IMG/VR virus record: IMGVR_UViG_3300032397_000015 | Span: 1 to 56,100 of that record | DNA from: a virus | Taxonomy: Duplodnaviria; Caudoviricetes | Length of the DNA stretch: 56,100 bases | Direction: 5' to 3' (one strand) | Shown here: positions 1 through 56,100 of the stretch, in pieces | How the letters are laid out: every line of letters begins with the position of its first letter | Numbering within the stretch: the stretch's first letter is position 1 | Position numbers and translations under genes: made by a program | The notes under the pieces: generated by a model | Database searches by the model: none | What the model saw: only the letters and a program-made list of their open reading frames with translations | What the model was told of the DNA's origin: nothing

Positions 1-1
1 C

Positions 2-1027
2 GCCGTTCCTGAATAGCTGGAATTCGAGGTGCTGGTTGTTCGCGCTGCACGACTGCGACAGCGTACAGATCGTCAGGTACACGCCCGCAACGTCGGCGAT
101 CAGCTCATCGGTGTTGAACGTGAAGCCGTTGTTGTCGCCGGCAACCCACCCCGACACGATCTGATAGAACGTGCTGGCCGCTGTCATCGTCGTGACGGCG
201 GAAGCGGACGTGGTCATCTCGCCGTAGGCCGCAGCGCCAGGCTGCGCCGGGGATCCCTGCGGCCCCGTCGCGCCGGGTGGTCCGATGTCCCCGTCCAGGC
301 CGTCGTCACCGTCCAGGCCGGGGATTCCCTGCGGCCCAGCCGGACCTTGGATGCCTTGCGGTCCCGTGAGACCCTGGATGCCTGGTGGGCCAACGTCGCC
401 GTCCTCGCCTTGATCGGCAGAGAGGAACACCGCAGGACCGACAGCCCCCGTATCTCCGGTCAGGCCGCGAGGACCGGGCGGACCTTGGTCGCCGTCCTCA
501 GTGTCACCGACGAGGAACACTGCCGGGCCGACCGGACCCTGCTGGCCAGTGAACCCCTGCACGCCAGGGGGACCCATGTCGCCGTCCTCGCCAGCGTCGC
601 CGACGAGGAACACCGCCTGGCCGGCTGCGCCAGCTTGCCCTGCCGGGCCGGTGCCGCCGCTGGTCAGCAGCTCGCCGTTGGCGTTGTAGACACGCCACCC
701 GTCCTGGTCGACGGTGGCCCAGCCGTTCGCGGGGATCGTGAAGCTGCCGCTGATGCGGTTCGCGTCGGCGGTGCCGTTGACGAACAGCGCGACGCCCGGC
801 ACGGGGATGCCGGTCGTGTTGGCGAGGTGGATCGTCTTGATCAGCGACGTGATCGGCGAGGCCGGACACGTGTAGAACGTCGCGGCGGCGTTGCCGAGCT
901 GGCCTTGCGCGAGCACCTTGTACGTCGGCACGCCGACGGAGACTTCGGCACCTGTGATCGTGTACGTGACGGACGCGCCTGCGCCCGCAACACCTGCGAC
1001 AGTCTCACCGCCGGTCAACGTCAACAT
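2..1027 (-). CDS. Collagen-like fibre protein (3' end truncated by window edge); N-terminal beta-rich domain, interrupted Gly-X-Y repeats, probable C1q/BclA-like C-terminal domain
   Basis: Absent from the ORF track because it has no stop in the window. Manual translation from ATG 1027: [15 protein letters not shown]...[49 protein letters not shown]...[20 protein letters not shown]...[11 protein letters not shown]; the frame stays open to the edge. Confidence 0.8.
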
Positions 1028-1030
1028 CGA

Positions 1031-1090
1031 CTAGACGTTCCCGAGAACGGTGACGGTGACATCGGGGTGTGTGGTGGTCGCGTCGTGCAT
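1031..1090 (-). CDS. Possible 19-aa mini ORF (MHDATTTHPDVTVTVLGNV)
   Basis: Fills the gap between two collagen genes exactly, with 3-nt spacers on both sides and in the same frame. Confidence 0.3.
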   Translation of the reverse strand: MHDATTTHPDVTVTVLGNV

Positions 1091-1093
1091 GTG

Positions 1094-1396
1094 TTAGCCC
1101 GCCATGAAGAACAGGTAGCCCTCGTCAAAGCGCACCGATTGTAACACGATAACCTGAGGCTCTAGATCTTCACCGTCTTGACCTGGAACACCGGGAGCGC
1201 CGGTAGCCCCTGTCAAACCCTGGGGTCCGGCGGGGCCGGGCACGCCTGGCAAACCATCTTCGCCTGACTCGCCGTCAACGCCCTGTACGCCTGCAGGGCC
1301 ACCTGGACCGGTCGGCCCAGCCGGTCCAGGGCTGCCGCCACCGCCACTGCCACTGCCGCCGCATAGGTCGGATAGTTTGCCGTCGCGAAAGGCCAT
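1094..1396 (-). CDS. Short collagen-like protein
   Basis: Run of Gly-X-Y triplets [37 protein letters not shown]. Confidence 0.8.
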
Positions 1397-1399
1397 GGT

Positions 1400-1786
1400 T
1401 TACACGGGTGATTGTAGCGTAACCCGGCAGATCAGCGCATCGGTTGCGCCTGTCGTGCGAACCACCAGCATCTGCTTAGCTGTGAGCACGAACGACTCGC
1501 ATTCTGTCGTAATGAAGTGGGTTTCGGTTGTGCCGCACATGATCAGCAGCTCGTCACCGATAAGATCGCGCTTGTGGACGGTCCACTCGGATTGGCCGCC
1601 GAGCCTGAGCTCGACCGACCGGACAAACACGGGGGCCGATAGATCTGGATCGATCAGTCCGCCGACCGGTCCAGGTGGATAAGCCTCGAGGCTATCTCGA
1701 CGAACAGCATCGCCGATGGGGGCAGTTCCCGAGAACTGCCCGCCAGCGGTTACTCGCTGCTCGATCGTACGAAACCCAAGACCCAC
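1400..1786 (-). CDS. Hypothetical virion-module protein
   Basis: 128-aa ORF tightly packed in the minus-strand operon. Confidence 0.7.
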   Translation of the reverse strand: MGLGFRTIEQRVTAGGQFSGTAPIGDAVRRDSLEAYPPGPVGGLIDPDLSAPVFVRSVELRLGGQSEWTVHKRDLIGDELLIMCGTTETHFITTECESFVLTAKQMLVVRTTGATDALICRVTLQSPV

Positions 1787-1789
1787 GGC

Positions 1790-3577
1790 TTAGAACTTCC
1801 CCAGGGTGATGTCCGCCGCCAGTTTCGCATAAACCAGGCTATGGAGGGCGTCATCCGGTTGGTCGATCGGATGGTCGTACATCATCGTTCGGGTCCGATC
1901 GTTATACTCGACGTACTCCGCCAGGATGTCTTTGGCGAACGGCTCGAACTCCTCCCACGCCGGGAACATGAAGTTCCCTTGCTTGATGTCACCGAAGAAC
2001 TGTGACAGGGCGGCGTTCCGGTTCACGATGAATTTGTAGGCGTTGGAATCCCAGCGCTTGCGCTCGCCCAGGTTGGCCGAGTAGGCGAACTGCATGACAC
2101 CGTCTCGTCCGCGACTCTTGAATAGACGGCTGTTCATGCCCCAGCCGTGACCCCAGTCGGCTCCGATGATCTCCACGTTCCAGTGCGCGCAGATGTGCTC
2201 GACGTCGGGCAGGATGAGCTCGGGGTCGACCTCCTTGCCGACGTACCGCTTCATCATGAAGGGCCAGAAGATGGCGTCGTTGATGTACGCACCGAGGGTC
2301 AGGACGGTCCAGGATGCAAACTTCTTGCGCCCCGAGTTGACCTCGCCTTCCTCTCGACCCTCGCCCCAATCGATGCCGGCAAAGATTCGCAGGCCGTTGT
2401 GGGACGGCCCTCTGGAATAGGTGAACTTGGAGCTGTCGTTGCCCTCGTACTTTTTGGATGGCCAGCAATTCTGCTGGATGTCCATGCGAGTGACTGGGGC
2501 TGAGGCGTTGTCGTAGGAGATGCCCAAGATCTCGTTGTTGAACTTGGACTCCGGCCACTTCTCATGGGGAAGGACGATCTCCGTGCGCCAGGCATCCTCC
2601 GACTGCTTCCACGGAACCATCAGCTGTGAGATGTGGTAGCCGATGTAGAACTCGTTGGGCGCGAAGCTGACCCACTGCCCTTGGGCTGGGTTGATCGCCT
2701 TGCCGCACTTGGAGCAGATGAGCCCCTTTTTGCCGATGCTGCGGGCATCTAGGTAGTTCCAGTAGCGACCGGCGTCCCCGCCAGCGCAGTCACAGGGAAC
2801 CATCCACTCGTTCTGGGTCGACCACTGCCAGTACTCCTCGAGCGTGTTGGAGAACGTCAGCGGCGTACCCGTGATCATCTCCTTGCCCGGAACGCCCATA
2901 GCCAGGCGGGACGCCGACAGCGACTGGCTGATGACCTTGATGTTGTCCTTGAGTAGGTCCTGGGCCTCATCGAAGAACACGCGACTGGCCGGGATGCCTC
3001 GAGCTCGAGCAGCCGTGAGGAAGGCGTAGCGCAGGAAGATGTACGAGCCGTTGGCCAGGGTCTTCTCGAAGACCTGATCGGTGACGCCCTTGCCGAAGAG
3101 GTACCGAGAGACGAACGGGGAGTCGGTCAGCGTCGGCCGCAGCTTCTCGTTGGAATACTGCCGCGTTTGCAATGCGGAGGGGGAGACATAGAGCGAGCGC
3201 CAGTGTGGGCGGATGATGGATTCCAAGATCTGCAGGTTGCAGACGGTCGTCGACTTAGCCACCTGGCGCGAACACTTCATCACCAACCGCTCGTCATCAT
3301 CGTTGTAGATGGGGAGCATGAAGGCGTGGTTGTCCAGCCTGAGCGGACGACCCAGGTGGTAGAGCACGGCTTGGGCGATGTCGCTCTTGCGACCCTTGAA
3401 CGTGGGGCGCTCCTTGCCCGGGCGCTCCATCTGCGTGAGCCGCGGCTCCCAGTCGTATTCGCCATTCCACTTGACGTCGTTCGAGAACGACGGCGGGTCG
3501 ATTTCCTTGCCGGTGAAATCGAACGGGTCGGCCTCGAGCTCGGCGTTGGGGTCGAGCTGACCCGGATCTTCCATCAC
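1790..3577 (-). CDS. terL: Terminase large subunit (lambda GpA-like)
   Basis: Walker A-like KCSRQVAKSTT, Walker B VFFDEAQD, Zn-ribbon CDC...CSKCG between domains, nuclease acidic motifs FAGIDWG and PDDALHS. Confidence 0.9.
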   Translation of the reverse strand: MMEDPGQLDPNAELEADPFDFTGKEIDPPSFSNDVKWNGEYDWEPRLTQMERPGKERPTFKGRKSDIAQAVLYHLGRPLRLDNHAFMLPIYNDDDERLVMKCSRQVAKSTTVCNLQILESIIRPHWRSLYVSPSALQTRQYSNEKLRPTLTDSPFVSRYLFGKGVTDQVFEKTLANGSYIFLRYAFLTAARARGIPASRVFFDEAQDLLKDNIKVISQSLSASRLAMGVPGKEMITGTPLTFSNTLEEYWQWSTQNEWMVPCDCAGGDAGRYWNYLDARSIGKKGLICSKCGKAINPAQGQWVSFAPNEFYIGYHISQLMVPWKQSEDAWRTEIVLPHEKWPESKFNNEILGISYDNASAPVTRMDIQQNCWPSKKYEGNDSSKFTYSRGPSHNGLRIFAGIDWGEGREEGEVNSGRKKFASWTVLTLGAYINDAIFWPFMMKRYVGKEVDPELILPDVEHICAHWNVEIIGADWGHGWGMNSRLFKSRGRDGVMQFAYSANLGERKRWDSNAYKFIVNRNAALSQFFGDIKQGNFMFPAWEEFEPFAKDILAEYVEYNDRTRTMMYDHPIDQPDDALHSLVYAKLAADITLGKF

Positions 3578-4458
3578 TCGGCCTCGGGCGGCTTGGGTAG
3601 CTCCGGAGTACCAACCTGCCCCTGGAGGTCGGCCAGTGAGATGTGATTGGACTTGGAGATCTGAACCGTGAACAGCCCGTTGAAGTCGTTCGGGATCGAC
3701 GTCTCCACGACCTTCTTGGGAACGTGGGCGGCCAACGCCACCGCTGCCTTGGAGGCCATCTCGCCCCAGCGAAAGGCGTCTGCGGCGGCCGGAATGGGCT
3801 GCTTCATGGCCAGGTCATACTGTTCAATAGACGTGTTCATCAACCGCCTGAGCACGGCGTCTGGCTCCAGGGCATACTTCATGCCCAGGATGCACTGGAC
3901 TCCCTCGAGGGTCGGATTCTCGAACCCAAGCGCCAGATAGTGACGCTCATCCCGTTCCATCGTGTCGATCAGCGCCTCCCAGCTGCCGGCCGGCATCGGG
4001 CGCGCATCCCAGAAGATGTTGCGGTATGTCTCGATGGCGTCAGGGGTGACGTCCATGTCGAAGTGGGGGGTGAGGCTGTCAGAGATTTCCGTGGGGGTGG
4101 CCTTGGAGAACAGGAACAGGCCAATCCGGATCCTGGCCTGCCGGTTAGCAAAGATCCGCGTCGCTACGTCCAGCTCCGGCGAGACCGCACGGCAACCAAA
4201 CTCCGGCTGAATCTCCCATAGCGAACGGAAGCCCTCGCGTTCCGCCCAATCAAGGACGCCGACAGTCGTCGCGAGCTCGTCATCGTCTGAATCTAGATGA
4301 CGAACGACAGCGTACGGCGCCACCTTCCTGAAGTCGGACCTGGTATCGGTGAGCCATAGCCCGCCAACGGGCGGCAGCCCGTAGCGCTTCAGCGTTTGGT
4401 TGACGTCAACCTTGCGCGAAACCAGGAACCTAAGAAATCGCTCGTAGGGGTAACGCAC
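3574..4458 (-). CDS. Hypothetical protein, positional candidate for terminase small subunit
   Basis: 294-aa ORF overlapping the terL start (ATGA). Function inferred from position only. Confidence 0.55.
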   Translation of the reverse strand: MRYPYERFLRFLVSRKVDVNQTLKRYGLPPVGGLWLTDTRSDFRKVAPYAVVRHLDSDDDELATTVGVLDWAEREGFRSLWEIQPEFGCRAVSPELDVATRIFANRQARIRIGLFLFSKATPTEISDSLTPHFDMDVTPDAIETYRNIFWDARPMPAGSWEALIDTMERDERHYLALGFENPTLEGVQCILGMKYALEPDAVLRRLMNTSIEQYDLAMKQPIPAAADAFRWGEMASKAAVALAAHVPKKVVETSIPNDFNGLFTVQISKSNHISLADLQGQVGTPELPKPPEAE

Positions 4459-4464
4459 ACGTCT

Positions 4465-6747
4465 TCATCGAACGAACCCGTAGGGGCTCGCCGCCGGGAG
4501 GAGACGACCGCCGACATGCGACCGGGACGACTGCTTCACGGCAGACGTCTTCTCTTGGGTTTTGCTGAGCATCTGGAGTCGCTCCAGACCCGACAAGATC
4601 TTCTGGATGTGGGCCATCGCCCCGCGCACGTTCTCCTCCGGAATGTCCTCCATGCCCAAGCGCGCCGCCAGGAGCAGCTTGGCCAGCATCTGGCTCACCT
4701 CCTCCAGCATCGGCTTGGCCGACGAGAAGCGGGTGATGTTCTCGTTGTTCACGAACCCGAGCGAGAGCACGGCATCGACCGCCTGCGCATCGTCGATCGA
4801 CGCCGCACACTTCAGCAGGTCGACGATTGGGGACCGAACGGAGTCGATGAACGCCTTGATCTTGGGCGAGGCGGTCTTGATCTCCCTGGCAACCTTGGGG
4901 AAGCGCAGGTGGTGAACCTCGAGGCGGATGTGATCCTTGGCCTTGTTGAGGACCTCGGCCACCTTCTCCGAGCCAAGGCCCCAGTATCCCAGCAGGAACT
5001 CGGCCTCATGGCGTTGCAGGCTGTTGAAGTCGAAGGACACCTTGGCCATCGGCCTGGCGTTGGCGTTCGGGGTGCCGGGGGTGATCGGCATCGGCGTCTC
5101 GGCCTTGGTATCCATTGCAGGGGCCTTGGCAGTCACGGGAGGGGCAAGCGGCTTGATCTCCATCGTGTTGCTGCCGGTCGGCGCGGCATACTTGGCGATC
5201 GGCCCGCCCTTGAAGATGTACCTACCATTGGCCGTCGCGACCTTGATCGGGTTCTTGTCCAACCACTCCGCCGCGATGCGCTTGAAGTCGTCGGGGCCTT
5301 CGGAGACCTGGCAGAGTCGCGGCATTCGGACGAAGAACATCTTCGCCGACACGATGTAGTTCTTGCCTGCACCCATGAGGGGACGAAGCGTCGACTTCTG
5401 CTTGTCGTCGATGGCGACGATGCCGTCGACATTTGGCGAGATGATCAGGTTGGCGATCTTCCCCTGGTAGTCGATCACGCCCAGGCTGCGCAGGTTCTTG
5501 TAGACCGTTACCGAGGTGACCTGGAAGGGGCAGGTCGCCATGACGCGATCTCCGTCTCGGTAGACGAGCGTCCCCATCTTGCCGGTGTCTGGGCGGTCGG
5601 CCTCGAGGTTCACATCGGCGTCGTCATTGAGGGCGATGCCGGCGATGCGGCCCTGCATGGAGGCCAGGGACTTTCCCAGGAAAAGCTTGATGGGCTTGGT
5701 GGCGCCGTCGAAGTCGACGACGTTGGTGATCACCCAGCCCTTGGCAAGCACCCCGTCAGCATCCTTGACGCCGTAGCGTCCGAACTTGTCGACGGTGCGG
5801 ACGATGCGGTCGTCCTGCAACGGATCGAACACCCAAGGGTTCAGGTGCTTGCCCAGGCTGATGTCGCCGGCCGGTCCGTCGACCTCCTTGCCATAGACGG
5901 TCTCGGGCGGGATGACGGTGAAGTGGCCGAACTGGTCGATGCTGTTGAGCGGGTCCTGCTCGTAGTCCCAGAGCTCGGACCTGCGCAGGTTAAGGAAGTT
6001 CCTCAGTCCTTGGCGGTCCGTTGAGATCATGACCGGGTCATAGACTTCGTCGGGAGCCGAGAAGAGCCGGTACTGGTTGGGTCCGTCCTTCTTGACGGTG
6101 AAGACCTCGGACGCGCGCTCCTTGTTGGAGTCGTCCTGTTCGGTCTGCTTGGGCGCCTCTGCGGCGATCTTGTGCAGCAGCCGATCAGTACCGCGGCGAT
6201 GGTAGGCGCTCAACAGAGCCGGCGTGGCGGCAATGGCCGTCTTGAACATGCGCAGATCTTCGGCGCCCAGGGTGCCGCTGATTGCCTTCAGCATGGAATG
6301 AGGCGAGGAGTACGAGTACTTGCCGCCCAGTGGAGGATTGCGGACCTCTGCAAAGCTGTCATCGGCCATGCTCGGCGGGGCGCCAACGGGCGCCAGGCCG
6401 GTGCCCATGCTGGACTGGTAGAACACCTTGGCCAGGTTGTCGTCAGTCAGCGGGTAGACCTTGTTCTCCTTGAAGAACAGATCGATCGGCGCCAGGTTCC
6501 AGGACTTGACGATGGCCGGGATGCCGATCGAATTGCCGCTCTCGTCAGACGCGATGGCGGAACCGATGGCGTACCCCTTCTCGTCGTCGACCTTTTGGAA
6601 GGTCACGACGACGTTGAGGCCCATATCTTTCGGCAGCTTCTCGGCCACCAGGGCGGCGATCTCCTGCTGCCACTCCCGGACGTTGTCCGACAGCTTCTTG
6701 TACTGCACCCGACGAAACTGCGGGTCTTCCGAAAAGAGGTTCTCCAT
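4465..6747 (-). CDS. Large hypothetical protein, probable virion/head protein with KxA motifs
   Basis: 760-aa ORF with a GGAG RBS; contains HKIAA, AKYAA, IKTAS and LKCAA. Confidence 0.75.
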   Translation of the reverse strand: MENLFSEDPQFRRVQYKKLSDNVREWQQEIAALVAEKLPKDMGLNVVVTFQKVDDEKGYAIGSAIASDESGNSIGIPAIVKSWNLAPIDLFFKENKVYPLTDDNLAKVFYQSSMGTGLAPVGAPPSMADDSFAEVRNPPLGGKYSYSSPHSMLKAISGTLGAEDLRMFKTAIAATPALLSAYHRRGTDRLLHKIAAEAPKQTEQDDSNKERASEVFTVKKDGPNQYRLFSAPDEVYDPVMISTDRQGLRNFLNLRRSELWDYEQDPLNSIDQFGHFTVIPPETVYGKEVDGPAGDISLGKHLNPWVFDPLQDDRIVRTVDKFGRYGVKDADGVLAKGWVITNVVDFDGATKPIKLFLGKSLASMQGRIAGIALNDDADVNLEADRPDTGKMGTLVYRDGDRVMATCPFQVTSVTVYKNLRSLGVIDYQGKIANLIISPNVDGIVAIDDKQKSTLRPLMGAGKNYIVSAKMFFVRMPRLCQVSEGPDDFKRIAAEWLDKNPIKVATANGRYIFKGGPIAKYAAPTGSNTMEIKPLAPPVTAKAPAMDTKAETPMPITPGTPNANARPMAKVSFDFNSLQRHEAEFLLGYWGLGSEKVAEVLNKAKDHIRLEVHHLRFPKVAREIKTASPKIKAFIDSVRSPIVDLLKCAASIDDAQAVDAVLSLGFVNNENITRFSSAKPMLEEVSQMLAKLLLAARLGMEDIPEENVRGAMAHIQKILSGLERLQMLSKTQEKTSAVKQSSRSHVGGRLLPAASPYGFVR

Positions 6748-6756
6748 GGCGTTCTC

Positions 6757-7212
6757 CTAGACGAGCGGTATCGGCGGACCCGGTGCGAAGGGCTGCACTT
6801 TAACAGCCCCCAGTGTAAGCCCAGCGATAACCTGAGCCAATCCGTTTGCTTGCTGTTGTGGGGTGGCGTCTGGCGGCTGCGGGCTGTTCACGATCGGCGA
6901 CAGCGGCAGGAACAGGGACACGGCTCCGGCCTGGGCGGGTACCGGCAGCCCCAGCCAGAACGTGTTCAGCGCCGATAGGAATAGCGACGGACCAGCCCCG
7001 GAAAGGTTTGGATTGAACGCAGTCTCCAGACCCGAGGCGAGCGCAGATTGCTTTGCGATCGCCGCCGGAATTCCACCCGCCGCGACGTACGAGACATACG
7101 CCGCTGCCCATGCCTTGGCCGATGCGCTGGTCGTGACCGGTGATGTCTCTGGAATGAACATCGGCAGGAACCCCGCGGTCAGGACGGATGTGACAACGGA
7201 TACTGGCATCAA
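6757..7212 (-). CDS. Hypothetical Ala/Pro-rich virion protein
   Basis: 151 aa; overlaps the stop of the upstream spike-like gene. Confidence 0.65.
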   Translation of the reverse strand: MMPVSVVTSVLTAGFLPMFIPETSPVTTSASAKAWAAAYVSYVAAGGIPAAIAKQSALASGLETAFNPNLSGAGPSLFLSALNTFWLGLPVPAQAGAVSLFLPLSPIVNSPQPPDATPQQQANGLAQVIAGLTLGAVKVQPFAPGPPIPLV

Positions 7213-8180
7213 AGTTTAGGAGGGGTCTTGGAGAAGAACGCAAAAGTCGAGAGGATCTTATCAGATAGCTCCGCCTTCAGCTGTGCCAGATCGACCGGAG
7301 TCGGTGGCAGCGGAGGCGTAGACGGCCCCCATGCCGTCCCGACCTTCAGTTGCGTGATGATGTCGATCAGCTTGGAGAATGCTTCTACCAGCGCGTTGCC
7401 CAGCACTGCCGGCTCGTTGGCTGAAGACCCACCCCACTGGTACTTCGGCCCCTCGCCGACCCATGACCCGTCGGCAAAGTAAGTCTCCCTGGTCTTGATC
7501 TCTGCGACTTCCTTGCTTGATACGACCTTGACCGACGCGAGCTCCAGCTTGCGCCTGGCTGCCGAGTCCAGGTTTCCGTGAGTGATCTTGAACCTGTCGT
7601 AGGTCGACCCAACCTGGTGCAAGAACGATTCTTCATGGACGGTCTCTGGCTCGGTGCTTCCTGGCTTCTCGCGTCCACGCTTGGCCAGATACCCTTCCGC
7701 GTTTTGGCGAAAGTTAGCCGATCGGAACGACGCCTGGTTGTTGAGCGGGTTGAGCACTAGCCCGACGCCCGGACCGCCCTCCATGACCATGGCGCCCCCG
7801 CGCTTGAGCAGCAGACTCGCACCCCCGGCCGTCTTGTAGACCTTGTCGCCGGCGGTATCGCTGTCGTCTGGCGCACCGACCACTGGCGGCAGATCGGACT
7901 CGTCGTCTACCGACGGCGAGCGAGCGAAGCCAATGATGAAACACTGTGCCCCGTTCGTGGTCATTATGGCCACGCAGGTTGAGCCCGGCCTGGGCCGCGT
8001 GTGTTCGCCACCGCCGCCAGAGTCAGCATCGGGGCTGAGTACGTGGGCGTCGTTAACGACAATCCCGCAGGTCGACGAGAACCTGTAGATCCCCGCCCTC
8101 TTTGGGTTTTCTTCGCCAACAACCCCGAACAGGATCTGCCCGCGTGGCTGCCCCGCACCCTTCCAGAATTGGTTGTTCAC
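7209..8180 (-). CDS. Baseplate central spike-like protein (gpV/Gp138/gp5 type)
   Basis: N-terminal OB-fold-like segment (PRPGSTCVAIMTTNGAQCFIIG), beta-strand repeats, and C-terminal EPAVLGNAL...GTAWGPSTPPLPP typical of spike tips. Confidence 0.6.
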   Translation of the reverse strand: MNNQFWKGAGQPRGQILFGVVGEENPKRAGIYRFSSTCGIVVNDAHVLSPDADSGGGGEHTRPRPGSTCVAIMTTNGAQCFIIGFARSPSVDDESDLPPVVGAPDDSDTAGDKVYKTAGGASLLLKRGGAMVMEGGPGVGLVLNPLNNQASFRSANFRQNAEGYLAKRGREKPGSTEPETVHEESFLHQVGSTYDRFKITHGNLDSAARRKLELASVKVVSSKEVAEIKTRETYFADGSWVGEGPKYQWGGSSANEPAVLGNALVEAFSKLIDIITQLKVGTAWGPSTPPLPPTPVDLAQLKAELSDKILSTFAFFSKTPPKL

Positions 8181-8204
8181 GGCCTCATCCTACCCAGTTT
8201 CCCC

Positions 8205-8220
8205 GGCATAAGGGTTTTGA
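8205..8220 (+). promoter_or_regulatory. Conserved GGCATAAG-N4-TTGA motif (putative phage-specific promoter) upstream of ssb
   Basis: GGCATAAGGGTTTTGA; the same core precedes all four plus-strand blocks. Confidence 0.75.
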
Positions 8221-8268
8221 ACGCAGACACTAGGTCTAGCGCACCCACCATTTCAGTCAGGAGCCACA

Positions 8269-8670
8269 GTGAACATCCAGTTTTTCTCAGGGAACTTGGG
8301 CAAGGACCCAGAAACCAAGACGGTCGGAGATACGACCGTCACCAAGATCACCGTCGCCTGCGGTGAGCGGTGGAAGGACAAGGACGGCAAGCCACAGGAG
8401 AAGACGGAGTGGATCGAAGTCTCGTTCTGGGGGCCGCAGGGAGAGGCCCTGGCCAAACATCGCAAGAAGGGCGATGGCATCGTGGGATTCGGCAAGACCG
8501 AGACCAGGGCCTATGACGAGAAGGGCGAGAAGAAGTACTACCGCTCGGTGCGTGGTAGTCACTGGGAGTTCCCGCCCGGCCGCAAGGCGCCAGGCGAGAG
8601 CTCTGGCCATCACGACGATAACGATGGCCCGCCCGCGTCGGCCTCTTCCGGCGACGACATTCCGTTCTGA
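8269..8670 (+). CDS. ssb: Single-stranded DNA-binding protein
   Basis: GNLGKDPE, E-KTEWIEVSFWG OB-fold signature, and acidic C-terminal tip DDIPF. Confidence 0.95.
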   Translation: MNIQFFSGNLGKDPETKTVGDTTVTKITVACGERWKDKDGKPQEKTEWIEVSFWGPQGEALAKHRKKGDGIVGFGKTETRAYDEKGEKKYYRSVRGSHWEFPPGRKAPGESSGHHDDNDGPPASASSGDDIPF

Positions 8671-8681
8671 AAGGAGAGGCT

Positions 8682-9107
8682 ATGTATTACTTCACCCACC
8701 GTCAAAGTAATGGCACCCCCTCCAGCCTCGAATTGGCGCTCGGCGACTTCGTCGTGACGCCAGGCGGGGTGATGGCGTGGCTGCAGCCTCCGCTTGGCAA
8801 GCTGTCCCGTCATTACCCATGGCGGGCGTTCCCGTTCGCCATGTCCGCCATGAGGACGCTGATCGATCTTGAGTCAGATCCGGACCTGCTGTGCAGGCTC
8901 TCGAATCGTCTGAGCCTGAGCGTCGACGAGACGAACATGCTCAGTGAGAAGATGGAGATCGTGACAGAGGATACGAACAGGCTGATCTCATGGTCGTATG
9001 AGATCGCCGATCAGTGCCCCCACAGAGAGATTGCCAACATGCTCAGAAATGTTGGCAGCATGGGGTCAAGGGAGCGCGACGGCTTCGTCGCTTCATTCCT
9101 GGACTGA
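8682..9107 (+). CDS. Hypothetical protein
   Basis: 141 aa with a strong AAGGAG RBS; follows ssb. Confidence 0.75.
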   Translation: MYYFTHRQSNGTPSSLELALGDFVVTPGGVMAWLQPPLGKLSRHYPWRAFPFAMSAMRTLIDLESDPDLLCRLSNRLSLSVDETNMLSEKMEIVTEDTNRLISWSYEIADQCPHREIANMLRNVGSMGSRERDGFVASFLD

Positions 9108-9148
9108 TCGTCAAGGGGTCGATGGAGATGGCGCAACGCGCCATTTTC

Positions 9149-10234
9149 TTAGCCAACCTTGGCGCCGCGGTAACCGCGCTGCGGATTGTTCAAGCTCTTG
9201 ATCGTGTCCGAAAAGTAAGCTGACTTGCTCGGCGGCTTGGCTTTCGCCGTCTCCTTGGCCCTGGCCGATGGATTTGTATTGGGGCGAGTCGTCTTCGGTT
9301 TTGGGGCCGACATGCCCGTGTGCCAAGCCGCGCTGGCGGATGCGCGCAGCAGCCCGGGAGATTGCACCTCCTTGCCCGCAGTGGCAGCGGTCTTCTCGGC
9401 AGCCGCATCTCCGCCGCGCAAGGCGGCCAGCACCTTCTGAGCGATGAGAGTCGCCAGCATGGGGGTTGCTGCCGCCAGGGCATAGGTGCCGTAGGCGGGA
9501 AGCAGTTCTTTCGCGGTCTGCGCAACGCCGGGGCCGAATTTGCGAGCGCCGACCAGCGCGTTCTTCGTCGCCCTGGCCTCCTCTAGCAACTGCGGCACGG
9601 CTGTCGCCCCAACCAGCAGTGGGGCGTGGTCGCGCGCAAAGCCACGAGCATCGGTCTCGTCGTCCTTCGCCGCCGTGATGGCGTTCAACATTAAGCCAGC
9701 TCGCGCTGGCCCGCCGACCAACCTGACGGCCGCCCCGAAGTTCTGCCAGATATTGCGCAGCAGGGTGCTGCCGAGGATCGGCGAGGCGTGGCCGATCTCA
9801 TGCATCATCACCGGGACCGATCCCAGCCTGGTGACAATCTGCTCCTCGGCCAATCCCAGCGGAAGACCAAGTCTGTCTGACAGCTTCTTGGCCTCGGCCG
9901 GGTCCATATTCCTGGCTACCATCGGCATCCCAGGAAAGAACATCGCATTGCCAGGAACCCCGCCGGCCATCATCGGAGTCGTTACGCCTTTGCTAGCCGC
10001 AAAGTCTGTCAAGTCCTGTACTTCTTTGCGTGTAAAGGCTGAGAGCTGCTCCAGTGGAGTTCCTGTCACCTCCGTCACCGGACTCATGGCATTCCACCTG
10101 TCCGAGATCGCCCCTCCAAGGGCGCGCTGCCCCATCTTCCCAGCCTGCAGCGTTGCCAACATCGCCGCCACGGACGGCAGGGAGCTCCTCTGAAAGCTTG
10201 GCGCGGGTGCCGGTTTGTCGCTGTCGTCCGCCAT
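9149..10234 (-). CDS. Putative zinc metallopeptidase (HEXXH) with hydrophobic segments
   Basis: MMHEIGHAS plus downstream LLEEARAT (candidate third ligand Glu); TGATG coupling to the RNAP gene. Confidence 0.6.
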   Translation of the reverse strand: MADDSDKPAPAPSFQRSSLPSVAAMLATLQAGKMGQRALGGAISDRWNAMSPVTEVTGTPLEQLSAFTRKEVQDLTDFAASKGVTTPMMAGGVPGNAMFFPGMPMVARNMDPAEAKKLSDRLGLPLGLAEEQIVTRLGSVPVMMHEIGHASPILGSTLLRNIWQNFGAAVRLVGGPARAGLMLNAITAAKDDETDARGFARDHAPLLVGATAVPQLLEEARATKNALVGARKFGPGVAQTAKELLPAYGTYALAAATPMLATLIAQKVLAALRGGDAAAEKTAATAGKEVQSPGLLRASASAAWHTGMSAPKPKTTRPNTNPSARAKETAKAKPPSKSAYFSDTIKSLNNPQRGYRGAKVG

Positions 10235-13200
10235 CAGTAAACTCCCTCAGTCTTCGACCTGCCTGTTGGATCTTCTCCGAATTCAGCCCCATAGGCAAAG
10301 CCGGGGATGGGCGAGTACCCATGCAAGTCAGACTCGGCGCCACGTGCAGCGCCCTCGACAATGGCGGACTTCAGGCGTCGATAGCCCATCTGGCTCATCC
10401 AGTCGTCGCGCATCATGGGAATCTCCTGGATGCCCTTGAGGAAGGGGCGGTGGAGGATGGGCAGCGGTCCGGTCTCGACCTCCGTGAGTCCCGTACGCTC
10501 CAACAGCTTCTTGACCCGGTCGTTGATCACGGTCCCCTTGGGGACCCCGGGCACGTCCTCCTGGAGCGTCATGCCGTGGGCGTCTTCCAGACTCTTCTTG
10601 CCGAGCTTCTTGGCGTTGTAGTCCTCGACCACAGTCCAGGGCGCCACGTCGCCGGGAAGGAAGTCGCTGCCGCCGGGGTCCAGCACTCGAGTCGTATTTC
10701 CGACCGACCGCACGACTGTTTCGATGGCGCGCCGCTTCAGGTCGACACCCTGGCTGGCATAGGCAGACTGGATCTCGTTGGAGAGGTACTCCTGAGCGGC
10801 GCGCATCCCCTTGAGGCGAGCGAGCTCATCGGGCTGAGCCAGGCCCTTGGAGATGATGTCTCCCTTGGAGATCTGACTACCGACGCGAATCCTGTCCGAG
10901 TCCCACAGGTCGTTGGGGATGTAGTGATTCTTGCCATCGATGCTGACGTCCCTGCCGGTATCGCCTACCGACGACGTGACGCTATCGACCGTGCCATCGT
11001 TTTGCGCGAGGGCGGCCTTGCCCCGCTTGATCTCCGGCATCTTAAGCAGCTTGTCGATCTTGTCGTAGCCAGAGATAACGCCGCGAGTGCCGGAGATGCC
11101 ACCGGAGTGGAAGGTGCGCATCGTCATCTGGGTCAACGGTTCGGACATCGCCTGTCCGGAGGTGGCGCCAACGTTGTCGCCAATCGACGGCGACATCCCA
11201 TGCTCGTTGATCCCGTAGCACTTGGCGCAAACCCCCTTCGGCAGCCTACAGGTGATGGGCGAGCGGACGTCCACGGTCTTGATCTTGCGATCGCGCAACG
11301 TGCTCAGCAGGCCAGATGTCACCTGGCTGCCTGCATGAGCGACGACCTCGCCCTTGTACAGGATGTCCTTGGCGAGGAAGCGGTCCTCGACGTCCGACGA
11401 ATTGATGTCGACGTCGAGCCCCTCATGCGTGCCGCAGTCGTCCTTGGCGATGACCGTCGACACAGCCGAGGCCATGATGTCCTTGTTGAACTCGCCAGGC
11501 TTGCTGGTCTGGAGCTGCTTGTCGACGGCCGTGGCGCGAGCTCCATAGAGCGTGCTCCAGTAATCGGAGAACGGCAGCCCCTCCGAGAAGGAATTCATGA
11601 TCGGGAAGGGGGAGGCGTTGCCACGATGGTCGTCGACCATGAACGGCGTGGACACCGTCTGCTTGAGCTGGGTCATGTTGCCGCGCGCACCTGACCGGAC
11701 CATCAGATTCAGATTATTGGTCTGGGCGTTCAGGCCGGACGTCACAGCGGCGTCGAGCTGCTTGCCGGCGGCACCCATGATCTGTCGCCCCTCCTCGCGC
11801 TGGGCGGGATCTGACAGGTCTAGCTTGTTAAGCGCCTTGGTCGTCTGGTCGAAGATGCCTTGCTTGCCGGGGATCACGGGCGTCAAGTCTTTCATGCTGA
11901 CCGTGAAGCCTGTGCGGTAGGTGTGCTCGTCACCGAGCTCCTTCAGCTTGTCGAGCACCTTGCCGTAGTCGCGCGGCATGGTTTCGGCTAGATCCATGGT
12001 CAGCGCGCGCAGACCCTTCTTATCCAGTTCGACATCCTTGAACTTCTCCTGCATCGAGGCCGGAAGCAGCGCCGTGATCGCACCCCGCTTGGCCGGATCC
12101 TTCGACATCAGGAATAGCCCCAGGGCAGACTCATTCTGCGGCGTCATCATGATCTGCCCGGTGCCGGGGTTGTAGAGATTGTTGGATGGCAGCATCCGCT
12201 TCGCCTCCTCGACCGCATCCGGCAGCACGGGCACATGGACCGTCATGGCGTCGCCGTCGAAGTCGGCGTTGAAGCCCTTGACCACCAACGGCGGAATCTT
12301 GATGGCCTTGCCGTCGGTGATCTGCGGCATGAATGACATGATCGAGAACTTGTGGAGAGAGGGGGCGCGATTCAGGATGATCGGACGCTCCTTCATCTCG
12401 GCGTCGAGCGCGGCCCGTGCGCTGGGAGTGCGGTCCTTGACTTCCTTGGACGCCTCCGTCGGGGATTTACCGGCGGAATTGACCAATCGTCGCGTGATGA
12501 ACGGCTGGAAGATGTTCCAGGACATCTCTTCCGGTAGGCCCACCTCGTCCAACCCGAGCTTTGGCTCGGGAATGATGGTGCCGCGCCCGACCAGGTCTTG
12601 ATTGCGCCGCAGCACGCTCTTGATGAAGAAGCCTTCTTTGGCAGCCTTGTCTCCTTTGATCTGCCGGATGATGCCTTGAGGCACCCGCGACTTGGGGTAT
12701 TTGGCGATGGGATCACCCAGCCCATAGATGGCGGCGACGCCGTCGTACAGATTCTGACGAAGGTCCGACTTCGACGACTCAGGGATGTAGTCCACCCCCT
12801 TCTGCCAAGCCAGCTCGTTGTTGACCAGGCTGACGTCACGGTAGAGCGTGTTCAGTCCTGGATTTGAGATCTGACCGTCGTCGCTTTCCACGATCTGCCG
12901 GAACTGCGGGGGGATGATCGGAATCTTGCTCTGGACGTAGGCGTCCTCGGGGCGCACCCCCGTCTTCTTCAGAGCGTGCAGGTACTTCAGCTTCTTGTTC
13001 GCTTCATCGAGCTTCGCGGCGGTCTTGGACGTCTTGGCCTTGTCCGTCCACGTCTTGATATCGGCATCAACATCGATTCGGCTGAGCATCTTCTGGAAGG
13101 CGGGGCCTCCCGTCAGCCCCTTGTCTGCCCACTCTCCGGTGGCGGGATCGACAAACAGGTCTCCCTTGACCAAGCCCTTGTACTGCGTGTCCGAGATCCC

Positions 13201-16200
13201 CGTCAGCTTCTTGATCGGATTCTCGAAGACAGGGTTGGCGATGGGTTCTGAGAGCTGGATATGACCCCAGCGGTCACCGAGCTTGCCGCCAAAGATCTCC
13301 GGATCCATCAGCCCCCCGACCTCTTCGCGCAGGTCCTTGCCGCGCACGAAGATGGGCTCCTTGATAGCCCCCGAGCTCATGTTCGTGACCTCTTTGTCGG
13401 TCATCGGGTTGATGATCATCCTGGAGCCGTTGCGCTTGGTATTCACGCCTGCGCCGTTCAGGTATGCCTCGAATTTCTTGTACGCGAAGGTAGGCTGGGG
13501 CGGTGGGGCGATCTGTCCGCTCTTGTGGCCAGCCGACAGCCAGTTCCAAAAGTTCTCATTCTGAGAGCCCTTGTATGTCGCCATCTCGCGCAGGTTTGCC
13601 CGACTGCCGTGAGACAGCATCGAGTAGAAGGACAAGAGGTCCAGCGCCTTGGCGCCATCCTCGCCGCCTCTGAGAGGAGCGCGGTTGATGTCGTACTTTC
13701 CGTCGCTGCGGGCGGAAAACTGCGAGGTGGCCTGCTTGGCCAACTTGAGAACGTACTGCGGACCTACCAGCACATCGCCCAGCGGCTCCTTGCTGTGCGC
13801 ATCGAACAAGGTCTCGGTATCGGAAATCTTGTTCTTCGCCAGCTCAGCGGTCATGTCGCGGGCGTAGTCGGCACCCGTGAAGTTGTCGACGACGTACGGC
13901 TTTCCGTTCTTCTCGGCGATCTTGGCCGCTGCGGTCTCGAGGATCTGCGACGGGTTGATGCGCGTGACGATGCCGTGCGGATTTAGGAGGATGTCGACCT
14001 TGTTCGCCGTGCCATCAGCGTTCTGCGTATAGGGCGCTTCCCCGTCGGAAATGATCTTGGTGATGATGCCCTTCGCTCCGTGCCTGTTCGTGAGCTTGTC
14101 GCCAATCTGCGCTGGCTCGTTGGTCTTTACATAGACCTTCACCTTCTTGCCAGCCTTCACGACATCGACGACCGTCCCGTCGGCATCTCCGGTCCATTCC
14201 TCCATGTGGCCACGCCGAGGGTTCGTGCTCGGGGCGATCTTTTTCATCGCCAGGTATTCGGGGTCGTACTTGTTCTCACGCGTCCCCACCCAGAGCGGGT
14301 CGCCCTTCTGTAGAACCTGGCCCTTGCGGACGATGCCGTCGTCGTCCAGCTTGTCCTGCTGCTCCGGCGTCAGCGCTCCGGGCCTCCAGGCCATGAATGC
14401 GTCCTTGGAGAACGCATCGCCTTTGTCGGCAGAGACCGAATGCTCGTGCATGTGCTCGCTGGCAAGCTTCTTGGCCGCCGCCTCGGTGATGACGATGCCG
14501 TCCTCAAAGTTGTAGCCCTTATACGGGACATAGGCCGCCCGCAGGTTGGTGCCGATGGCGAGGGTCCCGTCGCGGGTGAAGTTGGAGTCGGCCAGCACGC
14601 CGCCCTCCTTGACCACATCGCCTGCGACGACGGTTGGGTCAGAGTGCAAAAATGACTTTCCGTTCAGCGGCAGATTGTTGTAGATCGGCTGCTCGACCAC
14701 TCCATCCTTAGTCCGGACGGTAATCCTGTTTGGAGTAACCTTCTCAACCACGCCGTCGGCCAACGACCTGACCGAGAACCCCTCGCCAATCGCATCCTCG
14801 ATGGTCCCCTTGCCGACCTTGACCTGAACCAGCGGCGCTTCGCGGCTAGTCAGCGGGATGGCCTGCTCGATCATCTTCGTAGCCATCTGCGCACGCACGC
14901 CCTGCGCCGACGCCAAGAACGGGATCGTGTTGGAGGCGATGGAGAACGCCTGCTTCGCGGACGAGAGCACTGCATCGACGTCGGACGCCTTCACCGACTG
15001 CATCTCGCCCTTGATCATGACCTTGACCTTGTCGGCGATGGGCTTGCCATTTCGATACTGGTCGGGGAACGCCACCACCATGTCTCGCATGTCAGACGGG
15101 CTGGCCCAGCTCTGAGTTCCGTCCTTCGGGTTGGTCACCCTGGTCTGCAGGTCCTCTTTGTCCTTCGACGTCCCCATCGGCAGGTTGAGCACGATGCCGA
15201 TGTTGCTGGAGTCGGGCGTGTGAATCGGGTCAATGAACCCCATGTGCGACGGATGAAGCGAGTGCTCCTCATCGCGAACTGCTCGCTCCGACTGAACCCC
15301 GCCCTCGCCAAGGATGGTGACCTTGGAGCTCCCGTTGATCATGTTGATCGGGTTGGTCTGGTCCGTCGTGTTGGCCAACGACGACTGGGTGAAGAAGCTG
15401 GTGAAGATGGAGCTCAGTTCGTTAGAGCTGACCAGCTTGGAGATGTCGGTAGGCGGAGACTTGCGATTGTTCAGGCGGTAGAAGATCTTCTTGCGCAGCT
15501 CGGACAGCTTCGGTGCGAGCTCGCCGGATTCCTGGATAAGGCGTTCGCCGATCAGGTCGGCGGGCCCCAAGACCTTCTTGTACTCAAGTGCCTCGCGGTC
15601 ATCGATCCCTCGCTGCCCCCTGGTCAGCTTGAGCAATTCCGATGACCCGTCGAGCAGCGCCTCTGGCCCTACCCTGTCGTAGCCCCTGCCGAGCGTGGCC
15701 TTGGTGACCTCAGGACGAATCTCTCCGTCTGATTCAAAGAACCCGTTGATGGCCTCGGCGGCCGCAGCAGGTGAGTCGTGCTTGGAGCGAGTAAAGTACT
15801 CGCCCGCCTTGAGCACGGCCTGCGTGGACTTCTTCTCGTTCAGCGCCTTGTTGACCTCGAGCACATCCACGCCCCACGCCTTGGACATTGCGGAATCAGA
15901 GACTCCGATCCTGGAAAGGATGGGATAGAGCGGCACCCCCGTACTATCCTTTCCACCCTTCATCAGCTTGAAGACGCCGCTGGCGTCGTCATATTTGATG
16001 TCGAAGGGGCGTCCGGCGATGTTGATCTCGGTCTTCTTCTCGCCGTTTTTCTTCTCGGTGACGTAGATGCCCGGCTTGCGGCGCAGCTGGTTCTGGACCT
16101 GGTAGTGCTTACCGTCGACAATGAAGCTACCCAGGTCGGTGGTCTTGGGCAGCGTGGCGATCTTCAGCTTGTTCGTCGACGACAGTACCTCTCCAGTCTT

Positions 16201-16434
16201 CCGGTCGACCAGGTCCATCGCCACGTAGACTGGGACGCCCCAGGTCCTGTCCTTACGGACTGCCTCGCGCTGCGACTCCCAGTCGGCTGAGTCTTTGTTG
16301 TCGTCTACCCATACGTTTTTGACCACGATCTTCCGGCCAGTGCCGGTGGCCTGGATGTCCAGGGCCTTCGAAAAGGACGAGACCACGTCCTTTTTGATCT
16401 TCTCGAACTGGCTGGCATGGTCAAACGGGTTCAT
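10234..16434 (-). CDS. rpoBC: DNA-directed RNA polymerase, fused beta-beta' single polypeptide (2066 aa)
   Basis: Beta motifs GSFIVDG, HPSHMGFIDPIHTPDSSNIG, GYNFEDG, GDKLTNRHGAKG, DILLNPHG. Beta' motifs GLMDPEIFG, WGHIQL, LNRAPSLH, catalytic NADFDGD (12250-12270), SGARG, RSPITC...CAKCYG, trigger loop EPLTQMTMRTFHSGG. All lie in one frame with no internal stop. Confidence 0.97.
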   Translation of the reverse strand: MNPFDHASQFEKIKKDVVSSFSKALDIQATGTGRKIVVKNVWVDDNKDSADWESQREAVRKDRTWGVPVYVAMDLVDRKTGEVLSSTNKLKIATLPKTTDLGSFIVDGKHYQVQNQLRRKPGIYVTEKKNGEKKTEINIAGRPFDIKYDDASGVFKLMKGGKDSTGVPLYPILSRIGVSDSAMSKAWGVDVLEVNKALNEKKSTQAVLKAGEYFTRSKHDSPAAAAEAINGFFESDGEIRPEVTKATLGRGYDRVGPEALLDGSSELLKLTRGQRGIDDREALEYKKVLGPADLIGERLIQESGELAPKLSELRKKIFYRLNNRKSPPTDISKLVSSNELSSIFTSFFTQSSLANTTDQTNPINMINGSSKVTILGEGGVQSERAVRDEEHSLHPSHMGFIDPIHTPDSSNIGIVLNLPMGTSKDKEDLQTRVTNPKDGTQSWASPSDMRDMVVAFPDQYRNGKPIADKVKVMIKGEMQSVKASDVDAVLSSAKQAFSIASNTIPFLASAQGVRAQMATKMIEQAIPLTSREAPLVQVKVGKGTIEDAIGEGFSVRSLADGVVEKVTPNRITVRTKDGVVEQPIYNNLPLNGKSFLHSDPTVVAGDVVKEGGVLADSNFTRDGTLAIGTNLRAAYVPYKGYNFEDGIVITEAAAKKLASEHMHEHSVSADKGDAFSKDAFMAWRPGALTPEQQDKLDDDGIVRKGQVLQKGDPLWVGTRENKYDPEYLAMKKIAPSTNPRRGHMEEWTGDADGTVVDVVKAGKKVKVYVKTNEPAQIGDKLTNRHGAKGIITKIISDGEAPYTQNADGTANKVDILLNPHGIVTRINPSQILETAAAKIAEKNGKPYVVDNFTGADYARDMTAELAKNKISDTETLFDAHSKEPLGDVLVGPQYVLKLAKQATSQFSARSDGKYDINRAPLRGGEDGAKALDLLSFYSMLSHGSRANLREMATYKGSQNENFWNWLSAGHKSGQIAPPPQPTFAYKKFEAYLNGAGVNTKRNGSRMIINPMTDKEVTNMSSGAIKEPIFVRGKDLREEVGGLMDPEIFGGKLGDRWGHIQLSEPIANPVFENPIKKLTGISDTQYKGLVKGDLFVDPATGEWADKGLTGGPAFQKMLSRIDVDADIKTWTDKAKTSKTAAKLDEANKKLKYLHALKKTGVRPEDAYVQSKIPIIPPQFRQIVESDDGQISNPGLNTLYRDVSLVNNELAWQKGVDYIPESSKSDLRQNLYDGVAAIYGLGDPIAKYPKSRVPQGIIRQIKGDKAAKEGFFIKSVLRRNQDLVGRGTIIPEPKLGLDEVGLPEEMSWNIFQPFITRRLVNSAGKSPTEASKEVKDRTPSARAALDAEMKERPIILNRAPSLHKFSIMSFMPQITDGKAIKIPPLVVKGFNADFDGDAMTVHVPVLPDAVEEAKRMLPSNNLYNPGTGQIMMTPQNESALGLFLMSKDPAKRGAITALLPASMQEKFKDVELDKKGLRALTMDLAETMPRDYGKVLDKLKELGDEHTYRTGFTVSMKDLTPVIPGKQGIFDQTTKALNKLDLSDPAQREEGRQIMGAAGKQLDAAVTSGLNAQTNNLNLMVRSGARGNMTQLKQTVSTPFMVDDHRGNASPFPIMNSFSEGLPFSDYWSTLYGARATAVDKQLQTSKPGEFNKDIMASAVSTVIAKDDCGTHEGLDVDINSSDVEDRFLAKDILYKGEVVAHAGSQVTSGLLSTLRDRKIKTVDVRSPITCRLPKGVCAKCYGINEHGMSPSIGDNVGATSGQAMSEPLTQMTMRTFHSGGISGTRGVISGYDKIDKLLKMPEIKRGKAALAQNDGTVDSVTSSVGDTGRDVSIDGKNHYIPNDLWDSDRIRVGSQISKGDIISKGLAQPDELARLKGMRAAQEYLSNEIQSAYASQGVDLKRRAIETVVRSVGNTTRVLDPGGSDFLPGDVAPWTVVEDYNAKKLGKKSLEDAHGMTLQEDVPGVPKGTVINDRVKKLLERTGLTEVETGPLPILHRPFLKGIQEIPMMRDDWMSQMGYRRLKSAIVEGAARGAESDLHGYSPIPGFAYGAEFGEDPTGRSKTEGVY

Positions 16435-16454
16435 TGGGCCACCTAACCCCCGCG

Positions 16455-16470
16455 GGCATAAGGATTTTGA
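16455..16470 (+). promoter_or_regulatory. Conserved GGCATAAG-N4-TTGA motif
   Basis: GGCATAAGGATTTTGA in the divergent gap between rpoBC and the 16550 island. Confidence 0.75.
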
Positions 16471-16549
16471 GAACAGAGCTTACCCGTAACCGTCGTCGGA
16501 TTGCTCCAACATCTCAACAATACTCAAGCATTCAGAGGAGGGCTACGCC

Positions 16550-16759
16550 ATGTACTTCTTTCCAGCAAGCTCAGGAGGCGCGAACGACGGACGCTCGTCA
16601 TTGGCGGGGGATGCCAAGAATCGTGTACTGATCGCGATCGTCGAGGCAAGCCTGTGGACGGTCGCCAGGGCGGCGGAGATGTGGCTGCTCTCGTCGGTGT
16701 TGATCAACCTGTCCGGCAGGCGTTCGTCGCGTAAATCTTCAAATCGAAACCAAGCATAG
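16550..16759 (+). CDS. Small hypothetical protein with hydrophobic segment
   Basis: 69 aa with GAGGAGG RBS. Confidence 0.6.
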   Translation: MYFFPASSGGANDGRSSLAGDAKNRVLIAIVEASLWTVARAAEMWLLSSVLINLSGRRSSRKSSNRNQA

Positions 16760-16773
16760 GAGGAGACCCAGGC

Positions 16774-17211
16774 ATGTATTTCTATCCAAGAAGGCCACCG
16801 TTGGCAGATGACGGTTCTGGCGGATTCGTCAGCAAGGTTCTAATGGGGCTATCCGCCACCGCGATGGTCCCGGCACACGGATTCATATTCCAGGGTCGAG
16901 GAGCGGTTGCTGCAGCGCCGAGCCCGCTGGGAATGTGGATGAGGGCGTTCCTGGGGGCGTGCGCCTGGGGATTCATGATTGCTGCGGGCAGCCTTGTCTA
17001 CAACCACTTCGTCAAGAAGTGGCAGTCGAGCGGCCTGCCGATGCTCCCTATCGCTGCACTGGTGTCAGGAGCGTCAACGATACAGCAAAGCATGGGGCAG
17101 GCTCCGAGCCAGCAGCAGGCGTCGGCCGGCGGGCTCGGTAGCGGGGCACCTCAATTCACCCGAGCGCGCCAGCCCGGGCAAACATCATTCCTCGAGGAGT
17201 ACGAGGGCTAG
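16774..17211 (+). CDS. Hypothetical membrane protein
   Basis: 145 aa, AGGAGG RBS, hydrophobic stretches such as AFLGACAWGFMIAAGSLVY. Confidence 0.7.
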   Translation: MYFYPRRPPLADDGSGGFVSKVLMGLSATAMVPAHGFIFQGRGAVAAAPSPLGMWMRAFLGACAWGFMIAAGSLVYNHFVKKWQSSGLPMLPIAALVSGASTIQQSMGQAPSQQQASAGGLGSGAPQFTRARQPGQTSFLEEYEG

Positions 17212-17672
17212 TTGAGTAGGCTGGCGATCAGCACGCCTGCCAAGATCGATGTCGACACGCCCGCGATCGTCCACGCCACCGGGGAGCCCCATGTGGGCTT
17301 CACCCGTTCCTGTTGGTACTTAAGGTCCAGATCCAACAGCTGTTTCGTCAGGTCAGAGTTTCGCTGTACGAGAATTGATTGGCTGCCCGCATACGTCGAC
17401 ACCTGCCCCTTCAGCTCAGTGAGCTGTAGGTTCATGGTCGCGGTCAGGTCGGCATCAATTTTTAGCTGGATGCGGGAGTGAACGAGCTCCGCGTCCGACC
17501 CGAGGACGAGCTTCCAGTCCTCGATGTCGAGGTATCCGCAGACGTCGCCAGCGGCAGTCTTGTAGACCTTGCACGCCGGCAGTGTCTGCGGCTGGTAGAC
17601 CGGATCAGCGAGCGCTGGGGTCGATGTCACGCCAAGAGCGAATGCTATCGATAGCACGCAGGTCAGCCGCAT
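17208..17672 (-). CDS. Secreted coiled-coil protein with C-terminal TM helix (spanin-like partner)
   Basis: Start reassigned to ATG 17672 (MRLTCVLSIAFALGVTSTPALA, GGAG RBS). Signal peptide, heptad-rich middle, C-terminal hydrophobic helix. Confidence 0.6.
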   Translation of the reverse strand: MRLTCVLSIAFALGVTSTPALADPVYQPQTLPACKVYKTAAGDVCGYLDIEDWKLVLGSDAELVHSRIQLKIDADLTATMNLQLTELKGQVSTYAGSQSILVQRNSDLTKQLLDLDLKYQQERVKPTWGSPVAWTIAGVSTSILAGVLIASLLN

Positions 17673-18027
17673 ATCTGCTCTCCTCGGCCCTGATGTCGGC
17701 CTGGATGATCCGGACCTTTTCCTCGGACGCCGCAACAACCTTCTGCGACTCCGCGATCGCTGCCGAGTTGGCGGCAATCTTGGTGTCAACGATGTCCTGT
17801 GCGGCCTTGACCTCGACGACGAACTTCTCATGGCGGAGCTTGGCCAGCTCCTGGTTGCGCCGCCAGGAGATCCACGCCCAGACGGCAACACCGGCCAAGG
17901 CGATGCAGGCCAGGATCAGCGTCCCGACCCAGGACTTGCTGTTCCCGGTCTTGGGATCCTTCTGCGCCGTGCCGGCAGCCTGGAGCTTGGCCAGGAGTGC
18001 GGTTGGGTCAAAGCCCGGGAGGTCCAC
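17605..18027 (-). CDS. Rz / i-spanin-like protein
   Basis: One TM helix (WVGTLILACIALAGVAVWAWI) followed by a coiled coil; overlaps the downstream gene as Rz/Rz1 pairs do. Confidence 0.55.
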   Translation of the reverse strand: MDLPGFDPTALLAKLQAAGTAQKDPKTGNSKSWVGTLILACIALAGVAVWAWISWRRNQELAKLRHEKFVVEVKAAQDIVDTKIAANSAAIAESQKVVAASEEKVRIIQADIRAEESRYAADLRAIDSIRSWRDIDPSAR

Positions 18028-18509
18028 TACGCCTTCGTTTCTTCAGTCCGCAGCTCGAAAAGGTGCGCTTCGATCAGCCCCTCGAGCTTCTCGCGGGCCA
18101 TAGCGGGCAGCTTCTGCTGCTTGGCCATCTCGACCGCCCAGCCAGCAGCCACTTCCATGACCTCGCCACCCGGGAGCTTCTTGCCGTCGGTCAGGTCCTT
18201 GCTCTTCTTGCGCGCCCACTCGCCACCTCGCAGCGCCGCCTTACGAGCGAGCTCGCCCCAGGCCGCGGCGGTCTTCTCACCGACGTCGATGTGCAGCTTC
18301 TGCTGAACCTTGCGCAGGATCCAGGTGGCCAGGGCGCCGATGAGCGCCACGAACACGGGAACCAGGATGTTCATGATCTCCGACGTGGCCGAGGCGATGG
18401 CCGTGTCGGCCAGAGCAACCGACGGGACCAGCAGGATGCAGACAGCGACCGCGCTAGCCCACAGAACGTTCTTTTGCCCAGTCACGTCGCGCTTCTTTGA
18501 CATCAGCAT
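18027..18509 (-). CDS. Holin-like protein (LL-H family-like)
   Basis: Start reassigned to ATG 18509 (MLMSKKR, AAGGGAG RBS). Two hydrophobic segments, then GEKTAAAWGELARKAA...LEGLIEAHL, resembling the LL-H holin C-terminus. Confidence 0.55.
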   Translation of the reverse strand: MLMSKKRDVTGQKNVLWASAVAVCILLVPSVALADTAIASATSEIMNILVPVFVALIGALATWILRKVQQKLHIDVGEKTAAAWGELARKAALRGGEWARKKSKDLTDGKKLPGGEVMEVAAGWAVEMAKQQKLPAMAREKLEGLIEAHLFELRTEETKA

Positions 18510-18804
18510 TGCTGTCTCCCTTGTCGAGTTTCGGTTTCTTGATCCAGTAGTGAACCACAAGAAAGACTTCTTCGGTCGTTGTGACGGTCGCATCTTCACC
18601 GTTGCCGTCGCGGACCGTAGTCTTGCGCGTGTACTCACGGATCTGCTCAATGTAGATACCCTGGGAGGCGTCGTTGGCATTGGTGCGCAGCAGCGCGTAC
18701 TTGCCCATGTCGTCGTCGTCGAACATGTTGTAACGCCCGACGATGAACTCGCCGAGGTTCTTACCGCCTGTGGCGACCTTGACGTCACTGACCTTGGCAG
18801 CCAT
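18454..18804 (-). CDS. Hypothetical protein
   Basis: 116 aa; coupled to the portal stop. Confidence 0.7.
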   Translation of the reverse strand: MAAKVSDVKVATGGKNLGEFIVGRYNMFDDDDMGKYALLRTNANDASQGIYIEQIREYTRKTTVRDGNGEDATVTTTEEVFLVVHYWIKKPKLDKGDSNADVKEARRDWAKERSVG

Positions 18805-21755
18805 TAGACAGCTCCTCCGCCGCGGCGAGGCGGCGCCATCTGGGGCGCGGGCTTGTTGCGATCTTCAGCCTGCCCCGCGGTTTCGCCAGTCTGCATCTGA
18901 GCCAGTAGTTGCTCGACCAGGCGAGCCATGTTGGGCATCTTCTGGCGAAGGTCATTCAGGACACCCTCGCGCTGGTCGGGTGGCAATTGGGCGATGCGGT
19001 TGGCCCAATTCTTAGCCACCTTGGACGCATCCATCTGCACGACCTGGCCGCCGGCCGAGGTGCCCGTCTCGCCCTCCACGTTGGCCGGCAGCTGCGCCGC
19101 GCCCTGGAGGGCGGCTTGCTGTCCCATCTGCTGATCAGCGGCCTGCTGGTCAGCGGAGGGTGCGTCCTGCGCCATCTGGGGCTGACCCTCCTGCGGCTGC
19201 GCCTGCGGCTGCTGGTCGCCCTGCTGCATCTGGCCCTGGCCCTGCTCGCCTTGGCCAGGCTGACCGCCCGACTGGCCACCGGACGCTTCGTTCATGGCCT
19301 CCTGGGCACGGGCCTGGTACTTGGCCTGGACGATAGACGCCTCGCCCTGCGCCTCGCTCTGGGCCTTCATGGTGACGGCCTGGATGCGGTTACGCTGGTC
19401 GGCTTCCTTTTCGATCATCTTGAGCTCGTCGTCGTAATCGAACCCAAGCTCGGTGAGCATCGTGTGGTCGGAGATCTTGTTGGCAGCATTGAGCTGGATG
19501 ACGATCTGCTTGCGCTGGATATCGTCCGCCATCTTGAACTCGGTGAAGCCGATTTCGATGTCGGGTAGACCCAGGTACAGCCGGATGCGATTCTTCGCCC
19601 AGTTGACGAAACGGAGCAGGAGGCGGCGGTGCATGAGGAAGTGGTTCTCCAGGGTCCGCAGGGAGACCGAGGAGCCGGACCAGGATAGGCCGCCGAACAC
19701 GAACTCCAGCGGCACGCCCATGCCGCCGGTGATCTCCTTGTTCGTGACCTCGATCTCCGGGCCGAGCAGCAAGGCGCGGCCATCGCCGCCCAGGCGCTCG
19801 AAGCCGAGTGGCACGGCCACGACCGAGATGTAGTTCGGGTCGGTGCGCCACTTCCGGATTTCGTTCTGGACGGTGCCTTGCCAGCTCGACAGGTTGACGT
19901 GCTGATAGGGGTCCTGTTGCGCGTTGGCCTGCGGAAAGATGAACTCGAGCGGCATGATCCGCTGGAGCGCAATCGCCTCCTGAGCACGACGCAGGACGTA
20001 CAGATAAAACATGCGGCCCATCGAGTGGATGATGAGCGGCTTGCCCCAGCCCATGTCCGCCTCGGCCAGGGTCGGGCGCTTGAAGTGAAAGAGGTTTTGG
20101 TCGGAGAGGGCGATGTCACGCTTCTGCTTGAGCGCCTGGAGAAAGATCTCCGGAATGTCGACCAGGATGGCCCGCTCGCCGCCCTGGATGGCCTTCTGGA
20201 TCTTGTTAGGAATCTTGTAGCGATACTTCGACCGACCGGTGATCGGGTTGTAGTGGATGTCGATGTTCTTCGGATCCCAGCGAACGAAGTTGATGCCGGA
20301 CCGATCTCTCAGCGGCTTATCAACGATCTTGGCGACGCAGCTGATGCCGCAGTCCTGGCACTTGATGTTGAAGCCGAAGTTCTGGAACTTGTACTCGACC
20401 GCGGGATCTGACAGGCGGTGCAGAGACTTGCATCCAGTGCACTGCAACCAGCGCACGAACGGCAGGTTGATCGAGATGAAGGCGTTGCCGTAGCAATTCC
20501 CGGTCAGGACGCCGTTGTCGATAGTGAAGGTGTGGGTCTCCATCTCGACGCAGCAGAACACCTCGTCGACGAGTCCGGTCTCCCTAACGTCCTTGATGTG
20601 GACATATGAGCCATACCTGGTCGGCTTATAGTTCTCTTCGAAATTGGACCGATGACGGGATAGTAGAAAGTCCTGCGGAAGCAGGTACTGCTTGAACAGC
20701 GAAAGGAAGTGCATCGCCCCTTCGTATTCGTAGACCTTCTCGCCGTACTTGAAAGACGTCGATCTCTCGTATCCGCGAACCTGGCCGGCGATCATGCCAA
20801 TGCGTGGCAACTGATCGGCCACAGCGTCCAGGGTGGCCTTGGCCTTCTGGGTTAGTACCGCACAGCCGTTGACATCAACGGATCCGTCGGCGGCCAGGAA
20901 CCCGCACAGGAATCCGTACCAATAGCTGGCTGAGTTGGCGTTTGGAGGGAGCTCTTTGTAAGCAATCGGCAGCCCGTGAACCATGACGGTGCCGTCGGCA
21001 ACCTTGATAGCCGGCGACCCATGGCCCTCGAAATACTTGAGCATCTCGAGGTCTTTTTCGCCGTAGAAGTACGCCTTCGCCTGCTTGCCATCGTTATAGA
21101 GGCAGCCGTCGCCAAACACGAAACCGTGACGGACGCCTTCGTAGAAGTCTGCGTTCTGCTCGGGACGTGGTGCGACATTGCGCAGGATTCGCTTACCGGA
21201 AAGCTCCGTCGTCGGAACCCTCACTGTCTTGCCGTTGGAGTTGGTCACCACCCATTGATGCTCAGGGGTCGCCAGGACAGTCCGCCCGTCGTTAAACTCA
21301 ACCTCCAAAAGCTTTTGCCTGCCGAATGATTTGAACTCGGCGGGGCGATAGGTGCCGCCATCCGACAGGACATCCACCGTCTGGCCGGCCAGCTCTCGGA
21401 GCTTGAAAACCCCGTTCCTGGTAGTCACCTTGGTGTCGCCGTGGAAGCAGAAGAAATCGAGGCCGATTTCGATCAGGAAGGGCTTGAGGTTGAGGGTGTC
21501 CTCCATCAACTCCTTCCACCCGTCGCGGACGTGCTTCTCCTCGGCGTTGTAGACAAAGTCGGTGACCGGGTACTCGGCCATCTTCGTGACGACCGACCCG
21601 ATCATCGGGTCCTTGTAGAAGAAGTAGGCGCACCACCGGAACAGTTCCTTGACTGTCGGCGGCATGTAGGTCTGCGCAATGTCGAAGAACGGGGACGGGT
21701 ATACCGTTCCCCGCCTCCGATCTGCACCGCCCTGACCTAGCGAGATATCGGACAT
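18804..21755 (-). CDS. Portal protein interrupted by an intein; Gln-rich C-terminus
   Basis: Spliced junction GLDFF|CYGNAF matches the portal D..YGNAF motif; also RWDPKNI, WGKPLI, ITGGMGVP and LLRFVNWAKNRI. Confidence 0.85.
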   Translation of the reverse strand: MSDISLGQGGADRRRGTVYPSPFFDIAQTYMPPTVKELFRWCAYFFYKDPMIGSVVTKMAEYPVTDFVYNAEEKHVRDGWKELMEDTLNLKPFLIEIGLDFFCFHGDTKVTTRNGVFKLRELAGQTVDVLSDGGTYRPAEFKSFGRQKLLEVEFNDGRTVLATPEHQWVVTNSNGKTVRVPTTELSGKRILRNVAPRPEQNADFYEGVRHGFVFGDGCLYNDGKQAKAYFYGEKDLEMLKYFEGHGSPAIKVADGTVMVHGLPIAYKELPPNANSASYWYGFLCGFLAADGSVDVNGCAVLTQKAKATLDAVADQLPRIGMIAGQVRGYERSTSFKYGEKVYEYEGAMHFLSLFKQYLLPQDFLLSRHRSNFEENYKPTRYGSYVHIKDVRETGLVDEVFCCVEMETHTFTIDNGVLTGNCYGNAFISINLPFVRWLQCTGCKSLHRLSDPAVEYKFQNFGFNIKCQDCGISCVAKIVDKPLRDRSGINFVRWDPKNIDIHYNPITGRSKYRYKIPNKIQKAIQGGERAILVDIPEIFLQALKQKRDIALSDQNLFHFKRPTLAEADMGWGKPLIIHSMGRMFYLYVLRRAQEAIALQRIMPLEFIFPQANAQQDPYQHVNLSSWQGTVQNEIRKWRTDPNYISVVAVPLGFERLGGDGRALLLGPEIEVTNKEITGGMGVPLEFVFGGLSWSGSSVSLRTLENHFLMHRRLLLRFVNWAKNRIRLYLGLPDIEIGFTEFKMADDIQRKQIVIQLNAANKISDHTMLTELGFDYDDELKMIEKEADQRNRIQAVTMKAQSEAQGEASIVQAKYQARAQEAMNEASGGQSGGQPGQGEQGQGQMQQGDQQPQAQPQEGQPQMAQDAPSADQQAADQQMGQQAALQGAAQLPANVEGETGTSAGGQVVQMDASKVAKNWANRIAQLPPDQREGVLNDLRQKMPNMARLVEQLLAQMQTGETAGQAEDRNKPAPQMAPPRRGGGAV
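20496..21449 (-). mobile_element. Intein (318 aa) with LAGLIDADG/DOD homing endonuclease in portal
   Basis: Begins CFHGDTKV, block B ATPEHQW, endonuclease motifs HGFVFGDG and GFLAADGSV, ends HTFTIDNGVLTGN followed by Cys+1. Confidence 0.92.
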
Positions 21756-21762
21756 CAGTTAC

Positions 21763-23067
21763 TCAGATGATCCCTTGGCCGCCGGTGACAATGCCATGTC
21801 CTGTGACGACGCGCCCGCCAACGATGGCCACAGCGCCAGCATTGATCAACTTCTGTTTCTCATCCCCCGATAAAGACTTCCATCCGCCATCCCGGAACTT
21901 GCCCCAAGATCCCTTGAGCGTGACATCGCCGGCATCTCCGCCCTTGGCGTTGAGACCGCCCTCCGCCTCGTCTACAACGTCGCCCTCCGCCTTCGTTGGC
22001 TTTTCCTTCGGGGCAGGGGACTCGGCAGCTGGCGCCTCGGCGGGCTTTGCCGCCCTGGCCGCATCCGCTTCCGCCTTGACCGCATCCGCCTTCGGGGCCG
22101 CGGTGTCAACCTTCGGAGCCTTGGGCGGCTTGGGCGCGACGGCTTTGGGTGGTGTAGCCGGCTTGGGCTTAGGAGACAGCGCCGCAATGGCGGCATCGTT
22201 CTTGGCCGTCTGGCTCGCGTGGAAGGCGGCTTGGTGGCCGGGGTCAGGCTTGAAAGCCTTTAGCCTCGCGGCCTCAGCCTGCAGCTTGGATAGCTGGGCG
22301 GGGGCGTCGGCCTGAGCCTTCATGTTCTTGGCGAGCTGAGATCCTCGGAACGCCTCCCCTACCGACCCCTTCGTAGGTTTGAGGCCCTTCAGGCGGTTCG
22401 CCTCAGCCTCCAGGGCGGTCTCCTCAATTGCCTTGAGCTTCTCCCCGCCCTTCGCGACCCGCGCGGCGGCGGCGGTCTCTCGTGCTGTCGCCTTTGCGAT
22501 CGCGGCGGCCTCGGCGGACCCAAGCCGGATGGCTCTGGCGCCACTAAGCCCGGCCTTGATTTCACCACTCAGCAATTCGCCAACGCCGGGGAGGGTGATC
22601 GCCTTCTTCTCCATTGCGGCCTGGCGAGACAGGTCAAAGCCAACCTTCTGGATCTCGTTCTTTAGCCAGGGGTGAAGGCTGGGGTCGATCGAATCAGAGA
22701 TATGATCGTAGGCCGCCTGCATGTCGCCGAGGATGGCCGCGCCTGCGACCTTGTCGAAGATCTGGGCGTACTGCTTGCCGCTGAGCTCGCACTGCTCATT
22801 GAGCTGGCTCATGTAGGCGGCTGCACGCTTCTGCATCCCGCAGTTCATGCCTGACTCGCCTGCCGACTTGAGAATTCCAATGTCCCGATCTAGGCGGGAT
22901 GCGATCTTCTCGAAGGTGGCGCCCTCTAGAAGATTCTGCATAGCCGTCTTCATAATCGACTGCGAGGCGATCGGTCGACGGGCCTCGGCCTGCTCATTGG
23001 CGACCTTCTGGAAGAAGTCCGCGTCGTCGTGCTGGATGAGATAGGCGAAGTGCTTGTTCATGGTCAT
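21763..23067 (-). CDS. Hypothetical Ala/Lys/Pro-rich protein with many KxA motifs (probable internal head protein)
   Basis: QKVA, MKTA, EKIA, LKSA, QKRA, DKVA and EKKA occur in the N-terminal half. Start at the ATGA overlap, 23067. Confidence 0.7.
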   Translation of the reverse strand: MTMNKHFAYLIQHDDADFFQKVANEQAEARRPIASQSIMKTAMQNLLEGATFEKIASRLDRDIGILKSAGESGMNCGMQKRAAAYMSQLNEQCELSGKQYAQIFDKVAGAAILGDMQAAYDHISDSIDPSLHPWLKNEIQKVGFDLSRQAAMEKKAITLPGVGELLSGEIKAGLSGARAIRLGSAEAAAIAKATARETAAAARVAKGGEKLKAIEETALEAEANRLKGLKPTKGSVGEAFRGSQLAKNMKAQADAPAQLSKLQAEAARLKAFKPDPGHQAAFHASQTAKNDAAIAALSPKPKPATPPKAVAPKPPKAPKVDTAAPKADAVKAEADAARAAKPAEAPAAESPAPKEKPTKAEGDVVDEAEGGLNAKGGDAGDVTLKGSWGKFRDGGWKSLSGDEKQKLINAGAVAIVGGRVVTGHGIVTGGQGII

Positions 23068-23252
23068 TCTCCGTCGACCCACTTGGGGCCTCTGCCGCGA
23101 CCCCTAGCAGGGTCAAACCCCGAGGATTCTACCTCAGATACTTCCTTCTCAATCGCATTGCGAACCCGATCTATGACTTCCTGTCGAAACTCGGAGATCA
23201 GGTCTGCCACCTGCCTGGCCGCGTCGACGCGTTCCTGTTCCGGGTCTGTCAT
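23064..23252 (-). CDS. Small hypothetical protein
   Basis: MTDPEQERVDAARQ..., 62 aa, overlapping its neighbours at both ends. Confidence 0.65.
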   Translation of the reverse strand: MTDPEQERVDAARQVADLISEFRQEVIDRVRNAIEKEVSEVESSGFDPARGRGRGPKWVDGE

Positions 23253-24265
23253 GGCGTCACCGGCGGTGATGTCCCCGCAGATTGGGAGCCTCCTGGAACC
23301 TTCTCGCGAATTGCCTCGCGTTCCAAGAGGTAGCGCTTCACAACTGCCAGCTTGACCAGATGGACGTCCAACGGGTTGGATTCGTCCCATTCCACCTCGG
23401 ATGGGTCAACGTCCTTGACCTTCTCCCACGCCTGCTCAACCTCTGACTTGAAGCCGCCGAGCCAAACCTTTCGATCGATAACGGCCTGCGCTCCCGCGAA
23501 CCATTCATCGGGGGCGTAGACGAACCCGTTCTCCTCGAGGACCGCGGCGATGTACGCCTTGACCTCCCAGGAGAACTCCTCGTCCTCTCTGATGGTTCGC
23601 AAGATCTGCACGCCGAAAGCGGCCTGCATGGGAGTGACCGGCTGGAAGGCGCCGAAAATCGGGATGATGTCGTTCCAGGCCAGCGCCGAATTCTCGAAGG
23701 TGTCCCAGTCCAGCCAGGTAGCATCGGTGACGGCCGTCAGTCGCAGGGCCATGATCTTGTTGCGAGCGACCTCGCCCACGGGACCGAAGTCGCGGCGCAG
23801 GGCCCACCATAGAGTCTCGGGCTCCCACTCCACCCAGTCCTCGCGGTAGCGCATGCAGAGAACGTCGTAGATCTGCTGCGGGTGGGCCCGCTTGTCCATG
23901 AACAGTTTGCCATGGGTCAGACGGGAGGGAAGCGGCGGTTCGGCCGGAGTCTCGGCGGTGGCCGCGGGCTCCTGGTCGGTGCGCTCGAACCCACCCACGT
24001 CAACGCCCGCCGCCGACTGCTCCAGGGCGTCCTGGTCAGAGGAGTCGGCCTCTTCATCCGAAATAGACCCCTGGTCGGGCGCTGGAGCCTGCGGGGCAGT
24101 CGCCTGCCCCTCCAGCGCCTTGAGTGAAGACGGAGAGACGGACTGGACGCCCAGGATAGCGGCGGTGTCGGGCTCAAGATCGGCCGCGCGCTTAACAAGC
24201 GGCCCATCCTGCAGCATTGCTGCGAAGAAGCCCGCCTCCGCCTTATTCGGCGAGTGGCGGCTCAT
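23249..24265 (-). CDS. Hypothetical protein
   Basis: 338 aa in operon; acidic low-complexity N-terminus after LVKRAA. Confidence 0.75.
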   Translation of the reverse strand: MSRHSPNKAEAGFFAAMLQDGPLVKRAADLEPDTAAILGVQSVSPSSLKALEGQATAPQAPAPDQGSISDEEADSSDQDALEQSAAGVDVGGFERTDQEPAATAETPAEPPLPSRLTHGKLFMDKRAHPQQIYDVLCMRYREDWVEWEPETLWWALRRDFGPVGEVARNKIMALRLTAVTDATWLDWDTFENSALAWNDIIPIFGAFQPVTPMQAAFGVQILRTIREDEEFSWEVKAYIAAVLEENGFVYAPDEWFAGAQAVIDRKVWLGGFKSEVEQAWEKVKDVDPSEVEWDESNPLDVHLVKLAVVKRYLLEREAIREKVPGGSQSAGTSPPVTP

Positions 24266-24268
24266 GGG

Positions 24269-25411
24269 TCATGCCTCGCCTGAGGCGATCTGCTTGATGA
24301 CCTGCTTCTCGGGATCTGGGAGGGAGTCGTAGATCTCCGTTGGGTTCTTCTTGAACTGGTCACAGAACGCCTGCCCGAAGTAGCCGACCAGCTTGCCTGA
24401 GTCGCATACCTTCTTCAGGTCAGCGCCGGTGATGGTGTCCCCGTCGACCTCGTCCGACCAGTCCTCGGCGATCTTGCCCATCGTGCTGGAGTACGGATCC
24501 GAGAGACCCTTATCGTAGTAACGCGTCAGCCCCGTGGCCTGATCGAACACCTGCAGCGCCTCAGCCATGTCGGCCGGCGTGGTCTCGCCCAGCGAGGCCG
24601 CCAGCTTGTTCAGCACGTCGCGAGCGGAGGCGTTGCGCGGCAGCAGTGACTTGCGCTGCTCCAGGTGAGCGCCAACGTGCTGGTTCCAGGAGGTAGACGC
24701 CCACTTCGCAATGCCGTCGTGACGAGACACGTCGACATCCAGCTCCTCGGCGCGATTGCGCACCGACAGCGCGAAGCGATGGCGGTACTCGGGCTGCAGA
24801 TCCATCGCGTACTTGTCGAAGTACGCTGCGGCCGTCTTGACGTGGCCCGCGTCGGGCATCGCGTACTTGCGAATGACCGAGCCGTCGCCGGTCTTGATGA
24901 CCAGGGCGAAGTGTTCGTTGGGCATTTCGATCATCGCGTTGACGCTGCCGACGTCGGCGGTCTTCTCGATGAGCTCGCGCTGGGCCAGCTTGCGCAACAT
25001 CCAACCCTTCTCAGATCCTTCGACGAACGTGTTGGTGGAAACTTCGTCGTCGACGCGTGAGGCGTAGGCGTCAACCTGGCGCGAGCTTGGTACCCCGTAG
25101 GCATCGCACGCCGACTTGATGAACTTGGCGGCGACGAAGCGGGCGGGGAACGCCAGCTTCTCGCAAGCCTGACCGAAGTACTGCGCGGACAGCCAGGCGT
25201 TGCCCGGATCGTTCACGGGGAACTTGCGCAGCACGTGGGCGCGCTTGGTCAGGAGGATGAGCCCGAACTCGGAGTCGGGTAGGCTGGAGTGCTGCTCTGG
25301 CGTGAGCATCGACACCCTGACGTCCCGCATCTCAGCGGGCATGGCGATCTTCGACATGTGCTCATGGGCAGTGTCGTCGTAGAAGTCAAGCACTGAGCTG
25401 GCGGTGGACAT
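24269..25411 (-). CDS. Hypothetical protein with two tandem DUF6582-like repeats and KxA motifs
   Basis: LPDSEFGL...RKFPVNDPGNAWLSAQYF and MPNEHFAL...RKYAMPDAGHVKTAAAYF. Confidence 0.7.
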   Translation of the reverse strand: MSTASSVLDFYDDTAHEHMSKIAMPAEMRDVRVSMLTPEQHSSLPDSEFGLILLTKRAHVLRKFPVNDPGNAWLSAQYFGQACEKLAFPARFVAAKFIKSACDAYGVPSSRQVDAYASRVDDEVSTNTFVEGSEKGWMLRKLAQRELIEKTADVGSVNAMIEMPNEHFALVIKTGDGSVIRKYAMPDAGHVKTAAAYFDKYAMDLQPEYRHRFALSVRNRAEELDVDVSRHDGIAKWASTSWNQHVGAHLEQRKSLLPRNASARDVLNKLAASLGETTPADMAEALQVFDQATGLTRYYDKGLSDPYSSTMGKIAEDWSDEVDGDTITGADLKKVCDSGKLVGYFGQAFCDQFKKNPTEIYDSLPDPEKQVIKQIASGEA

Positions 25412-25435
25412 AGGTGGGGACTCGCTCCTAAGCGA

Positions 25436-25465
25436 AAGGTATCACGCCTGTTTCAGGGGGGTCAA
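25436..25465 (-). promoter_or_regulatory. sigma70-like promoter TTGACC-N18-TACCTT with extended -10 TG
   Basis: Read on the minus strand about 25 nt upstream of the 25411 start. Confidence 0.55.
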
Positions 25466-25489
25466 CGAAGCGACCACTCACCAATCCCA

Positions 25490-25505
25490 GGCATAAGAGC
25501 TTTGA
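25490..25505 (+). promoter_or_regulatory. Conserved GGCATAAG-N4-TTGA motif
   Basis: GGCATAAGAGCTTTGA upstream of the single plus-strand gene at 25555. Confidence 0.75.
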
Positions 25506-25554
25506 AAGGAAAGCATACCGTTTTCCTGTGCGCGCGCAAAAAGGGAGAATCGAC

Positions 25555-25854
25555 ATGTCCACCGAGATCAAGGATACCGAGAAGAAGTCCGCGAAGGCCG
25601 AGAAGCGTGAGGCGGGGATGCTTCGCCGCGGGTACGAGTGGCTGGGCGACCAGGCCAACGAGCACCGCGGCATCGCCACCGGCGCTGCCGTCGTGGGCGG
25701 CATCGCGGCGGAGAAGTTCGTGGTGACGCCGGGCATCAAGAAGCTCGTGAGCCTCGTCGCCAAGAAGAAGGCGACCGATGCCACCGGGCAGGCGGCGAAG
25801 AACGCGATCGGCGGGGGCCTCTCCTCCCTCGGCCGCGGTCTCAAGCTGCGCTAG
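25555..25854 (+). CDS. Small basic hypothetical protein
   Basis: MSTEIKDTEKK..., 99 aa, AAGGGAG RBS, with its own promoter motif and terminator. Confidence 0.8.
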   Translation: MSTEIKDTEKKSAKAEKREAGMLRRGYEWLGDQANEHRGIATGAAVVGGIAAEKFVVTPGIKKLVSLVAKKKATDATGQAAKNAIGGGLSSLGRGLKLR

Positions 25855-25872
25855 GCCAGGCAGCGGCCTGGC

Positions 25873-25905
25873 GCCGGAGGGGGTTACTCCCCTCCGGCTG
25901 TTTTT
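25873..25905 (+). terminator. Intrinsic terminator
   Basis: GCCGGAGGGGG-TTAC-TCCCCTCCGGC stem-loop followed by TGTTTTT, between convergent genes. Confidence 0.85.
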
Positions 25906-25910
25906 AGCTA

Positions 25911-26213
25911 TCAGACCAGCGTCGAGAAATCGGCGGTGATTAGAGCCGGCACGGTGATCTCCTTGCGGAGGTTGATGATCGGTATCTCGAGTAGGACGAC
26001 GGCGCCCTGGATCAGCTGAATCGAAAATGCGCCGTCATCATCGGTGAGCGCTTCGATGACCGTGGACGCAATCCCTGCGCCGCCTGCCAGCTGTCCGCCC
26101 TGGTCGCCCTGGGTTGACCTGATCGTCGCAGATATCGGAAGCCCTGCCGCAACAGCAGATCCGTCCAGCATGCAGATGGTCCCGGTGATCGAACAGACAG
26201 CAGGAGCTGGCAT
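25911..26213 (-). CDS. Small beta-sandwich protein (carboxypeptidase-regulatory/prealbumin-like)
   Basis: CSITGTI...TDDDGAFSIQL; similar to the C-terminal half of 27023-27640. Confidence 0.6.
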   Translation of the reverse strand: MPAPAVCSITGTICMLDGSAVAAGLPISATIRSTQGDQGGQLAGGAGIASTVIEALTDDDGAFSIQLIQGAVVLLEIPIINLRKEITVPALITADFSTLV

Positions 26214-26518
26214 CAGTTGTCTTCCTTCTTCTTGCGAGAGTCTTCCATTAGCCGCTCAGCCAACCGGAAGGCGAGATGACAGTAGAGCCCCACGACCAGG
26301 GAAAGCGAGCTCGAGACGATCAGGATGACCTCCTCGGGGACCGTCCCAGTGATCTGCCAGACCCCGGTCGCGCAGATCCAGATCAGCAGAATAATGCAGG
26401 CGCAGATGCCCAGGCTGATCGGATTGCTCCGCTTGACCCACGACCGATAGAACCTGAGTAGGATAGGTATCCATGTCAGGATTCCCAATCCCGCTACCAC
26501 CAGATACGCCGACAGCAT
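26213..26518 (-). CDS. Small membrane protein (about 3 TM)
   Basis: Three hydrophobic segments and a charged C-terminus. Confidence 0.7.
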   Translation of the reverse strand: MLSAYLVVAGLGILTWIPILLRFYRSWVKRSNPISLGICACIILLIWICATGVWQITGTVPEEVILIVSSSLSLVVGLYCHLAFRLAERLMEDSRKKKEDN

Positions 26519-26524
26519 TCGCCC

Positions 26525-26788
26525 CTACTTCGCAGCCCGTGTCTTGGTCGGCGGGTACCAGGAGATCCGCTTCTCGCGGTTCGTCTTGGCAGCCTCCATC
26601 GGGATAACGCCGAAGCGCATGCTGTGCGTCCGCTCTGCTACCCGGCCAATCTCTGGCAACGCCTTCGAGGCAACGTCTTCGGTCTCCTGGGTGCGTCTCC
26701 TGCCACGCCTGGAGGCCATGACCAGCCCGACTACCATGGCGGCCATGAAGACGGACCAGACGACGAACGAGAAGGTGCTGGCGTCCAT
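26525..26788 (-). CDS. Small single-TM protein
   Basis: N-terminal hydrophobic helix followed by RRGRRR; GGAG RBS. Confidence 0.65.
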   Translation of the reverse strand: MDASTFSFVVWSVFMAAMVVGLVMASRRGRRRTQETEDVASKALPEIGRVAERTHSMRFGVIPMEAAKTNREKRISWYPPTKTRAAK

Positions 26789-26790
26789 GA

Positions 26791-27003
26791 CTACTCCCTG
26801 TCGGAAATGACCGGATGAGGACCGGTGCCCCGGCTGTCTCGGTACTCAATAGCCTTGGCGATGATGGTCATGGCCTGCATCAGCGAGGCCAGGAGCTCGC
26901 TCTGCCGGTCCAGGCGGCGCTCCAGGCGGAGCATGAACCACATGGCCACGAACACGGGAAACCCGAATTCGCGCAGCAGCCCTGTGATCTGGTTAAACGC
27001 CAC
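26791..27003 (-). CDS. YvrJ-like small membrane protein
   Basis: LLREFGFPVFVAMWFMLRLERRLD resembles the YvrJ family motif GFPxxVxxYLLxRxE. Confidence 0.65.
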   Translation of the reverse strand: MAFNQITGLLREFGFPVFVAMWFMLRLERRLDRQSELLASLMQAMTIIAKAIEYRDSRGTGPHPVISDRE

Positions 27004-27022
27004 GTAGCCAGGCTATCACGAC

Positions 27023-27640
27023 CTAGAGGTCCGTGAACAACACTGAGCTCTGGTTAGGAATCGTGACCTTGCGGTCGTATCCCACTGTGTCGATCTCTAG
27101 ACGGAAGATCCCACCGCGAACCAACGGCAGGTCAAAGTCGCCGGTCACGTTCGTGTAGGCGCGGGACACCCGCCCGGACTCCACGGCCCGGCCCGACCCG
27201 CCGTTGTAGACCGGCATCAGGGTGGCCTCGACCAGGACGTTGGGGATGGGCTCGCCCTGCGCCGATACAACGGTTCCCTGTACCGAGCAAAGCGTCATCT
27301 CGCCGGCTGCGGCCATCGGTCCAAAGACCAGGTCGCGATACTCCAACCGCGGCGTGGCGACGTTGGTCAGCTTGGCCACGTAGTCCTTCGACTGCGCGAG
27401 CAGGTCGAAGGACTGGTCGAAGTCGAAGTGGTAGCGCCCCGGCAGGTTGACCGAGTCCGTCTGCGTCATCGCGTTCTCGACGATGGTCGTCTGCCAGATG
27501 CCATCCGACACCTGAAACCACTTCCCGTCGGACAGGCGCTTGATGGCCGCCGTCGGCGACTGGCTGATGACGCCCGCCCCAGACGCGATGATGTCAAGGC
27601 TGAGGCGAGCGACGGAAGCAAGGGGGTAGCGGCTAATCAC
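27023..27640 (-). CDS. Hypothetical virion protein with C-terminal prealbumin-like domain
   Basis: 205 aa; GTVVSAQGEPIPNV...TNVTGDFDL. Confidence 0.7.
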   Translation of the reverse strand: MISRYPLASVARLSLDIIASGAGVISQSPTAAIKRLSDGKWFQVSDGIWQTTIVENAMTQTDSVNLPGRYHFDFDQSFDLLAQSKDYVAKLTNVATPRLEYRDLVFGPMAAAGEMTLCSVQGTVVSAQGEPIPNVLVEATLMPVYNGGSGRAVESGRVSRAYTNVTGDFDLPLVRGGIFRLEIDTVGYDRKVTIPNQSSVLFTDL

Positions 27641-27659
27641 TGGTTGGCTCCTGCGTGAA

Positions 27660-30600
27660 TCACGGGTCGGTGAAGGTGAGGAGTACGCCGTGGATTCGGT
27701 TCAAGCCGCTAACGACCAGGTACCTGAGTAGCAGATAGGTCGTGTTTGTTATCAGCGTGTTGACCGTAAGCGTCTGCGACTCAATCGCGCTGCCGGTGCC
27801 GTCTGCGGTGCCGGCGACAACAGGGGAGCCGGCGCCGCCAGTCGTATAGGTTACTTCCGTTACACTCGGGGTCACGGAGTTGACCGACTGCGGGCTATAG
27901 AAGAACTGGGCCGTCTTTAGGTATTTACCCGCCTCCAGTGGAACGTTGGCTACGAGGTGTCCGGCCGCACCGGCGTTGCCGTAACCGCCCTGAGTCGCAT
28001 AGCTCATAGCCGACGACTCGCCGACAAAATCCCAGGCGCCGACGTATACGTACCTGTCTCCGTGCTTGTAGCGACCGGTTCCGCTGACGGTGACGTGCTG
28101 GTTGACCGACGCCGTCAGACCAGCCTGAGCAGTGATCAGGTCGAGCGCATCGACGGTGTCAAGGAACGCCTCAAACCTGTTAGCAGCAACGCCCGTTGCG
28201 CCAAGTGCGCGAGTCGTGCCGTCGGTCAGGATGTTCGCGCCCATCGTGAGCGCGCCTGTCATCGTGTCGCCCGCTACCTTCACGCGGGCATCGCCAGCGG
28301 CGAACACAAGCGGACCCGTCATCGTATCGCCACCGACCTTCACGCGCTCGTTGACGGCGTCAGTGATGGTGTCGGTCGAGACGCCGTCGAACTCCTTGTG
28401 GGTGGCGCTCGACAGCTTGATGCCGTCGTCTGTGATGGTCGAGGCGCGAGTGTTGTCGTCCTCGAACTCGAGCTGACCCAGCCCCTCAGGCTGGCGCAGG
28501 CGGCGACCGACGTTGCTGATCAGAAATGCCAGCGAGCCCGCTGAGCCGCTGACGCGACCCTCGCAGCTCGACATGAACACTGGGGTGGTGCGGGTGCCGG
28601 CGAGCTCGTAGATCACTTTGGTTGAATCGGCGGCGTCGCTGCTGCAACCAATGAGGTGAACATTTTGAGAGTCATCGGAGATGCTCAGCTTGCCCTTGCC
28701 GTCGGCAAATTTGGCCGAGCGGATGACAGCACCGGAGGAACGCAGCAGGCTCAGAGACGCGTCCGCGGCCGTGTTGACGACCTTGGTCAGGTCTAGCCCG
28801 TCGACCATGATCTCCAAGCAGTCGCTGACGGAAATGCTGGCAGTCGATGGGCCGATCAGCTTGACGCCGCGAATCACGGGGCGGTTGAGATCTCCCAGGG
28901 AGACAAGCGGCGAGGTATCCGCGCTGGTGCGGGCGATGGTCAGATTCTCGAACCGCACGCCAGACGCATATAGCCGTGCCGTGCCGGCAACCGGCGCCCC
29001 AGCCGCGCTGTTCTCTACGAGAACCCGAGCGAGCCCGGTCGATGGATGCCATCCCAGGTTGCGCAGGACCACGTGCTCGCCGCTGCTCAGTGCGATGACG
29101 TCGCCGGGGCGGGCCAGGTCCAGGGCGATGTTGGCGGTGTCCGTCAAAACACCGCCCGATGCCGTGACCGCGAACCCGGCCGCAGCTGTTCCACGAACAC
29201 TGGCACCGATTGCGGCGGCCCCCGTGAAGTCGGCAACGATGACTGCCGCCCCCTCTCCGCGAACGGATGCGCCACCGCCCAGGAGCTCCACGAATCCAGT
29301 GACGTGGTGGATGCCTGCCCGCAGGACGACCTCTCCACCGCCCAGGCGAATGGTCTGGGCGATGGCTTCGGCGTAGCTTCCGAACCCCTGGAAGTCGCCG
29401 TTTTGCCCGACGACGATTGGGTAGTTCATCTTCTTGGGACGGGTGTTAAACACCTCGAACCGCTTACCGTGACCATCGATCGTGGCTGATGCCGCCGCCG
29501 GGACCGACCAGGTACCCAGGTACAAGTCCTTGGGGTGGCGCATCGTGGCGCCGGCGGCGCCTAGCGCAAGGGGGGCGAACTTGGCGTCGCTGCCCATCAG
29601 GTAGGTTGCCGCAAATTCGCCAAGCGGCCCCCGTCGCAGGGACAGGTCGTTGAATGAGTCGCTCGTTCCAGATGAGTTGAAGGCTCCGGTTGCCGCCTGC
29701 AACGGCTGTGGCACGCGCCCACTCTTGAGGAGCGGGGTGGCCAAGGTCAGCGAGTAGAAATTGGTCTCGGCCGGCGCCGAGCTGCTGGTCTTGAAGGCGA
29801 CGCAGATCTGTCCCGCCTCTCCAACATCAGCTGCCAGGCCGACGATGCCGTGCGTCGAGAGGCCGGCATCCAAGCGCACTAGCTGCGGCTGGACGTTGAG
29901 AAGCTTGAATCCCAGCTCACGCCCGAACCCCTTCTCATAGGCCAGCAGGTAGTCGGGCCGGGTTCCAGCCGACAGACCGGCGGTGAATACGTAGGTCTCG
30001 TCGTGCGGAGTGACGACCACGGCCGGTGTACGAACGTTAAGAAATGCAGTACCGACGGCTCCGGTGCCGACGGTTCCAGCAAGGCCGACTGGGCCGGTGT
30101 TGCCGGAATCGATGGCGACGTCGGCTGCTGCAAAGACCAGGTCCTGGTTGACCGTGTTGCCAGCCGCATCGATGGTGGCAACAACGAGATCGCCGAACTC
30201 GTTCGTCCCGGTGCCGCGAATATGGGCGACCGTGATCGTGCCATGGCTGTCGACGCCGATGCTGGGCCAGGTGTCGTTGGCTGCAGTGTCGGAGCCGTTG
30301 ACGATGCGGGGCGCGATGTCAGCCAGCCCGAAGCCTGCGCCCGCGGTGACCTTGCGGCGGGTATAGTAGACCTGCTGATGCGGGCCGCCCTCGGTGTGCT
30401 CGAAGACGACGTGCAGGTTCTCGTTGTGGTCCAAGACTGCGCGGGCATGTGAGATCTGTCCCGGCAGCGTCTCGAGCGTAAAGGGGGCGTCGACCAGGGC
30501 TCCGCTCGCCGCATCGAAGCTGACCAGCCGCAGGTTGATGCCATCAACGTACAGCAGCAGGACAGCCGAGTCGGATGCTCGCTGTCCCGGCAAGACGGTT

Positions 30601-31463
30601 GACGTCATGACGCCGCCGGACAGCAACGTCGCTAGCGGGAACCCGCCGCCGGTTGGGCCTCCGAGGATCTTCAGCGCGAAGGCATCGCCCCAGGCAAACC
30701 ACTGTTGGTTCACGCTGCCGCCGCGACGGGCAAAGTAGGCGGGGCGTGTGACCCCAACGCCGCTGTCCAAGATCGACACGCCCGAGCCTCCGATGGCCGC
30801 GCCGATGATCTGCTTGACCTCGGGCGTGACGGCGTCGACCTGCCGCAGGACGATATGATCGTTGCGATCGAAAGAGGTGCTTGGGCGAACCGGGGCCTGG
30901 TCCAGCGACCGACCGGTATTTGACGCTCCGGCCGGCAGCGGGCGACGCTTGCCGGAAGGGTCGACAACTAGTCCACGGTAGGCCGACATCGACGTAACAA
31001 CACCGGCGACATCGCGCTGGTCAGCAATGCCGAGATCGACCTCGCCGCCCACATCGGAATCAGTCTCCAGCGCCGAGGCGACATTGACGCTTTCGGAGTT
31101 GGTCCAGCGACCGTTCGTCTTGTAGGCGACCACGACGCTGGCCGCTGCCAGGCCGGCGTCGGCGGTGACGGAGAATGAGATGCCGCTGTCTGGGTCATCG
31201 TCGGGAATGGCGGCCAGCAGGAACCAGGGCTCGGCTGAGGTCGGGACCGCGATACCCGTGGCGGGCGCCAGGCCGGTCGCAACGATGCCACGCTGCAAAA
31301 TGGTAGCGGGAGCTACCGTAACAACAACGGAGTCATCGGAGGTCTCTCCGCCGCTCAAGTAGCCGTCGCGCCCCATCAGCAGGCTGGTCAGCCCTTGGAA
31401 GGTTGCGCCTGTATAGGGCGAGCGAAAGGATACGGTTTTGGTGGCGGCGACGGTGACGGCCAT
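27660..31463 (-). CDS. Tail fibre / tailspike with beta-helix-like region
   Basis: 1267 aa; pectin-lyase-like start AEAIAQ...GGGEVVLRAGIH...VRGEG; fibre repeat RVKV(G/A)GDTMTG occurs twice. Confidence 0.75.
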   Translation of the reverse strand: MAVTVAATKTVSFRSPYTGATFQGLTSLLMGRDGYLSGGETSDDSVVVTVAPATILQRGIVATGLAPATGIAVPTSAEPWFLLAAIPDDDPDSGISFSVTADAGLAAASVVVAYKTNGRWTNSESVNVASALETDSDVGGEVDLGIADQRDVAGVVTSMSAYRGLVVDPSGKRRPLPAGASNTGRSLDQAPVRPSTSFDRNDHIVLRQVDAVTPEVKQIIGAAIGGSGVSILDSGVGVTRPAYFARRGGSVNQQWFAWGDAFALKILGGPTGGGFPLATLLSGGVMTSTVLPGQRASDSAVLLLYVDGINLRLVSFDAASGALVDAPFTLETLPGQISHARAVLDHNENLHVVFEHTEGGPHQQVYYTRRKVTAGAGFGLADIAPRIVNGSDTAANDTWPSIGVDSHGTITVAHIRGTGTNEFGDLVVATIDAAGNTVNQDLVFAAADVAIDSGNTGPVGLAGTVGTGAVGTAFLNVRTPAVVVTPHDETYVFTAGLSAGTRPDYLLAYEKGFGRELGFKLLNVQPQLVRLDAGLSTHGIVGLAADVGEAGQICVAFKTSSSAPAETNFYSLTLATPLLKSGRVPQPLQAATGAFNSSGTSDSFNDLSLRRGPLGEFAATYLMGSDAKFAPLALGAAGATMRHPKDLYLGTWSVPAAASATIDGHGKRFEVFNTRPKKMNYPIVVGQNGDFQGFGSYAEAIAQTIRLGGGEVVLRAGIHHVTGFVELLGGGASVRGEGAAVIVADFTGAAAIGASVRGTAAAGFAVTASGGVLTDTANIALDLARPGDVIALSSGEHVVLRNLGWHPSTGLARVLVENSAAGAPVAGTARLYASGVRFENLTIARTSADTSPLVSLGDLNRPVIRGVKLIGPSTASISVSDCLEIMVDGLDLTKVVNTAADASLSLLRSSGAVIRSAKFADGKGKLSISDDSQNVHLIGCSSDAADSTKVIYELAGTRTTPVFMSSCEGRVSGSAGSLAFLISNVGRRLRQPEGLGQLEFEDDNTRASTITDDGIKLSSATHKEFDGVSTDTITDAVNERVKVGGDTMTGPLVFAAGDARVKVAGDTMTGALTMGANILTDGTTRALGATGVAANRFEAFLDTVDALDLITAQAGLTASVNQHVTVSGTGRYKHGDRYVYVGAWDFVGESSAMSYATQGGYGNAGAAGHLVANVPLEAGKYLKTAQFFYSPQSVNSVTPSVTEVTYTTGGAGSPVVAGTADGTGSAIESQTLTVNTLITNTTYLLLRYLVVSGLNRIHGVLLTFTDP

Positions 31464-31465
31464 GA

Positions 31466-33058
31466 CTACCTCCGTACCACGACGCGGATCTCACAGCCGC
31501 CTGCGAGCTGGTCAACTCCAGCAGAATCAGTGAACAGCGCCTCGAGTTGCGGCGAACCGGTGAGGCTGTCAGGATTGGCGTTCAAAAGCGCCAGCGTCAC
31601 CTCCATTTCGGTTGACCTGACGTAGAGCGATGGGACGAGGAATGGTGCGTGCTTGCGATCTCCTGCGATCGGCGCGATCCCAGTGATGGCCAGGCTGGTC
31701 ATGAACTCTCGCCGCACGACCGGCCTGTAGACGACCCCTGAACCAATTACACGACACCAGACATCAACCGACGCTGGATTGGCTCCGAGGTTGTGCACGA
31801 AGCTGGTCGATATTCCGGCGAGCCACCCGGAGTCGACTGACCCGCCCTGTGCAAAATTAGTAGGCGCCAGCAGCGCACCGGTCTCAATGAACCGGCCAAT
31901 GTAGACCCGCCCCTCGACCTTGGGTGGGCGGGCTGTCGCCGACGTGCTTCCGGTCGAGACGACCCCGAAGTTTGGGTGCCAGTTGTCGCGAACGTGCCAT
32001 GGGAAGCCGGTGACAGCGGCCGGGAACACGCCCTTGATCGTCAGGTTGGTTTCTTCTGATCCGCCGACCAGGCCCTCGATCACGTATTCGCCCTGGGCGA
32101 GACCTGACTCCACCACCAGGACGTCACCCGGCTTGACCTTGCCGATGTTGAGCGGAGCTCCAGTGAGAAACTTGGCCGATGGCGAGGTGAAGAGGTTGCC
32201 GCTGGAGGAGCCGTCGCTGGCCGCAACTTCGGGTTGCAGTTTGCGCAAGTCCCTTTGCGCCGGGGTTCCGCCCGCTCCCGCAAACTTGAACAGCGCCGTG
32301 GGCGTGTACCCGGCCTGAACTCGCTCGACATAGACCCACGCGTAATGAGTGGGCGTGACGCCGAGGCCGCTGTAGTCCAGCTCGACATCTTCCCTGAGAC
32401 GGAAAGCGTAGCCGTCGATATTGAACAGGGCCGCGGTGCCAGAATTGAACCTGATCTTGTACGCCCCAACCCCGGTGATGAACGGGCTACCGCCGCCGAC
32501 TACCAGACCCGGCTCCCATCCGCGCAGATGATGAGGCGAGGAGGACTGCTCCAGGCTTCGGCCGAAGCCGCTACCGACCAGCGCGAGCGCGTCGGCTACC
32601 CCGCCGTGCGGGTACCCTTCGACCGACGTGCTGACGGCACCGGAGTGAGGAGATCCTGCCCCGGCGCTGCCAAACGCCGGAATCGGAGTAAACCTACCGC
32701 CATCGACCGGGGCTCCTGCCGCGTACAGCTGGGCGTCGGTGTCGTTCAGTCTGGCCACTGGAGAGCCAAAGCTGCCGGTCCACGCCGACTCGGCCATGTC
32801 CAGGAGGCCGGGGGACGACGACAGGTCCAGTGTGCCGTCGGCATTGATAGAGACGTCCAGGCGAGTGGCAAGGCTGCCCAGGGAGCCGCGGAGGGCGGCC
32901 CAGGTTGGGGTGGCGGATGTCCCGATCAGCGAGTTCGACAGATCCTCGCAGAAGTCGTCGATCGACTCCATGTTCTGGTTGACCGGCGCGTTCCAGCTAT
33001 TCACGAACTCGTAGAGCTCGGGCAGGATCAGGTTCAGGAAGTTCGAGCGAGAGGACAT
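31466..33058 (-). CDS. Tail fibre-associated structural protein
   Basis: 530 aa; N-terminal LNLILPE...WNAPVNQNMESID fibre-attachment-like motif; C-terminal FVHNLGANP. Confidence 0.7.
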   Translation of the reverse strand: MSSRSNFLNLILPELYEFVNSWNAPVNQNMESIDDFCEDLSNSLIGTSATPTWAALRGSLGSLATRLDVSINADGTLDLSSSPGLLDMAESAWTGSFGSPVARLNDTDAQLYAAGAPVDGGRFTPIPAFGSAGAGSPHSGAVSTSVEGYPHGGVADALALVGSGFGRSLEQSSSPHHLRGWEPGLVVGGGSPFITGVGAYKIRFNSGTAALFNIDGYAFRLREDVELDYSGLGVTPTHYAWVYVERVQAGYTPTALFKFAGAGGTPAQRDLRKLQPEVAASDGSSSGNLFTSPSAKFLTGAPLNIGKVKPGDVLVVESGLAQGEYVIEGLVGGSEETNLTIKGVFPAAVTGFPWHVRDNWHPNFGVVSTGSTSATARPPKVEGRVYIGRFIETGALLAPTNFAQGGSVDSGWLAGISTSFVHNLGANPASVDVWCRVIGSGVVYRPVVRREFMTSLAITGIAPIAGDRKHAPFLVPSLYVRSTEMEVTLALLNANPDSLTGSPQLEALFTDSAGVDQLAGGCEIRVVVRR

Positions 33059-33070
33059 GCAGCTTCTCCG

Positions 33071-33715
33071 TTAGGTCGAGGCGACCGTGATTGTCCAGGT
33101 GATCGTGATGGTCACGTCCTCGGCGTTGTCGAATGACGCGGACTTGAACGTCCGCGTGGACAGCATAACCTCGTCCGGATCTGGCTGGTCGGGCAGGCTG
33201 AGCGGAACCCTGTTCTTCTGCCTCCTGTCTCCGCCTCCGGTCAGAATGCCGTCGCCGATGATGAGCGACGCCTCATTGATCATCTTGGCGGCCAGCTGGT
33301 AGCTGGTCGGATCGACGCCCACGGAATTGAAGCTGCCAACGAAGCGCATTGAGGTGGCGGTCGGCGTCGTGAACACCGAGATGTCCTGGCGCAAGATCTC
33401 ATGATAAAGGTCGGTTCTGGCCGGCCAGGTAGCGTCTGGAAGCTTAGGGTTGAACAGCTCGGTCGGAGGCGTGCCGCCGTCACCTACTGCCATCCGGAAG
33501 ATGGAGCCAGTAAAGCCGGCGCCATTGGGGCCGATGAGCAGGTCTCGGATGGCTTCGAGGCCGACGTTGACGATGAAGTTCTTGCTGTCGTGGATGAGCT
33601 CCGGATCGGAACCCGCCACCTGGCGCTCGACCTTCACGTGACCAATGAATCCCAGGCCCTCACGGATCGGCTTGATTCGTGGCTCCAGGAATCGCAGGAA
33701 GGGCGGCAAACGCAT
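33071..33715 (-). CDS. Tail collar / fibre-attachment protein
   Basis: NFIVNVG...MAVGDGG...INEASL...ITWTI pattern of tail-collar proteins. Confidence 0.6.
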   Translation of the reverse strand: MRLPPFLRFLEPRIKPIREGLGFIGHVKVERQVAGSDPELIHDSKNFIVNVGLEAIRDLLIGPNGAGFTGSIFRMAVGDGGTPPTELFNPKLPDATWPARTDLYHEILRQDISVFTTPTATSMRFVGSFNSVGVDPTSYQLAAKMINEASLIIGDGILTGGGDRRQKNRVPLSLPDQPDPDEVMLSTRTFKSASFDNAEDVTITITWTITVAST

Positions 33716-33727
33716 GATTGACCTCGG

Positions 33728-33757
33728 ATTCTAGTCGTACGCCTGCCGCACCGTCAA
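33728..33757 (-). promoter_or_regulatory. sigma70-like promoter TTGACG-N18-TAGAAT
   Basis: Lies in the intergenic gap upstream of the 33715 start. Confidence 0.7.
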
Positions 33758-33768
33758 TGAAACCCCCA

Positions 33769-36159
33769 CTAGATGGCGAAGGCGTCGGTCACCACAGGCC
33801 CAGCATTGTTTGTCCGTTTCAGAGCACAGGAGCAGATCGCATGATCTTGTACCGCAACCGCCGGCGGCACGCCTACGCCGATCTCGTAAACTGTCAGGTC
33901 TGCCGACGTGATGGCCTGGACTTCGGCCCCGACATTCGACAGGTCCACTAACAACAACGCCTTGACCTCTTCAGCGGTCAGCGACGTGTCGGCGATGTTG
34001 GCGTTCGATTTTGTGTTCAAGATTGACGGGGTCGAATACGCCGTCCCTGACAGGTTGACGTTTTCTCGACGTAGATGAACTGCATCGTTGTCTGGCAAGC
34101 GCTCGCTTGGGATGACCACGTAGTCGACTCCCAGGACGCCTACGATCAGCGCGTCGGGGATATCCAGGGATAAGACCGATGGGCTGATTCGCCGCAGGAC
34201 CTGATGGTAGCCCTGGAAGATGCCCGACTTGATCTGGACGACGTCGAATCGGTCCACGCCCAGGGCGGCAAAGTTGAGGGACGAGTCCTGAAAGTTACCA
34301 GTCAGCTGAGTGCCGCCACCGATCACGGTCCCGGTGGCCTGTTGGACCAGGAAGTTATTGAACTGGTAGGACTGGTTCCACTGGTTGTTGCTAACAGTGG
34401 TGCTCAGGTCGAAGTTGATTTCCGTTGGGGGCAGGTCCTCTGACACCAAGAGACCCTCCGTCTCTTCGGAGGCAAACGAGAAGACGTACTGCGTCCACTG
34501 CGGCTTCATGTTGTCCAGAAAGGTCGTGAGCTCGTTGACGTTCACGACTGCGGTCAACGCCTCGACCAAGATGGACGGCAAGAACAGATGGTTCTCAAGC
34601 AGTGTCAGCGCCCGAGTCTCATCGCTAAGACCAGAACCCAGCGTGGCATTTGACGTCAAGAACTTGCTGATGCCGGCCCGCCCCAGGCGATTAGCCACAA
34701 ACCCAGGCTCATTGTTCCGATCGGTGATCGTAACGCCGGTGGTCAGCGAATCGAATCTAGAGACGGCGTTGCCTACTGCGACCACGGCGGCGAGGCCCGC
34801 CGGGATGGAGTAGGTCAAGATCTGTCCACGGGAGTCGGTGATCCCTATCGAGGTCGAGGTAAGCGAGGTCACGGTTCCGTCTCGCTTGGCAAATGGAAGG
34901 CCGAGAAGGATGTGCATGCCGCGCTGCAGGTTGCCGGGGGTGGACCCGGTCCAGAACGTGTACCAGAGCCCCTGGAGCGCGAGCTTGTAGTTCTCGGAGT
35001 TCTCTCTGAAGAAGTCGATCAGGACACCGAAATTGCGGTACGGCGTTTCGAGGTTCAGCTTGGTAACCTCGGCCCACGCCTGCCGCTGACGGTTAGCCTC
35101 CGGGCCGATCTCCGACTTCAGGAAGGCGGCCCGAACGCCCAAGACACCGCCCGAGACGCGGTAGTCGACGTTTTCGACCAGGATCGATGTCGGAGAGTCG
35201 ATCAGGTCCTGAAGGACGGGGATGGAGGCGATCGACGAACTGACGCGAACGCCGTGCGGGAAGGCGTTGATGGAGTAGCCGACGTCTGTGGCTTGGGCAA
35301 CTGGGAAAAGCTCTGCGATCTGCAGCTCGGTAGGGCTGAGCACGGCATTGATGGAGTACGTTCCAACATTCGGTCCGCTCGTAATCGTCAACGTCCGGTT
35401 GGGCAACAACCCGCTGAAGTCGGCGGCCAGGTCGGTCAAGGTGCCAATTGCCACCGAGGCACGTGACCCTTCCATCTGCACCGTGACCGTTCCGTTATAT
35501 GTGTATGAAACGGCGACGGTGGCGCCGTCTGGTATGGCCGATGCTGCAGTTCTGGCGATGGACCCGCGCACGGAATCGACAACGTAGTCCAGGTTCAGCG
35601 TGTACTCAGAGTGGCTGTACCGAACGGTCAGGATTTCAGTGGGCGGAATGCGTCCTTCGTCCAGGGCCTGGATGCTCCCATCGGACAGGTTAACAACGTA
35701 ATCACGACCAGAAGTCAGCTCGATTGCGCCCAGCATGATCGAGATCGTGCCGGCGATGATCTTGCCGTATCTAAGCTGGTGCACGGCGTTGTCAAAGAAG
35801 CGGATGGTCTCCTCGTGGTAAATCTGCCCCGACAGCGACGTCACCCTGACCGTCTCAAAGAACGCCGTTTCCCGCGAGAGCGCGGCCGAGGCGGTCATCG
35901 CCAGCAAGACCTGGTCGGTCTGCTCGAACAGGTCGCAGAAATCCTCATTCATCTGGAAGCGATTCCAGCGCTCGGTGGAAAACACCGGCACCGTGGCCAT
36001 CTGGGTCGACTGAGACATCTCCAGAATTCGATGCTCCAGGCTGGCAGCTATCTGGATCTGCCCCTTCCAGTACGACTCGAATAGCCTGCGGTCCTCCGTC
36101 GGGAGCAAGTCCCAAACGTCATCCAGGAACCGCCAAAGAAATGAGGACGAGATGCTCAT
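33769..36159 (-). CDS. Baseplate wedge protein (gpI/gp7-like)
   Basis: 796 aa; FWTGSTPGNLQRGMHILLG and FLDNMKPQWT resemble gpI-like wedge proteins; lies next to the J-like gene. Confidence 0.6.
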   Translation of the reverse strand: MSISSSFLWRFLDDVWDLLPTEDRRLFESYWKGQIQIAASLEHRILEMSQSTQMATVPVFSTERWNRFQMNEDFCDLFEQTDQVLLAMTASAALSRETAFFETVRVTSLSGQIYHEETIRFFDNAVHQLRYGKIIAGTISIMLGAIELTSGRDYVVNLSDGSIQALDEGRIPPTEILTVRYSHSEYTLNLDYVVDSVRGSIARTAASAIPDGATVAVSYTYNGTVTVQMEGSRASVAIGTLTDLAADFSGLLPNRTLTITSGPNVGTYSINAVLSPTELQIAELFPVAQATDVGYSINAFPHGVRVSSSIASIPVLQDLIDSPTSILVENVDYRVSGGVLGVRAAFLKSEIGPEANRQRQAWAEVTKLNLETPYRNFGVLIDFFRENSENYKLALQGLWYTFWTGSTPGNLQRGMHILLGLPFAKRDGTVTSLTSTSIGITDSRGQILTYSIPAGLAAVVAVGNAVSRFDSLTTGVTITDRNNEPGFVANRLGRAGISKFLTSNATLGSGLSDETRALTLLENHLFLPSILVEALTAVVNVNELTTFLDNMKPQWTQYVFSFASEETEGLLVSEDLPPTEINFDLSTTVSNNQWNQSYQFNNFLVQQATGTVIGGGTQLTGNFQDSSLNFAALGVDRFDVVQIKSGIFQGYHQVLRRISPSVLSLDIPDALIVGVLGVDYVVIPSERLPDNDAVHLRRENVNLSGTAYSTPSILNTKSNANIADTSLTAEEVKALLLVDLSNVGAEVQAITSADLTVYEIGVGVPPAVAVQDHAICSCALKRTNNAGPVVTDAFAI

Positions 36160-36458
36160 CGTGCGGCCATGTACCAGCGGTTGTACTTGTTGCGATCAAT
36201 CGGGTCCCTGGCGCCGGTGACTGACCCCTGGGCGCCCGCCACGATCTGTGACACGACGTCGCGTTCGTTGCCGATCCGCGACGAGGCCCTGCCGGGAATG
36301 CTTACCAACGCGTACGGCACGGCGCCGGCGCCCATCATGCCGGCCGGGGCCGAATTGGTGTTCATGCTAGAGGAGGTCTCGGTCTCCATGGCACGCTTCA
36401 CCATGGCGTTAACCGCCGACAGCTTCACCAGTTCGTCTACAAAGCTCACGAGGTTCAT
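36156..36458 (-). CDS. Small hypothetical protein with FVDELVKLSA / VKRA leader
   Basis: 100 aa, overlapping neighbours at both ends. Confidence 0.65.
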   Translation of the reverse strand: MNLVSFVDELVKLSAVNAMVKRAMETETSSSMNTNSAPAGMMGAGAVPYALVSIPGRASSRIGNERDVVSQIVAGAQGSVTGARDPIDRNKYNRWYMAAR

Positions 36459-38518
36459 ACGACATTCCTCTGCACGGCGATGTTGCGGGCCAGGAAGCGG
36501 GCGATGCGGGGAGATAGCGGCTTGTCCGTTGGGTCGGGAATCTCATCGTCGGGAATCGACATCGAACCAGTTGAATCCGGCGTCCTGAACTCGACCGTCC
36601 CGTCATGGAGGTGAATCTCCCCGCGCAGCTTGTTCAAGCTGGCCAGGTCCACCCTTGAAGCTCCGTTGTTGTACATGACGTCGATCAGGTCCGAGAGCTC
36701 AAGGTCGTCGCCCTTGTCAATGTTGGTGACGAATCCTTCTACCAGGGCCAGCATCTCATCGGCTGTGATAGCAGTCGTCGAGGTGGCCGATGGAATGTCG
36801 TAAATGATGGCCGATGACGAATCCACAAACACCGGGATGAAGTGGCGGGCGAGCAGCGAGGCGGTAACGCTCTGATTGTCCCGGTCATCCATGAACGCCT
36901 GGATCGGCGGCACTGCGCTGGCATGCTGGTAATTGATCCGGATCGAGAAGCCGGTGTAGGCAGAGGCGAAGTCCAGGTACAGATCCTCGCGCTGCGAGTG
37001 GCGCAGCGTGGGCTCGTTGACCAGCATGCGATAGTTAGATCCGCCGCCGATCCCGAAGCCGCCTGTCCCGAACCCGCCAGATCCGAAGCCGCCGACAGGA
37101 GAAATCAGGGCTCCGGTCGGGTCACCAGAGATGGGGTCCAAGACCTGGATGGACTCGATGAACATGACGGGGACATCGGTAACCGTGTACGGGGCCCGCT
37201 CGGTCGTGCGAGGCGTGGCGACGATGTCAACGGCGACCGGGTTGTACTCATACTTGACCGTCAACAGGTCGTCGACCTGATAGCTGACGGCGGCAGCAGA
37301 CCCAGCCGGGAAGCTGCCGTAGATCTCGATCACGTCGTTGCTGATGTGCTGCTTGACCGTGTACGTACCGGCGACGATGGCGGGGAGGCTGATGGTCAAG
37401 ACCATGTCCTGGCGAACGCCTACGAAGCCGCCAATCTTGGTCAGCTGCTTGCTCGTCGTGACCGTGGCAGCGCTGCTGGCAACGTGAAAGATGGATGATC
37501 CTGCCGGACGGGACAGCAGTCCAGACGAGTCCAGGATGACGTAATCAGACCCCTCGGCGTAGGTGAAGGCGCCGTCGATGGTCCTGACGATGGGCGTCAC
37601 GCTGGTTCGGTCAATCGGGGCGCGACCAAGACCGTAGGCAACATCCTGGACCAGGGTCACGACCGATGCTCCGCCCGGAGAGCGACGGGTCGTGTCGACC
37701 TCAAGACCGAAGATGTCCTTCGACCCCGCAACGAAATTAGGCGTCTTGACGTAGACGTCGGCACTGCCGCCGATGTGCGTGTTGTAGACGATGTCACGCA
37801 TCATCTCGGGGTCGCCGAAGCCCACGGGGAAGATCTCCTCGATGGTCGTAAAGTTCTCCGTCAGCGTGACGACGATGCCGCGGCCGGTGACGAGGGCTCG
37901 CACAGTGACGGCGACCTTGATCCGGTCGATGAGCTCAGTGTTGGTTTCCCTGTCTCTGCCCTGCGCAACGCCGAACAGGTTTGTGACATTGGCGACGCCA
38001 ACCGGCTCCGCTTCCATCGTCGTGATGCCGCCGGGGCCAACGTTAAACCCCGCCCCTTCTTCGAGAGCAACGATAGGGAAGTCCACGAAGTACAGAGAGC
38101 CATCTTGGTTCAGGCTCACTTCGGCGGCGGTCACCCCGATTGACTCCGAGTTGGTGTATCGCAGCCCCGCGGAGCTTCGGAAAACCAGAACCCCCTGCGC
38201 GAAGCTGAAGTCTTGAGGCTCGAAGAATCGCACCCTCATGACGTCTGAACCAATCGACCCAGGGTTGCGTTCGACGAAGACGTTCGACGCCAGTCCGTCA
38301 ACGATGTCTTCTGGAAACGTGTCAGGGTCGGATGACCCAAGGATGGTCAAGATCGACTGACTGGCCTGAACTACCGTGAGCTCATTTGCAATCGGCTGCA
38401 GAATGATCGACAGGGGGTCGATAAAAAGGCTGGTCGTGGGGACGCCCGAACCGACATCGAAGCTCGGGTCGAACTCGAGCAGCTGCTGAATGATGAAATC
38501 TTTGACTGGGAGGGACAT
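36455..38518 (-). CDS. Baseplate J-like protein (gp6/gp47)
   Basis: IVALEEGAGFNV...VTNLFGVAQGRDRETNTELIDRI is the baseplate J signature; also GGSADVYV. Confidence 0.85.
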   Translation of the reverse strand: MSLPVKDFIIQQLLEFDPSFDVGSGVPTTSLFIDPLSIILQPIANELTVVQASQSILTILGSSDPDTFPEDIVDGLASNVFVERNPGSIGSDVMRVRFFEPQDFSFAQGVLVFRSSAGLRYTNSESIGVTAAEVSLNQDGSLYFVDFPIVALEEGAGFNVGPGGITTMEAEPVGVANVTNLFGVAQGRDRETNTELIDRIKVAVTVRALVTGRGIVVTLTENFTTIEEIFPVGFGDPEMMRDIVYNTHIGGSADVYVKTPNFVAGSKDIFGLEVDTTRRSPGGASVVTLVQDVAYGLGRAPIDRTSVTPIVRTIDGAFTYAEGSDYVILDSSGLLSRPAGSSIFHVASSAATVTTSKQLTKIGGFVGVRQDMVLTISLPAIVAGTYTVKQHISNDVIEIYGSFPAGSAAAVSYQVDDLLTVKYEYNPVAVDIVATPRTTERAPYTVTDVPVMFIESIQVLDPISGDPTGALISPVGGFGSGGFGTGGFGIGGGSNYRMLVNEPTLRHSQREDLYLDFASAYTGFSIRINYQHASAVPPIQAFMDDRDNQSVTASLLARHFIPVFVDSSSAIIYDIPSATSTTAITADEMLALVEGFVTNIDKGDDLELSDLIDVMYNNGASRVDLASLNKLRGEIHLHDGTVEFRTPDSTGSMSIPDDEIPDPTDKPLSPRIARFLARNIAVQRNVV

Positions 38519-38943
38519 CAGACCACCACTGCGGCTTGTTGAGATTGCTGCTCTTCGTTCATTACCTGGACGATGATCTCGATCTCCGGCAGGACGGGGT
38601 CGGGGATAATGTCCAGCAGGTGGAGGTTGCGGAGTCGCTCAGGGGCGGAGCGGTTGGTCCTCTCCTGTTCTTCCTTTATCTGCTGTTCGATTCGGGTCGT
38701 CATCAACCGAAGATCGGCGAACAATTCCGATGGGTCCGATGGATCAAAGTTCTGGCCTATGAAGGACCTGAGACCGCCAGCGCGCCCCGGCTCGAAAATC
38801 GACCGGCCACCGTTGCTCAGAAAAAGAAGGACGACGACCTGGACCAGAAGGTCGATGCCCTCAACGTACTCTGGCGGCCTCGAGACTCCCGGCACAAGGC
38901 GTCCCGTGACAGCGTCTTTGGTGAGTATCTTCAGGTCGGGCAT
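38518..38943 (-). CDS. Baseplate wedge initiator (gp25/gpW-like)
   Basis: EGIDLLVQVVVLLFLSNGGRSIFEPGRAGGL; immediately upstream of the J-like gene. Confidence 0.7.
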   Translation of the reverse strand: MPDLKILTKDAVTGRLVPGVSRPPEYVEGIDLLVQVVVLLFLSNGGRSIFEPGRAGGLRSFIGQNFDPSDPSELFADLRLMTTRIEQQIKEEQERTNRSAPERLRNLHLLDIIPDPVLPEIEIIVQVMNEEQQSQQAAVVV

Positions 38944-38967
38944 AACCTGTCGGAAACCTTATCACGG

Positions 38968-40953
38968 TCACTCGCAGAGGGGCACGCCGCCCTTGGGATG
39001 CTTGGAGTATTCCTCGAGCCCGCTGGCTAGCCGGCCGCCGGCCCCGACCGACAGCTTGTCCAGGTTAGCGGAGAACTCGTTGAACCCATCAGAAGCATTG
39101 TCCAGGTTGATTTGGAGCTGCTTGCCGATCTCTTTGAGGTCCGCGACGATGGCCTCTACGGTCTGCGCGTTGCGCTGAATGTCGGAGATCTGATTCTGCA
39201 ACCCATCGACAAGCCTGCTCAGGCCCTGGTCGGAGGAGTCGGCGGCAGCGATGTCCTGGTTCGTGCGCTTAGCCACCAGCCCGTCACGGATGTTGGCGAT
39301 CTGCTGCTTGGTCTGGGCGTCGTCCAGTCCGCTCATGGTTTCCGTCAAGCACTTGATGACGGTGCCCAGATAGGACAGGTCGTCCATGCCGCTGTCCAGG
39401 AACTCGGAGAAGGCGCCAGAGGCCAGCAGGTCAACTCCTCGATCTAGCCCCAGCTGACGCATAGAGTCGACTAGTTGATCAAAGTTCTCGCGGGCGCCTA
39501 TCTGCAGCTTCAGGAATGGCAGGCATGCTGCCTTTTGCCGGCTGGCAACGTCGGACGAATCCGTGATCGACGAAACCTGCCCCAGGGCAGACTGCGCAAC
39601 CAGGGCGTGGAAGGTGGCCATTTTGTTCGGATTGGTGGTCCCGGCGTCGATGTCATCGCGCACGCGCAGCGCGCCCTTGGTGAGCCCAAGGACCTTGGTC
39701 TTCAAGATCGTGGTGTCTTCGATGCCGGCAACCGTAGCCCCATCCTCGCTAGAAATGCTGGTCAGGTCATACAGGAGCTTGTCGAAGTTGGACTGTAAAA
39801 TGGCGGCGTATCCGACGTCGAGCTCGGACCCTTCGATAAAGGACAGGTCCTTGAGCTGGTCCATGAATACGATCATGGACTTCACCCTCGACGACCAGAG
39901 CAACATCTCCCCGGACGCCGCCCTGGTTGATTGACGACGAGTGGCGGAATCCACCCTGAGTCGCAGATCGGTTATGCGCGCCAGGATCTCAGCGATGCCT
40001 CTGGCTCGTTGCTCTTGTACGACGCTGGTGTTGGCGGACGAGCGGAAGCTGTCGAGCACCTGGCCCAGGGCGCTGATCATGTGGTTTATGATGTCGGACT
40101 GCGACACGACGGCGGCCATCTCGGCCTCGATCAGATAGATCAGCGACGGAATCACGATGGTCGACAGCGCGACATTGGCTCGGTCCACGTGAGCTGCATC
40201 TACACTTCCGTAGGTAAGGATGTCAGCGACATCCAAGATCGATGTGCTGCCCTGGACCGGTGCCATCAACGCGCTCACCTGGAGCAGCGCGTCTCTCGCC
40301 CTGTCGAACGCCTGGGAGTCGAATGCGATGGCGTTGCCGACGATCCGCTGGCTGTTCGTTAACTCGATGATGGCCTCATTCAAGAAGAACGACACCTGGT
40401 CCAGGCTAGCCAGTGTCGTGTCCCTGTAGGTGTCCACGTTCTGGGCCAGAACGAGCACCGCGTTGGTCAGCTGGATGATGTGCTTTTTCATGCAATCCAG
40501 GTTGGCGATCTTCAAGTCGGCCATTTTGACAATGGTCTGACACATGTTCTGCGCAGCAACGTATGGCATGTCCGAAGCCAGGCCCATCATCAGATAGGCG
40601 GTGGTGGTTACCTGTTCGCCAAGGTTTCGGATCTGCTGCACGCGCTTGGTGACGCCGGGGAACTCCTTGGTCAGCGACCCCATCGCGCCGGTCAACTCGC
40701 GTTTCACGTACTGAGAGGTCAACCCGACAGCAGCGCCGGCCAGGTTTCCAAACGCATCCCCTTCGGACAGCGTCGAGACTTTGTCGATGAGTGAGTCCAG
40801 GTTTAGGTTAGCGGCAGCGGCCAGCGGATCGGTGAACCCCTGGACTCCGGACAGGATGCCATCCATCAGCGTCGACAGTTCCTTCGCAACGAACTGCGGG
40901 AAGATGGTCGACAGGCAGCCTACTGCATGCGTGAGCTCGGCTTCGGTCGGCAC
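38968..40953 (-). CDS. Large alpha-helical hypothetical protein
   Basis: 661 aa, helix- and coiled-coil-rich, in the baseplate operon. Confidence 0.75.
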   Translation of the reverse strand: MPTEAELTHAVGCLSTIFPQFVAKELSTLMDGILSGVQGFTDPLAAAANLNLDSLIDKVSTLSEGDAFGNLAGAAVGLTSQYVKRELTGAMGSLTKEFPGVTKRVQQIRNLGEQVTTTAYLMMGLASDMPYVAAQNMCQTIVKMADLKIANLDCMKKHIIQLTNAVLVLAQNVDTYRDTTLASLDQVSFFLNEAIIELTNSQRIVGNAIAFDSQAFDRARDALLQVSALMAPVQGSTSILDVADILTYGSVDAAHVDRANVALSTIVIPSLIYLIEAEMAAVVSQSDIINHMISALGQVLDSFRSSANTSVVQEQRARGIAEILARITDLRLRVDSATRRQSTRAASGEMLLWSSRVKSMIVFMDQLKDLSFIEGSELDVGYAAILQSNFDKLLYDLTSISSEDGATVAGIEDTTILKTKVLGLTKGALRVRDDIDAGTTNPNKMATFHALVAQSALGQVSSITDSSDVASRQKAACLPFLKLQIGARENFDQLVDSMRQLGLDRGVDLLASGAFSEFLDSGMDDLSYLGTVIKCLTETMSGLDDAQTKQQIANIRDGLVAKRTNQDIAAADSSDQGLSRLVDGLQNQISDIQRNAQTVEAIVADLKEIGKQLQINLDNASDGFNEFSANLDKLSVGAGGRLASGLEEYSKHPKGGVPLCE

Positions 40954-41832
40954 CTAGCGCTCCACGTTGGACTGACGATAGTAGTAGTCGAGCTTCTTTT
41001 CGATCTGCTTCTTGAGTCCGCGGACCTTCTGCGGGGACATGTTCAGGGCCTTGCCCAGCTGCAGCGGATCTTCTATGACGGGCTTGCCGAAGCCGCTGAA
41101 CGTGTGCTCCAGGATGAGCTGCTGGTCCGGATTGAGCGATCCGTGCAGGAAGGCTGCCTGCTGCTCGACCATCGAGTTGCCGGCCAGGGTGCCCTCGTGT
41201 CCGGCGCTCTCAGCCAGGAAGTCGCTGCGCAGCTCACGGCGAAGCGTGCCGACCATCTTCGGCGTGACCGTCTTCTGACGAAGCGCGGACAGGTCGGGCA
41301 TGGAGATCAGGACGTCGTCTGCCAGCTCCGCGTCGGAGGGCGGCCGGCCGTGTATCTCGGAGAGCTCGGCTTCGCGCTGCTTGAGCGTGCCGATCAGCCA
41401 GGAGCGATCTTCCGGGATGCGCCCGATGTTCGAGTACCGCTGCATGTAGCGGTCCATCTGTCGACCCAGGCCGTAGGTGATGTGAGTCGACAGCTGGGCG
41501 CCGCGAGTCGGATCGTAGGTGTCGATCGCCTTGACGTACCGCCGCATGATCTGGCCCTTGATCGCGGCCTTCGGCAAGTTCGAGGATGCGACGTACCTGT
41601 TCGTGGCGGAGTTGATGAGTGGCTGGTGGCTGTTCAAGAGCCAGCTGAAGTCTTCGGGGTTCGGGTTGGCGCGCCAGCGCTGCCAGGACTCCATCTCCTG
41701 TTGCTTGAGGTCGTCACGCGAGATCCCCTCAGCGGCCGCCTGCTTGGTCAGCCACTCCTCGAGCTCGCGCTCTAGATCTTCCTCAACCTGTGAATCCACG
41801 GGCGTTGGCCAATTCCTCTCGGTATGCCTCAA
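40954..41832 (-). CDS. RNA polymerase sigma70-family factor (group 3, SigF/FliA-like); start may be GTG 41799
   Basis: Region 2 KAIDTYDPTRGAQLSTHITYGLGRQMDRY...GRIP; region 3 IHGRPPSDAELAD; region 4 LNPDQQLILE...LGKALNMSPQKVRGLKKQIEKKL. Confidence 0.9.
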   Translation of the reverse strand: MRHTERNWPTPVDSQVEEDLERELEEWLTKQAAAEGISRDDLKQQEMESWQRWRANPNPEDFSWLLNSHQPLINSATNRYVASSNLPKAAIKGQIMRRYVKAIDTYDPTRGAQLSTHITYGLGRQMDRYMQRYSNIGRIPEDRSWLIGTLKQREAELSEIHGRPPSDAELADDVLISMPDLSALRQKTVTPKMVGTLRRELRSDFLAESAGHEGTLAGNSMVEQQAAFLHGSLNPDQQLILEHTFSGFGKPVIEDPLQLGKALNMSPQKVRGLKKQIEKKLDYYYRQSNVER

Positions 41833-44743
41833 TGATAGACCTGCGCAAATCTACCACTTGCTTCTCGGACAGTGGCTGCGTAAGAGGCTTGCGTTCATTC
41901 TGTTCCAAGCCGTCGCCGGTCGGCGCCTGGTCCTTGGGGGCCATGGTCTTGCACACGGTGGGGCGATGGCGCCCCTTGCTGGTGCGGGCCTCCTCCTCCT
42001 TCTTTTTCTTGGCCAGGTCGGCCACGCGCTTTTGCGCCGCGGCTGCCTGCTCCTTATCCGTCGCTGGGCGAGTTGCCCCTCCTTCGACCGAGAACCAGTC
42101 GGCATTAGTTCCCGGCGGAGGCCTGTCCGCCTCGTTGGCGTTGGGGCCATAGCCAGCAGCTTTCAACGACTCCTGCCATAGACGAAATTCGAAGTCGTAC
42201 ATGAGCGGGCGGCCGTTGTACCTGGGGAAGTCAGACGGTCCCGCCTCGGTCACCAGCAGCGCGTTGCGCGTCTTGACGTCGGTTGCCTCTTTGCCGGTGT
42301 GGATCTTGGTGTCGAAAATAGGGAATGCGCCGGACATCAAGTTTGGCGCCGGCTTGACGGCGTCGGCGTGTACAGGATCTGCACCGGACACTGCGTCGAC
42401 CTCCAGGGTCGTGGAGGTGGCGGTTGGCGCCGTCGTCTTTCCTGTAGCTGTTCCAGAATAGCCGGAGCCGACGGACGCGTCGCCTACGAACCTGTCGAGA
42501 CGAGCTGTTTTATAGTTGATCGTCCTGGACGCTGCCGGGCTTCCGTTAAAGGTGACGGGTACGTCGCCGGTCGCGGCGGCAAGCTCAACTCCATTGTCGA
42601 ACACCTTGTCGGCGAACTCGCGAGGGGATGCGCCGACGAACCTGAATGCCTGGTCAATCGTCGTGAACGTTCGCTTGGTTCGCTCGGAGGCCATGTCGAA
42701 CTCGTGACCGTTGTCGCGAGCTAGCCGGTATCGAGAGTTCATCTCGACCACGGCGTCGTGCAACTGGATCGCGTCGTTGGCGGGGATGATCCGATCGCGT
42801 AACGCGGCAGGGAGGTCTGCTTCCGTGGCCTTATGATCCTTGGTTGTCTTGGCGGTCAAGGCAGCGGCGATGGCCGCGTCCTGGACCTTGATGTCGGCAG
42901 TTTCCTTTTCTGTCGGCGGCTTGAACAGTACTCGCTGAACGACTCCGACGCTCTTTCCGAACCACTCCGCGTAGCGCAGGTCCAGCCCCTCCAGCGTTCG
43001 ATATGCCTCATCGAACCACTCCGGAACCGGCGGCTGGTTGCCACCCTCGAACACCTTGGAGAAGTCGTAGTTGCCCGCAGCGTCTCGAGCCAAGTCGAAA
43101 TCAAGCGGATCGCCAAGCTTAGAGCTCTTGAAGATGGGGCGATTGAGATCGATCTCGTCAGTCAGACGGGGGTGGCTGATCGTGTATGAGGTGATGGCCG
43201 TGCCGCCAGAATCGATCGAGTGCTGAATACCGTCGAGATAGGCGACGATGTTCATGTTGGCGGCTGAGTCGTCGAGGGCGAGGATGGGAAAGCCGGGGAC
43301 GGGGCGAATGTTGTATGGCCCGGCCAGCGACGTCTGCCTCGCTACGTACTTGGACTTGAAATACTCGTAGCTCGCCACGTTCTGCAGATACTTTGGGACT
43401 CCTCCGGTGCGCGCCCCGGTTGGGGTGCGCTTGCCTGGGTCGGTCAGCGTGAGTGTCGAAGGGGCGGGTGCAAGATTGATGAATTCGTAGACGATTCCAC
43501 GGATGCGCTCCTCGTTGGTCGTCCAGTCGTAGTCGGAGAATGTGGGGGTCTGGCCGGCACCATCCGCAAATTTCCCATCGGCAGATCGCTTCTTGATCGA
43601 CTTGCGGTCCGGATCACGGACGAGCGCCTGGAATACCTCGAGCTCGGTCGGGCGGATGAAGCGGACCCCCTGGAGAGCCTGCGCGGACAGCATCGGGATC
43701 TGCGGCTGCATCTGCAGTCGCGTCGTCTCCTGCAGGAAGTTCTCCTGATACGCCATGCTGTCGTACATGTTAGGAAATAGGATGTTGCACGTCGGAGGCG
43801 ACAGCGAATAAACGTGAGGCTTGAAGATGACGCTGCCGATGACATCGTCCTCGGCGGTCTCATATTCGAATAGGTCAACCTTGGCGACGCCGTTGACGTT
43901 GCGCTTTACGGTCTTCTTGTTGCGCTTGATGTTCCCGAACGAGTCCCGCATGAAGATGCGGGTCTTGAGGTACGGGGGCGCAGGCACGGAGACCCACTCA
44001 TGCATGATGGAGCTAAGTAGCTGGTTGACCATCTCGGCCAGATTGGTCTGCCCTCCGGTGCGTCCGGCCAGGCCATCCAGGAAGTCGGACATCATCGCGA
44101 GCTCGAACAGTTTCGAGGTGGCGCCGGCCGGCCCGCGAATAATCCGGTCGGTCAGGCGAAATCGGTTACGGACGTTCGTGTAAAACGGGTTCACGTTGCC
44201 GACATCGTCGATGGCGGAAATCATGGTGTCCATGAATCGCTCTTCCGGCTGGTCTTTGGCCGCGCCCAGGCGCTGGCTCATGTAGCCGTACGACCCCGTC
44301 GAGTTCACCGTCCCGAGCTTGGCGAAACCGCCAGAGTCAGCGGTGACCAGCTGGTCGACGATGTTGCCGCCAGCTGAGGTCAGGTTCAGCCAGAACTGAC
44401 GAGCCTCGACCCAGTAAACCGAGGGATCTGCGCACTGGACGGTAAAGTTTCGACCTCCGCCTTGACGGCTGAAGCCTCTGGAGATGACGACGCCCTCGAA
44501 CAGGAGCTTGTAGTCAGACAGGTCGCCGGCCGGGCTGATGTCCCAGGGATCGGTTGTGAAAATATGGATCCACGTCCCGGGCATGATGTGCTTGATCGTG
44601 TTGGTCGGGACGAGCTCGATCTGAGCCATGGCCGGGGATCCAATGGTCCCGGACACGTTCGTGTGAACGAGCGCGTTCTCGATGAGCTGCCCCTCGAGGT
44701 AGATGCGCAGCTTGACGCTGGTTCCTGATCCGTGGCGGGCCAT
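41783..44743 (-). CDS. Baseplate hub protein (gpD/gp27-like)
   Basis: 986 aa; LRIYLEG...LFEGVVISRGF...FTVQCAD N-terminus and GPYNIRPVPGFP...YLDGIQHSI are typical of hub proteins. Confidence 0.7.
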   Translation of the reverse strand: MARHGSGTSVKLRIYLEGQLIENALVHTNVSGTIGSPAMAQIELVPTNTIKHIMPGTWIHIFTTDPWDISPAGDLSDYKLLFEGVVISRGFSRQGGGRNFTVQCADPSVYWVEARQFWLNLTSAGGNIVDQLVTADSGGFAKLGTVNSTGSYGYMSQRLGAAKDQPEERFMDTMISAIDDVGNVNPFYTNVRNRFRLTDRIIRGPAGATSKLFELAMMSDFLDGLAGRTGGQTNLAEMVNQLLSSIMHEWVSVPAPPYLKTRIFMRDSFGNIKRNKKTVKRNVNGVAKVDLFEYETAEDDVIGSVIFKPHVYSLSPPTCNILFPNMYDSMAYQENFLQETTRLQMQPQIPMLSAQALQGVRFIRPTELEVFQALVRDPDRKSIKKRSADGKFADGAGQTPTFSDYDWTTNEERIRGIVYEFINLAPAPSTLTLTDPGKRTPTGARTGGVPKYLQNVASYEYFKSKYVARQTSLAGPYNIRPVPGFPILALDDSAANMNIVAYLDGIQHSIDSGGTAITSYTISHPRLTDEIDLNRPIFKSSKLGDPLDFDLARDAAGNYDFSKVFEGGNQPPVPEWFDEAYRTLEGLDLRYAEWFGKSVGVVQRVLFKPPTEKETADIKVQDAAIAAALTAKTTKDHKATEADLPAALRDRIIPANDAIQLHDAVVEMNSRYRLARDNGHEFDMASERTKRTFTTIDQAFRFVGASPREFADKVFDNGVELAAATGDVPVTFNGSPAASRTINYKTARLDRFVGDASVGSGYSGTATGKTTAPTATSTTLEVDAVSGADPVHADAVKPAPNLMSGAFPIFDTKIHTGKEATDVKTRNALLVTEAGPSDFPRYNGRPLMYDFEFRLWQESLKAAGYGPNANEADRPPPGTNADWFSVEGGATRPATDKEQAAAAQKRVADLAKKKKEEEARTSKGRHRPTVCKTMAPKDQAPTGDGLEQNERKPLTQPLSEKQVVDLRRSIIEAYREELANARGFTG

Positions 44744-44747
44744 ATGA

Positions 44748-45878
44748 TCAGTCGTATGTAAATGGGATGATGCTGGGCGGCAGTTTTGATCCGGACGAGG
44801 TCAGAGAGTCTGACTGGCCGAACGACATTGACGAGCTGGGTCTCTTGGCATCGGTGGCGCCGGAAGCCGCACCGGGCTGCGCTGACTCCCCGGACGTCAA
44901 GTCCGTCCCGACGACCACTGTCACGTCGGCGGCGGGGTGGAACCTGTTGGCGAAGTATTCCCTCATCAAGAGAAAGGTCTCGATTCCGTCCTGCCCGCCC
45001 GTCTTCGTGACGTCGAGGGCAGCGTTGAGCGATGCGAATACCATGTCCTCGGATTCGGTGCTGCCCGACCTGGCGAACCTGGCGTCGAGGGCAGCGATTG
45101 GATTCAGGCTGGACCGGTTGATGACAAGCAGGGTGAACTGAAACGGCACCGCCTTGTCGGCCAGCGCCGACTGGCTGATAGAGCAGTTCATCATGTACCC
45201 CTCCACCATGACGTCATCGTATTGCAAGATCATCGTTGCGCGTTGCTTGACGGCCTGAGAACCGCGCAGGAAGTTATCGTAGTTGAACTGGAACTCGTTC
45301 TTCCAGTCATGGTTGCTGGCATTGAGGAGCGTACCAGAATAGCTATAGACCTCAGGCTTGCGACCAAAGAAGAAAGCCACCCACTCGCCGAAGGTGTCGA
45401 TGACCTGGACCTTCTCCTCTCGGGTTTCGTTGACCTGCTCAAGGAAGAACTTGGTGTTCGGTGGAATCAGGTTGATCCACGGCACCTGAGATTCCCCCGG
45501 CTTTAGCGCCGCGATCTCCGCTGACTTCCTTCGCCGAATCAACCTGATCGTAGCCGGCTGATCTTTCTTCTCTGATAGCTGCCTGGCCAATGAGTTCTCG
45601 CGCAGATTGGTTTCGAACTTGGCCCTCTTGACAGGGGACGCGTTGGACAGCAAGTGGCGAGACTGACGATACGAGTCGTCATTCTGCCAACCATCAAACA
45701 TGTCAACCTTGATGCTCGGGTCATCGGTCGTGACGTCGACCAGGGAGTTCGACCCCTCCGAGAAGGCGTCAGTGAGGAACAGGTCGTGCTGAACGACCTG
45801 GCCGTTGCCGACCGCTCCGACGCCTTCGAGCTGCGCCTGGGTCTCTTCCTTTGAGGTAGATGGCGGTAGATTTGCCAT
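44748..45878 (-). CDS. Tail tube-initiator-like baseplate protein
   Basis: EKVQVIDTFG...FFGRKPEVYSYSGTL...VEGYMMNCSISQ...VPFQFTLLV, a tube-fold pattern; downstream of tape measure. Confidence 0.55.
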   Translation of the reverse strand: MANLPPSTSKEETQAQLEGVGAVGNGQVVQHDLFLTDAFSEGSNSLVDVTTDDPSIKVDMFDGWQNDDSYRQSRHLLSNASPVKRAKFETNLRENSLARQLSEKKDQPATIRLIRRRKSAEIAALKPGESQVPWINLIPPNTKFFLEQVNETREEKVQVIDTFGEWVAFFFGRKPEVYSYSGTLLNASNHDWKNEFQFNYDNFLRGSQAVKQRATMILQYDDVMVEGYMMNCSISQSALADKAVPFQFTLLVINRSSLNPIAALDARFARSGSTESEDMVFASLNAALDVTKTGGQDGIETFLLMREYFANRFHPAADVTVVVGTDLTSGESAQPGAASGATDAKRPSSSMSFGQSDSLTSSGSKLPPSIIPFTYD

Positions 45879-46804
45879 TACGCCTTTCCTCCCCCGTTCA
45901 GGCCAGATCTGGACACGGTTGAGTCGAAGCTGCCGGCCCGCAGCTGGATTTGCTCATCAACGGCCAGCGCGATTGAGCGAATTGCCACATGGCCATCCAT
46001 GGTGCGTCGCAGCAGTTTCTGTTTACGGATACCGATAGGGCCGTAGACCGAATCGAATATTTGGATCGTTGGGTCCGGTGCGTCTCCAAACACCAGCTCG
46101 AACTCGGCGCTGTTGTACCGCGGATCCACCAGGTTGCCGTCATCATCGAACGCCGCCAGCGCCGTCAACCTGTATGTCGACCCGCCGCCGACGTACCGCA
46201 GGGTCACATAGTCAGGGTGGTTCACGTTGGACATGACCTCCACGATAGACAACGGCGCCGCGCCTTCGGAGACCAAGTCGATCTTCCAGTTGGGCGGGAA
46301 CAAGAGGTTGCCATCCTGGCGAAGCGGGCGATTGAAGTAAGCGACCAAGACGTTCGGCTGCGGGTTGCGAACCTTGAGTAGCCGAAGACCTGCCCCAACG
46401 TTGAAGTGGTAGACGAGCTCGCTCGCCTCGTCGCTGTCGTCCTTGACGTAGACGAACACCTCTTGCCGGCTGCCCAGCGGGAACTGGACGGGGAGTCGGA
46501 GTTCGACGTCGATGCCGTTGCCATCGTTCAGCGCCGTAAACATGGTGGCGCCGTTCTGCGCAACTCCGCCCAGGACGTAGGTCACGGCACCGACGGAGAT
46601 CCTCAGTGTGGCCTGACCTACCAGCGAGTCGTCGGTCAAGCGGATGAAGATCGGGGTGCTCTGCGCAACGTCGGACTCGTCGTCCACTGGTTCCAGTGGA
46701 GCGATGACAGGTGGGCCTGGAGGCGGAGTGATGCCCGAGCCCCACTGGGAGTCACCCCACTTGCCCTTGCCGATGCCCTGCGTTCCTGATGGAGGGGTGC
46801 TCAT
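45878..46804 (-). CDS. Hypothetical structural protein with Ig-like segments
   Basis: 308 aa, beta-rich; N-terminal GIGKGKWGDSQWGSG. Confidence 0.7.
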   Translation of the reverse strand: MSTPPSGTQGIGKGKWGDSQWGSGITPPPGPPVIAPLEPVDDESDVAQSTPIFIRLTDDSLVGQATLRISVGAVTYVLGGVAQNGATMFTALNDGNGIDVELRLPVQFPLGSRQEVFVYVKDDSDEASELVYHFNVGAGLRLLKVRNPQPNVLVAYFNRPLRQDGNLLFPPNWKIDLVSEGAAPLSIVEVMSNVNHPDYVTLRYVGGGSTYRLTALAAFDDDGNLVDPRYNSAEFELVFGDAPDPTIQIFDSVYGPIGIRKQKLLRRTMDGHVAIRSIALAVDEQIQLRAGSFDSTVSRSGLNGGGKA

Positions 46805-49800
46805 TTTCCGAAGTTAGCCTCTACGTGTTGGGCAGGCGGGGCGGCTGGGGAGGAGGTGCCTCCTGGCGGTGGGGGCATCCCGCCACCAGACGTACCGCCG
46901 CCGCCAGAGACGCCAGGAAGCGACGAGATGCGCTTATCCATCGCTTGAATCATGCTGGCGGTGCGCTGCAGTGACTTGTTGATCGCGGTCATCGCCTGCT
47001 CCTGTTCGCCGAAGCCGATGGCATGGGAGGCGGAGGCCGGGCCATGGCGCTTAGCCTTCAGCTGGTCGGTAGTCTTGATCTGGCCGAGGACGCCATCTGC
47101 GATGCTCTGTCCCTCCGTGGAGAAGTCCTTGTCAATCTTGGCCATCTGCTTGGCCTTGTCCGCCTCCGACAACTTCGGCAGAGGGACGCTGAACCAGCCC
47201 AAGTCCATCGTGCCGGTTCGGATTTCCTGTGCCTGCCTGTCGTGCTTGGCCACGCCGTCCTGGGTGTGGAACCTCTTGGTCACGTCGAAGTCCTTCATGT
47301 TCAGCTTCGCGACGTCTTCGCCGCGATGGTGAATCAGGTACGACTCATAGGCCAGCTGGGCCTCGGTGTTGGCGCCCTTGAAGTTTCCTCTGCGAATCAT
47401 GTCCTCGACGCCACCCTTACCTGACCAATGGTCCTCGCCGCGCATTCCCTTCGCGGTGACGGTGGAGGCGTCTAGCGGACGTCCGTCGCCAAACGCCCTG
47501 GCGATTACGTGGCTGTATACCTTGTCATAGGCCTCCAGGGTGTCGGCTCCTGCGGCGCCCAGGGCCGCCGTGATCTGCAGGGCTTGACCCTTGAGCTTGT
47601 CCATGGGAACGCCTAGGGCGCGCAGCGTAGCGCCCTGTAAGTCATTCTCTCCGATCGCCCCGTTCTCAAGGCCCTTCATCGCCCGCGCCCTCTCCTTTGG
47701 ATCCTTGATGGCGCTGAACAGCGAGCGCGCGTTGGCGTTGAACACGATAGCCGCATCCCTTGCTGCTTCGGCGCCAGGGTCCTTGGCGATGGTCTCGATG
47801 TTCTGGCCCATGGCCATGATCAGACGGTCCTGCGTGGAGAGATGGTCGCCGGTCTTGCTGATGTCAGCGCTCGCCTCTAGCTTGATCCTGCCGGACGCAT
47901 CCGGATCCATCCCAACCTGGTAGGCGATGTGATCGGCGTAAGACAGCTCCTTCTTGGTCAGCGGCAGGCCTCCATAATTCATGGCCGCAGCTTGATACTG
48001 CTTGGCATCCCAACTCAGCCCGCCGGCTTGAATGGTTCCAACTCCAGCTGCGACCGGGGTCATTCCGGACAGGCGAAGCGCCGTCTCGGTCATGGCCGTC
48101 GCGCGTTTGCTGCCACTCGTCCAGCCTAGCGTCATCCCACTTAGGTCCGCTCCTGCCGTCCTGGCAGCGGTATCTGGATCGAAGTCGATGTATCCCATCT
48201 TGGCCTTGATGCCCGCCTCAGTCTTGTCGTAGGCGGCGGCACCCTCCATGGTGCGGCGACGGATCCCTTCTTCGGTGGACTCGAAAATGTTGCCGATTCC
48301 GTTAAAGACATCGCCTATGACGCCCGCGGCGGCACGAGCATTTTCAACAACAAGGCCAACGCCTGCTCCGACGATGGCGCCTGGAATTCCGCCACCAAGC
48401 ACCGCTCCTGAGATGGCGCCCGAGACCGCGCCGCCCAGTCCAAAGCCGGGGCGGTCATCGCCCGGGATGGCAGACATAGTGGCGCCCAGCCTGGTGTCCT
48501 GGCTCCCATCGGCCAGAGCGGCAATCTGCCGACGCTTGGTCTCAGCGCTCGATCCACCGCCGCCGGGGCGGTGCTCCAGGCCGCCGATGTACGCTTCGGC
48601 CTGTGTGCCGGTCATGCCGTACATGTTCATCGCGGCCATACGCTTGGCTTCGTTGCCGGACATTCCCGGCATCAGGTCAGAGATGATGTCGCTCATCCCC
48701 TCGATCTGATTCATGGCCATGGCTCGGATGCCACTAGAGCCGATGCTGCGGCGATACTCGTCGCTGTGAACCTGGAACTTGCCCATGTTGGAGATCATGT
48801 CGCCGCCCTGGGACATGGCGTCGAGGGCCTGTCCGGGCAAGTCCATCATGCCCCCCAACGGCTGACCACCTCGAGCGGCCATCAGCTGCATCATTCCCAT
48901 GGGGCTGGAGGCCGCCGCCAACTGCGTTCCGCCGATCAGCGCCGCGACTCCGGTGCGACCGCCAAGAATCGTCATCTCCTCACCGGAGATGCCGGACGCC
49001 GACGCCTGACCGAGGGCCCCGGAGAACAGCTGCCCGCCCTGCGCCCCGGTGAACCCCATGCCACGGGCCGTGGAGGCTCCCATGCCGTACATCATCGAGC
49101 CCAGGCCGCCATCGCCGCCGACGCCAGTAGCGCGCATAAACCCCTCTTCCAGGGTCAACCCCTTCTGGGTGGCGTTCTTGATGACCTGGGTGGCCTGCGA
49201 GAGAGAGCCGTGCACCATCTCCGCCCCCTCGCGGATGGCGGCGGCATAGTCCATGTACTGCTGCTTTGCCTTACCTGGATCGGTCGAGCTCGGAAGCATC
49301 CCATTTTCGCGAGCCAGGGCCATGATGTCGCCGAACTGGTTCGGGTCCATCTTGATAGACATGGAGGCATCGCGCGCAGCCAGCCCCAGCTCTGCCTGCT
49401 GCGTTCGCGTAAGATTCCGGCCGGAGCCAACGATGTCTCCCATCTCCTTGGCCGTCCCAACCCCTTGCCCGATGTCGGCAAAGTGGGCTTGGATCTTGTC
49501 AGAGACATAGTTCATCGCGACCAGCCCGAGGCCCACGCCGCCGGCCAGCCCGCCGATAGCGGCACCGGCGCCGGCTGCCTCGGCCCCGAACATGCTCGTC
49601 GCGGCAGCGCTACCGGCCCACCCACCGGCTGCTGTGCCGACCCAGGACCCGGCTCTGTCGGCAATGAGACCGCCGCCAATGGAGGCGATCGAGCTCTGCG
49701 CCGCCATGGAGGCCGCCTGGCGAGCCTGGATGGACCGTTCGATGTTGTTCCCGGTAACGGCCATGGCGAACTCGCCAGCCGAGACGCCGGGCGGGGCCAT

Positions 49801-50127
49801 GCGCCCCGCCATCGCCATGCCATCCGGGCCGGCAACCAGGCCCTCCTGGGCTAGCGTAGTCTGCGCCCCCTGCATGCCGTAGTGCGGCGAGTAGGCAATG
49901 GCGGGGTCCGTGTAGGTGCCACCCCGCCCGCCGCCCATCCCGCCCATCGCCCCCATCATCTGGTTCATGCCAGTGGAGACGCCGCCGCCGAAATTGGTCT
50001 GAGCCAGGCCACCGCCGCCGAAGCCACCGCCGCCCAGGGCCATGCCGACCTGGGAACGGATCTCCGACAGGCCAGACATGATCTGGCTGGTGTCGAGGCG
50101 TGCGACGTAGTTGAACTCAGTAGCCAC
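46801..50127 (-). CDS. Tail tape measure protein
   Basis: 1108 aa, Gly/Ala/Met-rich with hydrophobic GxxxG stretches; lies between chaperone-like genes and tube-initiator/hub genes. Confidence 0.75.
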   Translation of the reverse strand: MATEFNYVARLDTSQIMSGLSEIRSQVGMALGGGGFGGGGLAQTNFGGGVSTGMNQMMGAMGGMGGGRGGTYTDPAIAYSPHYGMQGAQTTLAQEGLVAGPDGMAMAGRMAPPGVSAGEFAMAVTGNNIERSIQARQAASMAAQSSIASIGGGLIADRAGSWVGTAAGGWAGSAAATSMFGAEAAGAGAAIGGLAGGVGLGLVAMNYVSDKIQAHFADIGQGVGTAKEMGDIVGSGRNLTRTQQAELGLAARDASMSIKMDPNQFGDIMALARENGMLPSSTDPGKAKQQYMDYAAAIREGAEMVHGSLSQATQVIKNATQKGLTLEEGFMRATGVGGDGGLGSMMYGMGASTARGMGFTGAQGGQLFSGALGQASASGISGEEMTILGGRTGVAALIGGTQLAAASSPMGMMQLMAARGGQPLGGMMDLPGQALDAMSQGGDMISNMGKFQVHSDEYRRSIGSSGIRAMAMNQIEGMSDIISDLMPGMSGNEAKRMAAMNMYGMTGTQAEAYIGGLEHRPGGGGSSAETKRRQIAALADGSQDTRLGATMSAIPGDDRPGFGLGGAVSGAISGAVLGGGIPGAIVGAGVGLVVENARAAAGVIGDVFNGIGNIFESTEEGIRRRTMEGAAAYDKTEAGIKAKMGYIDFDPDTAARTAGADLSGMTLGWTSGSKRATAMTETALRLSGMTPVAAGVGTIQAGGLSWDAKQYQAAAMNYGGLPLTKKELSYADHIAYQVGMDPDASGRIKLEASADISKTGDHLSTQDRLIMAMGQNIETIAKDPGAEAARDAAIVFNANARSLFSAIKDPKERARAMKGLENGAIGENDLQGATLRALGVPMDKLKGQALQITAALGAAGADTLEAYDKVYSHVIARAFGDGRPLDASTVTAKGMRGEDHWSGKGGVEDMIRRGNFKGANTEAQLAYESYLIHHRGEDVAKLNMKDFDVTKRFHTQDGVAKHDRQAQEIRTGTMDLGWFSVPLPKLSEADKAKQMAKIDKDFSTEGQSIADGVLGQIKTTDQLKAKRHGPASASHAIGFGEQEQAMTAINKSLQRTASMIQAMDKRISSLPGVSGGGGTSGGGMPPPPGGTSSPAAPPAQHVEANFGK

Positions 50128-50128
50128 T

Positions 50129-50482
50129 CTATCTCCTGCCGACCGGCTTCTTCTGTTTCAGAACGTTCTTCATTCTCCCCCAAGATCCCTTCTCGAGCGA
50201 GTTTCCCACAGGGACGATCGAGTATGCCTTCTCTTTCTCTGCCTCCATGATTTCCATGGCTCTCTCGACCGCGTTTGCTCGCTCCTTGCCGACCTCTGGG
50301 AACATCTCCTCGATTAACTTACGCAGCGCTCCTTGCGCCTTGTCTGGATTCACTGCCGCCGTGCAGACCGCGATGGTCTGGTAGAGGCTGATTCGCTGCT
50401 GTTTCCTCCACGCCGCAATCGCTAGGCTCTCACTGAGGCTGCCGTACTCAACGTCAGTCCCTTGGACCAGGTGGAGGTACAC
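50129..50482 (-). CDS. Tail assembly chaperone second ORF (GT-like), possibly expressed by -1 frameshift
   Basis: Immediately upstream of tape measure. Its frame is open upstream past the stop of 50506-51186 and is -1 relative to that gene. Confidence 0.6.
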   Translation of the reverse strand: MYLHLVQGTDVEYGSLSESLAIAAWRKQQRISLYQTIAVCTAAVNPDKAQGALRKLIEEMFPEVGKERANAVERAMEIMEAEKEKAYSIVPVGNSLEKGSWGRMKNVLKQKKPVGRR

Positions 50483-50505
50483 CCGCGCCCATCCCGAGGG
50501 AGAGC

Positions 50506-51186
50506 CTAGGACCCCGAGAAGGAGTCTTCTTTCTTCAGGTGGTCGGTCAGGGCCTGGTTGAACAGCGTGACCTTGCTAGACACGATGTCGACGAAGCCTG
50601 ATCCGCGCTCTTCGAACCACTTCATACGGTCGGTTAGCGATTCGCCGATCGACTGCCCGTCCAGTTTCTGGACCGCCATAGCGGCAATGGCCATCGCATT
50701 CATCTGCCGCAGAAAGAACTCGCTAACCTGCTTCTCTTTGCCATCTTTGGTCTTGGACCAGTCGCCGTTCATGATGAACGTGTCGATCTCCTTGAGGTCC
50801 TTGGCCTGCGACGACCTGACTGTGACGATGTGACTACCCAGGACCTTGAGGTCGCGGACCACATAGCCGCGGAAAATATAATCCTGTACATCGGCATCGG
50901 TGAAGGCGGCGATGCCAAGCTTCTTCTCGATGCCGCCATGCAACTGATCGAACCCGCATTTGGCACAAAAGGCGGCGCTTCGCGGAACCTCTGCGCGACA
51001 GAAGGTGTTGCGGCAGCTCAGGTCTTCCGCGGCCTCTGCCACAGGCGCGGCCTCCACCTCTGCCGCCGGACGTGTCATCCGCTTAACATTCTCGGGAGCC
51101 GCTGAGCCAATTCCGGCTGGCATGCTCGGCTGGCGTGACTTCTGCTTATCCAGCTGCTCTTGGATATCCGGGGGCAAGTTTGACAT
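50506..51186 (-). CDS. Tail assembly chaperone-like protein with Zn ribbon
   Basis: CRNTFC...FCAKCG; AAAGGA RBS; two genes upstream of tape measure. Confidence 0.65.
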   Translation of the reverse strand: MSNLPPDIQEQLDKQKSRQPSMPAGIGSAAPENVKRMTRPAAEVEAAPVAEAAEDLSCRNTFCRAEVPRSAAFCAKCGFDQLHGGIEKKLGIAAFTDADVQDYIFRGYVVRDLKVLGSHIVTVRSSQAKDLKEIDTFIMNGDWSKTKDGKEKQVSEFFLRQMNAMAIAAMAVQKLDGQSIGESLTDRMKWFEERGSGFVDIVSSKVTLFNQALTDHLKKEDSFSGS

Positions 51187-51222
51187 ATCGATCCTTTTGA
51201 TTCACCGGGTTGTAGCCGGTCC

Positions 51223-51251
51223 AGTGTAGGCCGCGACGACGGCCCGGTCAA
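51223..51251 (-). promoter_or_regulatory. sigma70-like promoter TTGACC-N17-TACACT
   Basis: Heads the tail operon, about 37 nt upstream of the 51186 start. Confidence 0.75.
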
Positions 51252-51268
51252 CGCATCCCCGGTCGTCC

Positions 51269-51284
51269 GGCATAAGGAACTCAA
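51269..51284 (+). promoter_or_regulatory. GGCATAAG motif (variant GGCATAAG-GAAC-TCAA)
   Basis: Directly upstream of the AAGGAGG RBS of the first gene in the right-hand plus-strand block. Confidence 0.7.
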
Positions 51285-51294
51285 GGAGGATTCC

Positions 51295-52425
51295 ATGTCC
51301 CGGTACACCATTTCTCAGTCCTATCAACCCACCCAAGATGAGCTCAACCGCTGGGCTCGGGAGGCCGAGTGCTTCGCCCACCAGGCCCCGAATCCCAATG
51401 CCCCGTCCAGCAGCAACGCGGCTCGAGGCTGGGGCGTCGCGCGCGACCTCAAGCCGCCGGTCGATGCCGTAGCCTTCGTCACCGGCATGTTCAAGCGCGA
51501 CGTTGGCGGCGTTCCGACCAGCGCCGAACTCCGACCGGAGTTCATGTGGTCGATCTTCAGCATCTGCATGGCCCACTTCCTATGGATGCGAACCCCGCCA
51601 GGGGCCGAATGGCTGATGCGCCTGTTCGGCGTGGAAGAGGTTCCACCGTTCACGGCGGCGTACGTCTATCACTACCTGGACCGCTCCAGGCTGATTGCCG
51701 GTGAACCGACTCGCGTTCTGCTCGATGAGGGTAGCGGTGTCCAGCTGCGCATCTTTCGGACCTGCGAAAGGAAGCTCGATCCGCCCATCACCTCACAGCA
51801 CGACGAGCGCATCGCCGCCATGCAGCAGATCTTGCGCAACCACCGCGACCCCAACTCCAACGAGCTCATCGCCGAAGGTACGCCGGACATGTACCACTGG
51901 GTCAGCGAGCAGCTCCAGGAGTGGTTCCTGGAGACCAAGGCGGACCCGAACTGGCCCAGCCGGAAGCCAGATCGCATCACCGGCCATCAGTGGGCCAAGT
52001 CAGTAGAGCGGCGGCCCGGCGTCCCATTCTACGAAGCGCTCCACTATGTGGAGCTCCACAAGGGCCGATGCTACCGCATGAAGGATTCACAGGGCGGCGT
52101 CCTGTGGTGCGGCGGAAGTGACATCCGGTTCATGTTGAAGCCGGACTATCACCGGGCCAACCAGGACATGTCCGAGCATCAGATCCAGTCCGTCTACAGC
52201 TGCTCGAGCTGCCGAAAGATTCGGCCCTGCACGCCGGTTACTGGCGGCCAACACATGTGCTGCCACTGTCTGGGGACGGTCTCGGAGCGGGAAGATCGCA
52301 AGACGCTCGACTGGTGCACGATGAAGGAGTGTTCGCGCTGTACCGACCACATCGAAAACAACTCAGACCTGATCAACCTCAAGAACAGACTGAACAGGGA
52401 GGCCGCCTTCCCCGTACGGAGATAG
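51295..52425 (+). CDS. Hypothetical protein with C-terminal Cys-rich Zn-binding domain
   Basis: 376 aa; CSSCR...C...CCHC...CTMKECSRC; AAGGAGG RBS. Confidence 0.8.
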   Translation: MSRYTISQSYQPTQDELNRWAREAECFAHQAPNPNAPSSSNAARGWGVARDLKPPVDAVAFVTGMFKRDVGGVPTSAELRPEFMWSIFSICMAHFLWMRTPPGAEWLMRLFGVEEVPPFTAAYVYHYLDRSRLIAGEPTRVLLDEGSGVQLRIFRTCERKLDPPITSQHDERIAAMQQILRNHRDPNSNELIAEGTPDMYHWVSEQLQEWFLETKADPNWPSRKPDRITGHQWAKSVERRPGVPFYEALHYVELHKGRCYRMKDSQGGVLWCGGSDIRFMLKPDYHRANQDMSEHQIQSVYSCSSCRKIRPCTPVTGGQHMCCHCLGTVSEREDRKTLDWCTMKECSRCTDHIENNSDLINLKNRLNREAAFPVRR

Positions 52426-52433
52426 GGTGACGC

Positions 52434-54416
52434 ATGCGAGCTCTGGTCGAGAAGGGGAGGATCCAGATCCACTTCGAAGGAGATGATGAAAGCATGATCA
52501 GGCAGCAGGAAGCCCTGCTGTCGATCGGCTCGATCACCTTCTCCGAAGTGGAGCTCGGCCGCGCGTCCTGCGCGCTTAGCGTACAGAATTTCAAAAAGCT
52601 GCGGCTGGCCGGCTGCAAGCTCGGCGACGACGACCACACCCGAGCGGTCGTTGCCAAAATGGCGGCCGGGCGGGGCGTCTATGACGAGGACACGGCCCGG
52701 GCGGCCAAGGCCAAGGCTGGGGTAGTTCTCGTCCAGAACTACAGCTTCAAGCTGCCGCCGTTCGACCACCAGAAGATCGGGTTCCAGTTCCTGCACTCGA
52801 TCAGGGAAGCTGCTTTGTTCGGCGACTGCGGAACCGGCAAGACCTTCATGGTCCTGACCTTCGGCGACAGCCTGCTCAAGGCCGGAGAGCCTTGGGTATT
52901 CCTGGTCGTCTGCCCGGTCAACCTGATCAAGCACGTCTGGATCGAAGACGCGGGCAAATTCTCAGACCTGACCACGCTGTCCCTGCGCGAGAAACCCACC
53001 ACCGTCTCGGCCAAGGACTGGAGAGCCGGAGCCGACAAGAAGGATCCGGGCGCCAAGGCAGCGGCGATGGTGGCGGCCAAGAAGCGTCACGGGGCCAAGC
53101 TGAAGGACCGGTTCGGGCAGGACGTCGACCTCTACGTCATCAACCCAGAGAACATCCGGGACGCCAAGAAGGAGAAGCGAGTCGTCGATCTCTGCAAACG
53201 CAGGCGGGCGGCTGGGATGCAGGTCTGTCTGATCATCGACGAGAGCTCCAAGCTGAAGAACCGAGCATCAGCTACCTACAAGGCGCTGACGCGCATCCGG
53301 GCTTACTGCGAGCGCTGCATCATCATGACAGGGACGCCGTCTCCCAATGGAGTCCTGGACCTTTGGTCGCAGTTCTCGGTGCTCGATGGCGGCAAGACTC
53401 TCCATCCTTCGTTCATCGACTACCGGGCCGAGGTGGCCAGGGAGATCACGCTACGCGGACTCAGCTATGTCGGGCGCGGAGGCAAGAGCATCCCGGTGAC
53501 CAAGTGGGAACAGCGTCCCGGGGCAGCGATGGATGTCTATCGGAAGATCGAGCCCAGGATGATCAGGTTCCGTACCGAGGATTGCATCGACCTGCCGCCA
53601 ACGCGCTTCATCATGCGCGACGTGACCATGAACGCGGAGCAGTCGTCGGTGTATGCGGACATGGAGGACATGTTGTTCGCCGAGCTCGAGGGGCAGCCGA
53701 TTACCGCCAGGGTCGCGGCGACCAAGCTCCTGAAGCTTCGTGAGGTGACGGGCGGCTTCGTCATCGCGGACTCGGGCAAGGAGATGCCACTGGGAGCGGA
53801 CTCGCCCAAGATGGTGGAGTTGGACGAACTGCTGGAGCAGTCCATCGCCGACAAGATCGGCGACGACGGCCCGCCGTCCAAGGCCCTCATCTGGGCGCAG
53901 TACCAGTGGGAATGCAAGACGCTGGTCAAGAGATACGAAAAGCTCTACGGAGCCAAGGGGCTGTTCGGTGGCATAAGCAGTGGAGGGAAGGACGCTGCCA
54001 TCAAGGCGTTCAAGGAGGATCCGGCTTGCCGAATCTTGGTCTGCCACCCTGCCAGCGCCGGCCATGGGCTGACACTGATCGAAGCCAACTACGCCTTCTA
54101 CTACTCGATGTCCTACAACTTCGAGGAGTTCTACCAGAGCTACCGCCGCATGACCCGGCCGGGGCAGAAGCGGCACATGACCTACTACTTCCTGGTAGTG
54201 CCGGACACGATCGACGAAGAACTCGTCGACGCTATCCGCGCCAAGAAGAACCTGTCCGACCTGATCACCGACGGCAAGTTCAGCCGAGATGAGCTAATCG
54301 GAAAACGGGGAGACCGCCCCACAACCATGTCCGTCGACTGGGAGGTGCCGCTTGCATCTGACGCCGATCCGACTCGACGAGCCGCTCCAGGAGAAGATCC
54401 TTCAGACCCTGCTTGA
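52434..54416 (+). CDS. SNF2/SWI2-family (SF2) helicase/ATPase
   Basis: GDCGTGKT, VVCP, IIDESS, MTGTP, GHGLTL and YQSYRRMTRPGQ motifs. Confidence 0.92.
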   Translation: MRALVEKGRIQIHFEGDDESMIRQQEALLSIGSITFSEVELGRASCALSVQNFKKLRLAGCKLGDDDHTRAVVAKMAAGRGVYDEDTARAAKAKAGVVLVQNYSFKLPPFDHQKIGFQFLHSIREAALFGDCGTGKTFMVLTFGDSLLKAGEPWVFLVVCPVNLIKHVWIEDAGKFSDLTTLSLREKPTTVSAKDWRAGADKKDPGAKAAAMVAAKKRHGAKLKDRFGQDVDLYVINPENIRDAKKEKRVVDLCKRRRAAGMQVCLIIDESSKLKNRASATYKALTRIRAYCERCIIMTGTPSPNGVLDLWSQFSVLDGGKTLHPSFIDYRAEVAREITLRGLSYVGRGGKSIPVTKWEQRPGAAMDVYRKIEPRMIRFRTEDCIDLPPTRFIMRDVTMNAEQSSVYADMEDMLFAELEGQPITARVAATKLLKLREVTGGFVIADSGKEMPLGADSPKMVELDELLEQSIADKIGDDGPPSKALIWAQYQWECKTLVKRYEKLYGAKGLFGGISSGGKDAAIKAFKEDPACRILVCHPASAGHGLTLIEANYAFYYSMSYNFEEFYQSYRRMTRPGQKRHMTYYFLVVPDTIDEELVDAIRAKKNLSDLITDGKFSRDELIGKRGDRPTTMSVDWEVPLASDADPTRRAAPGEDPSDPA

Positions 54417-54684
54417 TGGCTCGGCATCTACCTCGCAACTCTCGCAATACACCAAGCGCAAGCTGAGCCTGGTTCGCCGCGAGCTCATTCACCTGCACCA
54501 CCTCGGCATCATCAAGATCGTCGCCGTCCACGATGTCCACGGAGGGATCCCAGCCAAGTCCTACTTCCGGGACTACGTTTGGGAGATGACCGACCATGGG
54601 CGGCGCCACGACAATCTCAGACGTGGATGCTTCGCCTGCACCATCCGCAGCCTGCGGTTACTACGAGCCGGAGGACTAGCATGA
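54352..54684 (+). CDS. Winged-HTH-like DNA-binding protein
   Basis: GGAGG RBS 6 nt before a TTG start; QEKILQTLLDGSASTSQLSQYTKRKLSLVRRELIHLHHLGII. Confidence 0.6.
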   Translation: MHLTPIRLDEPLQEKILQTLLDGSASTSQLSQYTKRKLSLVRRELIHLHHLGIIKIVAVHDVHGGIPAKSYFRDYVWEMTDHGRRHDNLRRGCFACTIRSLRLLRAGGLA

Positions 54685-55433
54685 ACACATCGGCCGCGCT
54701 GCGACTGCTGGCGGCGGCGAACGACGATGCGGTCCTGGCCTCCTGGGCGGCGGTGTTCGACGAGCACAAGATGTCGCCTGAGTGCGATGTCTCGCCATAC
54801 GACTGCTGGGAGGTGCTCCAGGGGTTCCTGTCATCAGGCGTCCTGTCGCCGCTCGAGTACAACAGTGTCGACATGAAGCAGGCGTTCTTCGCCGGAGGGA
54901 GACCAACCAACGACTCTATCCAGGTCGTCCTCGACCGATTGAAATACCTACGTTCCAACCGAGAAATCAAAGAGGAGGTTTACGTGTCCAGTACGCCGCA
55001 TCAGTTCGAGGCTTTCACAAACGGGTCTGGGCTGGCCACCAGATCGGACTCAGCCCTCTCTGGTCCTCCTCGACCGAGTGCTGCATTGCCCCAGGCGAGA
55101 GTGGCGCCGGGTGGGATGATCGCCATGCAGCCACAGCAGGCAATGCCGGCTCGCGATTTCAAGGCAATCGCCAGCGCCCCATCGCCGCAGATGCCCTGCC
55201 GCAGTGTCGATGCCAAGCTCTACCGTGGCGTAGACGGCGAGATCAACGTGCAGCTGCTCTGCTGTAACCAGGAGATCTCGCTGATCGCCGACGATGAAGA
55301 CATCATCGACGACGAGATGATCGACGGCGAGGAGTACCAGATGCACGAGTACATGTTCCACGGCGAGTGCAAGTCATGCGGATCGATCTTCCACAACAGC
55401 ATGGCGCGGTCGGTTCCGCGCGCAACCTACTAG
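54681..55433 (+). CDS. Hypothetical protein with C-terminal Zn-ribbon-like motif
   Basis: Start at ATG 54681 (GGAGG RBS, ATGA overlap); LCC...CKSCG. Confidence 0.75.
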   Translation: MNTSAALRLLAAANDDAVLASWAAVFDEHKMSPECDVSPYDCWEVLQGFLSSGVLSPLEYNSVDMKQAFFAGGRPTNDSIQVVLDRLKYLRSNREIKEEVYVSSTPHQFEAFTNGSGLATRSDSALSGPPRPSAALPQARVAPGGMIAMQPQQAMPARDFKAIASAPSPQMPCRSVDAKLYRGVDGEINVQLLCCNQEISLIADDEDIIDDEMIDGEEYQMHEYMFHGECKSCGSIFHNSMARSVPRATY

Positions 55434-55440
55434 GGGCGCG

Positions 55441-55659
55441 ATGTTCCGCATGCGTTCGGACGATGAGCTCGTCCGCTATCGGATGCGCCCGCCCTGTCCT
55501 CGCTGTCCGCGCAAGACCTGGCCGACGTGCGGGCTCGATGGACAACTGGTCTTTCGCTGCTTCGTGCACGGCCACTGGGTGCCCGACGTGGTCGAGGATG
55601 ACACGGGGCACCGACTGCCATTCTTCCGCTGGCGCATCTACGACTGGAGATTCCTCTAG
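55441..55659 (+). CDS. Small Zn-finger-like protein
   Basis: CPRCP...CFVHGH, 72 aa. Confidence 0.55.
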   Translation: MFRMRSDDELVRYRMRPPCPRCPRKTWPTCGLDGQLVFRCFVHGHWVPDVVEDDTGHRLPFFRWRIYDWRFL

Positions 55660-55676
55660 GTGTATGCTGCGTCGCA

Positions 55677-56100
55677 ATGACCCCCACATCACTAGCCGAC
55701 GCCGATGAACAACGGCGCCGGCTCACGACCGAAGTCCAGGAACTCCAGGCCCAGCTTGGAGACAGACAACGATCAGACAACGCCGGGCGCAGGCTCGGCA
55801 CCCAGGAATATTGGAGCTGGAAGCGGCAGGCCAGAGATCTGCTCACCCAGAAGCTGACCGACCTCCGAGAGGTCAAGGACTGGATCCGCGACAACCGCCA
55901 CGCCCTGCCACCAGGTCCGCTGTCCCCCGACGCCTTCGCATTCGTGGGGCAGCTCGAGTCGCTGTACCTGATTCTGCGCGACCTGCGCAACGAGGACGTG
56001 GACTTCGACCAGGCAGAGATCGACAAGATAGAGGCAGCCAGGATGCTCTTGGCCGCCTCCGGAACCCCTAGACAGAGAGAACTCTATGCCCAAGATCAAG
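55677..56100 (+). CDS. Hypothetical coiled-coil protein (runs off window)
   Basis: Manual translation MTPTSLADADEQRRRLTTEVQELQAQLG...; open to the edge. Confidence 0.65.
   Translation, partial: MTPTSLADADEQRRRLTTEVQELQAQLGDRQRSDNAGRRLGTQEYWSWKRQARDLLTQKLTDLREVKDWIRDNRHALPPGPLSPDAFAFVGQLESLYLILRDLRNEDVDFDQAEIDKIEAARMLLAASGTPRQRELYAQDQ

Follow-up and report, generated by a model that had tools for sequence, protein, structure and literature searches.

A conserved eight-base word as the probable core of phage-specific promoters in a polymerase-encoding tailed phage family

The word GGCATAAG stands ahead of every plus-strand gene block in the stretch of viral DNA analyzed here (56,100 nt of the IMG/VR record IMGVR_UViG_3300032397_000015; hereafter, the window). 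Because it is also conserved in a phage family that encodes both an RNA polymerase (RNAP) and a sigma factor, it is most likely the start signal of the phage's own transcription machinery. From comparison of sequences, it is very likely that the word is a promoter. We further consider it probable that it forms the −10-type core of phage-specific promoters, here called class I, which would most likely be read by the phage sigma together with the phage polymerase.

Distribution, conservation, and predicted start sites

The word occurs at 8205, 16455, 25490, 51269, and 53970 (Table 1), just where the initial annotation had it, five times on the plus strand and never on the minus strand. By chance, 0.73 copies (sd 0.85) would be expected on the two strands together, and five or more copies were seen in 0 of 100 shuffles. 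Four copies are intergenic, each in a divergent gap and 18–87 nt upstream of the first plus-strand start codon (8269, 16550, 25555, and 51295), close to the 20–90 nt first estimated. Gene calls based on GC3 yield exactly four plus-strand blocks with one copy ahead of each, which bears out the proposal that the motif marks them all. Matches with up to one mismatch number 24 versus 24.5 expected; because such variants are at chance level, the word is all-or-none in the window.

Table 1. Features of the window discussed in the text; promoters and start sites are predicted
Feature	Position	Strand	Context
Class I promoter, core GGCATAAG 8205–8212, predicted start G8219	8205..8220	+	Would head SSB unit 8269–9107
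Class I promoter, predicted start G16469	16455..16470	+	Would head small genes 16550 to ~17481
Class I promoter, predicted start G25504	25490..25505	+	Would head single 99-aa gene 25555–25854
Class I promoter, predicted start A51283	51269..51284	+	Would head 376-aa gene, SNF2 helicase, and further genes
Intragenic GGCATAAG copy in SNF2 helicase	53970..53977	+	Codons GGC ATA AGC; without flanking consensus
Intrinsic terminator of 25490 unit	25873..25907	+	11-pair stem (9 G-C pairs), then T-run and AGC
Class II promoter, TTGACC-N17-TACACT	51223..51251	-	Would head gap-free minus array 51186 to 33769, including sigma gene
Class II promoter, TTGACC-N18-TACCTT	25436..25465	-	Would head minus operon starting 25411
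Class II promoter, TTGACG-N18-TAGAAT	33728..33757	-	12 nt before ATG 33715
Class II-pattern match	8677..8705	-	Antisense, between SSB gene and next plus-strand gene
Sigma-70-family factor, 292 aa, regions 2–4	40954..41832	-	Candidate motif reader; PHROG 351, 3e-11
Fused beta-beta' multisubunit-type RNA polymerase, 2066 aa	10234..16434	-	Pfam Rpb2_3/6, Rpb1_1/2/5; NCBIfam rpoB, rpoC, rpoBC

The fifth copy, inside the helicase gene, uses an ATA codon that had been called uncommon and is indeed so (18 of 17,064 codons, versus 718 ATC and 122 ATT). The helicase ortholog of relative G005 retains the residues G-G-I-S at this site and spells them without the word. Of the flanks, the initial annotation had reported C-rich sequence upstream and no shared −35 box. 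The first description is partly true: of 12 non-redundant sites, 10 have a C at the second base upstream of the word. The absence of a −35 box holds for the window, where sequence reading finds only a weak C-A-C 13–15 nt upstream of the word, complete in two of the four copies; within the window's clade, its three bases are present in 30, 25, and 26 of 39 sites.

Enrichment between genes and in one orientation, which a genome-wide search had been expected to reveal, was found in the window and in relatives. GGCATAAG is the most intergenic-enriched 8-mer, with 9 of 13 copies lying within 7% of the sequence (p 2e-8). Counts on the plus and minus strands of relatives are 10/0 in G003, 2/0 in G001, and 2/0 in G002 (reversed-word controls 0), 9/0 in G004, and 0/12 in G005. 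The copies point the same way as the genes downstream at 4/4 intergenic sites of the window, 10/10 of G003, 9/9 of G004, and, in G005, each of the 11 that were checked. Across 82 family sequences, unique sites of the form GGYATAAG number 125 on the non-RNAP strand and 13 on the strand that encodes the RNAP, and the single-base variants of this form are all nearly symmetric (e.g., GGYATAAT, 17/8). This word is kept in phages spanning 39–68% G+C. Of 76 family loci, 39 have it adjoining the RNAP start and oriented opposite to that gene, and none has it there in the RNAP orientation. No enrichment of GGYATAAG or of any variant tested was found in G020, G021, G024, and G025.

Individual sites are retained as well. 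Orthologous copies of the 8205 site, ahead of an SSB gene identified by Pfam and PHROG, are present in G003, G001, G002, G004, and G005; the 25490 site has an ortholog-like counterpart in G004, and the 51269 site has a G005 ortholog with the same geometry. The copy at 16455 and the start codon of the RNAP gene, which runs divergently, are 20 nt apart.

A pyrimidine-purine step follows the word by 6–7 nt. Counted from the first G, 79 of 125 family sites have T at +13 and 115 have a purine at +14; in the window's clade, these numbers are 36 and 38 of 39, respectively. This step would place CATAAG at −12 to −7 and GG at −14/−13, with transcription starting 7 nt past the last G (Table 1), and the family consensus would read GG-Y-ATAAG, 5 nt, T, and then a purine. 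The initial annotation had described a second box, TTGA, four bases beyond the word. It is exact in three of the four intergenic copies and needs three mismatches at 51269; family-wide, only the T/purine step survives at a fixed distance, and we take this step to be the predicted start site. The leader predicted from 51283 would begin at the Shine-Dalgarno sequence AAGGAGG, 12 nt before the ATG. Shine-Dalgarno sequence and start codon can follow the word by as little as 18 nt, too short a distance to fit another promoter.

Class I sites have 37 proteins encoded downstream. No head or tail protein is among them, and names can be given to SSB, helicase, a Sak4-like protein, and a clamp; the window's structural genes are all on the minus strand. 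Class I would drive the non-structural plus-strand units: SSB, helicase, recombination, clamp, and many small genes. Hairpins followed by a T-run would end these units. A hairpin like that of the 25873 terminator, with a TTTTTAG tail, is found on the plus strand twice in the window and eight times in G003, and once on the minus strand.

A second, sigma70-like promoter class

The opposite strand carries a sigma70-like promoter class (class II, TTGACS-N16-19-TAnnnT), which the initial annotation did not mention. Where 0.77 matches are expected, the window has four, each of them intergenic and on the minus strand. Two of them stand back-to-back with class I sites, the one at 51223 with 51269 (ortholog in G005) and the one at 25436 with 25490 (ortholog in G004). 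At 33728, both boxes and the leader are retained in G004 and G005. In addition, the looser TTGACN form lies ahead of RNAP genes in 14 of 70 loci, versus 0 of 70 in reverse. Since class II already takes the primary-sigma consensus, class I needs another specificity factor.

The RNAP gene and the sigma-gene operon lie on this other strand, and at least some of these operons carry class II sites that a host holoenzyme could use. Host-read class II followed by phage-read class I would amount to a two-step cascade. This cascade is extrapolated from distant relatives because the window's own clade yielded no promoter for the RNAP gene. Structural operons, too, are headed by class II promoters, which is a poor fit to a simple early/late scheme.

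The candidate reader and the other explanations

The likeliest reader of class I is the phage's 292-aa sigma, most likely acting on its fused beta-beta' polymerase, relatives of which are encoded in more than 519 IMG/VR stretches. Residues 65–286 of the sigma align to residues 157–381 of SigA (7l7b_F, E 8.7e-7), and its best PDB matches are SigA, SigB, and RpoS. The best NCBIfam rows are RpoD/SigA-type (4e-11), SigF (1.9e-5), and SigB/F/G (7.8e-5), all far below the curated cut-offs. Orthologs are present in 19 of 25 records and in all 13 with a completeness of 90% or more; no other sigma-like ORF is present in every near-complete relative. The initial annotation saw in the motif an extended −10 element for the phage sigma. 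The comparative data uphold a −10-type promoter, and from co-occurrence and one clade-level co-variation we infer that the phage sigma reads it. This co-variation concerns a sub-clade where GGYATAAG does not exceed controls and GGRATAAG takes its place (G009 8/3, G010 2/15, G011 18/7), and whose sigma orthologs stand apart as a group when region 2 is aligned; being a single evolutionary event, it limits how far the sigma can be assigned.

A complex model of the sigma on the polymerase clamp helices scored 0.81, versus 0.00 for the best of three controls; among solved complexes, 116 of 157 attain the score mark, as do 2 of 215 mismatched pairs. At least 62% of contacts are common to the runs, and partner pLDDT is 76 or higher. 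The model supports binding of the sigma to these helices, although this is a textbook pair that may have passed through its resemblance to holoenzyme structures already solved, and the prediction does not distinguish phage core from host core as the partner. The sigma gene lies midway along an extended run of genes for tail and baseplate, an odd location for a factor needed to express replication genes. The window is ~31% of a genome, so other sigma genes may sit outside it.

It is unlikely that the phage polymerase finds these promoters by way of some other factor, be it an unrecognized subunit (e.g., a 361-aa ORF joined by overlap to the end of the RNAP gene), an accessory sigma-like protein, or the polymerase itself, acting without sigma as in phiKZ and AR9 and possibly arriving with the virion. 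In the available portion of a 2026 review, known phage multisubunit polymerases do act without sigma homologs. The RNAP and sigma genes are on the structural strand among virion genes, and strict sigma70 consensus sites are depleted between 7500 and 27000 (0 versus 3.1 expected). A protein with region 4 only is encoded in a motif-driven block of G003, but it is detectable in just 6 of 26 records, and other sigma-like ORFs are sporadic, whereas the 292-aa sigma accompanies every near-complete genome and is predicted to dock on the clamp helices. Delivery of the polymerase with the virion is not required, because sigma70-like promoters precede RNAP genes in the 14 loci noted above.

Slightly less likely still is that class I is read by a host sigma, primary or alternative (e.g., FliA/sigma28-like), on the host core, with other genes left to the phage sigma and polymerase. 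Class I does have a sigma70-like general architecture, and the FliA/sigma28-like −10 also contains ATAA. Distant clades have GAAA ~18 nt upstream of TATAAG, and many clades use GGTATAAG, which agrees with TATAAT at five of six positions. Arrays of closely spaced copies before small genes in some relatives (G017, 161116–165471; G012, 80423–95212) resemble early regions, which are usually host-read. However, the last base is G, not T, with the strand bias confined to the G form, and GG replaces TG. The word is invariant over the whole range of G+C, a uniformity unexpected for host alternative sigmas, and the same genomes have a separate canonical class in class II.

That the word is no promoter at all, and is instead a 5' leader RNA signal (for processing, translation, or antitermination) or the operator of a DNA-binding regulator, is very improbable: an RNA element, too, could obey the strand rule and stand before genes, and a G003 copy beginning 1 nt past a stop codon in a 28-nt gap is typical of processing sites too, but the word is asymmetric and single at each site, unlike most operators, the predicted leaders show no unusual degree of structure (z-scores 0.01, −0.76, −0.22, 0.11) and have no Rfam match, and the fixed pyrimidine/purine step is what a start site predicts. 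Two divergent gaps have just 20–24 nt of intergenic DNA upstream of the word, so any extra promoter would have to sit inside the neighboring gene.

Known promoter classes and meaning for the family

Taking class I as a promoter read by the phage machinery, it can be set beside known systems. Primary-sigma extended −10 promoters have the consensus TGnTATAAT, with TG at −15/−14 and an essential T at −7. In its predicted geometry, class I likewise has a hexamer at −12 to −7, A at −11, G at −14, and a start ~7 nt downstream, but it has GG at −14/−13, C or T at −12, and an invariant G at −7. With G at the last position in all sites and the T variant at background, this assignment was rejected; the base preceding GG is A in 4, C in 3, and T in 5 of 12 sites. 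Group-3 sporulation sigmas (SigE/F/G/K) use a CATA-type −10, and the initial annotation had drawn an analogy with SigE/G/K; this fails, as the best matches of the phage sigma are to groups 1/2 and the window has no matching −35 at fixed spacing. A sigma-54 promoter (GG at −24 and GC at −12, spaced GG-N10-GC) was rejected for want of the GC, the only conserved downstream bases being the T and purine 13–14 nt after the first G.

T4 late promoters (TATAAATA) are read by gp55 with gp33. Class I resembles them in its one nearly invariant 8-bp −10-type word, its candidate phage sigma-family reader, and the lack of a strong −35 in the clade. It differs in sequence, in preceding replication, recombination, and small genes, in a full-length candidate sigma with regions 2–4, and in a phage that encodes its own polymerase core; with structural genes on the other strand, we rejected a T4-type late promoter. 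SPO1 gp28/gp34 and phiEco32 gp36 are phage sigmas that redirect the host core. As with these, a phage sigma-70-family protein (here a candidate) would give a phage-only consensus and a temporal class; unlike here, those phages lack their own core, whereas in this phage the gene for a fused beta-beta' enzyme adjoins the motif.

The available portions of the 2026 review and of Iyer et al. 2021 describe the multisubunit polymerases of phiKZ and AR9 as split into several polypeptides and without sigma homologs. The phage studied here shares with them a phage-encoded multisubunit-type polymerase and short phage-specific promoter words; to judge from the same portions, it differs in that beta and beta' are fused, cellular-like in sequence, and accompanied by a bona fide sigma. 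The mReC, or RNAP-encoding Caudovirales (97 contigs; Weinheimer and Aylward 2020, PMC7481178), are, as presented in the available part of that work, metagenomic tailed-phage contigs with cellular-like beta/beta' plus terminase, portal, and baseplate genes. The window has the same trait, with RNAP domains, terminase, portal, baseplate J, and tail fibre. None of six metagenome identifiers of the relatives is in the mReC rows of the supplements, and neither "sigma" nor "promoter" occurs in the main text. We found no description of promoters of this phage family in the searchable literature.

The family consists of widespread uncultured phages of ~165–210 kb. Tentatively, it may run a self-contained, bacterial-style transcription system that is started from host promoters. 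This system would comprise a single fused beta-beta' polypeptide, a single dedicated sigma, and the word GG-Y-ATAAG-N5-T-purine. Host-type promoters would turn on the polymerase and sigma genes, and the back-to-back pairs of host- and phage-type promoters (25436–25505 and 51223–51284) would switch between the two polymerases. If this is true, then no earlier case is known of a multisubunit polymerase encoded by a phage that works with a true sigma-70-family factor.

A word on one strand ahead of the plus-strand genes

The eight-base word GGCATAAG, core of the candidate class I promoter, occurs five times in the window, always on the plus strand, where 0.73 copies are expected by chance and five were reached in 0 of 100 shuffles; its one-mismatch forms stay at chance (24 against 24.5 expected). 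Four copies are intergenic, one for each plus-strand block and 18-87 nt ahead of the first start codon, which bears out the proposal of the initial annotation that the word marks all four blocks. The motif is real. The fifth copy, at 53970 within the helicase, does use an uncommon codon, as had been remarked (ATA, 18 of 17,064 codons); it is without the flanking consensus and lies 700 nt ahead of the next Shine-Dalgarno-led start. The sole comparable helicase ortholog, that of the clade member G005, retains the residues G-G-I-S and not the word. Among intergenic words that keep ATAA but differ from the motif at one or two positions, no further site was convincing.

The window spans an entire IMG/VR virus record of 56,100 bases, with an estimated completeness of 31%, and megablast of 44000-56100 found no near match among GenBank phages. 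Three sequencing runs, all of DNA, are listed for 7500-17400. Its polymerase finds three close IMG/VR relatives at 76-86% identity, each with the word on a single strand (G003 10/0, G001 2/0, G002 2/0) and with reversed-word controls at 0. The 100-kb G003, which overlaps the window across 1788-21910, has 10 of 10 copies ahead of plus-strand genes. In several cases the start codon, led by a Shine-Dalgarno sequence, comes 20-23 nt later, and one copy directly follows a terminator hairpin. The intergenic enrichment that the initial annotation proposed to look for was found here: with G003 and the part of the window outside the overlap taken together, GGCATAAG is the top intergenic-enriched 8-mer, with 9 of 13 copies in 7% of the sequence (p 2e-8). 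Two further members of the clade, with polymerase identities of 59-60% and G+C contents of 68% and 51%, have counts of 9/0 (G004) and 0/12 (G005).

Features of the window and of the close relative G003
Feature	Position	Strand	Remarks
Tail-fibre-like protein with collagen triple-helix repeats	2-1027	-	Pfam 8.2e-16; PHROG tail fibre families
SSB and 141-aa gene	8269-9107	+	Plus-strand block 1
Class II-pattern match	8677-8705	-	Intergenic
Weaker hairpin-T-run terminator	about 9130-9150	+	End of plus-strand unit
Fused beta-beta' RNA polymerase, 2066 aa	10234..16434	-	Pfam Rpb2_3/6 and Rpb1_1/2/5; rpoB, rpoC and rpoBC models (NCBIfam)
Small genes	16550 to about 17481	+	Plus-strand block 2
TTTTTAG(C) tails, window	17459-17465; 25901-25907
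Portal gene with probable intein	18804..21755	-
Class II	25436-25465	-	Heads minus operon starting 25411; back-to-back with class I 25490
Single 99-aa gene	25555-25854	+	Plus-strand block 3
Hairpin-T-run terminator	25873-25907	+	End of plus-strand unit
Class II	33728-33757	-	Both boxes and leader kept in G004 and G005
Sigma-70-family protein, 292 aa	40954..41832	-	PHROG 351; residues 65-286 against SigA 157-381 of 7l7b_F, E 8.7e-7
Class II	51223-51251	-	Heads minus operon starting 51186; back-to-back with class I 51269
376-aa gene, SNF2 helicase, further genes	51295 to window end	+	Plus-strand block 4
Large terminase	window	-
Baseplate-J protein and many large proteins without assigned function	window	-
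TTTTTAG(C) tails, G003	6727, 10410, 40621, 45961, 51357, 63005, 72291, 87411		Reverse-complement coordinates

Some features of the window's genes deserve separate mention. The portal gene has an insertion of about 940 nt (20495-21432) that is missing from its G003 ortholog, and sub-threshold Intein_splicing and LAGLIDADG matches cover portal residues 146-418; since these coincide with the insertion, the gene probably holds an intein. Intein domains (Pfam) are also present in many RNAP genes of the family. At 9149-10234 on the minus strand is a 361-aa ORF, its start overlapping the polymerase stop codon; it has no match in Pfam, PHROG or NCBIfam and could be an accessory polymerase subunit. Three small motif-driven ORFs on the plus strand (16550-16759, 16774-17211 and 8682-9107) open M-Y-F/Y-F/Y (MYFFP, MYFYP and MYYFT) and may be paralogs.

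Conservation and anatomy across the polymerase family

An alignment of 22 polymerase homologs led to 519 confirmed IMG/VR stretches, of which 80 were fetched; relatives of the RNAP are encoded by more than 519 stretches. Complete members measure 166-209 kb, several with terminal repeats. The enrichment in orientation that had likewise been proposed for scrutiny holds beyond the window: in 82 family sequences, 125 unique sites of the family consensus GGYATAAG lie opposite the RNAP strand and 13 on it. Over the same 82 sequences (1.98 Mb), the counts opposite the RNAP gene and on its strand are 74 and 8 for GGCATAAG, and 63 and 7 for GGTATAAG. At the start of the polymerase gene itself, GGYATAAG adjoins 39 of 76 loci in the opposite orientation and 0 of 76 in that of the polymerase; for GGNATAAG these numbers are 47 and 0. 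All eight positions of the word are specific, the final G included, because every single-base variant of GGYATAAG is near symmetric (GGYATAAT, for example, 17/8).

The strand bias is strong in the whole records G006 (1/11), G008 (0/14), G015 (16/0), G017 (22/2), G019 (0/11), G022 (0/14) and G027 (3/19), and the word is at control level in those of G009-G011, G016, G018, G020, G021, G024 and G025. Five of these control-level records have a biased GGRATAAG instead (G009 8/3, G010 2/15, G011 18/7, G016 2/6 and G018 4/0).

In the logo built from the 125 sites, position +13 relative to the first G is T in 79 and position +14 a purine in 115; in the window's clade, this rises to 36 and 38 of 39 sites. 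Bacterial transcription starts are usually marked by a pyrimidine/purine step 6-7 nt past the hexamer, and a start predicted at this step would put CATAAG at -12 to -7 and GG at -14/-13. The N4-TTGA extension described initially is exact in three of the four intergenic window copies and inexact in the remaining one; of its TTGA, only the T/purine step is conserved, and we read the TTGA as the start-site step plus a T-rich discriminator. Upstream, distant clades have GAAA 17-20 nt ahead of the word (A in 45, 60 and 61 of 85 sites), and the window's clade has just a weak C-A-C 13-15 nt ahead (30, 25 and 26 of 39). The upstream 'GTTCA' of a MAFFT alignment is no -35 box, as two divergent genes begin there (M-N and V-N codons), and a sigma-54 reading of the motif was ruled out on spacing.

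Downstream, the start codon is 18 nt after the word at window 51269 and in its G005 ortholog; the transcript predicted there opens with the Shine-Dalgarno sequence. Two motif copies are followed by leaders (16470-16500 and 25505-25520, plus strand) that have in common a purine-rich stretch and then AGC-W-TACC, about 24 nt past the word, which may be a shared leader element or a duplication remnant. The motif is very probably a promoter. A role as RNA signal or as operator is unlikely: the word lacks symmetry and occurs as a single copy, two divergent gaps leave just 20-24 nt of intergenic DNA upstream of it, the leaders are unstructured with unremarkable folding, and neither an Rfam family nor a tRNA was found.

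In the window and G003, ten TTTTTAG(C) tails lie on the motif (plus) strand and one on the other, with a hairpin ahead at several sites, which suggests a terminator design common to the motif-driven units. Class I sites of four genomes have 37 proteins encoded downstream; those that can be named are SSB, SNF2 helicase, a Sak4-like ATPase and the sliding clamp; head or tail proteins number 0 of 37, and none of the window's structural genes is on the motif strand.

A second promoter class and the reader of the first

When the DNA ahead of minus-strand genes was searched for a second conserved k-mer, only the reverse complement of the motif came up. Strict sigma70 scans gave one site in 156 kb (at least 10 of 12 matches) and, in a tool scan, 0 sites within 7500-27000; class II was found only after the -10 was relaxed to TAnnnT. 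The resulting pattern, TTGACS-N16-19-TAnnnT, has four matches in the window against 0.77 expected, a number reached in 1 of 100 shuffles, and all are intergenic and on the minus strand. In relatives, several class II sites are only 5-7 nt ahead of an ATG, and because of this spacing, leaderless mRNAs are implied. At 14 of 70 family loci, the TTGACN form (any sixth -35 base) precedes the polymerase gene by at most 300 nt and points the same way as the gene, against 0 of 70 in reverse. No RNAP gene promoter was recognised in the window's own clade.

Class II is the universal primary-sigma consensus, which a host enzyme could plausibly read; class I therefore needs another reader. The host holoenzyme would plausibly make the polymerase in relatives with TTGACN upstream of its gene and, in the window, the sigma-containing operon via class II. 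Three things speak against a host sigma as the reader of class I: the invariant G at -7, the uniformity of the word across 39-68% G+C and the coexistence of this canonical promoter class.

The 292-aa sigma, whose alignment to SigA of 7l7b_F spans regions 2-4, is present in 19 of 25 family records and in 13 of the 13 with a completeness of 90% or more. Further ORFs with likeness to sigma factors occur only sporadically: one for a 162-aa region-4-only protein is found in 6 of 26 records, and ORFs with regions 2 and 4 above Pfam cut-offs in 3 of 17. The region-4-only protein of G003 (51023-51508, minus strand in its stretch L124 at 11020-11508; Pfam 5.8e-11) belongs to a motif-driven replication block, and some distant relatives have extra ECF-sized sigma ORFs. 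By alignment, region 2.3-2.4 of the 292-aa sigma differs from primary sigmas at positions that we take to recognise the -10, as would suit a non-canonical -10. In the GGRATAAG sub-clade (G009-G011), the sigma is of a separate sub-type in this region; this is one clade-level co-change, and its bearing on the assignment of the sigma is only suggestive.

Sigma and clamp helices are a textbook pair. A complex model places the sigma on polymerase segment 1000-1460, with contacts centred on the clamp-helix region 1177-1228, and scores 0.81 against 0.00 for the best control; among solved complexes, 116 of 157 attain this mark, and among mismatched pairs, 2 of 215 do. At least 62% of contacts are common to the runs, with a partner pLDDT of at least 76. 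The model supports binding of the sigma to this region, a pass that may reflect likeness to solved holoenzymes; the host core is also a possible partner. A different phage factor, or an enzyme delivered with the virion, could likewise read class I. On balance, we lean towards a class I that is specific to the phage's own sigma and polymerase.

Relatives, earlier work and use

A 16-base form of the motif matched 118 IMG/VR stretches, mostly unrelated and with one relative only. Scanning with the RNAP alignment confirmed no relative among metagenome contigs; among genome contigs it gave mostly cellular rpoB-rpoC and one family-like contig, and no host for the window's clade. In that contig (162.5 kb, from a Leptolyngbyaceae cyanobacterium MAG), the fused RNAP is of family type, with 35% identity over residues 1-2054; this hints weakly at a host, and solely for a distant branch.

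Sigma-carrying phages are thought to use the core of the host. According to a 2026 review, the phage multisubunit RNAPs that have been investigated (phiKZ, AR9, crAss-like) either are sigma-less or work with sequence-unrelated factors; that review and Iyer et al. (2021) state that sigma homologs are missing from phage multisubunit polymerases, and polymerases from sigma-bearing jumbo phages. Here, a cellular-like fused beta-beta' enzyme goes with a full-length sigma, in a large metagenomic family. RNAP-encoding tailed phages (mReC) are described in Weinheimer and Aylward (2020; PMC7481178), in whose main text 'sigma' and 'promoter' occur 0 times; metagenome ids of 0 of 6 relatives occur among its mReC rows. 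We found no description of the class I promoter in the literature covered by our searches, and no promoter follow-up on mReC.

A precise consensus for a candidate promoter, a prediction of where transcription starts and a second promoter class of host-like type are now available for the family. The motif could mark transcription units in family genomes, tag further members and underlie an orthogonal expression pair. With the 2066-aa polymerase, the 292-aa sigma and templates bearing the word, this biology can be tested directly without a cultured host.

Follow-up and report, generated by a model that had tools for sequence, protein, structure and literature searches.

A fused beta-beta' RNA polymerase, a divergent sigma factor and a candidate dedicated early promoter in an Arash-like phage lineage

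The locus and its phage

The window analyzed here is a complete IMG/VR record of 56.1 kb (56,100 nucleotides), the record itself amounting to about 31% of a genome by completeness estimate. Its minus strand carries virion genes, including those for the terminase, portal and baseplate wedge, together with genes for a single-chain RNA polymerase (RNAP) and a sigma70-family factor; its plus strand carries four gene blocks, each headed by the octamer GGCATAAG (Table 1). Both the RNAP and the sigma genes lie within late/structural modules, the former having the terminase block on one side and, upstream on the common strand, the portal gene on the other, and the latter flanked by tail and baseplate genes in a synteny that recurs in Salmonella phage Arash. 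On the plus strand, the lone gene at 25555-25854 is closed off by an intrinsic terminator, the tail of which, TTTTTAGC, is enriched in the related genome G001 and likewise, as the reverse complement, in Arash. In the helicase arm, which ends in small genes running off the contig, Pfam matches are absent for all genes other than the helicase.

The window was assigned to a lineage of 175-204 kb phages that includes Arash among its isolates; the complete relatives span this range, in agreement with the size of ~175-205 kb that characterizes Arash-like phages. Eight window proteins match Arash by tblastn, with homologues of the terminase, portal, RNAP, sigma, baseplate and helicase, and the core genes and their synteny are common to both. 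The source is, most likely, an Arash-like myovirus with a genome of roughly 180 kb, belonging to a family that extends over at least 185 viral contig stretches and at least 120 listed protein clusters.

Table 1. Genes and sequence elements of the window
Feature	Positions	Strand	Remarks
Large terminase subunit	1790-3577	-	phrog_675 at 1e-52; tblastn to Arash gp1, 29% identity; virion-gene strand marker
Class A core, GGCATAAG	8205-8212	+	before SSB block; predicted start ~8219
SSB	8269-8670	+	phrog_44 at 4e-27; early-strand cassette 8269-9107
Fourth class B match	8677-8705	-	antisense, at junction of SSB and next gene; role uncertain
Gene without assigned function	8682-9107	+	second gene of SSB cassette
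Hairpin and T-run	~9128-9148	+	3' of SSB cassette; read from the sequence
Single-chain beta-beta' RNAP	10234-16434	-	ATG start, 2066 aa, no internal stops
Class A core, GGCATAAG	16455-16462	+	before 16550-16759/16774-17211; predicted start ~16469
Small genes	16550-16759, 16774-17211	+	downstream of octamer at 16455
Portal protein	18804-21755	-	weak phrog_64 match; tblastn to Arash portal region, 5e-50
Class B, TTGACC-N18-TACCTT	25436-25465	-	TG before -10; intergenic, before operon 24269-25411
Class A core, GGCATAAG	25490-25497	+	before lone gene; predicted start ~25504
Lone plus-strand gene	25555-25854	+	GC3 0.92; terminator scan hit at 25873-25898
Intrinsic terminator	25873-25910	+	11-bp stem, then TGTTTTTAGC; closes one-gene cassette
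Class B, TTGACG-N18-TAGAAT	33728-33757	-	intergenic, before gene 33071-33715
Baseplate wedge	36455-38518	-	on the strand of RNAP and sigma
Divergent sigma70-family factor	40954-41832	-	sigma2, sigma3, sigma4; 292 aa from TTG start
Class B, TTGACC-N17-TACACT	51223-51251	-	intergenic, before tail operon starting 51186
Class A core, GGCATAAG	51269-51276	+	before helicase arm; predicted start ~51283
Early-strand helicase arm	51295-56099	+	ends in small genes running off contig
376-aa gene without assigned function	51295-52425	+	first gene of helicase arm
SNF2-type helicase	52434-54416	+	phrog_62 at 6e-106
Fifth copy of GGCATAAG	53970-53977	+	within helicase gene

The polymerase and its sigma factor

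The original prediction placed a fused RNAP gene and a sigma70-family gene on the virion-gene strand, and both are borne out. In the RNAP, residues ~1-1000 correspond to beta and ~1000-2066 to beta'. Pfam domains Rpb2_6 (163 bits, 1.1e-47), Rpb1_2 (87 bits), Rpb2_3 (42 bits) and Rpb1_5 match above cut-off; Thermus beta 80-1063 aligns with residues 55-962 and E. coli beta' 162-519 with residues 1091-1449, the similarity to beta' chains reaching an E-value of 1e-109. The metal-binding NADFDGD of the beta' double-psi beta-barrel, at 1389-1395, and the catalytic lysines K780 and K788 of the beta barrel are invariant across 22 aligned relatives. Judged by its sequence, then, the enzyme is a bacterial-type RNAP catalytic core, with the catalytic motifs intact. 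With profiles for alpha (PF01000, PF01193) and omega (PF01192), the window, G001 and the complete genomes of Arash and Vibrio phage D69 all lacked matches at E<=1, in searches with controls that were positive in 14 of 14 genomes and with a reach that a very divergent alpha-like protein could escape.

The sigma factor is highly divergent. Its likely start is at 41799, giving 281 aa, the length of the database copy, which begins 11 codons later than the longest frame. Its match to phrog_351 ('RNA polymerase sigma factor') reaches 3e-11, whereas all Pfam matches are below cut-off (Sigma70_r3, 20.8 bits against 25.3; Sigma70_r2, 12.9 bits), as are the best NCBIfam match (42.7 bits against 384.5) and the superfamily model TIGR02937 (18.5 against 42.9). 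By phmmer, residues 65-286 align with SigA 157-381 (E 8.7e-7). For the AlphaFold model (pLDDT 83.3), the listed Foldseek matches in PDB (ranks 1-50) are all sigma chains, at a probability of 1.00 and a best E-value of 1.3e-6, with TM scores that are low because the domain arrangement differs. By alignment and model, the protein is one with the sigma2-sigma3-sigma4 fold.

The sigma gene is present in 17 of the 24 large RNAP-bearing contigs and in all 8 of those that are at least 90% complete, and in the phage collection, it matches only the isolates with the RNAP (4/4). In the predicted complex, sigma region 2 is placed on the beta' clamp helices, with contacts between RNAP 1181-1228 and sigma 73-89 (ipSAE 0.79, best control 0.00); at least 41% of the contacts recur across the three runs, with partner pLDDT of at least 64. 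This mark is reached by 58 of 80 solved complexes versus 2 of 110 mismatched pairs, and the score may reflect memory of, or likeness to, solved holoenzymes. Relatives carry extra sigma-like factors, namely, a second sigma in Arash (gp196) and a sigma4-only protein in G001, and the window is a 31% fragment, so that other transcription factors may lie in the absent ~69% of the genome; the notion of a 'minimal two-component' holoenzyme is, for these reasons, unproven.

Two classes of promoter-like sites

The octamer GGCATAAG occurs in the window in five exact copies, all on the plus strand (0 on the minus strand; 0.73 expected), a number reached in none of 100 shuffles, and is the top 8-mer of an unbiased k-mer scan; its one-mismatch variants are at chance level (24 seen versus 24.5 expected). 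The claim that it precedes every plus-strand block holds for all four blocks of the window, that is, for ~31% of the genome, each with an intergenic copy 26-95 nt before the first start codon; the fifth copy, which is intragenic, may be an internal promoter for downstream genes. The site at 8205 is conserved in G001, L002 and L003. At 16455, with the RNAP start codon 21 nt away on the opposite strand, 8 of the 10 aligned relatives have the exact motif and the other 2 have it with one mismatch, forming a conservation island at a fixed spacing from that codon.

The strand bias extends through the family. In G001, all 10 copies are on the early strand, which encodes the primase-helicase, rIIA/rIIB, a clamp-like factor and an exonuclease, versus 0 on the opposite strand, which encodes the capsid and sheath. 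The corresponding motif is GGTATAAG in Arash (30 versus 1 by strand) and the variant GTTATAAG in D69 (18 versus 1), where the GGYATAAG form is not enriched. Over 81 loci, GGYATAAG occurs 133 times on the early strand versus 16 on the other (33 and 31 for the reversed-pattern control), with no early-strand copy at 24 of the 81. Early-strand and opposite-strand counts in distant near-complete genomes are 22 and 2, 16 and 0, 6 and 0, 13 and 3, and 5 and 1, and enrichment is absent in 4 of 10 distant genomes (G013, G015, G016 and G024).

A logo of 165 unique sites, from which the transcription starts were predicted, shows that position -1 is T in 107 sites and position +1 a purine in 153, and has a weak A-rich patch ~16 nt upstream, with no -35 element. 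The geometry is of the sigma70 type: the predicted start, a purine, lies 7 nt past the motif, and a -35 is lacking. These patterns support the view that the octamer acts throughout the family as a conserved promoter specific to one strand. A sigma70-like -10 element is universal, so that its retention across hosts counts for less as evidence than it might seem to.

On the virion-gene strand, the window contains four matches to TTGACS-N16-18-TAnnnT (0.64 expected; 0 of 100 shuffles reach four), all on that strand, a post hoc count given that the pattern was defined after three sites had been seen. The prediction that TTGAC...TAnnnT elements precede structural operons stands for the three intergenic sites, the fourth, at 8677-8705, being antisense and of uncertain role. 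Generic sigma70 scans of the window yield no excess (0, 2 and 2 matches seen versus 3.6, 4.1 and 2.6 expected), and a promoter of the RNAP gene itself was not found. TTGACC sites of like form lie upstream of the RNAP gene, at a matching distance, in L024, L025, L026, L028 and L030 and, from position, we read them as orthologous to the site at 25436-25465.

A possible virion-delivered holoenzyme and its alternatives

The association of sigma with the RNAP and the existence of dedicated early promoters are well supported, and transcription in this phage probably begins independently of the host enzyme. Under the scheme we propose, the RNAP and sigma would be made late, loaded into the virion and introduced into the cell alongside the DNA as a two-protein holoenzyme, which would initiate at the GGCATAAG promoters, with a purine start 7 nt downstream, the motif acting like an extended -10 (GG at -14/-13, YATAAG at -12 to -7) without a -35. 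Such class A promoters would head every replication/early-strand unit, and the virion-gene strand would use the second class, TTGACS-N17/18-TAnnnT in this lineage, the reading of which would fall either to the sigma70 RNAP of the host or to the phage core equipped with a further factor made early. We consider the chances of this scheme as a whole, packaged holoenzyme, early promoters and second class included, to be evenly balanced. Packaging in this phage, the timing, and the assignment of enzymes to promoter classes are what we infer. In a search for RNA runs, none was found to contain this DNA. The original prediction would have the phage enzyme, rather than that of the host, fire GGCATAAG and the host sigma70 RNAP read the structural operons; as a whole, its model is partly supported.

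For packaging, the analogy is Arash (OQ632216; BMC Microbiol 2023, PMC10585845). According to the available text of that paper, mass spectrometry of virions gave 3516 spectra for RNAP beta (Gp206), the most of any protein, 1210 for beta' (Gp216) and 467 for the orthologous sigma (Gp10), within a list of 116 proteins for which the authors allow carry-over of abundant ones. The gene set is already in print, which the original prediction missed in its account of known systems; the promoter and the family-wide pairing of RNAP with sigma we did not find in print, and the part of the Arash paper available to us (PMC10585845) describes neither promoters nor a family; rifampicin is not mentioned in the paper. 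Arash, D69, D181 and D148 belong to the same lineage as the window phage and likewise have virion genes on one strand and early genes on the other, the latter strand carrying the motif in Arash and D69. They differ from it in an RNAP that is only 31-33% identical by tblastn (33% in Arash), in the Arash gene, which a 4.7-kb insert splits into gp206 and gp216, compared with the single chain here, and, in Arash and D69, in a late motif, TAAAATA, compared with TTGACS-N17-TAnnnT here.

The leading alternative, an unlikely one, reverses the roles: immediately after injection, GGYATAAG would serve the host RNAP as an extended -10, the phage RNAP and sigma would later transcribe the virion genes, and their presence in Arash particles would be carry-over of abundant late proteins, as the Arash authors themselves suggest is possible (available text of PMC10585845). 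It gains from TGGTATAAG of Arash, which matches the host extended -10 TGnTATAAT at 8 of 9 positions, and from the sigma4 domain of the sigma, given that a -35 box is confined to class B promoters. However, the RNAP and sigma genes lie in structural modules on the very strand that they would transcribe, so the reversal becomes circular if their transcription is not initiated by the host enzyme. Moreover, the window motif has CATAAG, with G at -7, and TG at -15/-14 in 0 of 4 intergenic copies; as we read the SigA alignment, sigma region 2.4 lacks the WW dyad and region 4.2 lacks the residues that read the -35; and class B varies by lineage (TAAAATA in Arash and D69, TTGACS here), whereas class A is kept with the sigma.

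It is still less probable that the sigma redirects the host core, like T4 gp55 or SPO1 gp28, with the fused RNAP using another factor or none. The reviews, in the parts available, present phage sigmas acting on the host core as the norm, and the complex prediction cannot separate phage from host clamp helices; nevertheless, within the collection, this sigma type is confined to phages that have the RNAP (4/4), it is present in every near-complete RNAP-bearing genome (8/8), and the predicted interface is on the phage's own clamp helices. That GGCATAAG is a strand-specific signal other than a promoter, such as an RNA processing or regulator binding site, is highly improbable: one copy (53970) is intragenic and the promoter role is read from sequence, but the motif stands ahead of each plus-strand unit's first gene, in many cases straight after a terminator, 153 of the 165 sites have a purine at a fixed +7, a ribosome-binding site and start codon lie 26-95 nt downstream in the window, and the leader at 51269 is too short for the motif to sit inside a processed stretch of transcript of any extent.

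If the packaged holoenzyme is real, it would rank as the first virion RNAP to depend on a sigma and as the smallest bacterial-type transcription system in nature, and would supply an orthogonal sigma/promoter pair ready for use. The corresponding claim for the family, which we put slightly short of an even chance, is that these ~180-kb, largely undescribed phages share a self-contained alpha-less holoenzyme, consisting of the fusion and a private sigma, delivered in the virion and using a private 8-bp -35-less promoter, GGYATAAG, with G at -7, that is kept with the sigma across the family.

Several known systems share parts of this arrangement. In Helicobacter and Wolbachia, rpoB-rpoC fusions join beta and beta' in one polypeptide of ~2900 aa, and these enzymes retain alpha, omega and the housekeeping sigma; the window RNAP is likewise single-chain, with 2066 aa, and searches for alpha and omega gave none. 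N4 has a polymerase of ~3500 aa that is T7-like and single-subunit, recognizes hairpin promoters and is unrelated in fold to the window RNAP, and N4 late genes are transcribed by the host RNAP. The available text on N4 (PMC13434306) has the packaged polymerase transcribing early genes and its gene in the late region; the RNAP gene here is likewise in a late/structural module, its packaging being suggested by the analogy with Arash. The RNAPs of phiKZ and AR9 are also phage double-psi-beta-barrel enzymes without alpha or omega, and the virion copy transcribes early genes; according to the available portions of the reviews, they consist of 4-5 highly diverged polypeptides, with no sigma homologue by sequence, in contrast to the window RNAP, which is single-chain, clearly bacterial-type and accompanied by a sigma70-family factor.

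The three-domain sigma2-3-4 architecture of the sigma resembles that of group 3 sigmas (FliA/sigma28 type), and FliA/WhiG models give the best sub-threshold NCBIfam matches of Arash gp10. The FliA/sigma28 consensus is TAAA-N15-GCCGATAA, and the phage motif is reminiscent of it in its long -10-like element and in the weak patch of A residues ~16 nt upstream; however, the scores are far under the curated cut-offs, the motif is unlike that of group 3 and the apparent partner is a phage polymerase.

The fused polymerase and its probable sigma partner

The original prediction of a fused beta-beta' RNA polymerase (RNAP) gene accompanied by a sigma70-family gene is upheld by an intact frame of 2066 residues and, for sigma, by matches from phrog_351, phmmer and Foldseek. 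The Pfam domains of the polymerase, all above cut-off, run from those of beta (Rpb2_3, Rpb2_6) to those of beta' (Rpb1_2, Rpb1_5); residues 55-962 align with residues 80-1063 of Thermus beta, 1091-1449 with 162-519 of E. coli beta', and 1450-1943 with 665-1176 of Streptomyces beta' (best E ~1e-109). An alignment of 22 relatives shows no change in the NADFDGD motif (1389-1395) or at two lysines of the beta part, K780 and K788, and hardly any at cysteines 1667, 1729, 1736 and 1739. Because these domains, alignments and invariant residues are present, the protein is a catalytic core of bacterial type, compact and intact, in one chain, and it is almost certainly a functional polymerase. Six-frame searches for alpha (PF01000, PF01193) and omega (PF01192), which were positive in 14 of 14 control genomes, detected neither subunit in the window, in its nearest relative (G001) or in the complete genomes of Arash, a cultured Salmonella phage, and D69, a Vibrio phage of the same lineage.

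A protein search listed 120 clusters of RNAP relatives at 37-100% identity, about 2000-2850 aa long with the exception of two truncated ones, and a scan of viral contigs gave 185 stretches encoding such relatives, from which 80 loci were retained. Several clusters contain inteins; in many family members (P0024, P0031, P0055, P0060, P0061, P0067, P0077 and others), inteins or homing-endonuclease domains (PF14528, PF14890) lie within the enzyme and bring its length to 2400-2850 aa. In the Vibrio phages D181 and D148, the RNAP region holds a homing endonuclease, and in Arash a 4.7-kb insert divides the gene into gp206 and gp216. That insert holds one copy of an AT-rich dispersed repeat of ~150 bp (ATATATAACTATTTTTAGAAAAAGTCATT...GGGGTTACAAAGGTTACAA), the five copies of which lie at about 26.69, 66.43, 100.19, 138.54 and 173.31 kb of the Arash genome.

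The sigma protein scores under the cut-off of Pfam Sigma70_r3 (20.8 against 25.3) and far under that of every NCBIfam model matched. It matches phrog_351 at 3e-11, and phmmer aligns residues 65-286 with SigA 157-381, covering regions 2 to 4 (E 8.7e-7). An AlphaFold model built from 48 homologues had a mean pLDDT of 83.3, and among the Foldseek matches listed for it (ranks 1-50), all are sigma chains of holoenzyme structures, with probability 1.00. In the alignment with SigA, other residues stand in place of the region 2.4 WW dyad and the region 4.2 RERIRQ, with which housekeeping sigmas read the -10 and -35 elements. We class the protein as a sigma70-superfamily member lying outside all named subfamilies.

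The two genes travel together. In the phage collection, sigma matches came from four records, Arash, D69, D181 and D148, which are the four isolate genomes with a long RNAP; most of the other RNAP matches in that collection come from different phage enzymes or from mislabelled records that contain bacterial rpoBC. At least 10 metagenome contigs are common to the RNAP and sigma match lists, as judged from equal contig sizes. A sigma profile matched 17 of the 24 viral contigs that bear the RNAP and measure at least 100 kb, including all eight that are at least 90% complete, the seven sigma-negative contigs all being fragments (55-81% complete), and in both the window and Arash sigma lies in the same tail/baseplate synteny. 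A complex predicted for RNAP residues 1000-1460 and sigma reached an ipSAE of 0.79 (best control, 0.00), with at least 41% of contacts shared by three runs and a partner pLDDT of at least 64; in calibration, this mark was reached by 58 of 80 solved complexes and by 2 of 110 mismatched pairs. In the prediction, sigma 73-89 contacts the stretch of RNAP to which the clamp helices map (1181-1228). This complex may reflect memory, because sigma-core complexes have already been solved, and the prediction shows likeness, not binding. This sigma is quite likely the partner of the polymerase.

Probable promoter motifs of the two strands

The octamer GGCATAAG (family form GGYATAAG; hereafter class A) was the top 8-mer in an unbiased k-mer scan of the window on a second-order background, a maximal-order Markov background having masked it. 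Its five copies all lie on the plus strand (expected, 0.73; none of 100 shuffles reached five), and its one-mismatch variants occur at chance frequency. Four copies stand at the heads of the four plus-strand blocks, just as the original prediction had it, and the fifth is within the helicase gene. In the nearest relative, 10 copies occur on the same strand as in the window and none on the opposite one, often directly 3' of a hairpin-plus-T-run terminator; the genes of the motif strand include those for primase-helicase, rIIA, rIIB, helicase, a clamp-like processivity factor, a Sak4-like protein and an exonuclease, and the opposite strand bears those for sheath and capsid.

Upstream of the RNAP gene (16434-16500 in the window), the flanks have diverged among 10 genomes with RNAPs 57-100% identical; the octamer is exact in eight of them and one base off in two, and in all 10 it keeps a distance of 21-22 nt from the start codon of the oppositely oriented RNAP gene. 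The plus-strand leader, in the window and its relatives L001 and L003, also contains a block, CTTACCCGTAAC, that is kept in the three closest genomes. The fixed spacing and the conserved leader block suggest that expression from the early promoter and of the RNAP gene may be coupled.

Farther afield, the top strand-biased 8-mer of Arash is the reverse complement of GGTATAAG, with 30 copies on the early-gene strand versus 1; in D69, GGYATAAG is not enriched and GTTATAAG is (18 versus 1). Over 81 loci of the family (1.9 Mb, a few near-duplicates included), GGYATAAG was counted 133 times opposite the RNAP strand and 16 times on it, against 33 and 31 for the reversed pattern; 40 loci have at least two copies and 24 have none. 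The original prediction proposed looking for polymerase, sigma and motif together in related contigs. Polymerase and sigma do co-occur in near-complete genomes. Among 10 distant near-complete genomes, the strand bias of the motif is present in five (22 versus 2, 16 versus 0, 6 versus 0, 13 versus 3 and 5 versus 1), marginal in one (11 versus 4; reversed control, 8 and 12) and absent in four (G013, G015, G016 and G024).

A logo of 165 unique class A sites contains no -35 element. A-rich sequence is weakly favored 17-19 nt upstream, and the sixth and seventh positions after the final G are a T (107 of 165) and a purine (153 of 165), respectively. This geometry is that of the sigma70 family: YATAAG would lie at -12 to -7, and transcription would start at a purine after a discriminator of 6 nt. 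From the sequence evidence, the class A motif is very probably a promoter. To take TGGCAT-N5-TTTTGA for a sigma54-like element was rejected, since its downstream half is not conserved. Two k-mers of the Arash plus strand, ATATATAA and GGTTACAA, proved to be a dispersed repeat of five copies and not promoters. In the window (25898-25910), G001 and Arash, terminators of the early strand close with a conserved T-run and then AGC (TTTTTAGC); the string ranks with the most over-represented ones of G001, as does its reverse complement in Arash.

On the virion-gene strand, the pattern TTGACS-N16-18-TAnnnT (class B), composed once three of its window sites had been seen, occurs four times in the window (expected, 0.64; none of 100 shuffles reached four), and all four sites are on the strand of the structural genes, where promoter-like sites of this type had been proposed. 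The counts for the virion strand versus the other are 4 versus 1 in G001 (simple shuffles average 1.48, both strands combined), 8 versus 0 in eight close relatives and 41 versus 15 over all 79 loci scanned; generic sigma70 promoter scans gave no excess. In five of the eight close relatives, a TTGACC site of class B form lies at a matching distance upstream of the RNAP gene, and we read these sites as orthologous, from position only. A search of 16435-16549 for a promoter of the RNAP gene itself turned up nothing convincing, the class A motif being the only conserved block there. The virion strands of Arash and D69 have TAAAATA(T) in place of class B (17 versus 2 in D69), so that class B appears to vary by lineage and class A to travel with sigma. 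In these two phages, the T4-late-like TAAAATA(T) lies 20-40 nt ahead of many structural genes, and the Arash copies are often paired back to back with the early motif in reverse-complement form.

G001 additionally encodes a small protein that, apart from a Cys-rich N-terminus, amounts in essence to a near-canonical helix-turn-helix of sigma70 region 4.2 standing alone, without a sigma2 domain; its best NCBIfam matches are RpoD C-termini. It would be expected to be a candidate reader of the TTGAC-type -35 box of class B.

Probable virion delivery and the proposed transcription program

In the accessible part of the Arash paper (PMC10585845), 116 proteins are called virion-associated, and virion mass spectrometry gives Gp206 (RNAP beta) the most spectra, 3516, with 1210 for Gp216 (beta') and 467 for the sigma factor Gp10; the authors explain the presence of RNAP and sigma in virions by early transcription or carry-over. 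No promoter, rifampicin or timing data were found in that part of the paper. By analogy with Arash, the enzyme is probably packaged in the virion.

A second, more canonical sigma with Sigma70_r2 above cut-off is encoded by Arash (gp196, L014:20656-21693, 39-42 bits), and of 11 genomes searched besides Arash, four have a second clear Sigma70_r2 gene; carriers of such a sigma include G008, G015, G024 and D69. The name Gp196 is absent from the main text of the Arash paper (PMC10585845), virion table included. Its presence in some members and its absence by name from the virion table suggest a two-sigma temporal program. In the window and G001, tblastn against Arash and PF04542 revealed no gp196-like second sigma, a result that carries no weight because both are fragments.

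On balance, we favor the phage enzyme, not that of the host, as the reader of the class A motif. In the complete scheme, a sigma-dependent, alpha-less, single-chain phage holoenzyme, probably delivered with the virion, would read GGYATAAG promoters on the early strand; we consider the odds of this whole chain to be even. Since the window covers only about a third of the genome, the designation "minimal two-component" in the original prediction is not established. According to the portions of reviews of 2020, 2021 and 2026 that were available, RNAP-encoding jumbo phages are without sigma homologues, and large phages have either their own multisubunit RNAP without sigma, or sigma factors together with the host core. 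The present lineage breaks this rule because RNAP and sigma are both present, and no fused RNAP-plus-sigma phage system was found in the literature beyond the Arash paper. If the scheme is correct, the beta-beta' fusion would let a bacterial-type RNAP assemble and work without alpha and omega, a virion would be able to inject a sigma-dependent holoenzyme, orthogonal expression would gain a compact polymerase of two genes together with an 8-bp promoter, and a simple system would be at hand for how sigma reads G, not T, at -7. Arash grows on a laboratory strain of Salmonella, and therefore every step is directly testable.

Genome fragment and gene layout

The window is one contig of 56,100 bp with a GC content of 58-66%, no terminal repeat within it and a CheckV completeness of 31%. 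The sequencing runs listed as containing 8000-17500 are three DNA runs from sediment, with no RNA run among them. G001, the RNAP of which is 86% identical to that of the window, comprises 100,342 bp and is 55% complete, so that both values point to a full genome of ~180 kb; complete relatives measure 175-204 kb, two of them with direct terminal repeats. Genes called from third-position GC form a long minus-strand virion block broken by the four plus-strand blocks.

Coordinates of features in the window and, for the sigma-4.2 protein, in locus L007 of its nearest relative
Feature	Position	Strand	Description
Collagen-like fibre genes	2-1396	-	two genes, 2-1027 and 1094-1396; long Gly-X-Y repeats (GPPGxQGxTG...)
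Large terminase	1790-3577	-	virion block
RNAP	10234-16434	-	single open frame, 2066 aa
Portal	18804-21755	-	virion block
Baseplate wedge	36455-38518	-	virion block
Sigma	40954-41832	-	292 aa from TTG start; database copy 281 aa
Large tail proteins	up to 51186	-	virion block
Putative class A transcription starts	about 8219, 16469, 25504, 51283	+	from logo geometry
G001 sigma-4.2 protein	L007:11020-11508	- of locus (phage early strand)	162 aa; Sigma70_r4 42-44 bits

Annotation from PHROGs and Pfam gave nothing for most window proteins, including those of 9149-10234, 51295-52425, 38968-40953 and 41783-44743. The first of these genes is translationally coupled to the RNAP gene, and an Atlas search with its product matched unnamed viral clusters only. 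The two collagen-like genes probably encode tail fibres, and the one at 2-1027 extends past the contig end. Between portal and RNAP, in a region of high GC that produces long spurious overlapping ORFs, four small minus-strand genes (17208-18804) have signal-peptide-like or transmembrane-like segments and may constitute a lysis or membrane cassette. A small plus-strand ORF (54352-54684), with a winged-helix DNA-binding look as judged by eye, overlaps the last part of the helicase gene; should this ORF prove real, the next gene (54579-55433) probably starts near 54681.

Follow-up and report, generated by a model that had tools for sequence, protein, structure and literature searches.

A phage-encoded RNA polymerase of bacterial type with beta and beta' fused in one chain

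We found that a tailed-phage genome fragment encodes the two large subunits of a bacterial-type RNA polymerase (RNAP), beta and beta', as one polypeptide of 2066 aa. The fragment is an IMG/VR virus sequence of 56,100 nucleotides (here called the window) and represents about 31% of a genome of about 180 kb. The fusion is real and under purifying selection, and it is how the enzyme is normally built in a large phage clade. We consider it likely that the fusion is conserved and complete and that it forms a bacterial-type, single-chain catalytic core that depends on a phage sigma factor. With alpha, omega, the zinc-binding domain of beta', and lineage-specific insertions all missing, such a single chain would be a natural minimal form of the bacterial-type core.

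Both large subunits in one open reading frame

The open reading frame (ORF) begins with ATG and contains no internal stop codons. Its parts are as follows.

10234..16434, minus strand: fused beta-beta' RNA polymerase ORF, 2066 aa, stop codon at 10234-10236
13435..16434, minus strand: beta part, aa 1-1000, with Rpb2_3, Rpb2_6, and the catalytic GDK...RHG.KG motif, ending in the C-terminal helix FAYKKFEAYLNGAGVNTK
13420..13434, minus strand: linker (junction), aa 1001-1005 (RNGSR), which connects the C terminus of beta to the N terminus of beta'
10237..13419, minus strand: beta' part, aa 1006-2066, with clamp helices at about aa 1194-1240 and with bridge helix and trigger loop present
12250..12270, minus strand: catalytic NADFDGD motif, aa 1389-1395, in the beta' part

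A Pfam domain scan, which the preliminary description of this DNA had proposed as a check, returned beta (Rpb2) domains followed by beta' (Rpb1) domains.

aa 357-418: Rpb2_3, E 1e-10
aa 560-923: Rpb2_6, E 1e-47
aa 1121-1212: Rpb1_1, below the cutoff
aa 1348-1414: Rpb1_2, above the cutoff
aa 1564-1594: Rpb1_4, below the cutoff
aa 1619-1920: Rpb1_5, above the cutoff

The linker is placed at aa 1001-1005 because the end of the beta part, FAYKKFEAYLNGAGVNTK (aa 983-1000, nt 13488-13435), stops at aa 1000 and the beta' start, MIINPMTDKEV, begins at aa 1006 (nt 13419). In an alignment with Salmonella rpoB and rpoC, the phage chain is about 28% identical to the bacterial enzyme, with the beta C-terminal helix at phage aa 983-1004 and beta' resuming at about residue 17. 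The chain matches bacterial beta' in the PDB (E 1e-109), and its alignment runs nearly from end to end. The preliminary description had claimed that a single 2066-aa ORF holds the catalytic elements of both large subunits, joined through a few residues near 13420-13440. The ORF check, the Pfam scan, and the motif alignment bear out the first point; the linker bears out the second, and the terminal sequences quoted for the two subunits lie where they had been placed.

The lysine-bearing GDK...RHG.KG motif at aa 778-788 aligns with Salmonella beta 1060-1080. The three aspartates of NADFDGD (D1391, D1393, and D1395) are invariant in 30/30 aligned family members, as are H1776, G1778, and G1779 of the beta' part in the family alignment, and a second zinc site (C1667, C1729, C1736, and C1739) is kept in at least 90% of family sequences. 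The fused chain retains all catalytic elements. Because the catalytic residues are invariant, we rejected an inactive, purely structural protein.

Structure prediction, another of the proposed checks, gave AlphaFold2 (AF2) models in which both halves resemble their bacterial counterparts. The beta half (aa 1-1003; pLDDT, 88.5) matched bacterial beta chains in Foldseek with TMq values of 0.74 to 0.79, the best matches being bacterial or plastid beta. For the beta' half (aa 1004-2066; pLDDT, 89.7; pTM, 0.84), the values were 0.80 to 0.86, and the best matches were all bacterial beta'. All 50 Foldseek matches listed for each half were bacterial or plastid RNAP chains. Each half is thus predicted to adopt the bacterial beta or beta' fold.

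Several parts of the bacterial enzyme are missing. The zinc-binding domain of beta' is built on four cysteines around E. coli residues 70-88. This N-terminal domain is absent from the phage chain: Salmonella beta' 75-97 is unmatched, and aa 1006-1090 contain no cysteine. In the Salmonella alignment, beta' residues 516-571 are deleted and beta residues 3-24 are missing, and the insertions of the E. coli type are missing as well. The enzyme had been described as roughly 700 aa smaller than that of E. coli. The size holds, as the chain is 683 aa shorter than Salmonella beta plus beta' (1342 + 1407 = 2749 aa), but most of the difference consists of insertions of E. coli-like lineages. Compared with the smallest sampled bacterial pairs (1060 + 1218 and 1079 + 1192 aa, counted stop to stop), the saving is about 200 aa.

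The rifampicin pocket is also altered: of 101 family members, 76 have G in place of H526 and 98 have T in place of S531. Since these residues are unlike the bacterial ones, phage transcription should be insensitive to rifampicin. If the chain works with one small sigma factor, the pair would make a two-gene, orthogonal, and probably rifampicin-insensitive transcription system.

Gene neighborhood and sigma factor

The window carries genes for the large terminase subunit (TerL), a portal, and a baseplate wedge protein. Two of these flank the polymerase gene.

18804..21755, minus strand: portal gene, 983 aa, upstream of the polymerase, with an intein-like insert at about aa 105-412
1790..3577, minus strand: large terminase subunit, downstream of the polymerase

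The portal gene lies upstream on the same strand in 68 of 82 family loci, and TerL lies downstream on the same strand in 53 of 82. The position of the polymerase between portal and large terminase is conserved across the family. Most of the 27 neighboring ORFs searched against PHROGs and Pfam had no family, and the ESM Atlas held no usable match for a conserved 760-aa downstream protein. Neither tRNA genes nor Rfam families were found in the window. A scan for sigma-70 promoters between 9000 and 18900 gave no sites where 1.9 were expected, a result that is uninformative for a phage-specific sigma factor.

A translationally coupled ORF of 361 aa (9149-10234) adjoins the polymerase gene. Counterparts occur in just 9 of 82 family loci. 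The ORF is thus no general polymerase partner, and we rejected it as an accessory polymerase subunit.

The window also contains a gene of the sigma-70 family, which the preliminary description had overlooked.

40954..41832, minus strand: sigma-70-family gene P0121, 292 aa from a TTG start, candidate initiation factor

In database gene calls, P0121 has 281 aa and starts near 41799. All 49 matches in a PDB sequence search were sigma factors, the best being SigA (E 8.7e-7), aligned across regions 2 to 4. A P0121 homologue is present in all five complete or near-complete relatives, and at least 10 of the 98 homologues found are on contigs equal in size to listed polymerase contigs. In the mechanism that we propose, this phage sigma-70-family protein, coinherited with the polymerase, would supply promoter recognition and bind the beta' clamp helices. 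Complex prediction for the sigma factor and beta' aa 1004-1463 gave a score of 0.77, compared with 0.00 for the best of three controls; among solved complexes, 58 of 80 attained this mark, and among mismatched pairs, 2 of 110 did. At least 40% of contacts agreed between runs, the partner pLDDT was at least 71, and in the predicted interface sigma residues 73-89 and 121-129 face the clamp helices at beta' aa 1187-1228. The model speaks for likeness rather than binding, and its pass may reflect memory of solved sigma/beta' complexes; as a textbook pair, it does not distinguish a phage core from a host core. P0121 could instead redirect the host core enzyme.

Cultured relatives and possible virion packaging

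The only cultured relatives found, 4 of 65 phage records at a query coverage of at least 80%, are Salmonella phage Arash (181 kb) and Vibrio phages D69 (187 kb), D181, and D148. As in the window, their beta-to-beta' junction lies inside one coding sequence (in Arash, gp206 of 1525 aa), the portal gene is upstream, and the same sigma factor is present. They differ in having an identity of only about 31 to 34% and a beta' that is split after about aa 1434-1445. Several genes occupy the 4.8-kb gap in Arash, whereas the Vibrio phages have small ORFs or a homing endonuclease there. The products are annotated "beta subunit" or "hypothetical protein," and the fusion goes unmentioned in the available text of the Arash paper (PMC10585845). 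With tblastn, the polymerase was the only match of the window proteins to Arash positions 139000-160000, and megablast of the polymerase gene against phage records gave no match.

The available text on the Arash virion (PMC10585845) reports Gp206, which comprises beta and the N-terminal half of beta', as the most-detected protein (3516 spectra), Gp216 with 1210 spectra, and the sigma factor Gp10 at 100% coverage. P0121 has its Arash homologue in Gp10. The position of the polymerase gene in the head and packaging module, together with the Arash virion orthologues of polymerase and sigma, suggests that the enzyme is probably made late and packaged; Arash, with its split polymerase gene, is only about 31 to 34% identical to the phage chain. 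Under this mechanism, one and the same enzyme would enter the cell along with the DNA, transcribe the early genes, and act at later stages with further phage sigma factors. We give packaging of the fused polymerase in the virion an even chance. More tentatively, the chain and its dedicated sigma factor may constitute a two-polypeptide holoenzyme without alpha or omega that is packed in the capsid and injected with the DNA. Selection might then have favored fusion because one chain can be transferred and can refold with no need for an assembly platform. If true, this would be the first virion RNA polymerase known to depend on a sigma factor, and no smaller self-sufficient polymerase of bacterial type would be known.

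It is also possible, though somewhat doubtful, that the polymerase is not packaged but made after infection, running middle and late transcription with phage sigma factors while the host RNAP transcribes the early genes. The presence of one polymerase gene per genome (5/5 complete or near-complete relatives) along with several sigma genes in relatives fits such a program, as does the chain itself, which in the Salmonella alignment has no N-terminal extension usable as a capsid-targeting signal. The Arash virion list also includes obviously nonstructural enzymes (ribonucleotide reductases, RNA ligases, and a primase), and its authors note that abundant infection-stage enzymes may be contaminants of the preparation (PMC10585845, available text). 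Against synthesis solely after infection stand the conserved portal-terminase position on the structural-gene strand, the top spectral count of Gp206 in Arash virions, and the orthologous sigma factor found there too.

Alpha and omega

The preliminary description had noted no alpha or omega gene in the window, which is 31% of the genome, and the observation extends beyond it. Searches with Pfam models found alpha (PF01000) in 0/5 and omega (PF01192) in 0/5 complete or near-complete relatives, with controls positive in 14/14 genomes; because only Pfam models were used, a very divergent analogue would be missed. In the single-chain core that we favor, the covalent join of beta and beta' would replace the assembly platform provided by the alpha dimer, and omega would likewise be dispensed with.

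Alternatively, the fused chain might assemble with the host alpha dimer and omega into a hybrid enzyme. The fused beta-beta' of Helicobacter assembles with its own alpha, the phage fold is bacterial in type throughout, and the absence of phage-encoded alpha and omega fits borrowing as well as doing without. We nevertheless consider a hybrid unlikely. The clade is very divergent, at about 28% identity to the bacterial enzyme, and its phages come from many habitats and presumably infect many different hosts. Parts of beta' that may touch alpha (residues 516-571 and the zinc-binding domain) are deleted. Polymerases of the phiKZ type, moreover, are described as having no stable binding to host alpha or omega (PMC13282480, available text).

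The fusion across the family

A family search returned 1,070 proteins at an E value of 1e-3 or below, of which the best 120, query included, were examined. Among these, 101 are 2000-2112 aa long, 17 are 2358-2853 aa long owing to inserts, and 2 are shorter. The junction sequence is conserved across the 101 full-length proteins. In IMG/VR, at least 545 of 599 candidate stretches encode relatives, and 64 of 81 family loci contain one stop-free ORF of 1900-2150 aa. Every member examined is fused at the same junction (101/120 proteins, 64/81 loci, and the two split cultured lineages). The inserts of the 17 long members are inteins in catalytic motifs, 10 of them at NADFDGD, which means that the single chain must be translated and spliced to work.

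Contigs from sediment runs X1, X2, and X4 cover positions 13265-13813 with no indels at the junction. Third codon positions account for 16 of 18 listed differences in the X4 contig and 9 of 15 in the X2 contig. This comparison used contigs rather than raw reads over a 2-kb stretch, parts of which are without cover in X2 to X4. Among the runs listed as containing the sequence, none was of RNA.

Phylogenies separated the phage sequences from bacteria. In a FastTree analysis of 94 rows by 1,730 columns, all 64 bacterial rows fell on one side of a branch with support of 100, and IQ-TREE under LG+C20 (35 rows by 1,498 columns) recovered the same split with an SH-aLRT of 100. Nesting within a bacterial clade, which the preliminary description had named as evidence against its reading, was not seen. 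As far as these alignments reach, the phage clade stands apart from the sampled bacteria (64 rpoBC pairs); besides the phages, the trees contain only bacteria, without an archaeal or eukaryotic outgroup, the search pattern biased the bacterial sample, and there are long branches that meet. The fused state is relevant to the question of whether so deep-branching a clade informs early polymerase architecture.

It is highly improbable that assembly or binning errors produced the long ORF, or that it is an ordinary bacterial rpoB-rpoC pair, recently captured from a host or present as contamination. Two family members are in metagenome-assembled genomes labeled cyanobacterium and Bacteroidales bacterium, but those contigs (162 and 204 kb) are of phage-genome size. 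The same junction recurs in hundreds of independent assemblies and is spanned in contigs from other runs, the ORF is flanked by terminase, portal, and baseplate genes, two of the relatives are complete and carry terminal repeats, and the clade is separate from all 64 bacterial rows. On these grounds, we rejected an assembly artifact, bacterial contamination, and recent host capture. The Pfam domains, the predicted fold, the trees, and the phage context support the earlier reading, in which a phage carries a naturally fused beta-beta' of cellular (bacterial) type.

Relation to described polymerases

Fusions of rpoB and rpoC are known from Helicobacter and Wolbachia, where beta is followed by beta' in one polypeptide and the join exploits the closeness of the beta C terminus and the beta' N terminus. 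Those fusions are chromosomal, occur in cells with their own alpha and omega, and yield much larger proteins. The phage clade differs from them in lying outside the sampled bacteria and in lacking the zinc-binding domain.

By its described features, the clade is most likely the published mReC lineage (multimeric-RNAP-encoding Caudovirales; Weinheimer & Aylward 2020, PMC7481178). The main text of that paper describes tailed-phage contigs from IMG/VR and metagenomes, some of more than 100 kb, with polymerase genes among structural genes, an NADFDGD motif, a clade apart from bacteria, and beta and beta' near enough to the cellular subunits for COG and Pfam detection; all of this resembles what we found. 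Here, a single ORF has matches of at least 800 aa to beta and beta', NADxDGD, and hallmark genes nearby, and the polymerase is apart from its cellular homologues in a sample consisting of bacteria. PF03237, reported for TerL in part of the mReC contigs (PMC7481178), occurred in 3/5 relatives and had no match in the window. The mReC major capsid family (PF07068) was found in neither the window nor any of five relatives, but its control was positive nowhere, so this result is uninformative.

The phage group itself has thus probably been described before, and novelty is reduced because the clade is very probably mReC (PMC7481178) and has a cultured relative in Arash (PMC10585845). The main text of the mReC paper describes two subunits, applies "fused" or "fusion" only to crAssphage, does not contain the word "sigma," and presents no absence of alpha or omega, dedicated sigma factor, or virion hypothesis (PMC7481178). 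Among open-access papers and bioRxiv, supplements aside, we found no mention of a beta-beta' fusion in the mReC lineage, and the literature searched held no experiment on a full-length fused member. The fused enzyme offers a clean object for studies of assembly and structure. The family is large and has cultured members. It may represent a third route, alongside the N4 and phiKZ types, by which phages import their own transcription machinery.

Enzymes of the phiKZ/AR9 type share with the fused chain two double-psi beta-barrel domains, homology to beta and beta', and the lack of alpha and omega, and one of their polymerase sets is packaged in the virion (PMC7598289, PMC7824862, and PMC13282480, available texts). 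As described there, they consist of four to five polypeptides in two sets (virion and nonvirion), have no sigma-70-family factor, and are very divergent, whereas the phage enzyme studied here has one chain, one set (5/5), a sigma-70 homologue, and strong Pfam and PDB matches. The single ORF, single set, and sigma homologue led us to reject a split enzyme of the phiKZ type. The crAss-like gp66 and YonO likewise carry both barrels on one large polypeptide, and gp66 is reported to be packaged in the virion (10.1101/2020.03.07.982082, available text). These proteins have no recognizable similarity to COG0085 or COG0086, according to the main text of PMC7481178; the phage chain, in contrast, matches bacterial beta' so strongly that a divergent enzyme of the crAss/YonO type was rejected.

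A single-chain polymerase with a conserved junction

The polymerase gene (10234-16434, minus strand) is a single open reading frame (ORF) of 2066 amino acids (aa) that begins with ATG and is uninterrupted by stops. Pfam placed beta domains in its first half (Rpb2_3, aa 357-418; Rpb2_6, aa 560-923, E 1e-47) and beta' domains in its second (Rpb1_2, aa 1348-1414; Rpb1_5, aa 1619-1920; and, below the cut-off, Rpb1_1 at aa 1121-1212 and Rpb1_4). Its PHROGs matches were two families of unknown function, consisting of separate beta-like and beta'-like phage proteins. The two peptides that the preliminary description had quoted from either side of the join were located at aa 983-1000 and from aa 1006. 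The join therefore lies at aa 1001-1005 (nt 13434-13420), where that description had put it.

We aligned the window protein and 100 full-length relatives with RpoB and RpoC of Salmonella, which were translations of a bacterial contig that contaminates the phage collection. The C-terminal helix of beta aligned to FAYKKFEAYLNGAGVNTKRNGS of the fused polymerase, and beta' starts right after it, from about residue 17 of Salmonella beta'. Across the 101 family sequences (2000-2112 aa), the junction was as conserved as its surroundings, and a variable linker was absent. All or part of the stretch was found in four sediment-metagenome runs (X1 to X4, X1 possibly being the source). Logan contigs, as distinct from raw reads, from X1, X2, and X4 were aligned to 12400-14400 and spanned the junction without indels. 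By our own count, 16 of 18 differences in X4 and 9 of 15 in X2 fell at third codon positions. The natural fusion proposed from the sequence is real and had been correctly interpreted.

A large family with inserts at conserved motifs

Searching a collection of 5.8 billion proteins at E <= 1e-3 gave 1070 matches to the fused polymerase. Among the best 120 of these (query included), identity ranged from 37 to 100%; 101 proteins were 2000-2112 aa long, 17 were 2358-2853 aa, and 2 were shorter. These 120 came from JGI, ENA, Logan, and NCBI assemblies, on contigs of up to 203 kb. At least 545 IMG/VR stretches, among 599 candidates listed, encode a relative. One stop-free ORF of 1900-2150 aa was present in 64 of the 81 family loci examined; the remainder had inserts or an ORF truncated at the contig end.

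The extra length of the 17 long relatives (P0023, P0030, P0044, P0054, P0059, P0060, P0066, P0071, P0076, P0078, P0083, P0088, P0089, P0091, P0092, P0099, and P0113) consists of inserts at conserved motifs, and most carry the precomputed Pfam labels Intein_splicing and LAGLIDADG_3. Two of them have two inserts and one has three, so that the site counts sum to more than 17.

Insert sites in the long relatives
NADFDGD, about aa 1395: 10
Near aa 409: 3
Trigger loop, about aa 1774: 3
Near aa 782, 822, and 950: 1 each

The portal gene of the window (18804-21755, minus strand) encodes 983 aa owing to an insert at about aa 105-412, with weak matches to Intein_splicing and LAGLIDADG_3. Its flanks align to the portals of Salmonella phage Arash and Vibrio phage D69, both of which are without the insert.

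Fold and missing segments

In a sequence search of the PDB, the best 60 matches were all bacterial beta' chains, down to E 8e-109. Structure prediction gave a pLDDT of 88.5 and a pTM of 0.83 for the beta half (aa 1-1003) and 89.7 and 0.84 for the beta' half (aa 1004-2066). Confidence in the beta half was low just in the last 100 residues, which in real enzymes pack on beta'. Foldseek TMq reached 0.79 (beta half) and 0.86 (beta' half), and for both halves all 50 listed matches were bacterial or plastid chains. Over 1958 aligned columns, the protein was 28% identical to Salmonella. The catalytic elements were invariant or nearly so: the aspartates of NADFDGD, the lysine motif of beta, MRTFH.GG in the trigger loop, and the second zinc site.

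Relative to Salmonella, missing segments of 12 aa or more sum to 624 aa; at that same cut-off, the phage protein has a single extra segment, aa 1961-1998. The large gaps are presumably the E. coli lineage-specific insertions SI1, SI2, beta-i11, and SI3.

Segments missing relative to Salmonella
beta 3-24
Patches of beta 195-404
beta 932-1046
beta 1123-1176
beta' 75-148, including the four-cysteine zinc-binding domain
beta' 516-571
beta' 705-718
Patches of beta' 959-1196
beta' 1366-1384

The preliminary description put the enzyme at roughly 700 aa less than the E. coli pair. The smallest sampled bacterial pairs, from the candidate phyla radiation, measure 1060+1218 and 1079+1192 aa as stop-to-stop ORFs, and the real saving is therefore about 200 aa rather than 700.

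Rifampicin binding is governed by a set of pocket positions, at which H526 is replaced by G in 76 of 101 members and S531 by T in 98 of 101; Q513, F514, and R529 are also altered relative to the bacterial residues. Judging from these substitutions, the phage enzyme would be insensitive to rifampicin.

Relation to cellular and published polymerases

A prokaryote scan with one genome per species returned 80 loci. Two were family members (L097 and L098). Their contigs, of 162 and 204 kb, had been assigned to a Leptolyngbyaceae (cyanobacterial) MAG and to a Bacteroidales MAG; they are probably entire phage genomes caught up in the binning, which could hint at their hosts. A distinct single ORF of 1566 aa (L099, 155-4852) came from an uncultured-bacterium MAG, on a contig of 7 kb. 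At 27% identity, it takes in most of beta' together with the C-terminal half of beta, and it may represent another fused lineage. The other 77 loci were ordinary rpoB-rpoC pairs, 25-30% identical.

For the trees, the 62 pairs with two clean ORFs were kept and 15 fragmented ones dropped; Salmonella, a Staphylococcus contig, 28 fused phage proteins, and 2 split cultured forms were added. In the FastTree result (94 rows, 1730 columns), a branch with a support of 100 had every one of the 64 bacterial rows on the same side, and IQ-TREE (LG+C20+F+G4; 35 rows, 1498 columns) recovered the identical split (SH-aLRT, 100). Within these outgroup-free trees, in which long branches meet and the bacterial sample is biased by the search pattern, the phage clade was not nested in any sampled phylum.

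Weinheimer and Aylward described 97 contigs of multimeric-RNAP-encoding Caudovirales (mReC) from IMG/VR and metagenomes, with cellular-like beta and beta' that cluster separately from those of cells, and with polymerase genes situated among structural genes (PMC7481178). Our family matches mReC in all features compared except the MCP and TerL families, which were undecided, and the gene very probably belongs to this large published clade. The main text of that study applies "fused" or "fusion" to crAssphage only (PMC7481178), and neither the reviews by Sokolova et al. and by Iyer et al. nor a jumbo-phage review of 2026 mention a fused, sigma-using phage enzyme. Nor did a literature search, covering open-access papers and preprints, find such an enzyme described. 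What seems to be unpublished is the single-chain architecture, the absence of alpha, omega, and the zinc-binding domain, the co-inherited sigma, and the fixed position between the portal and terminase genes.

Genome context

The record is a linear IMG/VR virus estimated by CheckV to be 31% complete, which implies a genome of about 180 kb. Most other window ORFs examined had no match.

Assigned genes in the window besides the polymerase gene
1790-3577, minus strand, large terminase
18804-21755, minus strand, portal with intein-like insert
36455-38518, minus strand, baseplate wedge protein
40954-41832, minus strand, sigma-like gene
52434-54416, plus strand (opposite to the polymerase), SNF2-family helicase

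Same-strand neighbors of the polymerase gene were surveyed in 82 family loci, with flanks of up to 10 kb. Given these conserved neighbors, the polymerase gene is a constant member of the head and packaging module.

Same-strand neighbors in 82 family loci
Upstream, portal: 68
Upstream, 338-aa protein: 46
Upstream, 380-aa protein: 43
Downstream, 760-aa protein: 64
Downstream, TerL: 53

The 760-aa downstream protein (4465-6747, minus strand) had no Pfam or PHROGs match and no usable Atlas match. A 361-aa ORF (9149-10234, minus strand) begins with an ATG that shares one base with the polymerase stop codon; this overlap suggests translational coupling to the polymerase gene. The ORF had no family match and was present in just 9 of the 82 loci. 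Upstream of the polymerase start lies a 774-nt stretch (16435-17207) lacking a convincing same-strand ORF, its sole ORF being one of 145 aa on the plus strand; Rfam families, tRNAs, and sigma-70-type promoters were sought there and none was found.

A sigma factor in the absence of alpha and omega

Five complete or near-complete relatives were compared: Arash, D69, two IMG/VR genomes with terminal repeats (189 and 198 kb), and one 93% complete genome. Each has exactly one polymerase gene. Alpha (PF01000) and omega (PF01192) were found in none of the five, with controls detected in 14 of 14 genomes, and Sigma70_r2 matches occurred in four.

The 292-aa ORF at 40954-41832 (P0121) belongs by its sequence to the sigma-70 family: each of its 49 PDB matches was a sigma factor, the best being SigA (E 8.7e-7), with regions 2-4 aligned. 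Homologues were present in all five relatives. Among its 98 database homologues, at least 10 are on contigs equal in length to contigs of the polymerase list. A complex prediction of P0121 with beta' aa 1004-1463 passed with a score of 0.77 (best of three controls, 0.00), a mark that 58 of 80 solved complexes attain, as do 2 of 110 mismatched pairs. At least 40% of contacts agreed between runs, and partner pLDDT was at least 71. The predicted interface sets the clamp helices (aa 1187-1228) against sigma residues 73-89 and 121-129. This pass indicates likeness and may merely echo the sigma/beta' complexes already solved; phage and host cores are not distinguishable by it. We favor a mechanism in which the single chain would assemble independently of alpha and omega, depend on sigma, and probably be carried in the virion. 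The architecture of the chain, its conservation, and its fold are established by the analysis; how it assembles, uses sigma, is packaged, and resists rifampicin is inferred.

Cultured relatives and virions

A tblastn search of 50,697 phage records matched 65, four of which cover at least 80% of the query: the cultured Vibrio phages D69, D181, and D148 (91%) and one bacterial contaminant contig. Arash is the other cultured relative (67% cover in its best place). In all four cultured phages, a CDS of about 1525 aa covers beta plus the N-terminal half of beta', and a separate gene encodes the C-terminal half of beta'. They therefore share the beta-beta' junction with the window protein, and the split of beta', after about aa 1434-1445 (window protein numbering), is secondary. 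The latter coincides with the family's missing E. coli beta' 516-571. The second gene lies 4.8 kb away in Arash, with several genes in the gap, and is preceded by small ORFs or a homing endonuclease in the Vibrio phages.

Parts of the split genes
Arash: L001 5824-10401 and L177 442-2262
Vibrio phage D69: L002 3836-8419 and 9058-10887

As reported for the Arash virion proteome, Gp206 was the most-detected protein (3516 spectra), Gp216 gave 1210 spectra, sigma Gp10 had 100% coverage, and helicase Gp217 was detected too; the authors noted that particles might be contaminated by abundant infection enzymes (PMC10585845). Gp10 (11892-12596) is homologous to the window sigma P0121. The SNF2 helicase of the window sits near the end of the structural block. 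In Arash, the gene for the virion-detected helicase, at most a possible homologue of it, adjoins that for the C-terminal half of beta'.
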